From positions 14,942,001-15,006,000 of the forward strand of contig NW_024704752.1 in assembly GCF_018977255.1 (NCBI RefSeq): a stretch of DNA of 64,000 nucleotides, read 5' to 3'. Both the position numbers and the translations under genes were made by a program. Positions 1 through 64,000 of the stretch are shown here, one piece after another. The notes beneath the pieces were generated by a model. That model saw only the letters and a list, made by a program, of their open reading frames with translations, was not told where the DNA came from and made no database searches. This DNA comes from Callorhinchus milii (taxonomy: Eukaryota). The number at the start of each line of letters is the position of its first letter. Within the stretch, counting starts at the first letter, position 1.

Positions 1-519
1 AGTCAATCCACTTTACAGTAGCACTTTGAGATGTCTCGTTGACATGATTAAGCGCTTTATCAAATGCAAGGATTATTATTATTAATAATCATAAAACTTC
101 TCATCACTTAATAAAGGTTAGCACCAAGAAAGCTAATACTTTAAATGGTTTTGCCATCATTAACTGTATTCTTTTTATGGTAATTGGCAAAGCAATATCC
201 TCAGAACTATCCTAATTATCCTTATCCACAGAATTTTTCTAATCATTTCCTCAAGCTTATTCCTGTCGCTACTCCATTTATGTTTCATTGTCATTTCTGT
301 TTCCATTGTATGCCTTCGTGCCCTTTCCCCATTCGCTCTGGATACATGTCCATTTAATTGAAGCCTCAGCCAATCTACCTCACCTTCTCCCAAGTGTGTC
401 ACATATTTGTTTTTATACTTTTACTGACTCATTCTGTACTGTATATATCGAGACTTCTTTAAGCACTTGTTTTCTCCGGACGTGAAAGGTGCCATACTAA
501 TTTAATTTGTTCTTGTTTC

Positions 520-700
520 CAGCAGCGCCCCAACACACACTCTGAAATCCCCAAGCCTTGGCTCTTGCCAACCTGTACCTAAAACTTTCCAGAATTAGGT
601 AAGCAGGATGCATCCCTCCAGGGAGAGAGTACACATTCCACTGTAGGTTGGCTGTATAGAATTCTCAGTTTGATTTGGATACTCTGCTTCAAGTCATTTT
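520..700 (+). repeat. Unclassified interspersed repeat (related copies at ~29490-29740 on -, ~41552-41700, ~55980-56130)
   Basis: Shared ccccaagccttggctcttgccaacctg...aattaggtaagcaggatgcatccctccagggagag and tttggtttggatactcttaagca. Confidence 0.7.
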
Positions 701-1429
701 TGTCCAGATCCTTTCTACATTTAGCTCTCAGTGCTGCACGTCAGTGTTGCCATAAGAACTGCGTTATGCAGTGCTATTATATATTTTTCTTGCCCAGAAT
801 AATCAGGTACCTTTCCAGACTAATCAATTTTCCAATCTATTTTTCTAAATCTGTTGGCCTATTTAGGTGGAAGTTAAAGATTATTTGATAAGAGGAGCTT
901 CTCCCAGTGACCTGGACAACCGACCCCCAGATAAAATTGGATCCTTCTCTCATGGCTGTGCACAAATTCACTGCTGCAGTTAGCACAAAAATACACAATC
1001 GGTACAATCTGCAGTAAATCGCGTAAACACTTAGAGACGACTCAAAGATGTGATAAGGAGCTATAAGAAGCGCAAAGGATCATTATTTTATTAATGCAGA
1101 ATCCAGACCTGGATGTAACTTTTACAAGTGCATGTGTTATATTATCGTATTTCTTCCTGTCATATTCCTAATGTATAAAGCCAAAGATCACCGATAAAGT
1201 GTAAAATTGTCTTGTGACAAACTCTGACATTCCCTCTGGAAGCTGTTTTTTTTCACATTTGTGAGGGGTAAAACAGCAAATTAAGACAAAATGCAAAGAT
1301 TTTCCAAAATCATACAGCATCATATACTTTTTAAGACCTGGATTTTTAGGCTACAATCATGAGATATTATGGGCCCCCAATGCTGATTTCTCTGAATGGT
1401 CCCCAATTAATGCTCAAATAATATGTAGA

Positions 1430-1850
1430 TAAAGCTGTAAAAAGGGCATATGGGATACTAGACTTTATAAATAGGGGCATAGAGTACAAGAGTCAGGAGG
1501 TTATGATTAACCTATATAAAATACTGGTTTGGCCTCAGTTAGAATACTGCGCCCAGTTCTGGGCACCACACTATAGGAAGGATGTTAAGGCATTGGAAAG
1601 GGTGCAAAGGAGATTTACAAGAATGGTACCAGGAATGAGGGACCGTGATTATGAGGAAAGGCTAGAGAGGCGAGGATTATTTTCATTGGAGCAGAGAAGG
1701 TTACGAGACCTGATAGAGGTTTTCAAAATCATGAGGGCATTTGATAGATTCGAAAGGGAAAAACTGTTTCCACTGGTGGGTGTGTCGGTGACTCGAGGTC
1801 ACAGATTCAAAATAGTATCTAAAAGAAGCCGAGGGGAGGTGAGAAGAAAT
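1430..1850 (+). mobile_element. CR1 LINE 3' ORF2 fragment
   Basis: LYKILVWPQLEYCAQFWAPHYRKDVKALERVQRRFTRMVPG...TRGHRFKI, typical CR1 ORF2 C-terminus. Confidence 0.9.
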
Positions 1851-2544
1851 GCTGCAGTATAAAATATCAATGTCAAATATCCCCATTACAACTTGAATAC
1901 TTTTCAACTGAATAACCAAATCATAATCTTAAGAGCTGAATTGTTTTTAAATTGCATGAAAACAAAAATGTTTATTCAGTTGGTTAGGTAGCATTACTAA
2001 CCAGAATAAGTTGAATCCCGTTAACCCATCCAAGACCTGAGCAGCAGATGAATTTTTTATTCAATCTTATAGACACATAGCCTAGAGTGACCAACAAAAT
2101 CATTTGCATTTCTTGGAATATTATCTGATAGTATGTTATCAGAGATCATTTCCACTGAGCTTTAGATTGAAGATACAGATTCAGGGCATTAAAACGTTGT
2201 TTGAGGTCAAAATGTTGTCAAGTCTTTTTCTATGCTTGCAAATTTGGCAAAACAGAAGCACGAACATCAACGCATGCATTTGTATCACAAAATAATTATT
2301 TCATTTCATGTATATATGGCATTGTCACAGTGACAACCAAATATAGCTGTTCTACTTTGACCAGAGACTAAGAGAGTGACTCTAAACACTGTCAACTTTT
2401 GACAACAAGAAATAGACCACATAGACCACACGATCAGTGTCCATTTTTTACTTTTAACTACTAAGCCGACTACATAATTGTTATTAACAGGTTGATCATC
2501 AGGGTATATCCATCAGATACCTATGTACATCTCAGTGACTTACT

Positions 2545-2899
2545 GCCTGTCTTTCTTGGTGCTGATTCAGACTGACCCTGCCTCAGTCGCTTTCTCCTCA
2601 TCGAACGGTAGAAGAAAGAGTTCCTTCGTATCGGAATCTGCTGATTTCCTTCCTGCTCTGAATCATTGGTGTCGCACTGATTGGGATCAGAATGCTGATT
2701 TGCATTATGAGCATCATCCATTTTCACTGCTCCACTCTGCTGCACACTGCTCCTACTGCCTGACGTCCTGTCAAGTTGATGCTTCTCTTTGCTCTGTCAC
2801 ACCATACTGGGTCCTCTTATTAAACAGAAAGAGATCTGTAATCCACCGGATGTTCCAGAATCTTTTATTCCAAGAATGCTCACATTGCTACTACTTTAC
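2545..2899 (-). CDS. Probable first coding exon (with 5' UTR part) of an unidentified gene extending left; ATG at ~2721
   Basis: Minus-strand acceptor ttttcatttcag at ~2900, open frame MDDAHNANQHSDPNQCDTNDSEQEGNQQIPIRRNSFFYRSMRRKRLRQGQSESAPRKTG, then a consensus donor gtaagt. No downstream exon or family recognised. Confidence 0.45.
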
Positions 2900-3099
2900 C
2901 TGAAATGAAAAGAATTGTCAGAAACAGCTATTGAAACAGTTTTGCTAACCAGACATTAATTCATCACCATGGTAACTATTGGTACGATTACAAAAGAGGT
3001 ATGATAAGTAGGGTTGAGTTTCAATCCAATGGCAGTTTCTGAAGCTGCTCCTTTGCCCAGTTTCCTTCAATCACTCTACATTTTCAAGTTTGCTTTTGA

Positions 3100-5495
3100 A
3101 TTCAGGAAATTCAGCACATATTTCAGCTTTTTTTTAAAGTATTACATATATCTTCAAGTACTTAGTCTTCAAATTTTGTTCACTCTAGCGTCAAATGTTT
3201 CCCATACATCATATATTTGTTTAAATGGATTTTAAACAATTTTGCGATCAACTTAAGTAGAGGTGGTGTCACTCAGTCCTTCGCTCTTGTTTAGAGATCT
3301 CCAGGTTCAGCAATTTCCATGTACACTTGGAAATTGAATATCAAAAAAAAATTGGTCACTTCAATCCATGACTCTTTGTGGGACACTGCTGTGCGCAATT
3401 GGCTGCCACGTTTCGCCCACAAAAATGCAGTCAATTCTCTTTACAGTATATTCTGTGAGACGTCAAGAAGAAGTGAAAAGCACTCCATCAAATGCAAGGA
3501 TTATTATTATATTATCAGCATCAAAGTCAAGCACTGTTTGCTTTCAAAATTGAGATACAACTCCACACCTGATTTTCACTCAGTAGATTTAACTCACGAA
3601 GGACTCTAAGATAGAACTACAGGGTTGTATATTGAGTGGTGATTGCTTTAGTACTCTGCCATCTCAGTAATTTTTTTTAAAAAAAACAAGTTTTAGTTTT
3701 CATTAATAATGCACCACCATTCAAATGAATACACTTCTTCCATTACCTAGACAGCTGATATTAAGCCAATTCAACATGACAGTTTCCTCGAGGGCTTTTA
3801 GGCCACTTCATCGAATGAAAAGTACATTGGAAACATTCCGTTGTAATGTATGCATTTTGACATCACTACCCCACCCATATATTTACAACCTGTAGAGTTG
3901 TTAGGCTAACAGTCAAGACAAGGTCAGGAGCGATGCCTTTCAAATGACACAACATACCCAGATTGGGAGTGCTACAAATATGGATAATGAACAGACTGTG
4001 CCATTACTTGCATTACTTTCACTACCACTATTGATTGAAGTCATTTGGTGAATGCAAATTATTTGTCACTACGCTGGCGGATCACTGAAATTATAGGTTA
4101 TTCAATGAAACCTGACAAAAAGTTGATTTGGAAAGCTCCATTGAAAGGCCCAGTAAAACTAAGGGTGCTTGGAAACAATAAGTTGATTTTAATTTTACAC
4201 AACGACGCAAAGAGTAAATTGATTCACATTACATAACTAGAGGTGCTACAGCTTATACCATTTTAACTGTAAAGTTGTTATAGACCAGGTGGTCCACAAT
4301 GGGTTCAAAGTGATTTTTAAATCTTAACAAATGTCAATTATTCTGATCTATTTGAATTGTAAATGATTTTTTTGGATTGATCTGGTCTGCTGATGCTACT
4401 TCTGCCCCTTACAAGTTAGTATAGCTGTAGATAACTCTAAACTCTATTGCATTTCCAAACGAAATAGAATTTGCATCTAATCATTCGATGGTACAGAAAT
4501 ATTAGTCCACCGATGAGATCCACCAAAGACAGCACCTCCAACAATACAACACCCTCCCACTACGCTTGATCAAGATTGGTTTTGTAAGAACTACTATGTA
4601 AAACGACTCAAACATTTTAGTCTGGGTTATCTAAGCGTTCCAAACATGCCTGGCTCTGCAAATTCACTACATACTTGCAGTGTTTGTATTGCCACACCTG
4701 CATGAGGAAAGGTATTCTAGTTGCAGCTGAAAGAAATCCGTGTCAATGTGCAAAAGAAATACAATGATGGGGAGTATTTCCTCCCTGGAAAAGATTAGAA
4801 AGAAGCAAAATTAGGAATGATTTATACGACGCAAAAATGTTCACATTAGAATATAGAATGAGGCAGGAAGGAGATAACTAGGAATTAGTTAGGAATTAAC
4901 CAGGAACAGTTGTTCCCATACAATCAGGCCCTGCCCAGCAACCATAGCTTGAAAATATTTGTTGTGGGTTCGTCCAAAATAAATGCTTTTTTCTTGTGCT
5001 TAATAGCCCACCCTTTCTACCACCACATATAAAAATCTGAAAGTAACTTGGGAACTTGCTGTTTGTTACAAGTATATATTTAGCTAATAGTAACAGTTAT
5101 AAATGTACCTTTTTACTGAAGCAAATTTTACAGGCCATCTACCTGACTATTGCTACATAAATTCTCACATAAAATAAATCAAGTTTGACATGCAGATAAA
5201 AAAGTGAAAAACTTACATTACAGTTGACAATAACCAGACACCTATCTGCATTGTTAAGATAACACATAATTCAGNTTTTTTTAAATAACTGTTACACATA
5301 TCTATCTGCAAGTACTTACACAGTCTTCAAATATTCACTCCAGTAAGAAATACGTTTTCCATACACAAGGTAATTGTTTAAATAGATTTTAAACTGTTTT
5401 TGATCAACTTAAGTACAGGTGGTGTCACTCAGTCCTTTGCCCTTGTTAAGAGATCTCGAGGTAGGTAAGTCAATTCCGTGTGCACTTCCTGGCCT
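3100..5495 (+). repeat. Local direct duplication (~3120-3345 vs ~5275-5490)
   Basis: Shared gatcaacttaagta.aggtggtgtcactcagtcctt.gc.cttgtt.agagatct and flanks. Confidence 0.7.
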
Positions 5496-7019
5496 CATTG
5501 AATATCAAAGTCCAGCAATGTTTACCTTCACTGGCAAAGTATTAACCCCTTGCGATCACTTCACTTGTAATGTTTGTGCGCTCATTTATAAAAATAACAA
5601 AACTATCAGCATAATTTTTCCTGAAATTGTACACTGCGTTTGTACAGATTTGTAGCGGAGAAGGGCATTTGTTGTTGGTTCCTCCAAAAAAGTGTGGCCT
5701 CACTTTTTTGTGAGCCCAGGCTGTAACTTAATTGGGAGACTGGACAGTTGACTAAGGGGTTATCTAGAACTGCATTTGCTTTTTGTGATATACTTACTGC
5801 ATTAATGCCCGTAATTCTGAGGCCCAGAATAGCTGGTTTTATTTCTGTCGAGGTATGGTATCGTAGGCTCATTTCTCAGCAACTTTGGGAGAGGTTTCCA
5901 CCGATCAGGTTTCAGCAATTTCAGAACGTCTGGAGCTTAGAATTAAAGGGGACTTCAAGGTTACCCGACAACTCAAGTTTAAAACACTGCTGTAATTGTT
6001 CTGCAGTACACAAATGAACCAGAAAATAGTGCACTCGCAGGGTTCAAGCCCCACTCTGGAAGGCAGAAATCAGTCTAAGATGCCATTCCAATGATGTCCT
6101 GGGGTGTGTGGCATTGTTGGAAGTGCCATCCTTTGGAAAAGGCACCATTTGCCACTTCAGAACATTGGAGTCTGTGGCATTATTCGAAAAAGGTGTTTCT
6201 CTCGCAGCACTGCATTGGGAGTGTCAATCTAGAATACGATGCTAAAGTGGCAATATTGGTTTAATGTGTGCAGTTTTCTTTATTAGATGCGTTCTCAAAA
6301 TGATTCATTGTAAATTCCTTTATTGATTTCCAAACCGTCATTAAGCATTCATTGAATTAGTTAAAGCCCATATTAAAATGCCAGGAAACTGATATCTAGG
6401 AATACAAATGAAAGCATTGCACTCTGTACTCAAGGTGGTCACACACCCCGCTGCGCTTTATTCAGGGAGGTCTGTAGAAATTCAAAACACACACGTTATA
6501 ATGTCCCCAAGATTATATCTCCACAACAGGAGCAGATAAATGATCCCGAAAAAGGAAGGTACATCTTTAATACTGGATTTTATTGAATATACATGCTTGA
6601 ATATATGTAGTTTTCCTCTGCTGTATTAGAGAATAAAAAACATTCACTCAAGCTTTTTTTTAAGAATTTTTATTTAATAGTATCCAGACACCATTAACTA
6701 ATGGTTTTACAAAGAGAATCTGCTGTGTCCATCCCAGATTTTCCATCCTAACAGCCACCTGATGTAAGGCATTCGATCACCATAGTTAGTTTCCATATCA
6801 TTCTCTGTACTTCACTCCGGATGCAGTCCTTGCTGCTGCTGTTGTCATACAGCATTCCTAAATGTCTTCATGATTAGATCTAAAGAAAAAAAAGCAGCTT
6901 TCAAAATCAACAGAAAGATATGTTCGCAGGATTGCTGCTCAACAAGTATATCTGCCAGTTACTAGACAAATAGAAACAAGTCCAATTACCTTTACGTTGC
7001 ACAGAAAATGCTTCAGGTG

Positions 7020-7100
7020 ATGTGATCAGAGACTATTACTCAACATGGATAAATCTGACGGTAATTCCAGCTGTTTTGAGTTTGGTTTCATCATCCACAT
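7020..7100 (-). ncRNA. SNORD65: Box C/D snoRNA SNORD65 copy
   Basis: Box C ATGATGA, guide AGCTGGAATTACCG complementary to 18S rRNA CGGUAAUUCCAGCU, D' CAGA, box D CTGA, terminal stem. Confidence 0.9.
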
Positions 7101-7402
7101 TCCCATCACACAATAACCACTATCCATCTCCATTTAGCACTAAGTAAGATTAGTGTCCAAAGATTTAAATCCTGATAAGTTCTTTCTGCTACTCCAGTTA
7201 AGCCCTTGGCTACATATTTGCACTAAACCAGAGCGCCCGTTTGTGCCAAAATACAATCTTGAGATGGATTGCCAACAATTATATACTTACCAACCTGAGA
7301 CATCCATTTGAAGATTTCTGCTCCAATCACTGAATAAAAAATATAGAATATTCAGTCAATCACGTTTTTTCATAACAGAAAATGGGAGTTTTCCCATCTA
7401 AC

Positions 7403-7474
7403 AAATCAGAAACTAAAAACAGATCGTCAGTTATCGCATCTGACGGCACTTCCTATTCAGGTTTTCATCATTTA
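7403..7474 (-). ncRNA. SNORD49: Box C/D snoRNA SNORD49 copy
   Basis: ATGATGA...AATAGGAAGTGCCGTCAGATGCGATAACTGACGAT...CTGA, matching the U49 core as recalled; guide pairs with 28S rRNA CGGCUCUUCCUAU with one mismatch. Confidence 0.9.
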
Positions 7475-7660
7475 CAACTTGCAAAGTTGCCTCTAAATCT
7501 TTCCTAGCCTGGACAAGACACAAAACTGATAAATTACCTGCCAACATTCCCTTTTGAGACAACCCAGGTTTCCCTGTATGATCACTGTAAAACAGGTAAA
7601 AGGAAAATTAGCAGTTAGCATGGAACTCACTTTAGTAAATTTATAACCTGTCATTATTAT

Positions 7661-7736
7661 GTGATCAGAGAACCACTACTCAACACTGTCAATCTGACGG
7701 TAATTCCAGCTATTTGAGTTTGGTGTCATCATCCAC
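7661..7736 (-). ncRNA. SNORD65: Box C/D snoRNA SNORD65 copy
   Basis: ATGATGA...AAATAGCTGGAATTACCGTCAGATTG...CTGA with terminal stem. Confidence 0.9.
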
Positions 7737-8065
7737 TAAGCCACACAAAAATTGCCAACATTAAGCATACTAACTTAAAACAAATAGCCCATCAAGCACT
7801 CATTTTAGTTACTGCAAAGTCACAAACCACTTGTTCTTGACTAGCCGACACAATACCTTAGGTTATGAACTAAGCATTTCAAAGGCTACTGCATATTCCA
7901 TAAGAACCTATTACATACACATTAAAAAAAACCTTACCATATCTTTAAGGCTAATCCAACGAATATATTGCTTCCATATCAGTTTTCAGCTGAGAAAAAA
8001 AAATCATATTCAACAATCTCACAATACATGTGAAAATCCCATTTATTTATTTTCACCCATCTGAA

Positions 8066-8137
8066 CAGTCAGAATTAAATAGATTATCGTCAGTTCTCGC
8101 ATCTGACGGCACTTCCTATTCAAGTTTTCATCATCAA
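8066..8137 (-). ncRNA. SNORD49: Box C/D snoRNA SNORD49 copy
   Basis: Boxes C and D intact; AATAGGAAGTGCCGTCAGA guide. Confidence 0.88.
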
Positions 8138-8607
8138 AAGGGTGCAGAAATATCTAGATCAAAATAGTCTGAAAGATACTAGAATAAATAGTAAATCTCT
8201 TGGTAATTCTAGAGAATTGAGTTTGGACCCACCACTCACCACTAAACCACCTAAAAATTTTAAGCAAACTAACTTAAAATAACCTACAATGGACTAGTTT
8301 CATAGTTACCACAAAGTCACAGGCCATTTTCTCTAACCTAGCCGACAAAATATTTTATAAAGGTATAATTCCAATAGCCTGGACAAGCAAGAACCCACAG
8401 GAGGATGTGCCCGAACCATAAACAAAGTAGTTCAAAGGCTACTGCACATTCTACAAGAACTTATTATAGATTTTTTTTACCATATTCATAAGACCAATCG
8501 AAGGAATTTATTGCTTCCATGGCAGTTTTCAGCTGAAAAAGAAAAAATTGCATTCAACAATCTCTCAATACATGTGAAAATCCCATGTATTTATTTTCAC
8601 CCATCTG

Positions 8608-8679
8608 AAGTCAGAATTAAATAGATTATCGTCAGTTCTCGCATCTGACGGCACTTCCTATTCAAGTTTTCATCATCAA
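8608..8679 (-). ncRNA. SNORD49: Box C/D snoRNA SNORD49 copy
   Basis: Essentially identical to the 8066-8137 copy, within a ~540 bp tandem duplication. Confidence 0.88.
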
Positions 8680-8737
8680 AAGGGTGCAGAGATAGCTACA
8701 TCAAGTTAGTCAGGAAGATATTAATCAATACTGGCAA

Positions 8738-8770
8738 TAATTCCATTTGAGTTGGTTTCATCATCCACAT
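8738..8770 (-). pseudogene. Truncated SNORD65 remnant
   Basis: Retains box C and the 5' part (taattccatttgagttggtttcatcatccacat on +), but the guide is deleted and there is no recognisable 3' half. Confidence 0.6.
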
Positions 8771-9019
8771 TGTTCTTTAGCTCAAAAATTAAACCCCATT
8801 CCCTATCCCAGGCATTTAAACTGTAATAAGCCGGCCAAACTAATCTCGAAAAAAGCCTTCTAAATTCATGCAGTTAAATTGGACATAAGCAAAATAAATC
8901 ACCTTTCACCAACTTCCCTTGCATCCATGTTGCCGAAGATGGAAGCTTTACCTGCAACATAGAGATAAGTCAGAACTGACAATCCACTTTCAATATTCAT
9001 TCGAAGTAAGCTATTATAA

Positions 9020-9098
9020 TATGGTCAGAATATCATTACTCAACACTGTACAATCTGACGGTAATTCCAGCTATTTGAGTTGGTTTCATCATCCACAT
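9020..9098 (-). ncRNA. SNORD65: Box C/D snoRNA SNORD65 copy
   Basis: Boxes C, D', D and 18S guide intact. Confidence 0.9.
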
Positions 9099-9350
9099 TG
9101 TTAAATAGCTCACGTTAAACCCCACCCCAAGCATTTAAACCGTAACAAGTCAAGGACACAGAGCTGGTCAAACTAATCTCGACAAGACTTCTATGTTCAT
9201 AGACTTACAATAGCAAAATAAATCACCTTTCACCAATCTTCACTTGCATCCACGCTGCCAAAGATGAAAGCTTTACCTGCAACATTGAGATAAATTAGAA
9301 CTGACCATTCCCATTTACTTTCAATATTCATTTAAAGTAAGCTATTAAAG

Positions 9351-9428
9351 TATGATCAGAAAATCATTACTCAACACTGTACAATCTGACGGTAATTCCA
9401 GCTATTTGAGTTGGTTTCATCATTCACA
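9351..9428 (-). ncRNA. SNORD65: Box C/D snoRNA SNORD65 copy
   Basis: Boxes C, D', D and 18S guide intact. Confidence 0.9.
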
Positions 9429-9678
9429 CTGTTCAATAGCTCAAGTGCTAAGCTCCATCCCAAGCATTTAAACAGTAACAAGTCGAGGACACAAAGCTGG
9501 TCAAACTAATCTCGACAAAAGACTCCTACGGTCATGGACTTAAATAGCAAAATAAATCACCTTTCACCGAGCCTCACTTGAATCCGTGTCGCCAAAGATG
9601 AATGCTTTACCTGCAACACAGAGATAAGTTAGAACTGAACACCTACTTTCAATATCCATTCAAAGTAAGCTTTTTCAG

Positions 9679-9756
9679 TATGATCAGAAAATTGTTACTC
9701 AGCACTGTACAATCTGACTGGAATTCCTGCGATTTTAACTGTATTCATCATTCATA
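9679..9756 (-). ncRNA. SNORD65: SNORD65-family snoRNA with diverged guide element
   Basis: Boxes C/D'/D and a perfect TATGA/TCATA terminal stem are kept, but the guide reads ATCGCAGGAATTCCAGT instead of ATAGCTGGAATTACCGT. Confidence 0.75.
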
Positions 9757-10038
9757 GGGTTGTTTAACGAACAGCCACCTACCCCCCCCCCCCCCAACTT
9801 CCCATCAAGTGAGCTTCCACTGCACTATATATTGTACGAGAGAGCATGTGAAACCTGAACCTACATTTAGGGAGCCCAGGGCACAATGCTTCAAGATCAA
9901 ACACCTTTCATGGGACTTCACCTGCATCCAGATCTCCAAAGATGAACGTTTGCCCCTGTTAACGAGAGGGGAAAAAGTTAGGACCAACAGCACCCACTTT
10001 CAGCACGTGCACAAAGGCGACAAGCAGCTTGGTCAGGA

Positions 10039-10092
10039 ATGGTCGGAAGCCATTGCTCAAGACCGTCCAACCTGATGGCAATTCTAAGTTTA
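10039..10092 (-). pseudogene. Degenerate SNORD65-like copy
   Basis: atggtcggaagccattgctcaagaccgtccaacctgatggcaattcta aligns with atggtcagaatatcattactcaacactgtacaatctgacggtaattcca of the intact copies; boxes mutated, no box C. Confidence 0.55.
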
Positions 10093-10499
10093 CCTTAGTG
10101 TGCAGATGTATTTGCACTGAAATGCTGCACCGCCGCTCTACGGGAATAGTATTGCATTCCCAACAAAAAAAAAATCACCTCTTGGTATCACGGTCTCATA
10201 CAATCACATGGGACGTGAAGATGAATAATTTTACATGTTAGGAAAAAGTATATATACACATATATATATAGAGAGAGAGAGAGATTCCTTACACGGGGCG
10301 GGGGTCTGAATACTGTGGTTTGAGACAAAGATGAATCATTTTTTCACATGTAAATACATATAGATATTATATACATTCACACACGCGATTGATTCTTTAA
10401 ATCTGTACCGGGAGGGGAGGGGGCTGAGTGCTGTGGCTTGAGATAAGGTTTGAGAAGCCTCTCCCCCTCCCCCCCCATCCCCCAAACCTTTTGTCCTGA

Positions 10500-11380
10500 C
10501 TGAATCCTGACCGAAAATGGCGCCGCCGCCATTTTGTGGCTCAAACAACACGTGCGGCAAAACCGGGGACCGGCCTTCCACACACAGGAAAAAAAGGGGG
10601 CGAACCCGAGAGGTCGGCGGCTGCACTCCGGCGGGGCCTCGGCCATCCCCGTCCCCAACACCACCACCACCAACAACAACAACACAGAGCGGCGGCACTA
10701 AAACAGCAGCAGTAAATGCCGACAGTGAGGTTCTCGAACCTTCCCCGATGTCTCGGGACAGAAATAACGTTTTTTTCCTTTTCAAACTAAAAAAAAAACA
10801 GGAACTCCTGACGCCTCCCCCTCCCTCCCTCACACACACACACAGTCACAGCCTCCATCTTGCTTCACCAGGGGGTATCGTACCGTGTCCCAGGCAGAGG
10901 CTGCGGTCGTAGAGGAACCGAGAGAGAGACATCACCGCCGTCCTGACCGTTGGCGTCTTCCAGAGAGAGAGAGAGAAAGAGAGGACCGCGCGCAGGCTCC
11001 CAGCAACCCCCGCGCGAGGGGGCCGGGGGGCGGGACGAGAGGGAAAAGGGGGCGGGGCGAGAGGGAGAGGGGGTGTGGCGAGAGGGAGAAGGAGGCGGGG
11101 CGAGAGGGTGAGGGGGCGGGGCGAGAGGGGGCGGGGCTTGAAACCAGCGCAGTCACGTGACGCAGCTTGGATTGCCCACCGAGCCCTTGTGGCCAAGTGT
11201 CCAGAGATGGAACCGCAACGTCAACGGATTGCCCTCGGGCAGCGCTTCTTCACGTCGGGAGACGTCCCCAAGGCCCTGGACCGTCAGGGATTTGGACCCG
11301 AACCGGGGGTTGGGATCAGGTGGCGGGTGGTGGGACGGCAGGGAGGGTAAGGGGGATGTGGCCGAAGGCGCAGTCGAAGG
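10500..11380 (-). promoter_or_regulatory. CpG-island promoter of the snoRNA host gene
   Basis: GC/CpG-rich. Several GGGGCGGGG GC boxes (11069-11136), palindromic E-box GTCACGTGAC at 11152-11161, inverted pair of YY1-type motifs AAAATGGCG/CGCCATTTT at 10514-10535, and a TOP-like start. Confidence 0.75.
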
Positions 11381-11404
11381 AGAAATAATCCCTCCAAAAC
11401 CAAA

Positions 11405-12750
11405 AACAATAATAAATTGGTCATTTTCAATCTACGACTGTTTGTGGGACATTGCTGTGCGCCATTGGCTGCCGCGTTCGCCCACAGATATACAGTCAAT
11501 TCACTTTACAGTGTCTTCTGTCCTCTGTCCTCTGTCCTCTGTCCTCTGTCCTCGGTCCCCTCCTCTTCACCCTCTATATGCTCCCCCTCGGTGACATCAT
11601 CCGCAAACATGGGGTTAACTTCCACGTGTATGCGGATGACACCCAACTCTACCTTTCCTCCTCTACTCTCAACTCCACGACCACCGATGTCCTGACAGCT
11701 GCCTGTCCGACATCGAGTCCTGGACGAGAGACAACTTTCTTCAGCTCAACGTGCGCAAAACTGAGGCCCTCCACATTGGCTCACGTCAGCGCCTCCGCAC
11801 CTCAGGCGCTGACACCATCAGCATCCAAGGCTGCACTCTCCACCTCTCAAAGCCAGTCAGGAACCTCGGCGTTTTGTTCGACCCTGAGCTGTCCTTTCTC
11901 CCTCACATCCGCACCACAACTGGCACCGCCTTCCATCACCTCCGGAATATCGCCAGATTACGGCACTACCTCACCCCTCACGCTGCTGAAACCCTGGTTC
12001 ACGCCTTTGTCACCTCAAGGCTGGACTATGGGAACTCTCTCCTCGCCGGCCTTACCGGCACCTCCCTCCACAAGCTGCAGGTCATTCAGAACTCTGCAGC
12101 TCGTGTACTGTCCCGCACCAGGCTTCGGGACCACATCACTCCCACCCTTGCTCGCCTCCACTGGCTCCCCATCCCCCAGAGGATTGATTTCAAGATCCTC
12201 ATCCTCACCTACAAGGCCATTCACGGCCTCGCTCCCTCCTACCTCTCCAACCTACTATCCCCCTACCTACCTGCCCGTACCCTCCGTTCCTCTGGCTCCG
12301 GTCTGCTCCACGTCCCCCGCCCCAACCGCCCTACTATCGGTGGTCGGGCCTTCAGCCTCTCAGCCCCGAGGCTCTGGAACTCCATCCCCCAGTGCCTTCG
12401 CCTTGCTTCCTCCCTTTCCTCCTTCAAGGCCGGTCTCAAAACCTTTCTCTTTGACCGTGCCTTCAGCTCCCCTCTCGACTCTCTTCCTCCTCCTCCCTCC
12501 CTCCCTTCCCTCCCCTCACCCTGACCATTTCCCCCCTCCTCTCTCCCTCCCTTCCCTCCCCTCACCCTGACCATTTCCCCCCTGCTCGGTCATGACCCAA
12601 CTGTGCAGCGCCTTGGGACGTCCTCCTGACGTGAAAGGCGCTCTATAAATGGAATCTTGTTGTTGTTGTTGTTCTGTGAAGCGCTTTGGGACGTCCTCCC
12701 GACGTGAAAAGCGCTATATCAAATGCAAGGATTATTATTATTATTATTAT
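11405..12750 (+). mobile_element. SINE (11405-11520 and 12672-12750) split by the L2 insertion
   Basis: The two halves rejoin to match the uninterrupted copy at 34901-35230 (opposite strand), ending atcaaatgcaagg(att)n. Confidence 0.8.
11547..12670 (+). mobile_element. 5'-truncated L2-clade LINE, fairly young, nested in a SINE
   Basis: [10 protein letters not shown]...[10 protein letters not shown] motif, then after a frameshift VRNLGVLFD...[10 protein letters not shown]...LHWLPI...GGRAFS; (TTG)n tail. Confidence 0.92.
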
Positions 12751-15728
12751 AAGGTCTTGAGATGTGCCTTGAAGGAGACAAGGGCGGGGGGGGGGGGGGA
12801 GTTCCAATGGGTGGAACTGGATATACTGTAAAACGGATTGACTGTATTTTGTGGGCAAAACACGAGAGGCAGTTGAACACAGCAATGTCCCATAAAGCCA
12901 TGGAGTGAATGACTAATTTTATTTGGGGATTGTTGGCCAGAACGCTGGGGGAAATAGTGCCATGCGTTGACTGCCATGGGTCAATCATATAACCTATCAC
13001 TTTACATAAAACAAAACTATTGAATACCGAGAAAACCAAGCTCATGGTGACAGGTGCTGCTGTTATGACATGTTTTATTAAAGAAACCTTTATATAGTGA
13101 TGTGCATGTACAGAAAGACCATTTACAGTGTCTTGATTGTCTCCTTCCCTCCAGAGGCTGTTTCAACTTTAGGTTAGTTAGTGACTGATACTTATACCCC
13201 TAAACAAACATGTCAAATTCTATCCTTAACCATTAACTCATGCTACTCTTCCCTAAAGAGAACAAAGACTTCAAACAGCTCACACTGGTCATCCTCCTTG
13301 CTACTGCAGTCTGTTTGTCAAACGTTTGAGACTAGTTCAACATATTCCCACATCTGGATGCCAAAGCCCCTCTATTTACACGTCTCTTTTGTACATAACT
13401 ACGCAAGGACATGAGGTAAAGGGAAAACAGACACTGTTGATTCGTATCAAGGTTTCAGTTACAAAGATATAGCAGTACAAATATTAAATAACTTCCATTA
13501 AAATGAAATACAAAATAGAAGAGCATAAAAGTCAGTGTAACAGAATCAAACGGTTTACAATGTTCAAGCGATTACAAATATGTTTCATATTGGCAAAATT
13601 TAACAATATATATATATTCCGATGATGCATGATTCTTATGTTAAGAACAACACACCCAGGATGCTTCACATGAGATCTTTAACATCCACCTTAACAAGCT
13701 GCCCCCTCCCTCCCCGCCTTCAAATCCCGCCGAAAGACCTTCCTTTTTGACCGTGCTTACGGTCACCCCTCCCTCTCCTCCTGGCTCGTTGTCAGACTCC
13801 GCCACTCTGAAGCATTCGGGGATGCGTGAAGGGCGCTATGTAAAGGCAAGTTTGTTGTAGTTGATAGGATCTCGTTTTAACATCACATCTGAAGGACAGC
13901 AACTCCAAAATACGGCAACATTCCCCCCTCCCCGGCACTGCACTGGAATGTCAGCCGAGACGATTCAGGTTCAAAGTCCCGATATGGGGCTTGAACCCAC
14001 AATCTTCTGACAAAGAAGCAAGAGTTCTACCACTCTGTTTATTGCATTAGTAACAACATCCCCACATGCAAAGCTGATGTAAATACCAACTTATCATCAT
14101 AGGCACAAACAACAATAATCATGATTATAATACCACAGCAATACTTTCAGGATTGAATTAGTTGGGTTCAATTTGATACACTTAAGAGTATTGCTTTCAA
14201 CATTGCAACACGTGCTTGGAAAGACTAGCCATTACAATTTCCATGCCGGGAGCAATCATAAGCTTCTAACATTGGGTCTATAACCTGAATGATATAATGT
14301 AATATGTTGAATATATTAAAACCTATCAGTTTTCTGATCAGTCAGTAAAAAGCAGTTAATTTACTGACTGAATTACATTTTGTCCTTTCTCTTTTCACAG
14401 ACGCCGATTCAGTTTTGAGGCATTCATCTTTGAGTGTCATCTGCAGTCTTTCTTTCTGGTTCTTTGGGAGTCATATACTCAGCAATCTATAGCTAACATG
14501 TTCACATACTTATGTTGTTACATTAATTAAGGTTTATGACTAATTAATTGTTTTCAAACTAAACTGTTAACTACTGTATTTCTTATTAGCATTAGAACAA
14601 CAATAGAAACGGCTATTAATAGGGAACAGTAACTCAGTTAACTACAAAATTAATAATGAATAATTTCTAAGGGCTGATGTTGAGGAATTATTGTTGTTAT
14701 CATTACATACTACATAATGCACATTGATTCTTAGCACAACCATGTTATATGATTTTTAAAACTACTACTTTATATAGTATCCTATATTGTCCCCTACAAA
14801 TCCTTGAAAATCCTTGAAAATGGTGAATGGTTAGAAACAAACATGGGACGTTGATTTTTGAATTTACAAAAGCAGTTAGCATTCAACGATATGCAAACCA
14901 TTCATTGTAACGTCTTGTCAAACAAATAAAATCACTTTATTCTGACTGTATGTCACACTATATTGTTTGCGTTTTCTGAAACAAATATCTTATGCTTTAA
15001 TCTGGAACACATCTCAAGTTTCAAGTTGATTCTATGCATCACAGCGAGCTGTTTGGAAATAAAAATAAGGTTTGAAATTAATTTGAAGGCTTTCTAAGAT
15101 ATGTAACAAATGTATACATATGGCCTGATAACTAGCAAATGAAGGTAAATACAGATAAATGCAAGATACTGCATATAGGAAGCAACAGCAACTTTTATAT
15201 AGTGCCCCTCATCTCAAAGTGCTTCACAATGACAAGAGATGCTGGGCAAGAGAAAGGAGAGAGGTGACTATAGTCACAGAAGAGGGACTATGTGTTTAAA
15301 AAGTGACAACTAAGTTTTAATCTGTGGGTGCTTGTGAAGTTAGTTGATGTCCATTTCTCATACATAGTATAATTGGTTGTATGCAAGTGTTTTACAGAAA
15401 ATGTGCAATCAGTCCTCTTATGTTGCTTTTGCATTTCATCTTTACACCACGCTCTGCCTGAAGTGAGAACGCACATTTTTTCTTCCCAAAACTAGGAACA
15501 CTGAAACCAGTGTAGAGCCCCCACTGCTGCACTGGCTGATTTCCGCTAACTCAACATAAACCAGGATTGAAAGTGGGTTATTCTTACAGCTCAGTTTCAC
15601 AGTAGGCAGTGAATTTCTCTTATTCACCATCAACGGCAATAATGTGACTGTTTCACATATGAAGAATTCCACCCAATGTATTGTGACATTAATATTGTAA
15701 ATATTTTAATATAATATGAATGACTTAC

Positions 15729-18700
15729 GTGAAGTGATTTCTTTTGCTTTTTTATAGAAAAGAAGATAAGCAGTTCCAACACTAAAAAGAATGATAAGTG
15801 TTAAATAATGCACAGACTATTATGTTAATTTTATGGTTATCTAACTCAAAATCTACACTTAGCTAAACAGAGCTATTAGAAAAGTCAACAAGTGATGTTG
15901 TTACAGTTGTATAAAACGCTGGTTAGACCTCATTTAGTGAATTGTGTGTAGTTTTCGTTACCAAAACTAAGGAAGGATATATTGACCTAAGAGAGTATGA
16001 AGCATTAATTTACTAGAATGATTCCTGGTGTCAAGGGCCTAAATTATGATGATAGGACGGAAAAGCATTGTATTCTCTCAAATTCAGGAGGTTGAGGGTT
16101 AATCTGATCGGAAAGTGAATAAAATTATAAAATAATTTGAAAGGCTGAATGGTGAGCAACTGTTTCCTCTAGCAAGAGAATTGAGGACTTGAGGTCATAG
16201 TCTTAAATTTGAGGTTAAACGCTTAAAAGTGAAATAAGGAAACATTTTTTCACACAACGGGTGGTAGTGTGAAAGTGTGAAATTCACTCCTCCAAAGGCC
16301 AATGGAGAAGGCGGAATCTATTGAAAAATTTGAAAGGCAAATAGATAAATACTTGATAGATAGGGGTCTCAAAGGATATGGAGAGAAGGCAGGGAAGTGG
16401 AATTAAGTTGTGAATCAGACATGATCTTGGAAAATGGTGGTACAGGCTCGCTGGGCCGAATGGCATACTCTTGTTTCTATGTTCCTAACAAGAAGCTACC
16501 ACTGGAACCACAAAGTGTAAAATTTCACGCACACACATCTTTGAAAAACGCCATATGTGAATATTTATGAATAACCAGAAATGGGGAGATGGAAACTACT
16601 TTGTATTTTCAATTGAATTTGACATTATTTGCCTCCAACAAAAAACTTACAGAGATTACAAAACAACAACAACAAATTACATTTGCATACGTACCAATCA
16701 TCACCAAGATAGGAATGTTTGGATGATCCAAAAGATATTTCAATATCTTTCCATGAAGCCTGTTGGAATAGACATAAACAATGTATACATTGAAATTACA
16801 AGCATAATCTGTGAAAATACAGTTTTAACAAAATAACCATTACAGGAAAATGATGAGCAAGCCAATTGTCTGACCAGTTTCAACAAGAGAAAAGTAATTT
16901 GAACCCATCAATTTGATAGCCTTATTTTGTAAGTACAGTAAAACTCACATAAATCCTATCAGTCGGGACCATTACAATTAACATGACTTACTCACAATCC
17001 AAGTCGCAGGCAAACTGTATACATGTAACTGTACAAGAATAACTGATATGTCGTAGAAAATCCGATTTAATCAATAATCTACATAGCGCCTGCGTAATTC
17101 AATGCAACAAGTAACAGCCCATGTGGTAGTTCATTACTGCAGCCAGTAAGTGCCCATACCGGTTTGATTCTGGCATTCCATTGACAAATGTTACCTTAGA
17201 GCCAATTCAGCTCAGTGTCGGTAGTCTAGTTTTTGAGCCCAGCTGGTCCACAGTACTCAAGGGCACTGCTGATGACAGCACAGTCAGCCTGTTTAATTGG
17301 CAGAACTTGGTAGGGCAGATTAGTCAATGGTGGCAGAGACACTTCCCACTTGTTAACCATGCAAACCAACATCCTAACAGGTAGAGTGGTCCTAGCTGGA
17401 CCACTCTACTTATTGGTACAGGGAAAATTTGCCAGGTCGTGCTCTCAATGGCAAGCTTTGTGGTTTTAGTTTGCGGTCAATGGACAGATGGTTTTAGCTT
17501 CTCAACTGAAGGATAGTAGCTCCAACAATGCAGCACAGCACTTGAACCCACAACCTCCTGACTTGGGAGGTGAGAGCTCTATCAAATGAGCCAGTCTATA
17601 CTGTGTTTATAAAATAAGCACAAGAGAAACATTTAGCAACTGCTAAATTGGTATGATTACAATAGCATTTCATATCTTAGAAAATATACCAGCACTTACT
17701 TTTGTAACTATTTCATCATTGAAGTAATACCATTCTCTTTCTGGTAAATGCCTTATATAAGCATAATAATGACCAAAGTATGCAGTGCCTCTGTGCACAA
17801 TCACAGAAAAAAGGTCATATATGGATTCATCCTGCAAATGAAAATGTAAAACTTAAAGTCATTGTAAAAATAACTCTTCTGTATAATACTCTCTTGGGTA
17901 AAGCAGGAGGTACTTTATTTTGCATCAATGCATGAGATCCATACCAAGCTAAATCTGGGTTAATGAATCCTAATATCTAGTTCAGAATCGATAAGTTTTA
18001 TTTTCCAAGATGACTGTCACCTTAAGTATAACACATGGCCATTATTGTTTAAAAATAAGCTCAAAGTCTTTTGCATTAGAAATTGTATCCAAGTTCAGAG
18101 GAAAGAAAACGTACCTCTTGGCCACGATGCTTGTTAGAAATCTTACATCTCTCAGGAAACGTCATAGAATCGCTGATTTTGACTGATTTCCTCAAATTTG
18201 TAGAATAGCCAAAGCGTTTTAGCTGAAAACATAGCACTTTTGGAAAATAAGCCATTCTGCACTGCTATTAAAGAGAAACAGTCTTGGTTAAATGAGTGAG
18301 TAAGCAGTCCTGTTTTTCTGTGAAATGCAAATGAAATATATCAATATTGACAATGCTGGAAAGTGTTATCTGGCATATTGTTTACTCTTGTGACACATAA
18401 ATGGCAGGATATGTTTTTTGTATAATAAAATAATATTTCCACTTTACATAGCATTGAAACATCTCAAAGTGCTTCACAGAGTTTTCTGTAAAGTGTAATG
18501 ACTGTGTAGTTGTAGGTGAATGTGACAGTCATTTTGCACATGGAAATACTATATCCTACAAACAGCCATGAAGTGAAAGACCAAAGTGAAAGTGGGAAAA
18601 TCTCCCTTCTTTTTTTGAAAAGTTGTCATTGGTTCTTTATCGTCCAGGCAAATTTGACCTCAGTAGCTACATAACTTTGGATATATATATATCACGACCA

Positions 18701-21700
18701 CAACTCCAGGTAATCTATTCCAGTAGCTGTCATCCCAAATCTCTGAGCTTCCCCATTATTTAACCACATCAATTCATTTGAGGAGAGATAAGCTGCTGCT
18801 TAACTTCTAGGCTTCCAACTGGTGGAACCACCAATCAATGCATAGGGATATATAATAATAATACTATTAATAATAATGCATTTGATTTAGCGAAAGTTGG
18901 CTTTTCTCCAGGACTTGATATCTGACAGACAATCTGCCAGGACAGAAGTGGTCAAGGAGTCAAGGGTGAAAGCAGAAAATAGAATTGGTCATCATACATG
19001 TGGAAATTCACCCTATTTCTGTAAATGACATCACCAGACAAGGACAGAGCATGAAGGTGGAGATGAGAGGGGAGGCGGTGGAGACGAATAAGAAGTCAAT
19101 CATATCGAAGACAGCAGAGAAATCAAGAAGAACGAGGAAATAGAGAGCCCTGGTCACAGTTGGACACAATGTAATTAGTAACTTTGACCAAGGCTGTTTC
19201 TGTGCTGTGGGCAACATGGAAACCAGATTGGAGAGGATCATACAGAGAATGGTAGGAGAGGAAAGTGTGAAGCTGGGAATCAATGCCTCATTTCAGGACT
19301 TTGGAGAGAAAAGGGGGTTTGGAAATGGGATTGTAGTTACAGAAAATGAATTGGTCAAAGAAAGGTTTTTTGAGGATGGGGGTAATAACGGCTGTTTTCA
19401 AGGGGTTGGGAATGGTGCCGGAAGAAAGAGGTTCACAATGTCACTATTCAGTGAAATTAAGCTTTAGAAATAAACCTGTCTACATGGGTCTGCATGCATG
19501 GTATGAAAAGAGTCAGTTAAACATAATGTTTTGACATAAGAACAGAATTCCTGGACTGATGCTGTAGTACCACACTCACCTGTTTTGTTTTTGTTTTCCA
19601 TTCACATTTGTCACAGTAGAATGCGTTTTCTTGGTCTAACTGATGATAACTAAAGAAAGCTTCAAATGATTTCTCCTGTGCAGATGAAAAATTAAAGTGA
19701 AAACAAAATCTGACAATGTTTGGGAACACTGCTTTTTATGGGATGTCGCTGTCTGCAAATTGGCCGCCTTATTCGCCAATAAATACAATTACTGCACTTT
19801 ATAGTACATCCTGTGTAGCACTTTGAGATGTTCTGGTAACATGAATGGTGGTAGATCAAATGCAAGGAAAAGCTTTGCTGTCAAGAAGCATTTTGGAGCA
19901 AATGGTAGTTTTCTACTTTCTTTCACACAACTGGAAAATCTAGGGAGTAATTTCAATCAAATTCAGTATTTGAATGTGTGTATATAATAGTTTAGAATTC
20001 AATTCTTTGGTGTTCTAGTTACCAAGCTGCCTCCCGAAAGAGTTATTTGGTTGATATTCTACTTTGTAAATTCACAAAGATTATAATCCTTGCATTTGAT
20101 ATAGAGCCTTATCAGTCTTCGAGGTGTCTCCAAGCGCTTCACAGAATATACTGTAAAGTGAATTGACTGTATATTTTCTGGGCAAAACTCAGCAGACAAT
20201 TGCACACAGCAGTGTCCTACAAACAGTCTTGCGACCAAATAATTTTTATTTATTTTGAAGGAATTATTACCCCTGGAAAAGCGATCCGCTAATTGACTAA
20301 CAACCAGGTTCCTACTTACTGCTGGGTAAACAAAGGCATGTGGAGAAAGGAAACTTGCCCAACATTTTGCCCTGCCAGGAATCGAACCCAGGGCCTCTCA
20401 CTTGTGAGGTCTCAGCTACAGGACACCAGATTAAACAGAATAAAAATTACAAATGAAATTGGTTGCTATGAATCAAAATATGAATGGAAAAAAAACACGT
20501 ACTATAGACTCATAAGGTGTATCACATGCAGGGTTATGAAGAGAAAGAGGGATATTCAACATTTCTTCTTTTTGAGTGAACTCCGATTCACATTCTGAAC
20601 ACACTGTATGCTCCTCAGTAGTAAAGCTAAAAATGTTAGTTTCTTCAACCTATAGAAAGATGAAATATAAAAGGTAAGCAAGTTTTTTTAATATCTGAAT
20701 TGTATTATTTATACTAGATCCAAAATGATAAGTAGCCACTTTCTTCCCAATTTAATAATCATATTGTAGTTTGACCACATTTGGTTAAACTATTTTGGTT
20801 AGACTACACTTGGGATACTGTGTGCAGTTCTGGTCCCCACATTATAGTACACATTATTGTATGTGGAAGTATAAAACAAACATAGTTAGAATCATCAGTT
20901 CAAATGGGACACTTAATAAGACTATTCAGAAATGGCTTGACAAAATACCTGAGGAACAAAATATCAAGTTCTTGATATCAAAATGTAGGTATTTTAGGAA
21001 GCTCAGATGTACTAAGAAAAAGTAACATCCATTCATGGGTAACATGGCTGTGTTATTTGTCGGGCTGTCCCATCACTGAAAACTATTTAGAAATTGTCGC
21101 TACAGAATGATTTGAACTGTAATAACATAATAATAATAATAAATAATAATAATCCTTGCTTTTGAAAAAGCACCTTTCATTAGGAGGATGTCCGAAAATG
21201 ATTCACAGGAATTCCTATGAAGTGGAGTGACTGCATTTGTAGGAAAAATCGGCAGCCAATTACGCACATCGATGTCCCACAAAAAGTCATCAAAAGAATG
21301 AATAATTTTATTTTATTTATTCGTTGGCGAGGACACCAAGAGAAACTCCTTTCTCTTTTTGAATAGTGCCATGGGATCTGTAACGTCCAACTGAACAGAC
21401 AGACTGGCCTTAGTTTAGCATCTCATCTGAAGGACGGCATCTCCAACAAAGCAACACCAACCCCCAACAGCTTCCTGGAGTGTCATCTTAGATTATGTGA
21501 GTCCAAGTCCTGATGTGGGGCTTTAACCCACAACCTTCTGACTCAGAGGCGAGAATGCTGCTAACTGAGCCAGGCTAACACAATTAACCAGCTAATTAGT
21601 GCTACCACCATTCATGCTCACAATATTTAGTTCACAAAGATTTACAAAAATGCACAGCACGGAACTCGCCACTTGACTCAACTAGTCTGTGTTGGTGTTT

Positions 21701-24585
21701 ATATGCCACACAAGTCTCCACCCATTTCTTTACTCCCTCCCATACCTTTCCATTCGCCTTCCCTCACATCAGGATCTAGATCCAGCTTGAATCCTCCTGG
21801 TGTCTACACTATCTGATTCAATCACCGCTTCAGGCAGTGAGTTCCACAATCTCACTACCCTCTGCATGAAGTAGTTCCTCCTACGTTTCTCTTTTTGATC
21901 CCTTGGTCACTATCTTATTTTTTAGTCCCTGGTTATGGACTCCCCAACCAGAGGAAACAGCCTATTTATGTTAACCTTACCGAACCCTGTTATCATTTTA
22001 AAAAACGTATTTGAGGTCCCTCCTTAAACATGTCTTCTCTGGCAAAAAAAGGCCCAATTATCCAAGTATCATCTTCACAAACCTATCCTGTACGCTTTCC
22101 ATCGCTGCTATATCCTTCCTACATTATGGATACCAGAATTGGACACAATACTTCAAATGTGGTCTAACCAAAGTTTTGTATAAATTCAACATCTCCTCAC
22201 CTCAGTTTCTGCAGGACTTACAGATCTATTTATACACTTTTGCTCTTCCTGGATCATATGCATGAGTGAACGAAAGAGTTCTTCAACATCCATCTGGAAT
22301 TCAACTTAAAATGAATGCAGACACTTAATAATATAATAATAATCCTTAAATTCGATACAGAGCTTTGTCATATCTTCTAGACATCTCAAAGCGCTTGACA
22401 GAATATAGTGATTTGACTGAAAACATTTTTTGTGGGTGAAACGCGGCAGCCATTGCGCACAGCAGAGTCCCACAAACAGCCATGAAGTGATTTGAAGGGA
22501 TCATTACCACCGGAAAAGTGATCGGCCAATCGACGAACAATCGGGTTCCTAATTACTGCTGAGTAAACAGAGGAGTAAGGAAACTTGCCCAACGTTTCAC
22601 CCTGCACAGGAATCGAACTCAAGTTCTCTCGCTTGCGAGGTGAGTGTTCTAACCACTAGACTCCCACTTTTATTAAAACAGCAATTAATCCAAAAAAAGG
22701 AAATCCTGTAAGAGTTTAATTCACAACAACAACTTGCATTTATCTAGTGCTCTTCATGTAAAACAACATCTTGAAACACTTCACATTGGTATGGCTGAAG
22801 TAAAAGAGAAATGGGGGGGGACCACATGAGCTATCAGATTTAGCAGATAATCTGGGAGTTTTAAACTTTATAAAGATTTATTTTAAAAGATAAAACAAAT
22901 ATATGAAACATTAGGCTTTTTATTATTCAGATTATTTTGACCTCTAATTCTCTCCCCTCCCCCCCTGAAAGATTTTGATTTGTTTTTCCTTCCACTTGAC
23001 AGTGAATAGAAATTCCACCTCGTTCTAGATTTAGACTATTTTCTTAGCAATTCAGTGTAAAAATAGATTCATTCAGTCTTCATTTTCAGAATACCTCACT
23101 CCCAATTTAGCTGAAACCCTCGTCCACACTTTCGTCACCTCCTGCCTTGACTATTCCTCTTCGACCGTGCTTACGGTCACCTCCTCCTTCCCCCTGTCTC
23201 GGCGTCAAGCTCTGCCACTGTTAAGCTCTCCGAGATGCTACCCCGCCTGAAGGGCGCTATATAGATGCAAGTTGTTGTTGAAATACAGAAATCTGTTCCT
23301 ACATTAAAGTTTCAGCTCTGAAATGTTAAGAAAATAGTCTAAATTTAGAGAAAGGCTTAACCACCTGCTCCAGGAACTGTATGATTTCAAATGTTCTGCA
23401 ATACCAATATGACATTCAGTTGACAGTAAAATTGTTCATGAAGGTAAGGAGGGAAAACATGAGACAGCACATAGATGTATGAATCTAATGATCCAAGGGT
23501 CTCTTTCTACACTTTCTAAAAGCTATTTACAGAATGGAAGAAGATTGGTTTCAGAAACAGTCATGAGTGTGCCTTCATAACTGAGAAAGTAGTGTAGGGT
23601 TATAGATGGATTTAATGATGGATGCAAATATCCTTAAAGGATAAAACAAAATACTTTCTTTTCTTACTCATTGTTAGATAAGAAACTGGTTTACCCAGAT
23701 TGTTTAAGGCTCATTGTTCAATAGGCAAGATCCAGCTATAAATAAGGTATCCATAGTTAGGTTTTTAGCATCAGTGTTCCAAGACGTTACCCTCGTGATA
23801 TAAATGCATGCTGTTGTTGTATACTCACCATTGATGTGGTGTAACTTTAAACACTGAACAAACTCTTCGACTCTCACGACTTCCTTTTTGGAATTCAAAT
23901 TTTGAAACACTTGATAGAGTTTGTACAAGACACTGTTATCCATTTCCTTCAGATTGCTTTTCCTTCCATACCTTTAACAACAAGGGTATAAAAGTTCTGA
24001 AATCCCATTTTATCAGACACACTGAAGTCCTATGCAATGCAGTGGATCAGAATGGGTAAATAAATAGATTTAATATTTTGGGTCGCATTTAACCTGAAGG
24101 AGTTACAAGTAAGTAATGCATGAAAGTTTTATCTAACGCTGTTATATTATTACCATTACTAATGGAGTTGCATTCCTGTTTTGGTACTTTAACAGATAAG
24201 AAACTGGTTTACCCAGATTGTTTAAGGCTCACCACCAGATCCCACCCAGCCCACACCACCCACTGCATCCAGTAGCAGTGAGGAAGAGCGGCATGAGGAA
24301 CCACTTCAGAAAAGGAATCCATATCCACCACAAACACGTGAATCAAAAATATTGGATATTTTTGAAGGAATGACACATTAAGTTGCACCCCTTTATATAT
24401 TAGATATTTGCAAAGGAAGTTAAAAACTATGGACTGAGGAATAGATTTGGTTGCTCAAAAACATTAGGTCAATAAAACTATAATTTACCTCATAATAATG
24501 TCTTTGTATTCTGGAATCATGTACAATGTCTGTAAAAGGACATTGACACTACAGTTTAGGCCTGTGTTGGTGAGTCCCACAAACT
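15729..24585 (-). CDS. USP18-like ubiquitin/UBL-specific cysteine protease (C19 family). Exons 24585-24489, 23971-23829, 22304-22222, 20649-20503, 19675-19580, 18264-18115, 17831-17700, 16759-16695, 15781-15729; termini uncertain (candidate ATG 25607, candidate last exon 15457-15288)
   Basis: In-phase GT-AG exons give Cys box [30 protein letters not shown], zinc-finger CSEC and [16 protein letters not shown], His box [29 protein letters not shown], and [10 protein letters not shown]. Compact catalytic-domain layout like USP18; orthology not established. Confidence 0.9.
15880..16490 (+). mobile_element. Decayed CR1 LINE 3' end
   Basis: ttgtataaaacgctggttagacctcatttag...tttactagaatgattcctgg...gaggtcatagtcttaaa...ctgggccgaatggc..tttctatgttc; same family as 40270-41550. 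Confidence 0.8.
19000..19430 (-). mobile_element. Decayed L2 RT fragment
   Basis: Minus-strand remnants [14 protein letters not shown] and [15 protein letters not shown]. Confidence 0.7.
20086..20420 (-). mobile_element. tRNA-derived SINE
   Basis: tRNA-like head (gggttcgattcctggc), body and (att) tail as in other copies. Confidence 0.75.
21128..21560 (-). mobile_element. tRNA-derived SINE, second head type (Deu-domain-like)
   Basis: Head agcctggctcagttagcagcattctcgcctctgagtcagaaggttgtggg, central ggagatgccgtccttcagatgag; related to 32541-33010. Confidence 0.7.
21640..22195 (-). mobile_element. CR1 LINE 3' fragment
   Basis: Reverse strand encodes [19 protein letters not shown]; CR1-type 3' UTR also seen at 55620-55850. 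Confidence 0.8.
22330..22665 (-). mobile_element. tRNA-derived SINE
   Basis: Head tagtggttagaacactcacctcgcaagcgagagaacttgagttcgattcctg; body shared with 34901-35230. Confidence 0.8.
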
Positions 24586-25899
24586 CTATGGAAAGAAATT
24601 GGACATCATTAACTTTGTTATAAAAGTTTTCACTACAGTACTTCCATCCTGTTGATTATATTAGCGAAAAGCTTATCAGTAGAAAATATGACCCCCCCCA
24701 TCCCTACTATAACTGCTAAAAGTATCCTCAAACATAACTTTCAATTTGTTTATATGATAAATATTTAAAAGTCAGTCAGGCCATCAACTAACCAATAGTG
24801 CAATTTTCATTATAAATTCTCCCTAAAATATTTAGTCTTCAAGTAAATAAAAAAGGCAAAATATCATAAAAGATAAAATATTAGCAAGTATTTTCCTTAC
24901 CCCCAATTTAATTAAGTGTCTCATACCCAACCCATTTACAACAGGAATCATTCTTGCTGTTCTTTACATCTTCTCTTTTGAATGGTAAGCTGACCAGAAC
25001 TGAATGAATGATCCAATGAAATAATCAGTCTAAATGACATTGTTGCTAAACATTGCAATGTTGATTGCATCTTATATTACTTGATTGTGCTGATTACACA
25101 TCACTACAAAATCATTGAAAGTAAAATAAATTGTGGAAATATCCTGGGTTTCTCTATGCTGCTTCAAAACCAACATGAATCCTCCTCCTATCCACCTCAC
25201 ACGCAGAATAATACTGAACATTTGAAGGAACAATTTCCTTTCCTCTCAGCTTCACCTCGAGGAGACACCAAAAAAGCAAATCAGAACAACTATAAATTTA
25301 CCATTCAAGAGATAGCATTGTAATAACATGGCATTCAGTTCTGGTCATCTTGCGTTCAAAAACATATGAAGTGGGTACAGAGAAGAGCAACAACATAGAT
25401 TCCTGGTGTAAATACATTGGACTATGAGACACAACAAGAGAAGTTACAATCTTGAGGAATTTTCTTGGTAGGCGATACCAACTGTTGTTAAGCTGTGTGG
25501 CAGATATTATTTGAGTACATTTCAAATGACCATTCATACACATATTATCATTTCATTTACCATCCTTTAGTGCAGGAGTGGAGTCTTGTTGTGAGGGTTT
25601 TTTCCATGGCTGAGAAATGAAATTGAAAACCGTTAGTCATTTGCAGCTTTTGAACCATTTCAAACAATCAGAGAAAACGTTCTGTGTCAGAAGAACATTA
25701 TCACATCCACATGACGCTACGCTTATGCTTGATTATGAGAGTGGGATTGAGACTTGGCACTCAAAATAGACTGCAATATCAGGAAAAGCAGATTCACTAT
25801 CACAGTACAAGGTTTAACAACATTATTTCCACACATATTTAGTATCCAGGTTCATAATTTTACCTGAGCAAGACTGAACTGGAAGACGATCGAGAGCTC

Positions 25900-27925
25900 A
25901 GTACAAGATTAGAGAGAGAGAAAAAGCAACATACACAGAGTTAGAGATGCATAGGGAAAGGCACACTCACTGAACTGTTAGAGAGAGGGAGACATAAACA
26001 TGCAGAGATCTATCAAGTGCGTCACATACTCCCTCTCTGCTTTCAAATCTGACTTAAAACCTATCTTATTTACTCTGCTCTAAGTCACTTCCCTCCCTGT
26101 CACCCAGCTTAAGCTAACACTACATCTCTGTAAAGTGATTTGATACATTTTGCTTCATGAACGGTACTACAGCCTTGCAAGCCATCACAGGAAATATATA
26201 CTTAATGATAATAATATTTTAAAAGATGAGACTTGGGTTTTACATAGATAATCTTAAAAGTGGGAGAGCAAGTTGAAAACCTGGAAAACAAATCTAATGG
26301 ATCCAAGGTTTTGTACACACATCAAGACCCATATCAAGATTTTGAACTCGTATACTGTAAGCTGACACTCCAATGCAATGCTGGTGATGCGATCCAGAGC
26401 GGGGAGTATGTGTGTAACACTTTGTGTGAGCGTAATACAATGTATGTGTGCACAATACTGTGTGCGTGTGTGTGTGTGTGTGTGTGCATATATCCAAGTG
26501 CCCATCCACCCGAAGTTGATGCCTACACAAATTTCCATTCCTCACTCCACCACAGCATAGAGAACTCTTTCAGATAGCTAGACCTGGGCATCAATTGCCT
26601 TCTTCTGTACTGTAAAATTCTATGATTCTACAAAAGGATTTGTCCTGTAATGTTCTAAGAAGGCCTTCTAATATTAAACTTTTGTTGCATTCTCACAGTA
26701 GTTACGGAGTTTGAATTACGAGGACTACCACACTCCTGGGCAACCAGTTTGGTACCAAAGTCATCTTGTGTGGAATGGTCAGAGTCACAATCATCCTGCT
26801 GCTTCCGTGACCGAGGATTGAAAACTGTGAATAATTGATAACTGTAAATGGTTTTCAGATGTTGAAAGTGTGGATGAAAATGATGTCTGAAAATGGTTTT
26901 CAGATGTTGAAAGTGTGGATCAAAAGTATTCATTCCCTGGTGTCAGTTATGGGAACGATAACGCGGATCAAGCTGAAAAACAAATCACAGATAAAAGCTT
27001 TTTTCGTTGTGCAGTTTTGCAACCTTTTCTTTTAGAACAGTACAAGCCGAGTCCAATATTATTATTCAATCATAGTTTTAGATAATGCATCCATGGTTGC
27101 AAGGTAAAAGAGTTATGAAATCCAAAAAGATCACTCCATCTAAGATCTAATCCAGAAAATTACAAAATTAGAGAGTTAGAGATGCACCTAGAAAGATACA
27201 GAGTTTAAGACACTGAGAGAGATACCGAAACATACAAACACTTAGAGATCCATTATTCTCAATTTTCTTATCGGCAATGAGACACTCCCAATTCTTGTGT
27301 ATATAGGACTTCATACCATCCCTCTGAGATATTGCAAGTTTGTCAGAAGGTTGTGGGTTCAAGCCCCACTTTGGAACTTTGAACTCACAGAGTCTAAGAT
27401 GACACTCCAATGCAGTGCTGGGATTGTGAGCTGCAGCGAGAGGTATGTGTGTAACACGATGTGTGTGTGCAACATTCTGTGTGTGTGTGCTGCCCACCAT
27501 AAGTTGATGTCCACCCAAATGTCCATTCCAAGCTACATCACTGCATAGAGCGCTTTCAGACAACTAGAACAACAACAACATAATTACATTTGTAAAGTGC
27601 CTTTCACGTCGGGAGGACGTCCCAAGGCGCTGAACAGTCAGGGATCAGGACCTGAGCGTGGGAGCAGGGTTGGGATGAGGGAGGGCAGAGGGGGTAGGAG
27701 GGCGGCTGAAGGCACACTCAAAAACAGGCACAATGGGCCTGAATAGCTCCTTCTCTATTGTAAAATGCTATGATTCTACAAAGGGATATATTTGATAGAC
27801 ATTTTTAAGAATACTGATTATCAAATAATGTAAAACAACACTGACGCATATTGTCCTGTAATGTTCTAATAAAGCATTCTAATATTAAACGTTTGATCCA
27901 TTCTCACTGTACTTATTGAGTTTAG
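25900..27925 (+). repeat. Diverged local duplication (~25900-26720 vs ~27165-27925)
   Basis: Shared agagttagagatgca, SINE-like head, gtgtgtaacac.., atgattctacaaa, tgtcctgtaatgttcta, ttctaatattaaac...cattctcac in the same order. Confidence 0.7.
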
Positions 27926-29237
27926 CATAAGGCCAGAGGCAAGTCTTACATTGCTGACCCTGTATGATCTACGAGAACTGCCATTGTTCTGGGCAACCAA
28001 TCCTTTCATCGGGACTTTAAACTCATGCATTATTGGAGATGCCATCCTTCAAATGAAACATTAAACTGAGGTCCCATCGACCTGTTAGAAATCCCATGAC
28101 ACCAATCAAATAGAAAAGAGGCTTTTTCCCAGTATCCTGGCCGACAATCTCCCAGATAAAATTAATAATTGATTTCATGGCTGTTTGTAGGTCATTGATG
28201 CGCACAATTGGAATGTCTAGTTCACCTCCAAATCCAGTCACTCCACTTCACAGTGAATCCTGTGAAGCGCTTTGGGACATCCTTCTGACCTGAAAGGCAC
28301 TATACCCAATGCGAGGATTATTAATTATTATTAATTTGTTGTTCGTTTAGATTGCACATTCACCTCAAAAATCAAAATGCATTGATGTTGCAATATTGTT
28401 TGAACATAAAACCACCAGAACATTAAGAAGCAAGATTTACCGTTTTTAGTACTTCCAAGCTGGATACATTCCTCCTAGCTTTCCTATTTTTCCCCAATTA
28501 ATTCAGAATGGGTTAAGAATGGACCAAATTCTGGCTGATCTCACCATGAGATCTCTGGTAGAGAGAATGGACCTTAATTTAACATCCTAATCATTTTTTG
28601 GTATTCTGACCATTCGTCCTCAAAACACACAGTCTTCACACACATACTTTACAATATATCCTGAGATGAAAAGCACTATAATAAATATAAGAATTGTCAT
28701 TGTCTGCAATTCTCATTCCTTTACTTAAATAGATAAATGGTGCATTTTCAATTAAAATGGCAAACTCCAATGAAGAAGGGAAACTGCAAACGAAGGTGAA
28801 ATATTCCGAGAACTTTGCTGATGGGAGGATAACTTAAATTAGCACAAAACACGCAAAATTCACGGGAAAACGATTCAGAAATCCAACCAGCAAGAGCACA
28901 GGCATTCCCTCTCCTGGTCTCTACAGAAATCAATCCAAACGCTAATCTTTTAACAACAAAACGTATAACAAAGTGGAGAATTCTCACACAGGTTTAAGTT
29001 CAAAACATTTGTACCTGGGATGAATTTCGATTCCTGACAAATGCCTCGTGTAGTGTCAGATGATTGCACAGTGGAGTCTGTGATGTATCTTGAAACATGT
29101 TGTTGTGAATATTTCTTCTGTTTGACATATTTTGCAGAGAGACGTTTGTGTTCTTACTTCTTCAGTGAAGGCAATGTTAAGGAAATTGCTTTGCCAGCTT
29201 CAGCACATCTCGCCATTGTTTAAACTTGGATAATACA

Positions 29238-29249
29238 GAAAGTGAAACT
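29238..29249 (-). promoter_or_regulatory. ISRE-like element at the presumed 5' end of the USP18-like gene
   Basis: GAAAGTGAAACT fits GAAANNGAAACT; a minus-strand donor (cccag|gtacaa) at ~29014 suggests a non-coding first exon just downstream. Confidence 0.6.
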
Positions 29250-30246
29250 CCACAAAGATTTCCCATGAAACATTTCAAACTACACAGCAAACAACCCACG
29301 CCCTGAAATTAGGAGATGCTCTTGTGAGGTAGAGAGTGAAATAAATGTTCAAGCAAAGTTTGGGCCACTTTCCTTTTAAACAGACATTAAATCTTACTTT
29401 CTTGAATTTGTATTTTTCCATTTTATAATTTAAAAAAATTACCAAATGGGTAACACCAATAAGTGCCAGCAGATGGCAATCGTTTAAACACTTTTTGGGG
29501 TCAGCCGGTTGCGGAAACCTAACACTCTGCTTAAGAGTATCCAAACCAAACAGAAAATTCCGGGCATGCCACTTACACATGGAAATACCAGAGATAGATT
29601 GTTGGAATGGATTGTGCACTCTCTCTCCCTGGAGGGATGCATCCTGCTTATCTAATTCCATAAAGTATTAGGCGCAGGTTGGCAAGAGCCAAGGCTTGGG
29701 GACTCCAGAGAGTGTGTTGGGGTAACTGCTGGAGTCTGACCAGCTAAAACTGCTTAGCTTGGCATTGATATCGTTGTCTGGCAAGCCTTCCCGCTGCTTG
29801 TCCAGCTAGGACCACCCTACCCATTAGGGCTTTGGCTTGCCGGGTTAACAGGAGCTGAGTGGGAATACTCCCTGCCCCCAGTAACTGGTCTGCCCTTACA
29901 GGTCCTGCCGATGAGGCTGTGTTGTCATCAGCAGTGTCAAAGGCTTAAATGTTATCTCTCTCTCTGTAATTTTCTTAAAATTTAAGCTTGTCCAGAATTG
30001 TGGAAGAATGTTAAATTCAACCTCAGTTTGGAAAAGGTTTTAAATTTTCCAAAATTCTGCAAAATCTTAAATTTGAAAATAAAATGACTGTCCTGGCTAA
30101 ATCTCGTTGGAAGTTTAGGAATTGCAAACTAATCACAGAAAAAACAACTAATTAGCATTTGGGTGTCACACTAATAAGAAAGTTATTTAGAGTCATGTCC
30201 TATAGAGATTGGCCAGTAGAGGGATTTAAGTTTTGTTCTGATAATT

Positions 30247-30263
30247 GAAATAAAAGTGAAACT
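30247..30263 (+). promoter_or_regulatory. ISRE/IRF-E element upstream of the UBL gene
   Basis: GAAATAAAAGTGAAACT, ~90 bp 5' of the ATG at 30355. Confidence 0.7.
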
Positions 30264-30354
30264 AAATATAATTTCTTTATGTCAGATTCTGAAGTCCATA
30301 ATGTAACAGTGCCGGCTAACTGCAACTTCTTTAAAATCTCCTCAAGACACCACA

Positions 30355-30763
30355 ATGGGGAAAATCTTCCAAGTAATCGTATTGGGTTTTAAAGGAGAAA
30401 AATTTGCAATTGATGTTGCAAAAGAAGAGAAGCATTTTAATGAAATGACTGTTCTGGAGTTCAAGAAGAAATTGATTTTGAAACTTCCAGGTCACTCAGG
30501 TATGTGAGTACTACACCAGCAGTGTACATCTGACGAGAATATTCACGGGTGTGTTCAGTTTAGTTTTGGTATGGATTTTTGTTAATGTATGTACTTGTTT
30601 TGAATGATTAGGTGATACTGATGAGCTGCGCTTGCTTTTTGCCAAAACTCAACTGGAAGATGCAGATAAATTCTCTGATCACCAGATTAAGGACAAGTCT
30701 ACAATCATGATGGTTCTACGTCTACCAGGAGGACTGGAGTCTTACAAGATTGAGACAAACTAA
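30355..30763 (+). CDS. Single-domain ubiquitin-like protein precursor, 98 aa; exons 30355-30499 and 30612-30763
   Basis: MGKIFQVIVLGFKGEKFAIDVAKEEKHFNEMTVLEFKKKLILKLPGHSGDTDELRLLFAKTQLEDADKFSDHQIKDKSTIMMVLRLPGG-LESYKIETN*. Aligns to ubiquitin (QRLIFAGKQLED...STLHLVLRLRGG). Phase-1 GT-AG intron; AATAAA at ~31203 and ~31351. Confidence 0.92.
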
Positions 30764-32540
30764 CATCTGAAGCAATTCCAGGAGAGAGTCCTAAAAAATG
30801 CATATAATTGCGTGCTAACGTCCAGTTCTCCTAATTTGTCATCTAACTATAGAAGTTGTCTTAGTGCGTAGTTGTACTCTTTTTTATTCTGCCTCGGGAT
30901 ATAGAGCAATAGATATAGATAATACAGTATTTATCACCCATCCATTGTTGCTTTGAAAGGGTGATGTTGGATTTTCTGGTTAAATGGCTTTGTGTTGACT
31001 GTGATCCCAAGATGTGGGGAGGGAATTTTCATAAGAATATAAATGTTAAACAATGTTTTAAAAATCTGTATGAATGTGCTCCGGAAAGCCCTTCTCATTT
31101 TATTCCTATTATATGCAAATTAAGTCTCCTCCATTGCGATTAATTCATATATATATTTGGGTAAATTATAAATATCCTCAAGTGCTCTTCGGGCTACACC
31201 AAAATAAAAACACATATAACATTGCCCTATATTTCAAACAACCTGTTTAAAATGTTACTTGGAATGTCTTCATTGTTTCAATCATGATCTAATAGAAACA
31301 AATGTGTTGTTTTCACCGTGATTAAAAGCCGATGTGAAACCTCCATTAAGAATAAAACATTTTTTTGTTTGTGATATGTCTGACATACGTGGAAACCCAT
31401 AAACATGCTTAAGAGTGTATTCAAATTAAACTACTGAAAATTCCAAAATTCCAGCAGTCAATTGGCTGAAAAGGTCAGTGTATTTGTACGTTGTGTTGTG
31501 GGCTCATTCATTAAAATACAATATTTCCACTTACATCGCAAAGTGCCAGTCACAGTAACCCTGGAACATGCTAAGAGCTCTCTTAACTACATTGTTAGGC
31601 AATAGAATAAAGCTGCTCGACAATAGCTACCAGCAAAGGGGAGGCAGTATGGCATGGCTGGAACACAGATTCACTGATGGAAACCTTTAATCACACATTG
31701 CGCTTGGTACCACGCCTATGGATTTCATACACCCAGGTCAAAGCCACATGCAGCATATCCAATCTTCACTTACCCATGTTAATTTCTGTCAATAAAAAAA
31801 GCTTTTAATAAGTTAACACTCAAATGTGGGTAATTAAAGGCCAGGGACATAGACATGGTCCACCCAATTAGCCACCATCCCACCCTAACACTCTCTGCTC
31901 TCATATTTCCCATTCCGACTTTCTTCCCAAGCGATGTAGAATATCAACAATCACGTGCAATAGTGCTTCTACTGATATTGTTTTCCGAAGGGTTCCCTGT
32001 ATGCACGTCCAACAAAGTGCAATCAGAAAAGATGGTGACTCCATATTCACCTGATTTGTGGCCTCACAGATATATTTATTTATGGATCTGTTGGAAAGAC
32101 CATTACAACACTTAAAGAGACATTGCCCCCAATGTAAATTCTCTCCAAAGCGTTAGGTTTAGTCCATAATTGAGACGTTTCTAGTAGTTACGGAGTCCCG
32201 TAGCTTAGTGGTTAGCACGCTCACTTCGAAAGCGAGAGGCACCTGGTTTGATTCCTGGGAGGGGTGAAACCTTAGGCAAGTTTCCTTACTCCACACGAAA
32301 AATCTCGAAAAAACATGATGAGGTGCAAACAGGATGACCTAAAAATAGCTTCCTCCACTCCCTTTAGTTTGGAAATCTCCAAATTGGAGGGAGGGGGGAA
32401 ACTAATTAAGAATAAATCACACGAGGATACGTATCCATTAGAAAAGTTACAGTACTCATGATAATAATCTTATATTAGGTGACTAGTGCACCTGGTATTG
32501 TATACATATATATATTATATATAATAACAAGTTTGTGTGT

Positions 32541-33010
32541 CAGCCTGACTCAGTCGGTAGCACTATTGCCTCTGAGTCAGAAGGTTGTAGGTTGAAATTC
32601 CACATCGGGATTTTGAACTCACATAGTCTAAGGTGAACTCCAATGCAGTGCTGAGGACGTGCTGTATTGTTGGAGATGCCATTCTTTGGCTCTGACGTTA
32701 ACTCAAGGTTCCATCTGCCTGTTCAGGTGGATGTCAAAGATCCCATGTTACTATTGAAAAGAGAAGTATCCTCATCAACAATCCCCAAATAAAATTGATC
32801 ACTCACTTCATGGCTATTTGTGGATATTACTGTGTGCAAACTAATTGCTGCCTTCACCGGCACGAAAAACACATAGCACTTTACAGTAAATCTTACGAAG
32901 TGTTTGGAGACATTTTGGCCACAAAATATAGTCACTACACTTTACAGTATACGCTGCAAAGCGCTTTGAGACATCTTGATGATGCGGTAAAAGCACTATA
33001 TTAAATGCAT
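32541..33010 (+). mobile_element. tRNA-derived SINE (Deu-domain-like)
   Basis: cagcctgactcagtcggtagcact...ctgagtcagaaggttg...ggagatgcc...caggtggatgtcaaagatcccatg, with L2-like tail. Confidence 0.7.
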
Positions 33011-33859
33011 ATTAAACAAAACTCACCAACTGCTCCCTCGACCACATCCCGGATTGTGAGGGGAAGGTGGGGAGGGCACAGCAGGAGGAAGGGCAGAGGC
33101 AGCTGAGTGAATCCCCTCCCACCCAATCTGCTCCCAGTGTCTGGAACTCAATGCCAGAGTCTCTCTGCCTCTTCCCTCCCTCCATGTCTTCACAGCCCAC
33201 CTGAGGGCAATACTTTTCTACTTTTCCATCTTCCCTCACCATCACCTTCTTCAGTCCACCTCGGATTTGAATAGAATTGGGCATTCGAACAGAAAATACA
33301 CACAATCACATCACTTTACAGTATATTCCATGTAGCACTTTGAGATGTCAATTTCACTTACTTCATAGGTAGAGTGGGATAGGATTGTGGGGGGATTTGA
33401 AAATCAGTACAAGGAATCTCATTCCTCCGATGAAGATTGGTAGGGATTGGGGCAAATGGTGTGTCGAGCATTGTGCGAGAAAGAAATTGGAGAATTCTCG
33501 AGCTGTTTAAACTCTTAGAAAGTCAAAAAAAATCTGGATGCTTTTAAGCACGTGATGGGTTTCCACTTGGTCCAGCTGTCAAACAAAATCTGCAGAAAAA
33601 AGGCACATAAGGAATAGTACTGTACTTCTGTGATCAGGATTGGTGAGCACACCAGAGAACAGTTTGAAGATTTTGAGTCTTGTTTACTCGAGTTAATTAG
33701 AGGAAATGACTCTAAACAGAAAATTATAGTATCTGCCTGAACAAAGTGTGATTGATATTCACAAATAACATATCATCGAGTATGCAGGATTGTGACTGTA
33801 ATCTGCACTATCATTTGATTGGCAGTGAAAACTCTATTAACTTCCTGGAGTATGACACA

Positions 33860-33869
33860 GGGGCTTTCC
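33860..33869 (+). promoter_or_regulatory. NF-kB consensus-like site before the RBR start codon (also 41986-41995, 46800-46809)
   Basis: GGGGCTTTCC matches GGGRNYYYCC. Presence in all copies is weak evidence because the copies are recent. Confidence 0.35.
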
Positions 33870-33914
33870 ATGAGCTGTTGCTACTTAATTTTGTTCTGGT
33901 TTTCGATCGACAAG

Positions 33915-36701
33915 ATGTCAACACAAGGGCAGCAAACAGAAAAACAATACGACCCAAATGATCAGACTCTGAAATTTGTGAAAGGGAAGGATGAAATTAC
34001 AGGTAACTTTATTAGCCTCAAGAGCAGAAGTAGTTCTCTCGATTAAGTGCAGAATTGTTGTGTTTTAAGTAATCTGTAGAATAATATCCTATCATTTGCT
34101 TATCTGTATAGTTGCAAGAGAAACAATCATGGATACATCTACAAAGGATAGAAAAGTTCATTTAGATTGTTTGTGAGGACATTCGCAGTAGGCTTTTTGC
34201 ATTACTATCACTTTTGATCTCCACTTATTTATCTACAAAATAGACTATGAGGCAAAATGCGCAACAATTTTCAAAGATAATGTTCACAACTTTGGCAACA
34301 ATCTTGAAAGGAGACAAGGATAGCTATGACAACATCCAGTTCAGTCACAGCTTTTTGACTTAATTAGTTTTGCCTGTTTGTCAGGATTGCAATTAATACA
34401 GGAATCATTTTAGACATAGAAGCCAATGTTTAATAAAGCTCAGAAGCTCAAAGTCCCAGTAATTGACAAATACTTTTTCCCAGCACTGTTTGGAATCTGA
34501 AATGTGGCTCTTAATTTATTCTATTTTAGGAGATGACGACCCTAATATTTTAAGAGCAGAAATGTCCTGTGGACATGCAGTGGATCCAAATTCGCTCACT
34601 GCTTGGTGCCGAAGCCTTCTAGATCAGGTAAGCTATCTTAAAATATAATTGAATCATGTAAAATCAAAGGAGCTATATCAGTTATCTGAAAAAAAAATTG
34701 ATTTTAATGCTAGAATGAAATCAGTTTTTGTGTTTATATGTGCTATCACAATACTGCATAAAGATAGGTTTCACCGCTTACGATTCTGTCATTATGTATT
34801 TGTGCAAATAAATGATATTGCATATTCATCAATAAAGGAGGTGCCCCCAAATTGTGCTAATGATACATTGAAAAAGTTAGTTTTTTTTAATGTATGTAGG
34901 ATAATAATAATAATAATAATAATAATAATCCTTGCATTTGATATAGCGCTTTTCACGTCGGGAGGACGTCCCAAAGCGCTTCACAGAACACACTGTAAAG
35001 TGAATTGACTGTATATTTGTGGGCGAACGCGGCAGCCAATTGCGCACAGCAATGTCCCACAAACAGTCGTAGATTGAAAAAGACCAATTTTTATTATTGT
35101 TTTGGGTTTTGGAGGGATTATTATTAGGCTCTGTGTGGAGTAAGGAAACTTGCCCAAGGTTTCGCCCTCTGCCTGGAATTGAACTCAGTTCTCTCACTTG
35201 CAAAGCGAGTGCTCTAACCACTGAGCTACAGGATGGCATAGGACACTTCCGAAAACCAAAATTTGCACCATAGATTTAACAAAAAAAGGTGTATTTTAAC
35301 AAGGAAGTTCTACCTCTATACATCCATCTTTTCCAGAGTCATCTTTCACACTCCCAATCCTCCACCTTTAAATTGGTGCTCAATTATTCCTTAATGGTGG
35401 TGCCCAGTTATCACGTCCAGCCTTTGTTAGCTCCCTTTACACGTAGGTTAATTGCCAAAAATTATAAAAGGCAGTGGCAAGTTTATTCCCCTGTCACAAT
35501 GCAACGTACGTTGGGTTTTACCTGGAACCTTTTTTCCTGAAGGCTTATCAGTGAATCTTGCCATGTTATTTGGGGTTTAAACCCACAACTATGTAACCCA
35601 GAGGCAAGAGGCCTACCAGTTGCACCAGTTGATAGCATAGATCAGCTAACTCAGCTCAGAACCTCAGACTTTCTACGACTCTATGGTTTACTTTCACTGA
35701 ACCAATACTTTATTAAATAAATTATCACATGTATTTTGTATTTATTCTTTGAACTGCAGGGTCAGTATAAGTTCTTCTGTCCAGCACTGAAGGATGGAAT
35801 GACATCAAAATGTGGAGCAGAATGGTCATATCAAGAAGTTCGCAAATTGGCTGTACTGAGCTGTGAAGAACAATTATATTTTGAGGAAACAGTTGCTCAA
35901 CTGGCTGCCGCTGAATATTGTGAATATAAATCAGTAGGTTTCATGGGGAGACTTTTGAACAGTAATATACAATAGATGCCAAAAATGAAAATAATAAGCA
36001 TGTACATTAAGTAAGGGCCATAGATCATTCTTTTAAATTACTGTATTTGAGGTATTTAAAGAATTGATAATACAATACGCAATTCTACGTTACTTGTTTA
36101 AAGTGGTAATGTGGTCGCATCTATTAAGTTTCAAAGAACGACTAAGTATATAAAAAATCAAATGATCCTGAATGCTATTGCAAAATAAGGTACTGTTGAA
36201 CATGAAATTCACTAAATACCTTTCTATTTTTCTTGTCAGTGCCCAGGATGTAAAACGTTTGTTAAACGCTGTGATCTGACAAATCTGAGTGTCAGATGCA
36301 GCATCTGTACCACAGAGAGAGGAAGTGTCTATGACTTCTGTTGGCAATGCATGAACACGTGGAAGGGACATGGCCCACGATCTGATCGGTGTGACAATGA
36401 AGGCTGCAACAACCAAGAACTCGAAATACTAAAGAATTGTCCGTTAATGAACTTACCAGAAACAGAAGTGAAACAATGCCCTTCCATTCGTGCTTGCCCA
36501 ACCTGTGGCAAACTTATTGAACATAACCAAGTGGGATGTAAAAATATAACATGTTGCAGATGTTATGTTGAATTTTGCTTTGCCTGTCTGGAGGTTACCA
36601 CTGAATGCCTGAAAAGCAGACCAAATTCATGGTTTGGTATCTGTGCCAAAGCGATTGCCCCAAGGCAAACATCAATTCCAACCTGGAATCGACATGGATG
36701 A
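33915..36701 (+). CDS. RBR-type E3 ligase copy 1, 273 aa; exons 33915-34002, 34530-34627, 35760-35933, 36240-36701
   Basis: Partial RING1 (MSCGHAV...FFCPA...KCG), IBR (CPGCKTFV...CSIC...FCWQC), RING2 CPTCGKLIEHNQVGCKNITCCRCYVEFCFACL with the catalytic-position Cys; all splice phases are consistent. Confidence 0.9.
34901..35230 (-). mobile_element. Young tRNA-derived SINE in intron 2 of RBR copy 1 only
   Basis: A/B-box head, long (ATT)n tail, absent at the homologous site in copy 3 (47835 ggatggcatagg); short aggat duplication. Confidence 0.85.
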
Positions 36702-39700
36702 AATACAATCTTACCCTTAAATATATTTCAAAATATGACATTTATATTAACAGTCAGGTTAATATATATATTAACAGATGGTGCAAAATCATCCTATACC
36801 AATTATATGAATTTGTATGTAAGGTATATTTGCCTGGGTACCCATACTATGGCCTCTCATATGGTGAGAATGGAAAAATGTGGAGGAAATAATTTCTCAT
36901 GATGGCGTAAAATTATAAATCCCAAATAAACAATAAATATATTTGTTCAATGTTACTTCACTTGGCATTTGTCAAATAATTGGATTAACTTCTTTCAGTG
37001 CATGCTTTTATAGTATTTGAAAACAATAGTTGAATTTTAGTAACCGTACGACAGCAAATTTTCCTTTCTTGTCTAGATGGCCAGATAACTTAATACATTC
37101 ATATCTCTGTGAAATATTTAGTACATAACCACAGTAATTATTCTGGCAACAATGTTCAAAATATTTTCTGAGATAAATGTTAACTTGAAAAAAAGAAAAT
37201 ATTGATTGCCATTTTTATATATTAACTGTTTATGCTGGAATTATTAATGCTTATTGTTTGTGTGATGTGCTGAATTCATTTATAGAAGCTTAAGGTATTG
37301 AATAGTGTTCTTTCCAATTCTACACATTCAGGAGGATTTAAATAGACTTGAAAGATTTGCTTTTAAGATATTCTTCAATTAATAATAAATGTTTCATTTG
37401 TTAGCTGGCTTTCATGTCCGGATAATATCTCAAAGCATTTCACAGGATTTATTGGAAAGTGTAGTCACTGTGTATATGGTCAATTACCAACAGAGTCAGA
37501 ACAATCTCTGAACTGCCTTCACAAGTCAACAACTTAAAGAGATCCTGTGCTTTGTTGAGGTAATATTAGCCACACAAGATTTTGATTATATAGCTTTGTT
37601 ATGATTAATCAGATCTACAATATTATTGTCAATTCATTATGATATACATAATATATTAGACTTGTTGACTAATATATCAGGTCTCAGTTCAAGTCTTTGA
37701 AATTTCACAATAAACTCCTACCAATGTGACTACACAGCTGAACTGATATCTGTAGCCATTTCACTTACTTCATAGGTAGAGTGGGATGGGATTGTGGGGG
37801 GATTTGAAAATCAGTACAGGGAATCTCATTCCTCCGATGAAGATTGGTAGGGATTGGGGCAAATGGTGTGTCGAGCATTGTGCGAGAAAGAAATTGGAGA
37901 ATTCTCGAGCTGTTTAAACTTTTGGAGTGTTGGAGCTGGGGACAGTATTGAAGTTTATCCTAGCCATGATAAAGGCATAGAAAAGTGTTTAAGCAGGCAT
38001 GGGGATGAAGAAAAGATAAAGGTAGCAAAGATCCAAAGGTGGAAGAAAGCAGCCGAGTTATAGACAGGATGTAGTATTTGAAACTCAGTTTGGGATAAAG
38101 CAGAATGTCAAACTTTGACACTACTTCCTTCAGCATCGGGTAATGCAGGAATATCCCATATTTAATAGAGAATTAAACAAGAATTCACCTCGCAAGTGAG
38201 AGACCTGGGTTTGATTCCCGGGCAGGGCAAAACGTTGGGCAAGTTTCCTTACTCCGCACACCTCTGTTTACCTAACAGTAAGTAGGAACCCGGTTGTTAG
38301 TCGATTGGTGGATCATTTTATTATTTATTATTATTATAAATTCCATTTGCTAACCACATAATACAATATACATTTATATCATGCCTTTTACGTCAGGGGG
38401 TCATCCCAAAGTGCACAACCGTCTGCAAAAATTGTCTTAACTTTTTGCCTTGTTCTTTTGGAAATTACCTCGAAGCTACATCATCTCATTATTCACACAC
38501 TGACCAGTTCAAATAATTTCGCGCTGTTTGCTTCATGCAGATGTGGACATGTATTCAGAACTGACTGAAGGGAAGTAAGCAGAGGGTCTTTGTTAGGGGA
38601 GCTAGGTCAAAATGTAGTGTTTGAAACTCAGTTTAGGAATAACAAAGTTATATGGGTGGCTCAGAAGTCTGTCCTGTCCTAATCCTTCTGTTCCTTATGT
38701 ATATGAATAACCTGGATTTGTAGACCCAGTGTAACTTAGATAATTTGCAGACCACACCAAGTTAGAGGAAACTATGCAATCAGAGGAAGTAGCAAATGTC
38801 TTGCAAGGAGAGCTTGGGGGCTACGATAAGCACATTGGGTTGATAACAGACAAATGAGGTTTAAACCTGATAAATGCAAGATACAACATATAGAAAGTAA
38901 AGAATAGGAAATCACATGTTTTCCATGAATGCGATAGAACTTGTCACAGGAGAAAATGAAAGAGATTTTAAGGGTGTGAAATGACTCATTACTCACTATA
39001 TCAAAATAGTATTAGGCAGCAATAAACAAAGTAAACAGAATACTGAGTTATATCGTCACATCAGTTCAGATCCTCAGAAGTCTTAATCGCGCAGTCTGAT
39101 TAGGACAAATCTAGAGTATTGCATACAGTTCTGCATACTGTGACATAAAAGTGTTTCCCAGGATATCGAGGCACAACAGAGGAATTGTTGACTGCAATGA
39201 GTCAATTGTGTATTTATTTCTATTTAATTTAAATTAAGTTGTTGCTGAAGCTCGATTCAATCTCAGCCAAATGAGGCCTGACCCAAGCTGGAGCCACTCC
39301 TGCATTAGCTGCTCTCATATTAGACCAAAGAGTGGACTGAAAATGTATGTATGTCTGCCTCTTCCATAAAGTGGGGAGCAGTAGAGAGTGATGGAATGGC
39401 TCACCATCCTGTAGATAAATGATTAGCCCATATGTATAACTGCTACTTGTAAACACAGGAAGAAAAAACCCCCGGAGGGAACACCTCGGTACCTCCACCG
39501 AAATGAAGGTACCCTCGGGTGGTCCATGAACCTATCAGCTCCATCCGTGTTTGGTTTCACTGGCTCCCCATCCTCCAGCGGATTGAATTCAGGATCATTG
39601 TCCTTGAATTCAAAGCACTCGATGACCTTGCCACACCATATCTCTGTGACTTCCTGTAACCCTATCACTCAAACCACTCCCTCAGTGAATATTGGCTTGC

Positions 39701-40269
39701 TTTATGTCTTCTGTCCAATCTGCCCCTGGTATCTGGAACTCAATCCCAGGGTCCCTCTGTCTCATCCCTCCCTCCCCATTTTTACAGCCGCCTGAGGGCA
39801 TTACTTTTCCACTGTGCTTTTGGTAATCTTCTCCCCCTCCCCCCCTTCCTGGCCCAACTCAAGCTCCCAATCAGCTAAATAAATATAATTGTTGTTAATA
39901 GAGAAATATTTGTGGGTGAGCCTTCAATTCATGCAGGAACACTGCATTTTTTGAAAAGCAATTGCTTTACTTAGCAGACAGATCAAATGCTAAATGTGAT
40001 AATTCCAAACTAAGACCAGAAAGTAATTAAGGTGTGTCTTATTATAATGGAAGTAACTTTCATTAACAAAAAAGCTATGCTGGAGAAGGTAGCAATCTTC
40101 TGTGAAACAACAACAATTTACATTTGTAAATCAGAAGGGGTTGAGGGCAGGGAAGGCAGGTACAGGATGATAACCGAAGGTGTAGTCGAAGAGGTGGGTC
40201 TTGAGATGTGTCTTCAAACAGGAAAGGGAAGGAACAAGGCGAAAGGACTGTGGATTGAAGCTGAAGGTC

Positions 40270-41550
40270 ACTAACATGGTGGATAAGAGAACGTATATGG
40301 ATGTTGTCTACATGGACTTCCAGAAGGCATTTGATGTGGTTCCGCACAAGAGTCTCTTAGCAAAACTAAAAGGGCATGGAAGTGGAGGTTACCTTGTAAT
40401 GTGGCTTGGGAATTGGTTGGGAGGCAGGGATCAGAGACTAGTACTAAAAGGAACGTTCTCTGATTGGCCAAACATGATACACAGTGTTCCCCAGTGGTTT
40501 GTACTGGGGTCTCAGTTTTTCATCATATATACACACACACATTTATATATGTTATTGGATGAAGGAATAGAGAGTTTTATATCCAAATTTACAGATGACA
40601 AAGTGTTAGAAGGCACCATAAATTGTGTAGATGGGAGCAGGAAGATACAAAAGGACTTAGACAGATTCAGTGAGTGGGCAAAACTGTGGCAGATGGAATT
40701 CAATGTGGGATAGTGTGAGGTCATGCTTTATGGATCCAAAAATAGCCCAACAGAATATTTTCTAAATGGTGAGAAATTAAGAACTGTGGCAGACCAAAGG
40801 ATTTGGGTGTCCACAACAACAACAACATTACATTTGTATAGCGCCTTTCACATCGGGAGGACGTCCCACATACACAAATCACTAAAAACAAGCTCACAAG
40901 TACAACAAGTTATCATCAAAAAGACTAATGGGATGTTGGCCTTTACTCAAGGGGGCTGGAATATAAAGGAGAGGAAATTATGCTTCAACTATATAGAGCA
41001 TTGGTCAGACCCCATCTGGAGTACTGCATTCAGTTTTGGGTCAGCACCTGAGGAGGGATATATTGGCTCTGGAGGGGTGCTATGCAGATTCACCAGAATG
41101 ATACCAGGGCTTCAAGGGCTAAATTATGAGGACAGGTTGCATAAATTTGGTCTCTATTCTCTTGAGTTTAGAAAGTTGAGGGATGATCCGATTGAGGTTT
41201 TTAAAATAACAAAGGAAATCGATAGGACAGATACAGAGAGGCTATTTCCTTTGATTGGGGAATCCAGAACAAGGGGGCATAATCTTAATATTAGATCTAG
41301 GCCATTTAGGAGTGAAATTAGGAGTCAGTTTTTCACCCAAAGGCTAGTGGAAATCTAGGACTCTCTCCCCCCAAAAGCTGTGGAAGCTGAATCTGTTCAC
41401 ATTTTCAAGACTGAGGTGAATAGCTATTTGTTAGGTCAGGGTATTAAGGGATTCAGGGCAAGGGCGGGTAATTGGACTTGAGGTACAGATCAGCCATGAT
41501 CTTATACAATGAGTCTGCTGAATGGCCAACTCCTGTTTCTATGTTTCTAT
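40270..41550 (+). mobile_element. CR1 LINE RT-to-3'UTR fragment
   Basis: DVVYMDFQKAFDVVPH...VPQWFVLG...ISKFTDD...WQMEFN...SRTRGHNL, with frameshifts and stops. Confidence 0.9.
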
Positions 41551-42040
41551 AATTAGGTAAGCAGGAAGCATCCCTTTAGGGAGAGGATGTGCATTCCATT
41601 CCAACAATCCATCTCTCGAATCTCCAGGTGTGTGGGATGCAGGGAGTTCTCAGTTTGGTTTGGATGCTTTTAAGCACGTGATGGGTTTCCACTTGGTCCA
41701 GCTGTCAAACAAAATCTGCAGAAAAAAGGCACATAAGGAATAGTACTGTACTTCTGTGATCAGGATTGGTGAGCACACCAGAGAACAGTTTGAAGATTTT
41801 GAGTCTTGTTTACTCGAGTCAATTAGAGGAAATGACTCTAAACAGCAAATTACAGTATCTGCCTGAACAAAGTGTGATTGATATTCACAATTAACGTATC
41901 AACTAGTATGCAGGATTGTGACTGTAATCTGCACTATCATTTGATTGGCAGTGAAAACTCTATTAACTTCCTGGAGTATGACACAGGGGCTTTCCATGAG
42001 CTGTTGCTACTTCATTTTGTTCTGGTTTTCGATCGACAAG

Positions 42041-45000
42041 ATGTCAACACAAGGGCAGCAAACAGAAAAACAATACGACCCAAATGATCAGACTCTGAAA
42101 TTTGTGAAAGGGAAGGATGAAATTACAGGTAACTTTATTAGCCTCAAGAGCAGAAGTAGTTCTCTCGATTAAGTGCAGAATGGTTATGTTTTAAGTAACC
42201 TTTAGAATAATATCCTATCATTTGCTTACCTTTATAGTTGCAAGAGAAACAATCATGGATACATATACAAAGATAGAAAAGTTAATTTAGATTGTTTGTA
42301 AGGACATTCGCAGTAGGCTTTTTGCATTACTATCACTTTTGATCTCCACTTATTTATCTATAAAATAGACTATGAGGCAAAATGCGCAACAATTTTCAAA
42401 GGTAATGGTCACAACTTTGGCAACAATCTTGAAAGGAGACAAGAATAGCTATGACAAAATCCAGTTCAGTCACAGCTTTTTGACTTAAATAGTTTTGCCT
42501 GTTTGTCAGGATTGCAATTAATACAGGAATCATTTTAGACATAGAAGTTAATGTTTAATAAAGCTCAGAAGCTCAAAGTCCCAGTAATTGACAAATATTT
42601 TTTCCCAGCACTGTTTGGAATCTGAAATGTGGCTCTTATTTTCCTCCATTTCAGGAGATGACGACCCTAATACTTTAAGAGCAGAAATGTCCTGTGGACA
42701 TGCAGTGGATCCAAATTCGCTCACTGCTTGGTGCCGAAGCCTTCTAGATCGGGTAAGCATTTTTAAACAATAATTGACTCATGTAAAACTACAACAACAA
42801 CAACTTGCATTCATATAGCGTCCTTCATGTGGGTAGTGTCCCGGAGCAGTTATAAGTGGCGGAGTCTGACACCGAGCCAGGGGGAGAGGGAGTGGGGAGG
42901 TGACCATACGCATGATAAAAAGGGAAAGTCTTTAGGCAGAATTTGAAAGTGGGGAGGGAGGGGGCAAAGCATAGGGATTGGGGGAGAGAGTTCCAGAGTT
43001 TCGGGATGTAGTGACTGTAAGCACGGCCGCAGTTGATGGAGCGGAGGGAGCGAGGGACGAACAGGAGGCCGGAGTCAAGCGAGCGGGGCAGTGGGTGGTG
43101 GAGCCTCGGGGGTGAGCAAGTCGGAAAGGTAGCGAGGTGCGAGGGCATGAAGGGAATATGAAAACAAGACAGAGGATCTTGAAGTCGATCCGTTTGGAAA
43201 TTGGGAGCCAGTGCAACCTGGCAAGGCTGGTGTGATGGGGGTCCGGTATTTTGTGCGGGATACTATATGGGCGGCGGAGTTCTGAATTAACTGTATTTTA
43301 TGTATGGTGGAACTTGGGACGCCAGCAAGGAGGCCATTTGAAAAGTCCAGCTGGTAACTGACAAAGGCATGGATGAGCGAGTTGACTACTGTGGGTACAG
43401 ACAGAGGCAGGCAATGTGTCGGAATGCTCGATGGCTAGCATTAGATTTTATGCTAGATTGAGATCAGTTTTCTTGCTTATATGTGCTATCACAATACTGC
43501 AAGTAGGTTTCACCTCTTAAAATTCTGTCATTATGTATTTGTATTATCATTTATAAAGGAGGTGAATGGAGGCATTAAAATAGACACCGTTTCCCCAAAA
43601 TTGTGCTAATGATACATTGAGAAAGTTAGTTTTTTTTAATGTATATAGGATGGCATAGGTCACTTCCAAAAACCAAAACTTGCACCATAGATTTAACAAA
43701 ACAAGGTGTATTTTAACAAGAAAGTTCTACCTCTATTCATGCATCTTCTCCAGACTCATGTCTCACATTCCCAAGCCAATGCCTTTATATTGGTGCCCAA
43801 TTGTCCCTTAGTGCTGGTGCCCAGTTATCACGTCCAGCCCAGGTTAGCTCCCTTTGCATGTAAGTTGATAAACATAAAATAATCATAAAAGGCAGTGACA
43901 GATTTATCCCCTTGTCACAATGTAACATAAGTTAGGTTTTACCTGGAACCTTTTCTGCTGAAGGCACTCTCTAGTCTGTCTCATATATTATTCCATTATT
44001 ACATCCAAGTAGCCATTCTCCAAGTGCAGGTCTTCTCAGTGAATCTTGCCATGTTATTTGGGGCTTAAACCACAACTATGTAACCCAGAGGCAAGCGGCC
44101 TACCAGTTACACCAGTTGATATCATAGATCAGCTATCTCAGCCCAGAACATCAGACTTTCTATGATTTTATGGTTTACTTTCACTGAACCAATACTTTAT
44201 TAAATAACTTATCACATGTAATAATAATAATGATAATAATCCTCGCTTGTTCTAGATGTCTCAACTCGCTTCACAGAATAGACTGTAAAGCGAATTGACT
44301 ATATTTGTGGGCAAAAATGAATATTGCATTTATTCTTTGAACTGCAGGGTCAATATAAGTTCTTCTGTCCAGCACTGAAGAATGGAACTACATCAAAATG
44401 TGAGAAGAATGGCCATATCAGGAAGTTCGCAAATTGGCTGTACTGAGCTGTGAAGAACAATTATATTTTGAGGAAACAGTTGCTCAACTGGCTGCCGCTG
44501 AATATTGTGAATATAAATCAGTAGGTTTCAAGGGGAGACTTTTGAACAGTAATATACAATAGATGCCAAAAATGAAAATAATAAGCATGTACATTAAGTA
44601 AGGGCCAAGATCATTCTTTTAAAATACTGTATTTGAGGTATTTAAAGAACTGATAATACAATACCCAATTCTATGTTACTTGTTTAAAGTGGTAATGTGG
44701 TCGCATCTATTAAGTTTCAAAGAACGACTAAGTATATAAAAAATCAAATGATCCTCAATGCTATTGCAAAATAAGGTACTGTTGAACATGAAATTCACTA
44801 AATACCTTTCTATTTTTCTTGTCAGTGCCCAGGATGTAAAACGTTTGTCGAACGCTGTGATCTGACAAATCTGAATGTCAGATGCAGCATCTGTACCACA
44901 GAGAGAGGAAGTGTCTATGACTTCTGTTGGCAATGCATGAACACGTGGAAGGGACATGGCCCACGATCTGATCGGTGTGACAATGAAGGCTGCATCAACC

Positions 45001-45287
45001 AAGAACTCGAAATACTAAAGGACTGTCCGTTAATGAACTTACCAGAAACAGAAGTGAAACAATGCCCTTCCATTCGTGCTTGCCCAACCTGTGGCAAACT
45101 TATTGAACATAACCAAACTGGATGTAAAAATATAATATGTATCAGATGTCATGTTGAATTTTGCTTTGCCTGTCTAGAGGTTACCACTGAATGCCTGAAG
45201 AACAAACCAGATTCATGGTTTGATGTCTGTGCCAAGGCGATTGCACCAAGGCAAATATCAATTCCAACCTGGAATCGACATGGATGA
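42041..45287 (+). pseudogene. RBR-type E3 ligase copy 2, frameshifted as assembled; exons 42041-42128, 42655-42752, 44348-44520, 44826-45287
   Basis: Same structure as copy 1, but exon 3 is 173 nt (1-nt deletion at ~44402, tgtgagaagaatgg vs tgtggagcagaatgg), giving an early TGA. Could be a sequencing error. Confidence 0.7.
42790..43400 (-). mobile_element. L2 LINE 3' fragment in intron 2 of RBR copy 2 only
   Basis: LHWLPISKRIDFKIL...GRAYSHYIPKLWNSLP; (TTG)n tail. Confidence 0.85.
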
Positions 45288-46854
45288 AATATCAAACTTA
45301 CCCTTAAATATATATGAAAATATGACAGTTATATTAACATTCAAGTTATATAAATGGTGCATATATTAACAGATGGTGAAAAATCATCCAAGCCCAATTA
45401 TGTGAATTTATATATAAGGTATATTTGCCTGGGTACCATTACCATGGCCTCTCCTATGGCGAGAATGAAAAAATGTGGAGAAAATAATTTCTCATAATGG
45501 GGTAAAATTCAAAATTCAAGATAAACAACAAATATATTTGTTCAATGTTACTTCATTTGGCATTAGTCAAACAACAGGATTAACTTCTTTCAGTGCATGC
45601 TTTTATAGTAATTGAAAACAATAGTTGAATATTACTAACCGTATGACAGCTAACTTATGTGAATTAGGCAAATTTTCCTTTCTTGTCTAGATGGCCAGAT
45701 AACTTAGTACATTCATATCTATGTGAAAGATTTAGTGCATAACCACAGTAATTATTCTAAACATCAATGTTGAAAATTTTCTGAGATAAATGTTAACTTG
45801 AAAACTAGAAATAAATGATTGACATTTTTATATATTAACTGCTTATGTTGGAATTATTGATTCTAATTGTCTGTGCTGAATTCATTTATAGAAGCGTTCT
45901 TTCCAATTCTACACATTCAGGAGGATTCCAACAGACTTGAAAGATTTGCTTTTAAGATATTCTTCAATTATTAATAAATGTTTCATTTGTTAGCTGGCTT
46001 TCATGTCCGGATAACATCTCAAAGCATTTCACAGGATTTATTAGAAAGTGTAGTCACTGTGTATATGGTCAATTACCAACAGAGTCAGAACAATCTCTGA
46101 ACTGCCTTCACAAGTCAACAACTTAAAGAGATCCTGTGCTTTGTTGAGCTAATACTAGCCACACAAGATTTTGATTATATAGCTTTGTTATAATTAATCA
46201 GATCTACAATATTATTGTCAATTCATTATGATATACATAATAAAATGGACTTGTTGACTAATATATCAGGTCTCAGTTCAAGTCTTTGAAATTTCACAAT
46301 AAACTCCTACCAATGTGACTACACAGCTGAACTGATATCTGTAGTCATTTCACTTACTTCATAGGTAGAGTGGGATAGGATTGTGGGGGGATTTGAAAAT
46401 CAGTACAAGGAATCTCATTCCTCCGATAAAGATTGGTAGGGATTGGGGCAAATGGTGTGTCGAGCATTGTGCGAGAAAGAAATTGGAGAATTCTCGAGCT
46501 GTTTAAACCCTTGGAAAGTCAAAAAAAATCTGCAGAAAAAAGGTACATAAGGAATAGTACTGTACTTCTGTGATCAGGATTGGTGAGCACACCAGAGAAC
46601 AGTTTGAAGATTTTGAGTCTTGTTTACTCGAGTCAATTAGAGGAAATGACTCTAAACAGCAAATTATAGTATCTGCCTGAACAAAGTGTGATTGATATTC
46701 ACAAATAACATATCATCTAGTATGCAGGATTGTGACTGTAATCTGCACTATCATTTGATTGGCAGTGAAAACTCTATTAACTTCCTGGAGTATGACACAG
46801 GGGCTTTCCATGAGCTGTTGCTACTTCATTTTGTTCTGATTTTCGATCGACAAG

Positions 46855-49314
46855 ATGTCAACACAAGGGCAGCAAACAGAAAAACAATACGACCCAAATG
46901 ATCAGACTCTGAAATTTGTGAAAGGGAAGGATGAAATTACAGGTAACTTTATTAGCCTCAAGAGCAGAAGTAGTTCTCTCGATTAAGTGCAGAATTGTTG
47001 TGTTTTAAGTAACCTGTAGAATAATATCCTATCATTTGCTTATCTGTATAGTTGCAAGAGAAACAATCATCGATACATATACAAAGATAGAAAAGTTAAT
47101 TTAGATTGTTTGTGAGGACATTCGCAGTAGGCTTTTTTCATTACTATCACTTTTGATCTCCACTTATTTATCTACAAAATAGACTATGAGGCAAAATGCG
47201 CAACAATTTTCAAAGATAATGTTCACAACTTTGGCAACAATCTTGAAAGGAGACAAGGATAGCTATGACAACATCCAGTTCAGTCACAGCTTTTTGACTT
47301 AATTAGTTTTGCCTGTTTGTCAGGATTGCAATTAATACAGGAATCATTTTAGACATAGAAGCCAATGTTTAATAAAGCTCAGAAGCTCAAAGTCCCAGTA
47401 ATTGACAAATACTTTTTCCCAGCACTGTTTGGAATCTGAAATGTGGCTCTTAATTTATTCTATTTTAGGAGATGACGACCCTAATATTTTAAGAGCAGAA
47501 ATGTCCTGTGGACATGCAGTGGATCCAAATTCGCTCACTGCTTGGTGCCGAAGTCTTCTAGATCAGGTAAGCTATCTTAAAATATAATTGAATCATGTAA
47601 AATCAAAGGAGCTATATCAGTTATCTGAAAAAAAAATTGATTTTAATGCTAGAATGAAATCAGTTTTTGTGTTTATATGTGCTATCACAATACTGCATAA
47701 AGATAGGTTTCACCGCTTACGATTCTGTCGTTATGTATTTGTGCAAATAAATGGTATTGCATATTCATCAATAAAGGAAGTGCCCCCAAATTGCACTAAT
47801 GATACATTGAAAAAGTTAGNTTTTTTAATGTATGTAGGATGGCATAGGACACTTCCGAAAACCAAAACTTGCACCATAGATTTAACAAAAAAAGGTGTAT
47901 TTTAACAAGGAAGTTCTACCTCTATACATCCATCTTTTCCAGACTCACCTTTCACACTCCCAATATACAATACACCTTTATATTGGTGCTCAATTATTCC
48001 TTAATGGTGGTGCCCAGTTATCACGTCCAGCCTTTGTTAGCTACCTTTACACGTAGGTTAATTGCCAAAAATCATAAAAGGCAGTGGCAAGTTTATTCCC
48101 CTGTCACAATGCAACGTACGTTGGGTTTTACCTGGAACCTTTTTTCCTGAAGGCTTATTAGTGAATCTTGCCATGTTATTTGGGGTTTAAACCCACAACT
48201 ATATAACCCAGAGGCAAGAGGCCTACCAGTTGCACCAGTTGATATCATAGATCAGCTAACTCAGCTCAGAACCTCAGACATTCTACGACTCTATGGTTTA
48301 CTTTCCCTGAACCAATACTTTATTAAATAAGTTATCACATGTATTTTGTATTTATTCTTTGAACCGCAGGGTCAGTATAAGTTCTTCTGTCCAGCAGCAG
48401 TGAAGGATGGAACGACATCAAAATGTGGAGCAGAATGGTCATATCAGGAAGTTCGCAAATTGGCTGTACTGACCTGTGAAGAACAATTATATTTTGAGGA
48501 AACAGTTGCTCAACTGGCTGCCGCTGAATATTGTGAATATAAATCAGTAGGTTTCAAGGGGAGACTTTTGAACAGTAATATACAATAGATGCCAAAAATG
48601 AAAATAATAAGCATGTACGTTAAGTAAGGGCCATAGATTATTCTTTTAAATTACTGTATTTGAGGTATTTAAAGAATTGATAATAAAATACGCAATTCTA
48701 TGTTACTTGTTTAAAGTGGTAATGTGGTCGCATCTATTAAATTTCAAAGAACGACTAATTATATGAAAAATCAAATGATCCTCAATGCTATTGCAAAATA
48801 AGGTACTGTTGAACATGAAATTCACTAAATACCTTTCTATTTTTCTTGTCAGTGCCCAGGATGTAAAACGTTTGTCGAACGCTGTGATCTGACAAATCTG
48901 AGTGTCAGATGCAGCATCTGTACCACAGAGAGAGGAAGAGTCTATGACTTCTGTTGGCAATGCCTGAACACGTGGAAGGGACAAGCCCCACGATCTGATC
49001 GGTGTGACAATGAAGGCTGCATCAACCAAGAACTCGAAATACTAAAGTACTGTCTGTTAATGAACTTACCAGAAACAAAAGTGAAACAATGTCCTTCCAC
49101 TCGTGCTTGCCCAACCTGTGGCAAACTTATTGAACATAGCCAAGTGGGATGTAAATATATGAACTGTACCAGGTGTCATGTTGAATTTTGCTTTGCCTGT
49201 CTGGAGCTTAAAATCGAATGCCAAAAAAGCAGACCAGCTTCATGGTTTGATGTCTGTGCTAAAGGGATTGCACCAAGGCAAACATCAATTCCAACCTGGA
49301 ATCGACATGGATGA
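46855..49314 (+). CDS. RBR-type E3 ligase copy 3, 274 aa; exons 46855-46942, 47469-47566, 48370-48546, 48853-49314
   Basis: Intact frame; RING2 CPTCGKLIEHSQVGCKYMNCTRCHVEFCFACL; 3-nt insertion in exon 3 relative to copy 1. Confidence 0.9.
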
Positions 49315-51572
49315 AATATCAAACTTACCCTTAAATATATATGAAAATATGACATTTATATTAACATTCAAGTTATATAAATGGTGCATATATTAACAGA
49401 TGGTGCAAAATCATCCAAGACCAATTATGTGAATTTATATATAAGATATATTTGCCTGGGTACCATTACCATGGCCTCTCATATGGTGAGAATGAAAAAA
49501 TGTGGAGAAAATAATTTCTCATAATGGGGTAAAATTCAAAATTCAAGATAAACAACACATATATTTGTTCAATGTTACTTCATTTGGCATTAGTCAAATA
49601 ACAGGATTAACTTCTTTCAGTGCATGCTTTTATAGTAATTGAAAACAATAGTTGAATATTACTAACCGTATGACAGCTAACTTATGTGAATAAGGCAAAT
49701 TTTCCTTTCTTGTCTAGATGGCCAGACAACTTAGTACATTCATATCTCTGTGAAAGATTTAGTGCATAACCACAATAATTATTCTAAACATCAATGTTGA
49801 AAATTTTCTGAGATAAATGTTAACTTGAAAACTAGAAATAAATGATTGACATTTTTATATATTAACTGTTTATGTTGGAATTATTGATTCTAATTGTCTG
49901 TGCTGAATTCATTTATAGAAGCGTTCTTTCCAATTCTACACATTCAGGAGGATTCCAACAGACTTGAAATATTTGCTTTTAAGATATTCTACAATTAATA
50001 ATAATAAACATTGCATTTGTTAGCGCACTTTAATGCCAGGATAATATCTCAAAGCGCCTCACAGGATTTACTAGAAAGTGTAGTGACTGTGTATATTGTG
50101 GGCAAATGGGGTGTACTTGGCTTTTAAAGTGTCCAAGCTGGAAAATGTAAATACATTTTCAAAAGAATTAGGATGAAGGTTATTCAGCACATCATCATCC
50201 TTGGAAAGTTCCCAGAACAATTATACCAAATTGTAGTGTAGTCACTGTGTATATGGTCAATTACCAACAGAGTCAGAACAATCTCTGAACTGCCTTCACA
50301 AGTTAACAACTTAAAGAGGTACTGTACTTTGCTGCAGTAATACTAACCACAAATGATCTTGATTCTATAACTTTCTTCTGATTAATGATTTCTATAATAT
50401 TATTGTAAAGACATTATGATATTTTGTACATAATAAATTGACTTGTTCATTAACGTATCCGGCGTCAGTTCAAGTCTTTGAAATTCTCAATTATTTTGCG
50501 GGTGAATCAGAGAAGGTGAACAGTAAGATTGTGAAAGATACAATCTGGCAGTGTGTGTGGAGGGCTGAAGACTAGGGTTTGCCAGTTTGCCCACAGCAAC
50601 AGTAATGAAGTGAGTGACCAATATTTTATTTGGAGGGAATTGTTGGCCAGGACACAGGGAGTAGCAGGAAACCTCTGAATGTCTATAGTGAGGAGGTGTT
50701 ATCAGACCAGGAGATGGAGATAGTCACTATAGAGTTCCACAATGAAGAGCTGAATAATATGGAGTTCTGGCTGAAGAGATATTGCTGGGTACTGGGACTG
50801 CTGATAAAAGTTACTGACCAGGACTCTGTAGGATGGAGCAAAGCAGTGGTGGGTCTGTTTGTTTCCAGATCGTCAGGTTCTGGGAGTGGTAAAACACTTG
50901 CCATACACAAGTTGAGACCAGAAAGCTGGACTTGTTTTAAAAGAAAAGCTCGACACTGTGAATGGGAATGGGAAGATGGTAGAATAAGGTATTCTGCTAG
51001 AGATACAATAAAATGGCTTCCTTCATTCAAACCTCTTGTGATCTTATGCACAGTGAAATGGACGTTTGGTTCAGATTGGGTCAATTGGAGAAGTTGTTTT
51101 GTTGAATTGCAGTTATAGTTAACATTCAGTTTTGTTTTCAGGCTCACAAGCCATTTACAGGAATCGCATGGGGGAGGGTGGAGCAGGAAAAACTGTGGTT
51201 TCTGCAGTTTCTGGTAAATTAAGATTGAACAAAATTTTTGAAAACAGTCTGGAATTAAGGCTTAATTTTGAAGCTGGTTTTCCATAGTTCTATTAGGGTT
51301 CTGCTAAAACCCAAGACCATTTCTAAGATTCTACACAAACTTTAAATCTTAAGACAATGGCTTTAACATTAAGAATACGAACAGACCAAACTTCTGTGTT
51401 CCTATTTCCTTTTTATCCCTACTCAAAACAAATTATTTCTCCAGTTTATGCCCCTGTGTTCTGTGTTAGCAATCTGATATATTTGTTATTTTGCTAAATT
51501 TTCAACCTCTGACGTGGTCAGGCCATCTGAGAATCTGCAGTGTTAATGCACTATGCTCGAAAACAATTAACC

Positions 51573-51584
51573 GAAACTGAAACT
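51573..51584 (+). promoter_or_regulatory. ISRE upstream of the second USP gene
   Basis: GAAACTGAAACT, a consensus match 50 bp 5' of the ATG at 51634. Confidence 0.75.
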
Positions 51585-51633
51585 AAATTACATTTTTATT
51601 TGCTGCAGACGTGTGCAGAAGTTTGCTAAGAGA

Positions 51634-54600
51634 ATGGCGATCGTTGAAAGGTTTTCTTTAAAAAATATTTGTGGTACTAAAAGGTTCGGCACCACCATGC
51701 TGTGGTTCAATGGTATTGTCGCTGTTGGATGCATATACTTTTTGTTTTGGCGGTGGAAAGGTGAGGCTAGAATCTACTTAAAAGTTACTGACTGGTAGGA
51801 ACTCATTCAGTTTCCTTTCTATTAATGCTGGGAAATGTGATGACTGAATTGCTGAACATTTTTTAAATTCGTCCAGATATAGAAAGTTTCATTCTGAAAC
51901 TCTTTGAAATGTGCTCCCGGTTAAATATACCACAAGTATTTGCTTGTGCAATTTGTGACCAGCTGCCTTCTTTAATCCACCTATGGCTGGAATCGAACAT
52001 GTAACACCCTCTCTCTCTCTCTGGAGGGACATGTCCATAGAACAATAGAAACAACAACAAAAAATTTAGCTTATTGCCTTTTACCCTGGGAGGACGTCCC
52101 AAGGACTCGAGAGGGTTGGGGGCCAAGGGGGTGGGGATGAATAGGGGTCGGGAAGACCGAAGGCACGGTCAAAGAGGAAGGTCTTGAGATGGACCTTGAA
52201 GGAGGCAAGGGAATGGGCAAGGCAAAGGGATTAGTAATAATAGTAACAATCCCTGCATTTGATATAGCGCCTTAATACATCGTTGACACATCTCAAAGTG
52301 TTTCACATAATATGTTGCAAAGTGAATTGACTGTGTTTTACCCACAGTAATTCCGAAACATTGCCCGCTTTTGCCTTTACCTCTACTCTCAAGCCCCCGA
52401 GATACTCACCCATTTAAAACATCCATCCTTGATTATGTCAAAGTTCTGTTTGCCAGACTCCGCAGTTCTTCTCTATACAAGCTGTAAACTATCCAGAACT
52501 CTACAGCCCATGTCCTCTCCAGCACCAGGCTCCTGTCGCCCCCGTTCTAAATCTATTTTCACATATTTTACAGGAGCAATTAAACGAATGTGGATGAAAA
52601 TAAAGGATAGGAATTCTTTCAAAATACAAACACCAGGTAATGTGGAAATAGCTTAATCATTTTGGTGTGCCATGTAAGCTTGAGGTTCTACTGAAACCTC
52701 ATAGAAATAATGGAAATCCTCTTCATAAAAATGCCTGTTATTTGCCAATTTGTCATTCGGATGAAATATACTAAACCCCGGTTGGCTGGACCAATGGGCT
52801 GAGGTCCGGACCAGTGAGCTGGAATTTGCGGTATTTGTCGGTATTGTAATTGTTTGAATCCTGCGAGCTGAATCTGCAGGATTCAAACTGAGTCAGAGTG
52901 GATATCCCGTCCCACTAAGTAAGCACTGTGAGGCAGGGGCGCATGCTAATAGAGGCAAGCTGGGGAAATTTTTCTGTGAACATTTCTGGATCGGGCCCGG
53001 TCTGGCAAGCTATGAATTCTGGACACTAGGAGTCTGGTCAACTGGGGGTTTGCTGTAATTTAAAACTATTCACAAACATCCACATAATGTCTCCCAGGCA
53101 GGGCAAAACATTAGGCAAGTTTCCTTACTCCACACGCCTTTATACCAAGTAAGTAGGAACCTGGTTGTTAGTCGATTGGCGGATCGCTTTTCCTGGGGTT
53201 AATAATCCCTTAAAGAAAGGAAAACTTACAAAAATAATAATAATGTGGTCACTCAATCCACGACTGTTTGTGGGACACTGCTGTGAGCAATTGGCTGCCA
53301 CGTTTCACCCACAAAATATACAGTTAATTCACTTTACAGTATATTCTGCGAAGCGCTTTGAGACGTCTCGAAGACGTGATAAGGCTGTATATCAAATGCA
53401 AGGATTATTATTATTATTATAGTGAGGAGCTAGCATCAACAAACACTTGTTGGGACAAATAGCTTAATTCCATCCTATATATTGTGATAATTACATTAAC
53501 CCACTAAATATGAACAATGGTAACATTTCATCTTCATGCTTTGACTGTTAGATAGACCTATGCTTCATCCTGAATACCACAATAAATATTGGAAAAGAAC
53601 AAGTATACTTCAGTAATATCAATGCAAATATTTGCAAATAATACAAACTAATAATAAATTATTCTACAGCTAGTTGAAAAAAAACTTCAAGCAATTAAAT
53701 CCATGTTCTTATAATTATTGTGCCTAAATGTTACTGTATTCTTTATAACTTTCAACATGAATAGTAATCAATATGTTGCAGCATCACTGCAGATTTAACA
53801 TGGCAAATGTATGCTGCCATAAGGCTTATTGGATCTCATCAAGACTTATTTTATTTATTTTTTAAAAACAGTTGGATTGATTAATCAAGGAGCCACTTGT
53901 TATTTGAACACACTGCTTCAAATATTATACATGACCCCAGAATTTAAAAATACCATTTGCAAGTAAGTAATAAAATTATTTCGCAGAATTAAAACAATAT
54001 GATTTGTTGAATCTGTAACAACTTTATAGAATCATTAGGGTAGACTTTCTATTGGTTGCTAAAGTCTATAACAATGGGAGTACACGCTTGTTATGCAATG
54101 GTCTTTCCTCATTTTAATGTGTGCATGCCAACAACATGAGTAACTTTAAGTTCAGAAGAAATTATGTTGTAATTGGTTAGATTACTATATCTTTATCTCC
54201 AAAACTCGTGTTGGATTCCTATCCAAATTCTATTTTGAAAAGTGTGTTGGTGGAATTGTTGGTTTTGTCTCTGTGTGTGCATGTGCATTCATTGTGTGTG
54301 GCAATGAGTGGGTGTAGACTTGTACATTGTGTGTGCGCATGTGTGTGGACGTGTGCATTTGTGGGCTTGTGCATGAGTCAGTGGGGATGTGCTTGTGGAT
54401 GCCTGGTGCATTTCCTCTCATCCCCTTAATACATCGAATAACTTACCAATGCTCACACTGCCTGAGTTCAAAAGTGAAGAATGGTCACCTGTGTGAGCTG
54501 TTTGGGAATCATGTCCAATGTGAGGCCTTTCCTTCAGGAAAGGAAGGGAGAAATCCCTCATATCAATATTTTCATAAAGCTTTCATTCAGATAAAGGGGT

Positions 54601-57600
54601 TCCTCATATGTGTTCTGATCCCCATCCGATCAGCTGCCACATATCACTGTGTGATCTTGCCAGGATTTCATGTTGTACACAGTGCTTTATGCTCCAGTGG
54701 GCAGACTTGGTCTTGGTCCTGTTTCCTTCCACCCCCACCCCATCCCATGAAGGCAAATAAACATTTTAGTTTGACTCTGCTGCATCACGACTTGAACGGC
54801 TAAGATGAGTGCCGCTTACAAATATACTGGACATACAGCTGTATTTTTCTCATGCTTGTTAAAGTTAACAAAGATTTTGCAGCATTTGGACCAGAACCCT
54901 TATTGCTTCAATTCCCCATTTCTGAAAGGACAAAGGTTTAGGGTTGCAATGAGGAATTTCAGGACAAACACAAGGAAATATTTCTTTATCAAGAAGCTAA
55001 TTAATGAGTGTAACAGATTACCAGGAGCAGTAATTGAGACCAGCATACTGGACTCATTTTAAAAACAATCAATGCAGACAGTATTATGATGTTCTTAAAT
55101 TGTAACCAGAATTATTATTCCTCAATGTTAATATTCTGTTTTTTATGTTCCCAGTTTAGAAACGGATAACCAGATTATATGTCAGTTAAAAATCATGTTT
55201 GAGAAATTGCAAAAGAGCAAAAAGGCTGTAGAAACACACAAACTGACCACAAGCTTACAACTGGATGGTAAGGAATAGGTGTATTTTGATATCATTATGA
55301 TACAAGAAGATTTTTTTTAAAAAGGCAGTTCAACATCACAATGGTTGTTTTCATTTGTCATTTATGATTTAGCTTTGTGTAATTAACGAAATAACATTGT
55401 ACCATTATCTTCATCATCAGTATTAAGACAACAAGATATAGCAGATTTTTTCCTATTTCTGATGCATGAAGTGAACACTTATATGGATCAGGATCAAACT
55501 ATTTTGAAGGTAAATAAAATTAATAGAACAAAGGTAATGAGAAAGTCATATATTTTCACTCCAATACTTTGAGGGATAAGAAAACATACTGTATGAATGA
55601 CTTGTAACAAAAATTTACAAAGAACGTACAGCATGGAAACAAGCTACTCAGCCCAAACAGTCCATGTCAGTGTTTATACTCAAACAATTTTCCACCTATT
55701 CCTTACTCCCTCCCATACCTTTCTTTCCCCCTCTCCTTCATGTGCAGGTCTAACTTCCTCTTGAATGCATCTATTAACTGATTGTTAACTACCACTTCAG
55801 GTAGCGAGTTCCACAGTCTTCCTATTCTCTACGTAAAGTAGTTATGCCTAAACCTAGATATCAGGTTTAATCCCCAGCTGTCCTTCCGATGCCTGACAAA
55901 GCAAAGTTTCCTCCATCTCTGTCACATTGCCCATGTCCGACCATACCTCACATCCAACGTAGCCGAAACTCTCATCCGCAGATTCCATTGAAATCTCTGG
56001 AATTTCCTTGTGTAGGTGGGATGCAAGGAACTCTGTTTGGTTTGGATACTCTTAAGCATGGTGGTGCTTGATTATATCTGATACATAAAGGGTTTCTGCA
56101 TCCGGTGAACCAAAACAAAACCTGCAGCAATGTTTAATGGGTCAACAGCCTATATTGTAATCCATCCATGTGGAAGTTTTGCCTGTTTCTTATCTTGAAA
56201 TGCCTAACGCATGTTCCTCTAACAATTTTTTTAATCCAAGCAGTAAATCTAGAGATTGAATGGCTCAGGTTACGAAATCCGGGAATCTAAAGATGCATAA
56301 AGGCAGCTCAATTAATAGTTGTTTATTTGTATAATGTTTTACAATACAAGTAGTAGCAGAAGAACACAGAAAAGAATAACAAAGGTTATTCTACACCCTC
56401 CGATGTAAGCATGCTACTTGGATGTTTGACTAATTACTGACTCCACTTCCGATGTTACAAATCATTCCATCAATACTAAACATCAACAGGCAGTTCGATT
56501 TTGAGACTGGGAACATCAAAGCTCAAAAGAAAGACCTTTCTGTGGTTTGTTCATGGTTCCAATAGGTTCTGCAGATGGGATCATAATACTGTCCTTATTT
56601 GCAATGTTTTAGAATAAAACTGTGTGATTATCATGGAAGATGCTGAAGATTTAACATTCTTGGATACAAATTGAGCATTCCACACACCATCTTTGGCAAT
56701 GTCGGCTTCTAATTGGATTTCCCTTCATAATCAAGTAGCACCTTTATATCCCTCTTTGGTTTCGAAATTCAATAAAACATTCTTCAGCAGATCCGCTGTT
56801 TTAGAAATTCACTAATCATAAGAAATGACGTAATTTATACCCAACCATCTCTTACTTAATACTTAATCTCTTTTCTGTTGATACCTGAAAGAATGTTAAA
56901 ACCGTAGCTTTAATGTTGAAGCCTGTATTGTATTTGTGTTTGGTGTGTATCTCCTTTCTCTTTTCACTAGTCTTCTCACCCTTCCCGGACAATAATAATC
57001 CAGTTGCATAATATACAATCTGGTGTCATGGTTAGGTGTACACTGAAGTGCAGCAGAGACGTTCCACTCAATGTTCCACTACCCCAGAAGTGGAATATTA
57101 CTAACCTGTACTCGGTAAATGATCCCTCCCTTCCCCTTCCTAAACAATGTGGTTAACATTAGGAACTCAGCAAGGCTAAGCATCATGTTACTTGGATGTT
57201 TGACTAATTATTGATTCCGCTTCCAATGTTACAAATCGGCATTATATCAATATTAAACCATATATTCTACCATCCTGTGATGTTGCACATTTGTATGTTG
57301 CATAAAACTGCATTTTCTTCATTTTGCTGATTTCACTACATGCTTATTGTGTTCTCGCTGAAAAACATGGGGAATGACAATATTCTATCAACTATATTTT
57401 TAGTTGTTTGTACAGCTTAAATTTTTATCTTTGCTGGTTTCAATGCATTGTTGAACTCTTTTTTGTGTGATACCAGGTTTAGTTAACATTTATTTCTGTA
57501 CAACTATGGCATGATAAGCAAATACCTTGAACCATATTTTATACACCACATGTGCACGCAATAGGATATTTTGATATGAAAAGCAGATCAATCATGAGTT

Positions 57601-60600
57601 GAAATCAAATGGTCAGTAACAAAAAAGCAACAATTTGATTGAATATTTTCAAACCTAATGGTAGGGTATTCTTTAAAACAGAGAAAACTGGAACTGCACA
57701 ACAGGTTGATCAGATGGTTGGAATCTGATGAAGTACATACATTTTAATGATTTACTTTCTTAGAATTGTGCCAACTACTGATATACCATCTTTTCCAATT
57801 TGGATAGACTAAGGATAGTTTGTTCTTTTTAGTGTTTGACTTGCACATTCAGTCATTGAAAAAAGGTTCCTATATACACTCACCAATAAATGTCCTTCAG
57901 TTTTATCAGATCACAATTGGTCATGAAATGAAATGTCAAGAATGCAATGCTAATTATAAGAAGGAATATCCGTGGCTGACTATCCCTTTACCCATTTGTT
58001 CATCTTCTAATAAATTTAAACACTTGGTAAGTTTAAAAAAACAGGGTAAGTATAAATATTATATTCAAGTGACTTATTATCGTCACATAATATTGATAAT
58101 AATAATGATAAAGGTCTCCTTCAGTGCGATGTCTGGTATAACTAATAATAATTGTTAATAATAATGATAACATTCATAATAATAATACTTTTTGCATTTA
58201 ATATAATGCCTCATACCCATGGAATTCTTACATTGTTCCTAAGATTTGGTAATAATAGTAATTCAGTTTTAAATTAATTCAGATTCTACAATATTTACCG
58301 TTTAGGAACATCAGGTACTTTCAATTTTTTATTTGGTAACTGAGCCACTATACCTTTGGCTATTACATTTAAAAAAATCTTCTCCCAATTTAAAATCTGT
58401 TATGTACCTTTTTCACTCCCGCCGCCTCTGGAGTTCGAAGTTGTTGCTTCATGTCTCAGATTGTGAGCTCCCAGGTGAGGCTGTCGCTTTAGCAGGAGTG
58501 CTGCATTATTTTAGGTATTGTTCTTCAGAAGGGATGTTATTAACTCCTAGCAAATGATTTAAGGTTTTTTTTTGTAAATGACAATCTACTGAATCTACTG
58601 AAAAACTAAAAGATACAATGATAGGCATAGCTTGGCATTGAAAGCGCTGTCTGGCAAGTTTGTCCAGCGAGGAAAGACCAAATTGATTAATCCATAGGTA
58701 GCTACTTGTTTAGCATCATGCCATGGAACATTTCTATGGCATGTTACTGATTTTGTTACTTTCTCTCTCAAGGAAATTGCTTTAGATGAGTTTCTGAAAT
58801 GGGACATTCTGAATGGTGACAATCAATGTTATTGTGACATTTGTAAAGAAGTGACTGATACATCCTCAGTAAGTATGGATTGCAATATTAGTAAAATATG
58901 TCGATAAATTTGTAAATCAAAGGCATATTTCATTTCAGTAAAATATACACAGAAATATTAAAGTATCTTGCAGTTCTCCCAGATCACAATATTTAGTACA
59001 TATCCAGCCCCACTTGGAGGATTCCGTGTTGCTCTGCTATTCCTTCTACAATAGGGATTGGAGAGAGTATAATAAAAGTCCATCAAATTAATATTTTATA
59101 TGGAATTAGATATCTGAATTATGAAAAGTGAATGCCAAACTAGGATTGTTTACACGGGAGGAAAAATGATAAATGAAAAATGATCTTTTTAAAGTTTTAT
59201 AGACTCTAAAGTTTTGTAAAAACTGGCCTCCAAACAACAGTTTTGATGTACAAATTGAACATCTAGGATAAACTATTATATTCAGATATGGACAAAAGAA
59301 GCTTAGAGTTTTTCTGGAAGTTCAGGATAATCCTGGTGTAGAAGGACTATTTCACTGCAGAAACCAAAAATGTAACTCTTATCTGCCATTATTCCTTTGA
59401 AGGCTTTTTTCATCAACTTATTCTTGTATTTTGCAGAGATACCATATCAAAGAGCTGCCCCAAATTCTCACAGTGCAGCTACTAAGATTTCACTTTGACA
59501 CAACAAACAGATGTTATCAAAAGTTTGATGACTGTATTGAGATCCCACTGACACTGATGTTTGAGGAATCGAGGGTAAGATATTTATTATGGTGTTTATT
59601 ACACATTTTACTTCTACGTAATAGAAAAGCAAAATGCATAATGTTTGTTGATTTGTTAATAGATATTTAGAAAGGGAAAGAAAATCCTGAGATAGAACTT
59701 TCTGTTCAAAGTAGAAGAAATAAAGCTGATGGAGTTATAAAACTATTAACAAAAAATCCTTAGTTTTCTATGGAATATGAAGACGAAGATCAGGACCAAT
59801 GAAGCAGATGGGTCTTGGAGTGGAAGGTTCATTTTAATGTAGATTTTCAATCAGTTTTGGAACAAGAAACATAAACAGAGTGAAGGGGCAGTAATTAGAT
59901 ATAGGGGTTTGTTAATTTGATTGCTTTACAGATATTTTTAATATTCATACAGGACAATCCCAATGAATGGTGTCTAAGTTCAAGAATCAATAAGGTAAGT
60001 TAGAATCCAGTACAGTAATTATCCAGTATTGGAGGCATCTCTGGGCAATGATGGGATGGAATATTTTGTTTTATTTGATTTCAATGCTACACATTTTACT
60101 TTTATAGGATCAATTGCATTGATTCCCATATGATGATTTGAGCTCACGTGCTAAGCCAACAGTGCATTACTTAGGCATTGCTGTCCTTTGATTGAGCCAT
60201 TCAACTGAGGTCACATCTGCTTATCCTGGACTCTCATTTAAGCCTTTCATCTGGTTCCTTACCAAGGCTGTTTTTCTTTATTTCCTCCCCCTCTAACTCA
60301 CTCCAATGCAACTGAAACCCTCGCCAGTGTTGTAGTCTACAACAACAATAACAACAACAACTTGGATTTATATAGCGCCCTCCATGCCGGACGGCGTCTC
60401 AGAGCGCTTCACAGTAACAGATCCTGGGGCCGAGCCGGGGGGGGGGGGGGGGGGGGGGGGGAGGAAAGTGACCAAAGGCACGGTCAAAAAGAAAGGTCTT
60501 CAGCAGAGACCTGAAAATAGGAAGCGAGGGGCGAGACGAAGGGAGTGAGGAAGGCAGTTCCAGAGCCTCGAGGCATAGTGGCTGACGGCACGGCCGCTGA

Positions 60601-62914
60601 GGGTGGAGCGGAGGACTTGGGGGACGAGGAGGAGGCCAGACCCGGAGAAACAAAGGCAACGGGCACTGTTTTGAGGTGAGATGAGGTCAGAGAGGTCGGG
60701 CGGTGCAGAGGAGTGCAGGGACTTGAATACAAGGGTGAGGATCTTGAAGTCGATCCTCTCTGGGATAGGCAGCCAGCGCAGTCTGGCAAGAACTGGGGTG
60801 ATCGGGGAGCGGAGTTTGGTGCGGGTGAGAATGCGGGCGGCAGAGTTTTGAATAATCTGGATTTTATGGATGGCAGTGGAGGGGAGACCTAAATTCCAGT
60901 CTAAACTCTGGAGTTCATTTCTCTAATGCCTTCCTTACCGGCCTTCGTAAATCAACCCTCCAACAAGCTCCAGATCATCCAGAATTTTGTATTCTGTACC
61001 ATGGCTCAGAGGCCCATCAACACCACCCTCACCAAGCTTCACTGGCTTCTTACTTGCAGCAGAATAACTATAGGATACTCATTTTATTTATTTCCACCCC
61101 ACCCCCCCCCCCCCCCCCCCCCCAGGTCCTTGTTTCACTCTGCTTCTGATCTCCTGTGATCTGCTAATTCAAATCTGTTCCACATTTCCCATCCCGCTAT
61201 TAGTGGTTTAAGCTTTCAGCCATTTTGACTCTGTTTTCTGGGTCTCTATTCCTAAACCTCCCTCCCCACTTTCAAAGCCTTTCTAAGAACCTACCATTTT
61301 CACTAGGTTTTCGGTTACCCTCCTCCTGCCTCCCCCCTTAACTCCCATCATACCCGCTGTAACGCCATCTCTGTGAAGGACGACAACATTTTTTACTATG
61401 TGAAAGGCATTGCATAAGTGCAAGTTTTTGTTGAACCAAATCCTGAAAAAGAACAAACTTCCTGGTGGGAAAAACATTTTAAAGCTACGGTTTTCAAATG
61501 TTGCTTACAACATCCCTTGTCCTCTACTCCATAATTGTCAGCAATTCTTTCAGTCAATATGCCCTGAATCTCTGCAACTCCTTGCCTCAATCCTTCTTTC
61601 TTGTCCCCTCTGCACATCTTCAAATCACACATGAAAACTTTCCTCTTCAGCCATGCCATCAGTCACCTTCTCCCCACCCGATCTCGCTGTCAAACCATGC
61701 ACTGTTAAGCTCCCAGGCATTACTTACGTAAAGGGCACTATATAACTACAAGTTGTTGTTGAAGTGTCGTTTTTATTTCTGTTAAATTAAGAATGGAATT
61801 TTTTTTATGAGTCAAGAAACAGTCATAGTTAACATCCTTGAGGGGAAAAAAACACACTTGGGATAAAATTTACAAGGTTTGAAGACTTGAAAATAAATCT
61901 TAAACAAGAATGGTCCACACCTTCATATTATCAAATTAAAGTCAACTGAATTATTTCCGCAAATACCTCACCATCAAGTATTCTCTACTGTTTACTATTC
62001 TCCAGTGTTGCTTTCCTCTCCGATAAGAATTTCATTCTCCTGAGATCTCAAATAACAATTCCTTTACTCAACAACAGGAAAGCCCAGATGAGTCATTTTC
62101 CACCCTATTAGGAACAGTCCAACATCCCCATCAAGAATCAAAAGTAGAAGCAGCTGCTAAAGAAAAGCTGAAGTCGACAAAGGTACATTTGTTTTCATTT
62201 TCTTTTGGCCAGTGCTACGATTCCCAAAAGGCATCTGGCACCTCATCCAAATGCCCATTATTCGATGTTAGTATATTTAGTGAGTGTATGTGTCATCTGA
62301 CTTGCCGACCATCACTGTTAGAGCTGATTCTATTCTTTTCACAGCCACCCATGCACGTTTTTCAGCAGGTGCCATTTAATAGCTATTAGGAAGCTGCAAA
62401 CCCAGGCTGATGTTTTACCTCCATTGCCACATGGAAAACAATATATATATATTGTTATATATATTCAATCCATTGCATTTATTTAAAGGGTATAACATGT
62501 TGTTTTTAAACTTGAGCACAAAGTGTTTTTGTGGAAATTGATGTAATTAATTTTTCTATCTTGGTTAGTTTGACAAAATATACAGCAATCATTTGCCACT
62601 TCAAATGAATGCACATTAGAATATCACCAAAGCATTTTTAAAATGTGATTTGTATGCATTATAGTGTGAATCTCAATTGCATTACCAACTTAAAATTATG
62701 TAAAAAGAATCTTTGAATTAAGTTCAGAATTGATGATAACAGTAATTAAATATACAAAATGATTTAGCTGTTTTATTTCTCGCTTGCTTTTTAGGAGTTT
62801 GAACTATTTGCAGCATGCTATCACGAAGGAGTGTATGGATATGGTCACTATCATGCTGATATTAAATCAACTGCTGATGTCTGGTACAGTTTTAATGATC
62901 AAACTGTTGCTAAG
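51634..62914 (+). CDS. Second USP-family protease with N-terminal hydrophobic segment, 3'-incomplete. Exons 51634-51760, 52574-52636, 53872-53962, 55155-55267, 55421-55509, 57901-58026, 58773-58868, 59437-59574, 59953-59994, 62078-62182, 62795-62914
   Basis: Cys box [25 protein letters not shown] (USP7/40/47-type), [13 protein letters not shown] and [19 protein letters not shown], His box [24 protein letters not shown]. All exons in phase; the small exons 59953 and 62078 are less certain. Confidence 0.9.
53090..53420 (+). mobile_element. tRNA-derived SINE
   Basis: Same family body and atcaaatgcaagg(att)n tail. Confidence 0.8.
60340..60890 (-). mobile_element. L2 LINE 3' fragment
   Basis: [14 protein letters not shown]...[15 protein letters not shown] on the reverse strand; poly-C tract and (TTG)n tail. 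Confidence 0.85.
60950..61760 (+). mobile_element. Decayed L2 3' fragments
   Basis: NKLQIIQN...LTKLHWL; two tails ending aagggcactata...aagttgttgttg. Confidence 0.65.
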
Positions 62915-63239
62915 GTACAATGAGAATTACCGCATGGCACCCAGCAGATGTGAAATGCTGAGTGCCTCCTCCCAAAGAAGGGATGAAAATCAAATAGGAA
63001 ATCAGCCCGAACTGTTGTACTAATGCCCCCCCCTTTAGATGCACAACCTCAGACAAAACCATCGACTTGTCTTTTGTGTTAGGGATTATGTGTAATCGGA
63101 TGCAAATTAGACAAAGCTATTTAAAAATAGTGGACAAATTTAAATTTGATTCAACAAAGGGAAGACAGCTGATGCATCATGATAGTGGATTTTATAAAGT
63201 ATTTTAATTCTTTCAAATACCAGAATATGAGATTAACTT

Positions 63240-63780
63240 AACATAAGAACAGCTCGATGAAAAAAGGCCAAAGATCCATCTAGTTTGCCTTCCACCTTCC
63301 TGGTGGTCGCATGCACATATGTCCCAAACTACATATGCACTATATCCCAGAATGTTATTTCCTAAACGAAAACTATCTAATCTGTTTGAAAGAATCAACA
63401 CTTCCTGCTTCAACCGTCTCCATAGGGAGCCTGTTCCACAGATTCACTATTTGTTCACTAAAATAGTGTTTGCATAGATTTGTTCTGAATTTACTCCCCT
63501 TCAATCGCAGGCTGTGTCTTCTGGTTTTACTATTCTGGGCAATTTGAAACAGCCTCTCATGATCTATATTTTCTAGCCCCTTTAGAATCTGAAAGACAGC
63601 AATCACAGCAATCATGTCGCCACTCAATCTTCTCTTTTTCAGTGTGAACATGCCCATTTACTTAGTCGCTCCTCACAGTCCAGTCCCTCCATTCCCTCAA
63701 TCATTTTGGTTGACCTGCTCTGTAACTTCTCGATTTCTCCAATATCCTTTTTGTACTGCGGCGACCAGAACTGTACACTG
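63240..63780 (-). mobile_element. CR1 LINE 3' fragment
   Basis: GMFTLKKRRLSGDMIAV..FQILKG...TRRHSLRL...VNLWNRLP. Confidence 0.85.
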
Positions 63781-64000
63781 TTTCACATGAACAGTTGAAC
63801 AGGTTCACTCCTTCTGTGCTGAGGGATCCTGTGTTTCCAATAAGTGATGTTAATATCCCATGTAACTTATTTAATTGTAAATGTAAAAATCTGCTTGTAA
63901 ATTTTGCAATTGTATGGGTGGCTAAGGGGCTGTGTGAATTTGGTATATTGGTATAGATTGTAAAAGAGGATAGGGTGGGAGTCTCGCAAATGTTTTTAGA

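What the first reader, a model, noticed from the sequence alone, without database searches (positions are those of the whole stretch)
15729..62914. Candidate self-contained, interferon-inducible UBL conjugation cluster: novel modifier + three RBR E3s + two USP proteases
Seen: every protein gene I could identify over ~50 kb is a ubiquitin-pathway component, ordered USP(-) <> UBL(+) > RBR > RBR > RBR > USP(+), with ISRE-like motifs at the 5' ends of the UBL and both USPs. Known: ISG15 works with a dedicated IFN-induced E3 (HERC5/6) and protease (USP18), but those genes are unlinked, ISG15 has two domains and it ends LRLRGG. Inferred: this is an operon-like, ISGylation-parallel immune system with a single-domain LRLPGG modifier, RBR writers and USP processors/erasers. 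No E1 or E2 is seen in the window, so they would have to be supplied in trans.
Basis: partly seen in the sequence, partly recalled or inferred. Interest (0 to 1): 0.95.

Follow-up and report, generated by a model that had tools for sequence, protein, structure and literature searches.

The report
Interferon-linked ubiquitin-like tagging gene cluster
In the elephant shark, genes for an unstudied small ubiquitin-like tag, for enzymes that could attach it and for enzymes that could remove it sit together, several behind interferon-type switches, which suggests an antiviral protein-tagging system parallel to ISG15 that has not yet been tested.

Summary
The window (elephant shark) carries USP-A(-), a spliced single-domain UBL ending LRLPGG plus a 9-residue tail, three RBR E3 genes and USP-B(+). 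A second UBL copy and a third USP lie just outside. All 3 exact ISRE cores in the window lie 50-121 bases upstream of the UBL and USP start codons; the RBRs have none. RBR2's frameshift is absent from RNA contigs of two studies. The RBRs are the interferon-induced 'ARIT' clade named in 2025 (PMC12234341). Linkage recurs in teleosts: Salminus UBL and ARIT have consecutive accessions, and salmon USP18-like lies 157 kb from ARIT. ISG15 and the probable USP18 sit on other contigs, and no E1 or E2 was found on this one. ARIT persists in two lineages reported to lack ISG15. Best reading (0.5): a dedicated interferon-induced modifier with its writers and processing/erasing proteases, borrowing E1 and E2. 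Conjugation, specificity, induction of the UBL and a tetrapod UBL are all unshown.

The parts
15729..29128 (-). USP-A, short USP18/USP47-family protease; candidate exons 29128-29015, 25609-25561, 24585-24489 (Cys box), 23971-23829, 22304-22222, 20649-20503, 19675-19580, 18264-18115, 17831-17700 (His box), 16759-16695, 15781-15729; 3' end open
   Evidence: Exons; 8 of the 11 translated singly and open; phases summed by hand, no correct joined translation was run; His exon matches USP47 and USP18 best in PDB; Pfam UCH hit
29237..29249 (+). ISRE-like element about 110-120 bases upstream of the USP-A start codon
   Evidence: Only exact match to RGAAANNGAAACT in the window;
30253..30263 (+). ISRE-like core 92-102 bases upstream of the UBL start codon, followed by a TATA-like stretch; the promoter block is shared with the second UBL copy
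   Evidence: RNA-like contig reaches 30294
30355..30763 (+). UBL1: two exons (30355-30499, 30612-30763), 98 aa, single ubiquitin fold, ends LRLPGG plus 9-residue tail; zgc:194655 family
   Evidence: identical to NP_001280071.1; intron spliced in 2 of 4 laid runs; Pfam ubiquitin; fold
33915..36701 (+). RBR1 (ARIT clade), 4 exons, 273 aa, intact
42041..45287 (+). RBR2 (ARIT clade), 4 exons; one-base frameshift in exon 3 in the assembly, not present in transcript contigs
46855..49314 (+). RBR3 (ARIT clade), 4 exons, 274 aa, intact
51572..51584 (+). ISRE-like element 50-60 bases upstream of the candidate USP-B start codon
51634..62914 (+). USP-B, USP47/USP18-family protease; 11 candidate exons in one frame, Cys box 53872-53962, His box 62795-62914; gene continues right of the window (probable exon near +64720)
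   Evidence: exon choice by eye, no transcript support obtained

Best explanation
An interferon-induced ubiquitin-like conjugation module of jawed vertebrates, parallel to ISGylation. Interferon signalling switches on the UBL and USP promoters through ISREs (motifs shown; induction inferred, shown only for salmon ARIT and USP18-like). The UBL is made with a tail after GG (shown), which a cluster USP trims (inferred). A general E1 and an E2 encoded elsewhere activate it (none found on this contig; which ones is unknown; Arg72 is kept as in ubiquitin and ISG15). ARIT takes the UBL onto its RING2 cysteine and transfers it to host or viral proteins (cysteine shown; transfer inferred). Cluster USPs remove it. 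Proline in place of Arg74, a 6-residue insertion after strand 2, the ARIT RING1 lacking one zinc site and the Cys-Lys-Asn/Tyr active site are the likely specificity features (inferred).
For: Two UBL, three ARIT and three USP genes lie within about 94 kb. GG with a variable tail is kept in 11 of 12 distinct family genes examined, and Pro74 in 11 of 12, from sharks to teleosts. The RING2 Cys is invariant in 50 of 50 aligned ARITs. Cys, His and Asn/Asp catalytic residues are present in all three USPs. ISRE-like motifs lie upstream of both UBLs and all three USPs. Salminus UBL XP_072542895.1 and ARIT XP_072542896.1 are consecutive on one chromosome. An Atlas cluster of 117 UBLs of about 92 aa carries the name of the RBR, a sign of shared gene loci in annotations (indirect). 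Salmon USP18-like, ARIT.1 and ARIT.2 lie within 254 kb on chr.7 and are co-induced (log2 4.9, 13.5, 11.6 with IFN-gamma). ARIT is intact in Pelodiscus and alligator, lineages reported to have lost ISG15 (PMC5381560), and is reported absent in humans, who keep ISG15; so ARIT does not track ISG15.
Against: No biochemical or binding evidence. No E1 or E2 linked. No tetrapod UBL was found (all 10 named clusters are cartilaginous or otophysan fish; the profile search was swamped by polyubiquitin), although ARIT reaches amphibians, turtles and mammals, so co-retention is untested. One family member (Triplophysa rosa) ends in GE, not GG. In Xyrauchen the UBL and the two ARITs found are on different chromosomes; these ARITs belong to another subclade than the Salminus gene. 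Two distant ARIT-like genes on C14 have no UBL or USP match in the 100 kb examined. The RBR promoters lack ISRE/GAS matches. ARIT lacks the usual active-site His and half of RING1's zinc ligands, so activity is not certain. Induction of this UBL family was not seen in any paper read. The salmon USP18-like was not aligned to the window's USPs.
Confidence: 0.5

Rival explanations
1. The UBL is not the conjugated cargo but a non-covalent regulator: an allosteric activator of ARIT (as phospho-ubiquitin for Parkin or NEDD8 for ARIH1; recalled) or a stabiliser of a USP18-like brake on interferon signalling. ARIT and the USPs then work on ordinary ubiquitin.
For: Explains linkage and co-regulation without E1/E2. 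RBR ligases commonly need a bound ubiquitin-like protein (established knowledge; such complexes are among the fold hits). Pro74 may hinder E1 charging. One orthologue has lost the second Gly.
Against: GG is kept in 11 of 12 genes while the tail varies freely in length and sequence, the pattern of processed modifiers; three catalytically intact proteases are kept beside it.
Confidence: 0.22
2. The UBL is a real modifier but uses the general ISGylation or ubiquitin machinery (UBA7 or UBA1/UBA6, HERC/TRIM E3s); ARIT and the USPs act on ubiquitin or ISG15 and are neighbours because interferon-induced genes share regulation.
For: PMC12234341 raises ARIT as a possible ISG15 E3; UBA7 is induced in the same cells; USP-A's His and zinc-finger exons are 49-50% identical to the probable USP18 gene on C5.
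Against: ARIT survives where ISG15 is reported lost; a probable USP18 already exists on C5; UBL and ARIT appear adjacent in a holocephalan and a characin.
Confidence: 0.18
3. An old neighbourhood of unrelated interferon-stimulated genes, inflated by recent tandem duplication, with no functional coupling.
For: The RBRs are recent copies; a RhoGEF gene interrupts the cluster; cross-species linkage rests on two species and only pairwise; Xyrauchen shows no linkage for the copies found.
Against: Three unrelated gene families of one pathway are adjacent; pairwise linkage is seen in two teleost lineages.
Confidence: 0.1

Closest known systems
ISG15 system (ISG15, UBA7, UBE2L6, HERC5/6, USP18)
   Same: Interferon-type promoters, ubiquitin-fold precursor with GG plus tail, proteases of the USP18/USP47 group
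   Different: Single domain, LRLPGG instead of LRLRGG, RBR instead of HECT ligase, parts physically linked; ISG15 (C8) and the probable USP18 (C5) exist separately in this genome
ARIT clade of RBR E3 ligases (PMC12234341)
   Same: Same clade: RBR-only proteins of about 265 aa; turtle and echidna sequences of the paper's alignment match hits
   Different: In the parts I read, the paper has no shark sequence, does not mention the UBL family or the linkage, and does not comment on the degenerate RING1 or the missing His
USP18-like / 'USP47-like' clade (PMC12234341)
   Same: Short USPs closest to USP47 and USP18; the salmon gene is induced and lies near ARIT
   Different: Three diverged copies here; orthology to the salmon gene not tested by alignment
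zgc:194655 / 'polyubiquitin-like' database family
   Same: 62-66% identical shark and teleost proteins with the same C-terminus
   Different: Only automatic annotation; no function found in print in the library searched
FAT10/UBD (recalled)
   Same: Cytokine-induced vertebrate modifier that borrows an E1
   Different: Two domains, no processing tail, no linked ligase or protease

Membership tests
ISG15 | Two tandem ubiquitin-like domains | tested here: not met
   98 aa, one domain
ISG15 | C-terminal LRLRGG | tested here: not met
   LRLPGG
ISG15 | Is the genome's ISG15 orthologue | tested here: not met
   Two-domain LRLRGG genes lie on C8 9.85-9.87 Mb (two of about four copies read)
Conjugatable ubiquitin-like modifier | Beta-grasp ubiquitin fold | tested here: met
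   Pfam PF00240; Foldseek top hits are ubiquitin, 31-34% identity (model pLDDT 66); Atlas
Conjugatable ubiquitin-like modifier | Conserved C-terminal diglycine exposed by processing | tested here: met
   GG plus tail in 11 of 12 distinct genes; T. rosa has GE; processing itself not shown
Conjugatable ubiquitin-like modifier | Activated by an E1 and found on target proteins | not testable with these tools
   Needs biochemistry
RBR E3 ligase | RING1-IBR-RING2 arrangement | tested here: met
   Pfam IBR; model of sawshark ARIT (pLDDT 85) hits Parkin, ARIH1/2, HOIL-1, HOIP
RBR E3 ligase | Catalytic cysteine in RING2 | tested here: met
   Invariant in 50 of 50 and in all three window copies (ORFs)
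RBR E3 ligase | Canonical two-zinc RING1 | tested here: not met
   Only the C-G-H...C...C set is conserved; the first zinc site has no conserved Cys pair (canonical pattern recalled)
RBR E3 ligase | Histidine two residues after the catalytic Cys | tested here: not met
   0 of 142 matched sequences (153 examined, 11 unmatched) have His; pattern C-K-N/Y/T/S
ARIT clade | RBR-only, no transmembrane tail, groups with teleost, reptile and mammal ARITs | tested here: met
   (tree of the last exon, 30 rows)
USP deubiquitinase | Cys box, His box and Asn/Asp | tested here: met
USP18 | Is the genome's USP18 orthologue | tested here: inconclusive
   A gene on C5 matches USP18 best (39.3 against 36.4 bits for USP47), USP-A matches USP47 best (43.8 against 36.5); single short exons, no tree built
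USP18-like clade (PMC12234341) | Groups with the salmon USP18-like gene | not tested
   No reference sequence was obtained
Interferon-stimulated genes | Induction by interferon or virus | tested here: inconclusive
   Motifs only in this species; salmon ARIT and USP18-like induced; nothing seen for the UBL

The most novel reading that the evidence does not exclude
Jawed vertebrates had a second interferon-induced protein-tagging pathway beside ISG15, encoded as one linked writer-tag-eraser cluster with an RBR ligase and USP18-like proteases specific for an LRLPGG modifier; it survives in sharks and fish, probably in reptiles and many mammals, could stand in where ISG15 was lost, and was lost on the way to humans.
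Probability: 0.4. Interest if true: 0.88.

Novelty: new variant of a known kind. Interest (0 to 1): 0.72.

Why it matters
Few vertebrate ubiquitin-like modifiers are known and none, to my recall, is encoded beside its own E3 and protease. If the reading holds it adds a branch to antiviral immunity in fish and other vertebrates, gives the strongly induced orphan ARIT and USP18-like genes a substrate, offers the first RBR ligase dedicated to a non-ubiquitin tag, and bears on how ISG15-less lineages cope. All parts are small, named and testable with standard assays.

Tried and rejected
Profile search with the UBL alignment: 150 listed, nearly all polyubiquitins; I picked 5 new single-domain rows by eye, so the family's range is not defined. 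Sequencing-run search listed no run on record as RNA; runs X5 and X6 are treated as RNA only because they show GT-AG joints; the DNA-like runs X1 and X2 show no depth at the RBR2 frameshift, so assembly error and allele cannot be told apart. GAS scan: 33 matches against 25.5 expected, none near RBR starts. First USP-A join was out of frame because two exons were wrong or missing; corrected exons come. Ten RBR clusters and 8 of 10 shared no species with the UBL set and say nothing on linkage. Literature: searches found no paper on this UBL or on the linked cluster; two searches were swamped by unrelated matches, 'zgc:194655' could not be searched as written, and most subscription papers are not held. 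PMC11258392 (passages seen) lists virus-induced 'polyubiquitin-like' and 'RNF144A-A' trout genes, but their identity could not be checked and they are not used. bioRxiv 10.1101/693333 (passages) does not name these genes in its main text; its supplementary ISG table, which may show whether zgc:194655 is induced, could not be seen, and the journal version is not held. Earlier findings of the scan: nothing. Rejected: that a window USP is plainly USP18, USP47 or USP40 (better candidates on C5, C17, C6; the USP47 and USP40 labels rest on recalled motifs); that RBR2 is a pseudogene.
Full report
Origin. The window is G000:C11:14,942,001-15,006,000. Its UBL matches Callorhinchus milii database proteins, and the genomic translation is identical to NP_001280071.1, so this is the elephant shark.

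Anatomy. The UBL gene has two exons and encodes 98 residues ending LRLPGG plus nine residues. Three four-exon RBR genes follow on the same strand with GT-AG introns; RBR1 (273 aa) and RBR3 (274 aa) are open, RBR2 has a 173-base exon 3 and is frameshifted in the assembly. Of 4 runs laid on 29330-49329, two (X5, X6, different studies) show the UBL intron spliced out, RBR2 exon 2 joined to exon 3, and one more base in RBR2 exon 3, so RBR2 transcripts are in frame. USP-B gives 11 candidate exons in one frame with Cys and His boxes and continues right of the window. USP-A gives 11 candidate exons whose lengths add up in phase by hand; 8 were translated singly and are open. No transcript support was obtained for the USP models. 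Outside the window lie a third USP on the minus strand facing USP-B, with a long charged C-terminal exon, and a second UBL ending LRLPGG plus four residues, 11.4 kb left of the window. A RhoGEF-SH3 gene separates UBL2 from USP-A; further neighbours are a potassium channel, an EF-hand gene, a GPCR, a BRICHOS gene and Mo25 (138 and 125 selected frames scanned), which recalls the human 2q37 block (gene names recalled).

Promoters. The ISRE core AAANNGAAACT occurs 3 times in the window, no more than chance in number (1.81 expected), but all 3 lie 50-121 bases upstream of the USP-A, UBL and USP-B start codons. With six genes and 150 bases each as target, that placement has a chance of about 3 in a million by hand calculation; this overstates the case because the pattern was chosen after seeing the sequence. 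USP-C has two overlapping cores (2 against 0.25 expected). UBL2 has no match to that core but has GAAACCGAAA 79-88 bases upstream, in a promoter block shared with UBL1. The RBR genes have no ISRE or GAS match nearby.

The UBL family. Homologues come from sharks, rays and otophysan teleosts (zgc:194655); the Atlas holds two chordate clusters of 70 and 117 members. The fold is ubiquitin's. Against ubiquitin the family keeps the arginines at positions 42 and 72, has an insertion after strand 2 and has Pro at 74 (11 of 12 genes; Ala in one). GG is kept in 11 of 12 genes with tails of 1 to 32 residues; Triplophysa rosa has GE. It is not ISG15: two-domain LRLRGG genes lie on C8. No tetrapod member was found, in searches of low reach.

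The RBRs. The last exon finds 211 relatives among 213 candidates, from sharks, teleosts, amphibians, turtles and platypus. They are the clade that PMC12234341 named ARIT (I read search passages, section 3.6 and supplement parts 2-4). A model of a sawshark member matches Parkin, ARIH1/2, HOIL-1 and HOIP. The RING2 cysteine is invariant and is followed by Lys and Asn/Tyr/Thr/Ser, never His (142 matched of 153). RING1 keeps one zinc-ligand set only. The three window copies are 84-91% identical in the last exon.

The USPs. Their His-box exons match USP47 and USP18. Better candidates for USP18, USP47 and USP40 lie on C5, C17 and C6, so these are extra genes, probably the 'USP18-like/USP47-like' clade of PMC12234341; I did not test that by alignment.

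Linkage elsewhere. No other vertebrate genome could be read, so the evidence is indirect. In Salminus brasiliensis the UBL and an ARIT have consecutive RefSeq accessions on the same 42.6-Mb chromosome. In Atlantic salmon USP18-like (chr.7:23.856 Mb) lies 157 kb from ARIT.1 and 238 kb from ARIT.2, and all three are induced by ISAV and IFN-gamma; the parts of the paper I read list these coordinates without comment. Against: in Xyrauchen, the only other species with both parts in my sets, the UBL and two ARITs are on different chromosomes, though those ARITs belong to a separate cypriniform subclade; and two distant ARIT-like genes on C14 have no UBL or USP match in 100 kb. ARIT does not track ISG15: it is intact in Pelodiscus and alligator, where ISG15 is reported lost (PMC5381560, passages seen), and reported lost in humans.

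Mechanism. Shown: the genes, their catalytic residues, the GG-plus-tail precursor, promoter motifs, splicing of UBL and RBR2, and no E1 (0 of 16 matches) or E2 (0 of 54) on this contig (lower-bound searches). Inferred: interferon induction here, tail trimming by a cluster USP, charging by a borrowed E1/E2, transfer through the ARIT cysteine, removal by cluster USPs. I put this at 0.5; a non-covalent regulatory role of the UBL at 0.22; a modifier using general machinery with unrelated neighbours at 0.18; uncoupled neighbourhood at 0.1.

Novelty. The ligase clade, and probably the protease clade, were named in 2025 without function; the UBL has only automatic annotation. Ten literature searches found no description of the UBL or of the linked cluster, within a library that lacks most subscription papers; supplements of the zebrafish ISG preprint could not be seen. 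It works like ISGylation if the best reading holds, but fails ISG15 membership. Verdict: real, a new variant of a known kind, interest 0.72.

Noticed in passing
window 51634-51760 (+): The candidate first exon of USP-B encodes a hydrophobic stretch flanked by basic residues, like a membrane anchor; if real, USP-B may be membrane-bound.
   Followed up: no
L027 and L026 (window scale about 72,800-82,430, minus strand): Third USP (USP-C) with tandem ISRE cores and a long acidic/basic C-terminal exon.
   Followed up: partly
L024:8252-8632 (-): Second UBL gene, 77% identical, directly downstream of the RhoGEF-SH3 gene; database protein P0277 looks like UBL1 at the start and UBL2 at the end (gene conversion or cDNA chimera).
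   Followed up: partly
G000:C14:13,856,000-13,867,000 (L004, L005): Two near-identical distant ARIT-like RBR genes (39% identity) with a C-S-N active-site loop and no linked UBL or USP found.
   Followed up: partly
G000:C8:9,849,000-9,875,000 (L057-L059, L067): About four diverged two-domain ISG15-like genes in tandem; two read, both with LRLRGG.
   Followed up: partly
protein P0256: Unnamed 238-aa protein with tandem repeats resembling this UBL family, one ending LRLRGG: a possible multi-domain branch of the family.
   Followed up: no
window 1-11,300: 5' part and GC-rich promoter of the RhoGEF-SH3 (NGEF-like, name recalled) gene on the minus strand; a 331-base repeat of 2.6 copies at 8888-9735.
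   Followed up: partly
G000:C82, C98, C655, C1073: Several tandem USP-family matches on small contigs, suggesting another expanded USP array.
   Followed up: no

What the first reader, a model, noticed from the sequence alone, without database searches (positions are those of the whole stretch)
33915..35933. RBR ligases with a hemi-RING1: one zinc site cleanly lost
In RING1 the ligands of the second zinc site are retained (SCGH; FFCP...KCG). The four positions of the first site appear replaced by polar residues (DEIT for CxxC 1-2, DPNS for CxxC 5-6), recalling U-box/SP-RING/hemi-RING folds. RING1 is the E2-binding module, so this could reflect pairing with a special E2 or UBL. The proteins are minimal (~273 aa) with no visible TM, Ariadne or UBL domain.
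Basis: partly seen in the sequence, partly recalled or inferred. Interest (0 to 1): 0.7.

Follow-up and report, generated by a model that had tools for sequence, protein, structure and literature searches.

The report
Immune ligase beside its own tag
These are three copies of a vertebrate protein-tagging enzyme that has lost one zinc site and sits, from sharks to turtles, beside an unstudied ubiquitin-like tag gene and usually tag-removing proteases, likely forming an overlooked interferon-driven tagging system.

Summary
The spliced 273-aa gene (three tandem copies) has a RING1 that keeps zinc site 2 (C43/H45/C69/C80). Site 1 is D26/T29/D48/S51. In 253 relatives with the CxH motif, none has Cys/His at ligands 5/6, and only one tandem-fused model has an upstream CxxC. 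Models still give an RBR RING1 fold. The label is wrong: UBR4's hemiRING keeps the site lost here, so the pattern is SP-RING-like. RING2 keeps the catalytic Cys but lacks the triad His. The family was named ARIT in 2025 (interferon-gamma-induced in salmon), described as a 'typical' RBR. A spliced single-domain ubiquitin-like gene ending L-P-G-G plus a variable tail lies 3 kb upstream, and USP47-like proteases flank the array. Annotation records place this UBL next to ARIT in skates, bamboo shark, carp, a perch-like fish and turtles. Best reading: ARIT is likely the E3 of a clustered, ISG15-like conjugation system. Conjugation, the E2 partner and zinc content are untested. No E1 or E2 was found in the cluster.

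The parts
33915..36701 (+). ARIT RBR ligase copy 1 (273 aa; exons 33915-34002, 34530-34627, 35760-35933, 36240-36701)
   Evidence: 69-79% identical to shark, ray, lungfish, gar and coelacanth records
33990..34001 (+). RING1 ligand positions 1-2 replaced: D26-E-I-T29; the hydrophobic residue at 28 is kept (L181/I60 of 276)
34568..34594 (+). C43-G-H45 (site 2 kept), then D48-P-N-S51 (ligands 5-6 replaced)
35778..35813 (+). C69 and C80, ligands 7-8 of zinc site 2
36522..36545 (+). RING2 active-site loop H215-N-Q-V-G-C220-K-N222: catalytic Cys kept, triad His replaced, family-invariant upstream His and Lys
   Evidence: H215 273, C220 271, K221 271, position 222 N242/Y30 of 276; register against ARIH1 and parkin
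42041..45287 (+). ARIT copy 2; exon 3 is one base short in the window, but a copy-2-type contig crosses exon 3 without a gap
   Evidence: (table 8, X3 record 19)
46855..49314 (+). ARIT copy 3 (274 aa, intact, 90% identical to copy 1)
30355..30763 (+). Single-domain ubiquitin-like gene, 98 aa, coding exons 30355-30499 and 30612-30763, ending LRLPGG plus a 9-residue tail; non-coding exon ends at 29677
   Evidence: identical to record P0128 (NP_001280071.1)
17673..29174 (-). USP-family protease A (Cys box 24494-24586, His box 17685-17834); 5' exons 29015-29174, 26707-26972, 25561-25610; head-to-head with the UBL; 3' end not mapped
53871..62920 (+). USP47-like protease B (Cys box 53871-53957, His box 62795-62914); ends not mapped
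29238..29249 (+). ISRE-like motif GAAAGTGAAACT between the 5' ends of USP-A and the UBL
   Evidence: consensus recalled
51573..51584 (+). ISRE-like motif GAAACTGAAACT 2.3 kb upstream of the USP-B Cys box

Best explanation
The window holds three ARIT-family RBR ligase genes whose RING1 lacks the four ligands of zinc site 1, lying between an LPGG-ending ubiquitin-like gene and USP proteases, and ARIT likely acts as the E3 of an interferon-induced tagging system built on that linked UBL. Shown: the gene structures, ligand loss, retained catalytic Cys, predicted RING1 fold and linkage. Inferred steps: (1) interferon induces the cluster together; (2) a linked USP trims the UBL tail to expose Gly-Gly and later removes the tag; (3) a shared E1 and a shared Cys-reactive E2 such as UBE2L3 charge the UBL; (4) the one-zinc RING1, its first site held by an Asp/Thr/Ser hydrogen-bond network as in SP-RING and U-box domains, binds the E2; (5) the tag passes to Cys220 and then to targets, with invariant His215/Lys221 possibly standing in for the missing triad His.
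For: Ligand pattern fixed across jawed vertebrates. Model of the 79%-identical ortholog P0002: pLDDT 89. Residues 23-119 match RBR RING1 chains 1wim (Z 7.1, rmsd 3.4, 88 aligned) and HOIP RING1 7v8f (Z 6.7, rmsd 3.6, 84 aligned). For the RING1-only model the 12 best Foldseek rows are all RBR chains (best E 0.03). UBL: L-P-G-G is invariant in 8 of 8 aligned rows at 39% chimaera-turtle identity and in 6 of 6 single-domain hits, while the tails differ freely, as expected of a processed modifier. Linkage by annotation: Rhinoraja UBL XP_078266131, ARIT ...132, USP ...135/136 on one contig length; Leucoraja USP-ARIT models ...428-431 and UBL ...437; Cirrhinus ARIT QQF64_030742 and UBL _030743. Fused UBL/ARIT models in bamboo shark P0307, turtle P0159 and Scortum P0121; USP-ARIT model in a goby. 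An Atlas cluster of 117 chordate UBLs is auto-named 'ARI8 ligase'. A cichlid paper lists a USP, 'ARI5' and a Nedd8-like sequence together (PMC13076031, passages). Salmon ARIT is induced log2 11.6-13.5 by IFN-gamma; 'USP18-like' lies about 157 kb away and is induced log2 4.9 (PMC12234341). ISRE-like 12-mers: 5 in 144 kb against 0.63 expected, 0 of 300 shuffles.
Against: No biochemistry exists in what I read. None of 67 E2 matches or 22 E1 matches lies on this contig. Two distant paralogs on G000:C14 have no UBL or USP within the 70 kb scanned. The Mauremys UBL record is about 1,000 accessions from the ARIT record held. Linkage in other species rests on accession order and fused gene models, not on DNA I read, and co-regulated immune genes cluster without being enzyme and tag. 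The salmon paper lists no induced UBL other than ISG15 in the parts I read, so induction of this UBL is not shown. The ISRE pattern was chosen after seeing hits; in the window alone 5 of 100 shuffles reach the count, and two of the five sites are at no known promoter. Pro in place of Arg74 might hinder activation or processing. AlphaFold places no zinc, and I could not inspect site-1 geometry.
Confidence: 0.5

Rival explanations
1. ARIT is an interferon-induced ligase for ordinary ubiquitin or ISG15. The UBL and USPs are co-regulated neighbours, and site-1 loss is a tolerated structural swap.
For: PMC12234341 raises ISG15 ligase activity as a possibility. The hydrophobic residue at 28, W55 and P70 are conserved; these are E2-contact positions in RINGs (recalled). 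UBE2L3 binds all four RBRs tested (PMC5758712 passages), and a UBE2L3-like exon is in this genome (identity recalled). C14 paralogs stand without UBL or USP.
Against: UBL-ARIT adjacency persists across cartilaginous fish, teleosts and turtles, and the UBL keeps Gly-Gly with an unusual invariant Pro.
Confidence: 0.3
2. The UBL is a non-covalent allosteric activator or inhibitor of ARIT, binding the RING1-IBR ubiquitin site, while ARIT transfers ubiquitin.
For: RBRs are commonly switched by ubiquitin or UBL binding at the RING1-IBR site (PMC7458406 passages). ARIT has no regulatory domain of its own.
Against: A purely non-covalent ligand would not need a conserved Gly-Gly followed by a disposable tail, or linked proteases.
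Confidence: 0.13
3. RING1 no longer binds an E2, and ARIT is a scaffold or receives its tag by another route.
For: The lost site is the one next to the E2 interface, and the triad His is absent in 276 of 276.
Against: The catalytic Cys is kept in 271 of 276. RNF216 is active without the His. The RING1 fold and hydrophobic positions are retained.
Confidence: 0.07

Closest known systems
ARIT clade of RBR ligases (PMC12234341; zebrafish si:ch211-212k18.15)
   Same: Same family: the paper's supplementary alignment shows the same motifs, and its carp, turtle and echidna rows match the relatives found here. RBR only, no transmembrane segment.
   Different: The paper calls the domain structure 'typical'. 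In the main-text term look-ups and sections I read it does not note the zinc-site loss, the RING2 change, or linkage to a UBL or USPs.
Canonical RBRs (HOIL-1L, RNF144A, ARIH2, HOIP, parkin)
   Same: RING1-IBR-RING2 order, RING1 fold, catalytic Cys position.
   Different: One zinc site instead of two in RING1; no triad His; invariant upstream His; no accessory domains.
SP-RING (Siz/PIAS, Nse2 SUMO ligases)
   Same: Keeps the distal zinc and lacks the proximal one. It is the E3 fold of a UBL pathway.
   Different: Weaker fold match (2yu4 Z 3.4, rmsd 2.8, 61 aligned; 7p47 Z 3.3) than RBR RING1 (Z about 7), and it sits in a Cys-relay RBR; likely convergence.
UBR4 hemiRING
   Same: Single-zinc RING hybrid.
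   Different: Opposite site retained.
ISG15-USP18 system
   Same: Interferon-linked UBL with a tail after Gly-Gly, a related USP clade and inducible E3s.
   Different: One domain, not two; ends LPGG, not LRGG; tag, ligase and proteases are genomically clustered. Separate tandem two-domain UBL genes, likely ISG15, lie on contig C8 (identity inferred).

Membership tests
RBR E3 ligase | RING1-IBR-RING2 order | tested here: met
RBR E3 ligase | RING1 with canonical two-zinc cross-brace ligands | tested here: not met
   site-1 ligands absent family-wide; fold retained. Filed as a variant RBR for this reason.
RBR E3 ligase | Catalytic Cys in RING2 | tested here: met
   C220 in 271 of 276; aligns with the ARIH1 and parkin active-site loop
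RBR E3 ligase | Cys-His-Glu/Gln triad (not universal) | tested here: not met
   N or Y at the His position, E231 kept in 266 of 276; RNF216 also lacks the His
RBR E3 ligase | E2 binding and thioester relay activity | not testable with these tools
   needs biochemistry
ARIT clade | Sequence clade with RBR only and no transmembrane segment | tested here: met
ARIT clade | Interferon induction | not tested
   shown for salmon in PMC12234341; here only ISRE-like motifs
UBR4 hemiRING | Proximal zinc kept, distal zinc lost | tested here: not met
   reverse pattern
SP-RING | Distal zinc kept, proximal zinc lost | tested here: met
   (ligand pattern only)
SP-RING | Homology to Siz/PIAS/Nse2 | tested here: inconclusive
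   no RING-type Pfam hit; Z 3.3-3.4 against about 7 for RBR RING1
Conjugatable ubiquitin-like modifier (linked UBL) | Ubiquitin fold | tested here: met
   PF00240 over cut-off; Atlas model TM 0.73-0.87 to ubiquitin-like models
Conjugatable ubiquitin-like modifier (linked UBL) | Conserved C-terminal Gly-Gly at the ubiquitin 75-76 position with a removable tail | tested here: met
Conjugatable ubiquitin-like modifier (linked UBL) | E1/E2 activation and covalent attachment | not testable with these tools
   needs biochemistry
ISG15 | Two UBL domains ending LRLRGG | tested here: not met
   one domain ending LRLPGG; ISG15 end as

The most novel reading that the evidence does not exclude
Jawed vertebrates carry a second, overlooked interferon-induced ubiquitin-like conjugation system encoded as a compact cluster: an LPGG-ending tag, its dedicated RBR ligase (ARIT, with a one-zinc SP-RING-like RING1 and a rewired His/Lys active site) and dedicated USP47-like processing proteases. 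ARIT itself is reported in monkeys but lost in humans.
Probability: 0.45. Interest if true: 0.92.

Novelty: new variant of a known kind. Interest (0 to 1): 0.78.

Why it matters
All RBR RING1 domains are described as canonical RING folds. A one-zinc RING1 kept across sharks, fish, turtles and mammals shows that the E2-side zinc can be replaced, and it offers a natural test of what RING1 needs. If the linked UBL is conjugated, this is a new vertebrate modifier pathway with tag, writer and eraser named by linkage and testable in vitro at once. It would be relevant to fish antiviral immunity and to what was lost on the way to humans.

Tried and rejected
1. Upstream coding exon supplying CxxC: rejected.
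2. Compensatory Asp/Thr swap between positions 29 and 48: the pattern is DDTS 65, DTTS 14, DTDS 11 of 120. It follows lineages and is not counted as covariation.
3. Lamprey membership: P0095 nests among perch-like fish (100/99), so it was not counted; the range is stated as jawed vertebrates.
4. Sequence searches of the PDB did not detect RING1.
5. A longer-protein search gave 6 hits among 8000 scored candidates, all fish gene models that look tandem or fused.
7. No listed run is on record as RNA; only joints and cover are used.
8. Trout 'polyubiquitin-like' genes induced by virus (PMC11258392, one passage) could not be tied to this UBL and are not used.
9. Pfam scan of the 150 longest of 222 flanking ORFs found a RhoGEF/SH3 gene and a GPCR but no E1 or E2.
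10. Literature: ten searches listed no paper on a one-zinc RBR RING1 or on this UBL as a modifier. The library lacks most subscription papers, and bioRxiv 693333 (term look-up in main text only) has supplements I could not see.
11. Four look-ups of earlier scan findings returned nothing.

Full report
Observation. The coordinates cover the first three exons of a four-exon, 273-aa gene that ends at 36701. Two more copies follow at 42041-45287 and 46855-49314. Contigs of runs guessed to be RNA join the exons at GT..AG and run on unspliced upstream of the ATG. Copy 2 is one base short in exon 3 in the window, but a copy-2-type contig crosses that exon without a gap, so the break may be an assembly error or an allele.

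Zinc ligands. A search with exon 4 gave 298 relatives, of which 120 were returned, from cartilaginous fish, ray-finned fish, coelacanth, lungfish, turtles and platypus. With cluster members added, 276 distinct sequences under 400 aa were aligned. Site 2 is kept (C43 258, H45 255, C69 260, C80 261; the rest mostly gaps). Site 1 is D26, D/T29, T/D48, S51. None of 253 sequences with the CxH motif has Cys or His at ligands 5 or 6, and one tandem-fused model has an upstream CxxC. The replacement residues are themselves conserved, which suggests a hydrogen-bond network (inference). RING2 keeps C220 (271) and E231 (266), has N or Y where the triad His belongs, and has near-invariant H215 (273) and K221 (271).

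Fold. The ortholog P0002 (79% identical) stood in for the spliced window protein. It modelled at pLDDT 89. Foldseek and VIA-align rank RBR ligases first; residues 23-119 match RING1 chains 1wim (Z 7.1) and 7v8f (Z 6.7), above SP-RING chains (Z 3.3-3.4). These Z values are middling by the tool's own scale, but the top 11 rows of the wide search are all RBR chains. A RING1-only model (pLDDT 86) returned RBR chains in its first 12 rows, none at E below 0.001. Atlas features for residues 1-120 point to RING and RBR clusters at 0.81-0.85, a lead only.

Naming. PMC10873205 (passages and section 9) defines the hemiRING as keeping the proximal zinc and notes that SP-RING keeps the distal one. This domain has the SP-RING pattern inside an RBR. 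PMC12234341 (passages, sections 3.2 and 3.7, supplement parts 2-3 of 4) named the clade ARIT: strongly IFN-gamma-induced in salmon cells, present in reptiles, elephant and monkeys, not found in hominoids, function untested, domain structure called typical. Its alignment shows the same ligand loss in mammals without comment.

Neighbourhood. The read overlay revealed a spliced plus-strand gene 3 kb upstream. It encodes a 98-aa ubiquitin-like protein ending LRLPGG plus nine residues, identical to a record named only 'ubiquitin-like'. Its C-terminal half aligns to ubiquitin with Pro at Arg74. A second copy 11 kb left of the window ends LRLPGG with a different tail. USP proteases with intact Cys and His boxes lie on both sides, and a third lies just right of the window. 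USP-A and the UBL start head-to-head around an ISRE-like motif; five such motifs fall in 144 kb against 0.63 expected, with the caveat that the pattern was picked after the fact.

Conservation of the cluster. Consecutive accessions or locus tags give UBL-ARIT-USP in Rhinoraja, USP-ARIT and UBL in Leucoraja, and ARIT-UBL in Cirrhinus. Turtle UBL and ARIT accessions interleave in several species. Fused models join UBL and ARIT in bamboo shark, loggerhead turtle and Scortum, and USP and ARIT in skates and a goby; these are probably annotation read-throughs of neighbours. Salmon 'USP18-like' lies about 157 kb from ARIT.1. Trout LOC110500498 and LOC110500501 are both listed as raised in a parasite-infection study (PMC8467531, one table passage). 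A cichlid paper lists the three genes together but reads the UBL as Nedd8 (PMC13076031, passages). L-P-G-G is present in every family UBL seen, with unrelated tails. Against: C14 paralogs have no such neighbours in 70 kb, one turtle UBL record is far from its ARIT record, and no E1 or E2 match lies on this contig.

Mechanism. The shown parts are a catalytically intact variant RBR, a modifier-like UBL and proteases kept together across cartilaginous fish, teleosts and turtles. I infer an ISG15-like writer-tag-eraser module that borrows a general E1 and E2 (0.5). The main rival is an ordinary ubiquitin or ISG15 ligase with co-regulated neighbours (0.3). Whether the zinc loss is tied to the UBL is not shown; the parallel with SP-RING, the E3 fold of the SUMO pathway, is suggestive only.

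Verdict. The feature is real and family-wide, in a family that is named but unstudied. The one-zinc RING1 and the UBL-ligase-protease cluster were not found described in ten literature searches of an incomplete library. New variant of a known kind; interest 0.78.

Noticed in passing
G000:C14:13856275-13867059 (L001-L002), minus strand: Two tandem distant ARIT-like genes (39% identical in the last exon). They also lack RING1 ligands 5-6 and keep an upstream His and the catalytic Cys; the first exon was not found; no UBL or USP within 70 kb.
   Followed up: partly
G000:C11:14930264-14930632 (L036/L046), minus strand: Second LPGG-UBL gene, about 80% identical, tail GGMS, just downstream of a RhoGEF/SH3 gene.
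   Followed up: partly
G000:C11:15017237-15023643 (L041), minus strand: Third USP47-like gene, facing USP-B, with an ISRE-like motif about 0.8 kb upstream of its Cys box.
   Followed up: partly
window 33351-50099: The duplicated unit begins near 33351, so copies 2 and 3 do not carry the ISRE-like region at 29-30 kb. A LINE-like insertion (about 40186-41355) sits upstream of copy 2. Copy-2-type and copy-3-type joints are nonetheless seen in contigs.
   Followed up: partly
window 10300-11300: GC-rich island, probably the promoter of the minus-strand RhoGEF/SH3 gene whose exons lie left of the window (L045-L046).
   Followed up: no
P0097, P0101, P0103, P0145, P0104, P0046, P0105, P0147: A second ARIT subfamily (CKY in RING2, one residue shorter loop) groups shark paralogs with turtle and monotreme genes (96/97), so tetrapod ARIT may descend from a paralog not found in this genome.
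   Followed up: partly
P0095: Record labelled Lampetra planeri nests among perch-like fish; possible contamination or mislabel.
   Followed up: partly
L042:3838-4923: Intronless rhodopsin-family GPCR right of the cluster.
   Followed up: no
P0396, P0415: Skate UBL tails end GRRC and GKCC, short Cys-ending tails that could be lipid-modified before processing (speculation).
   Followed up: no
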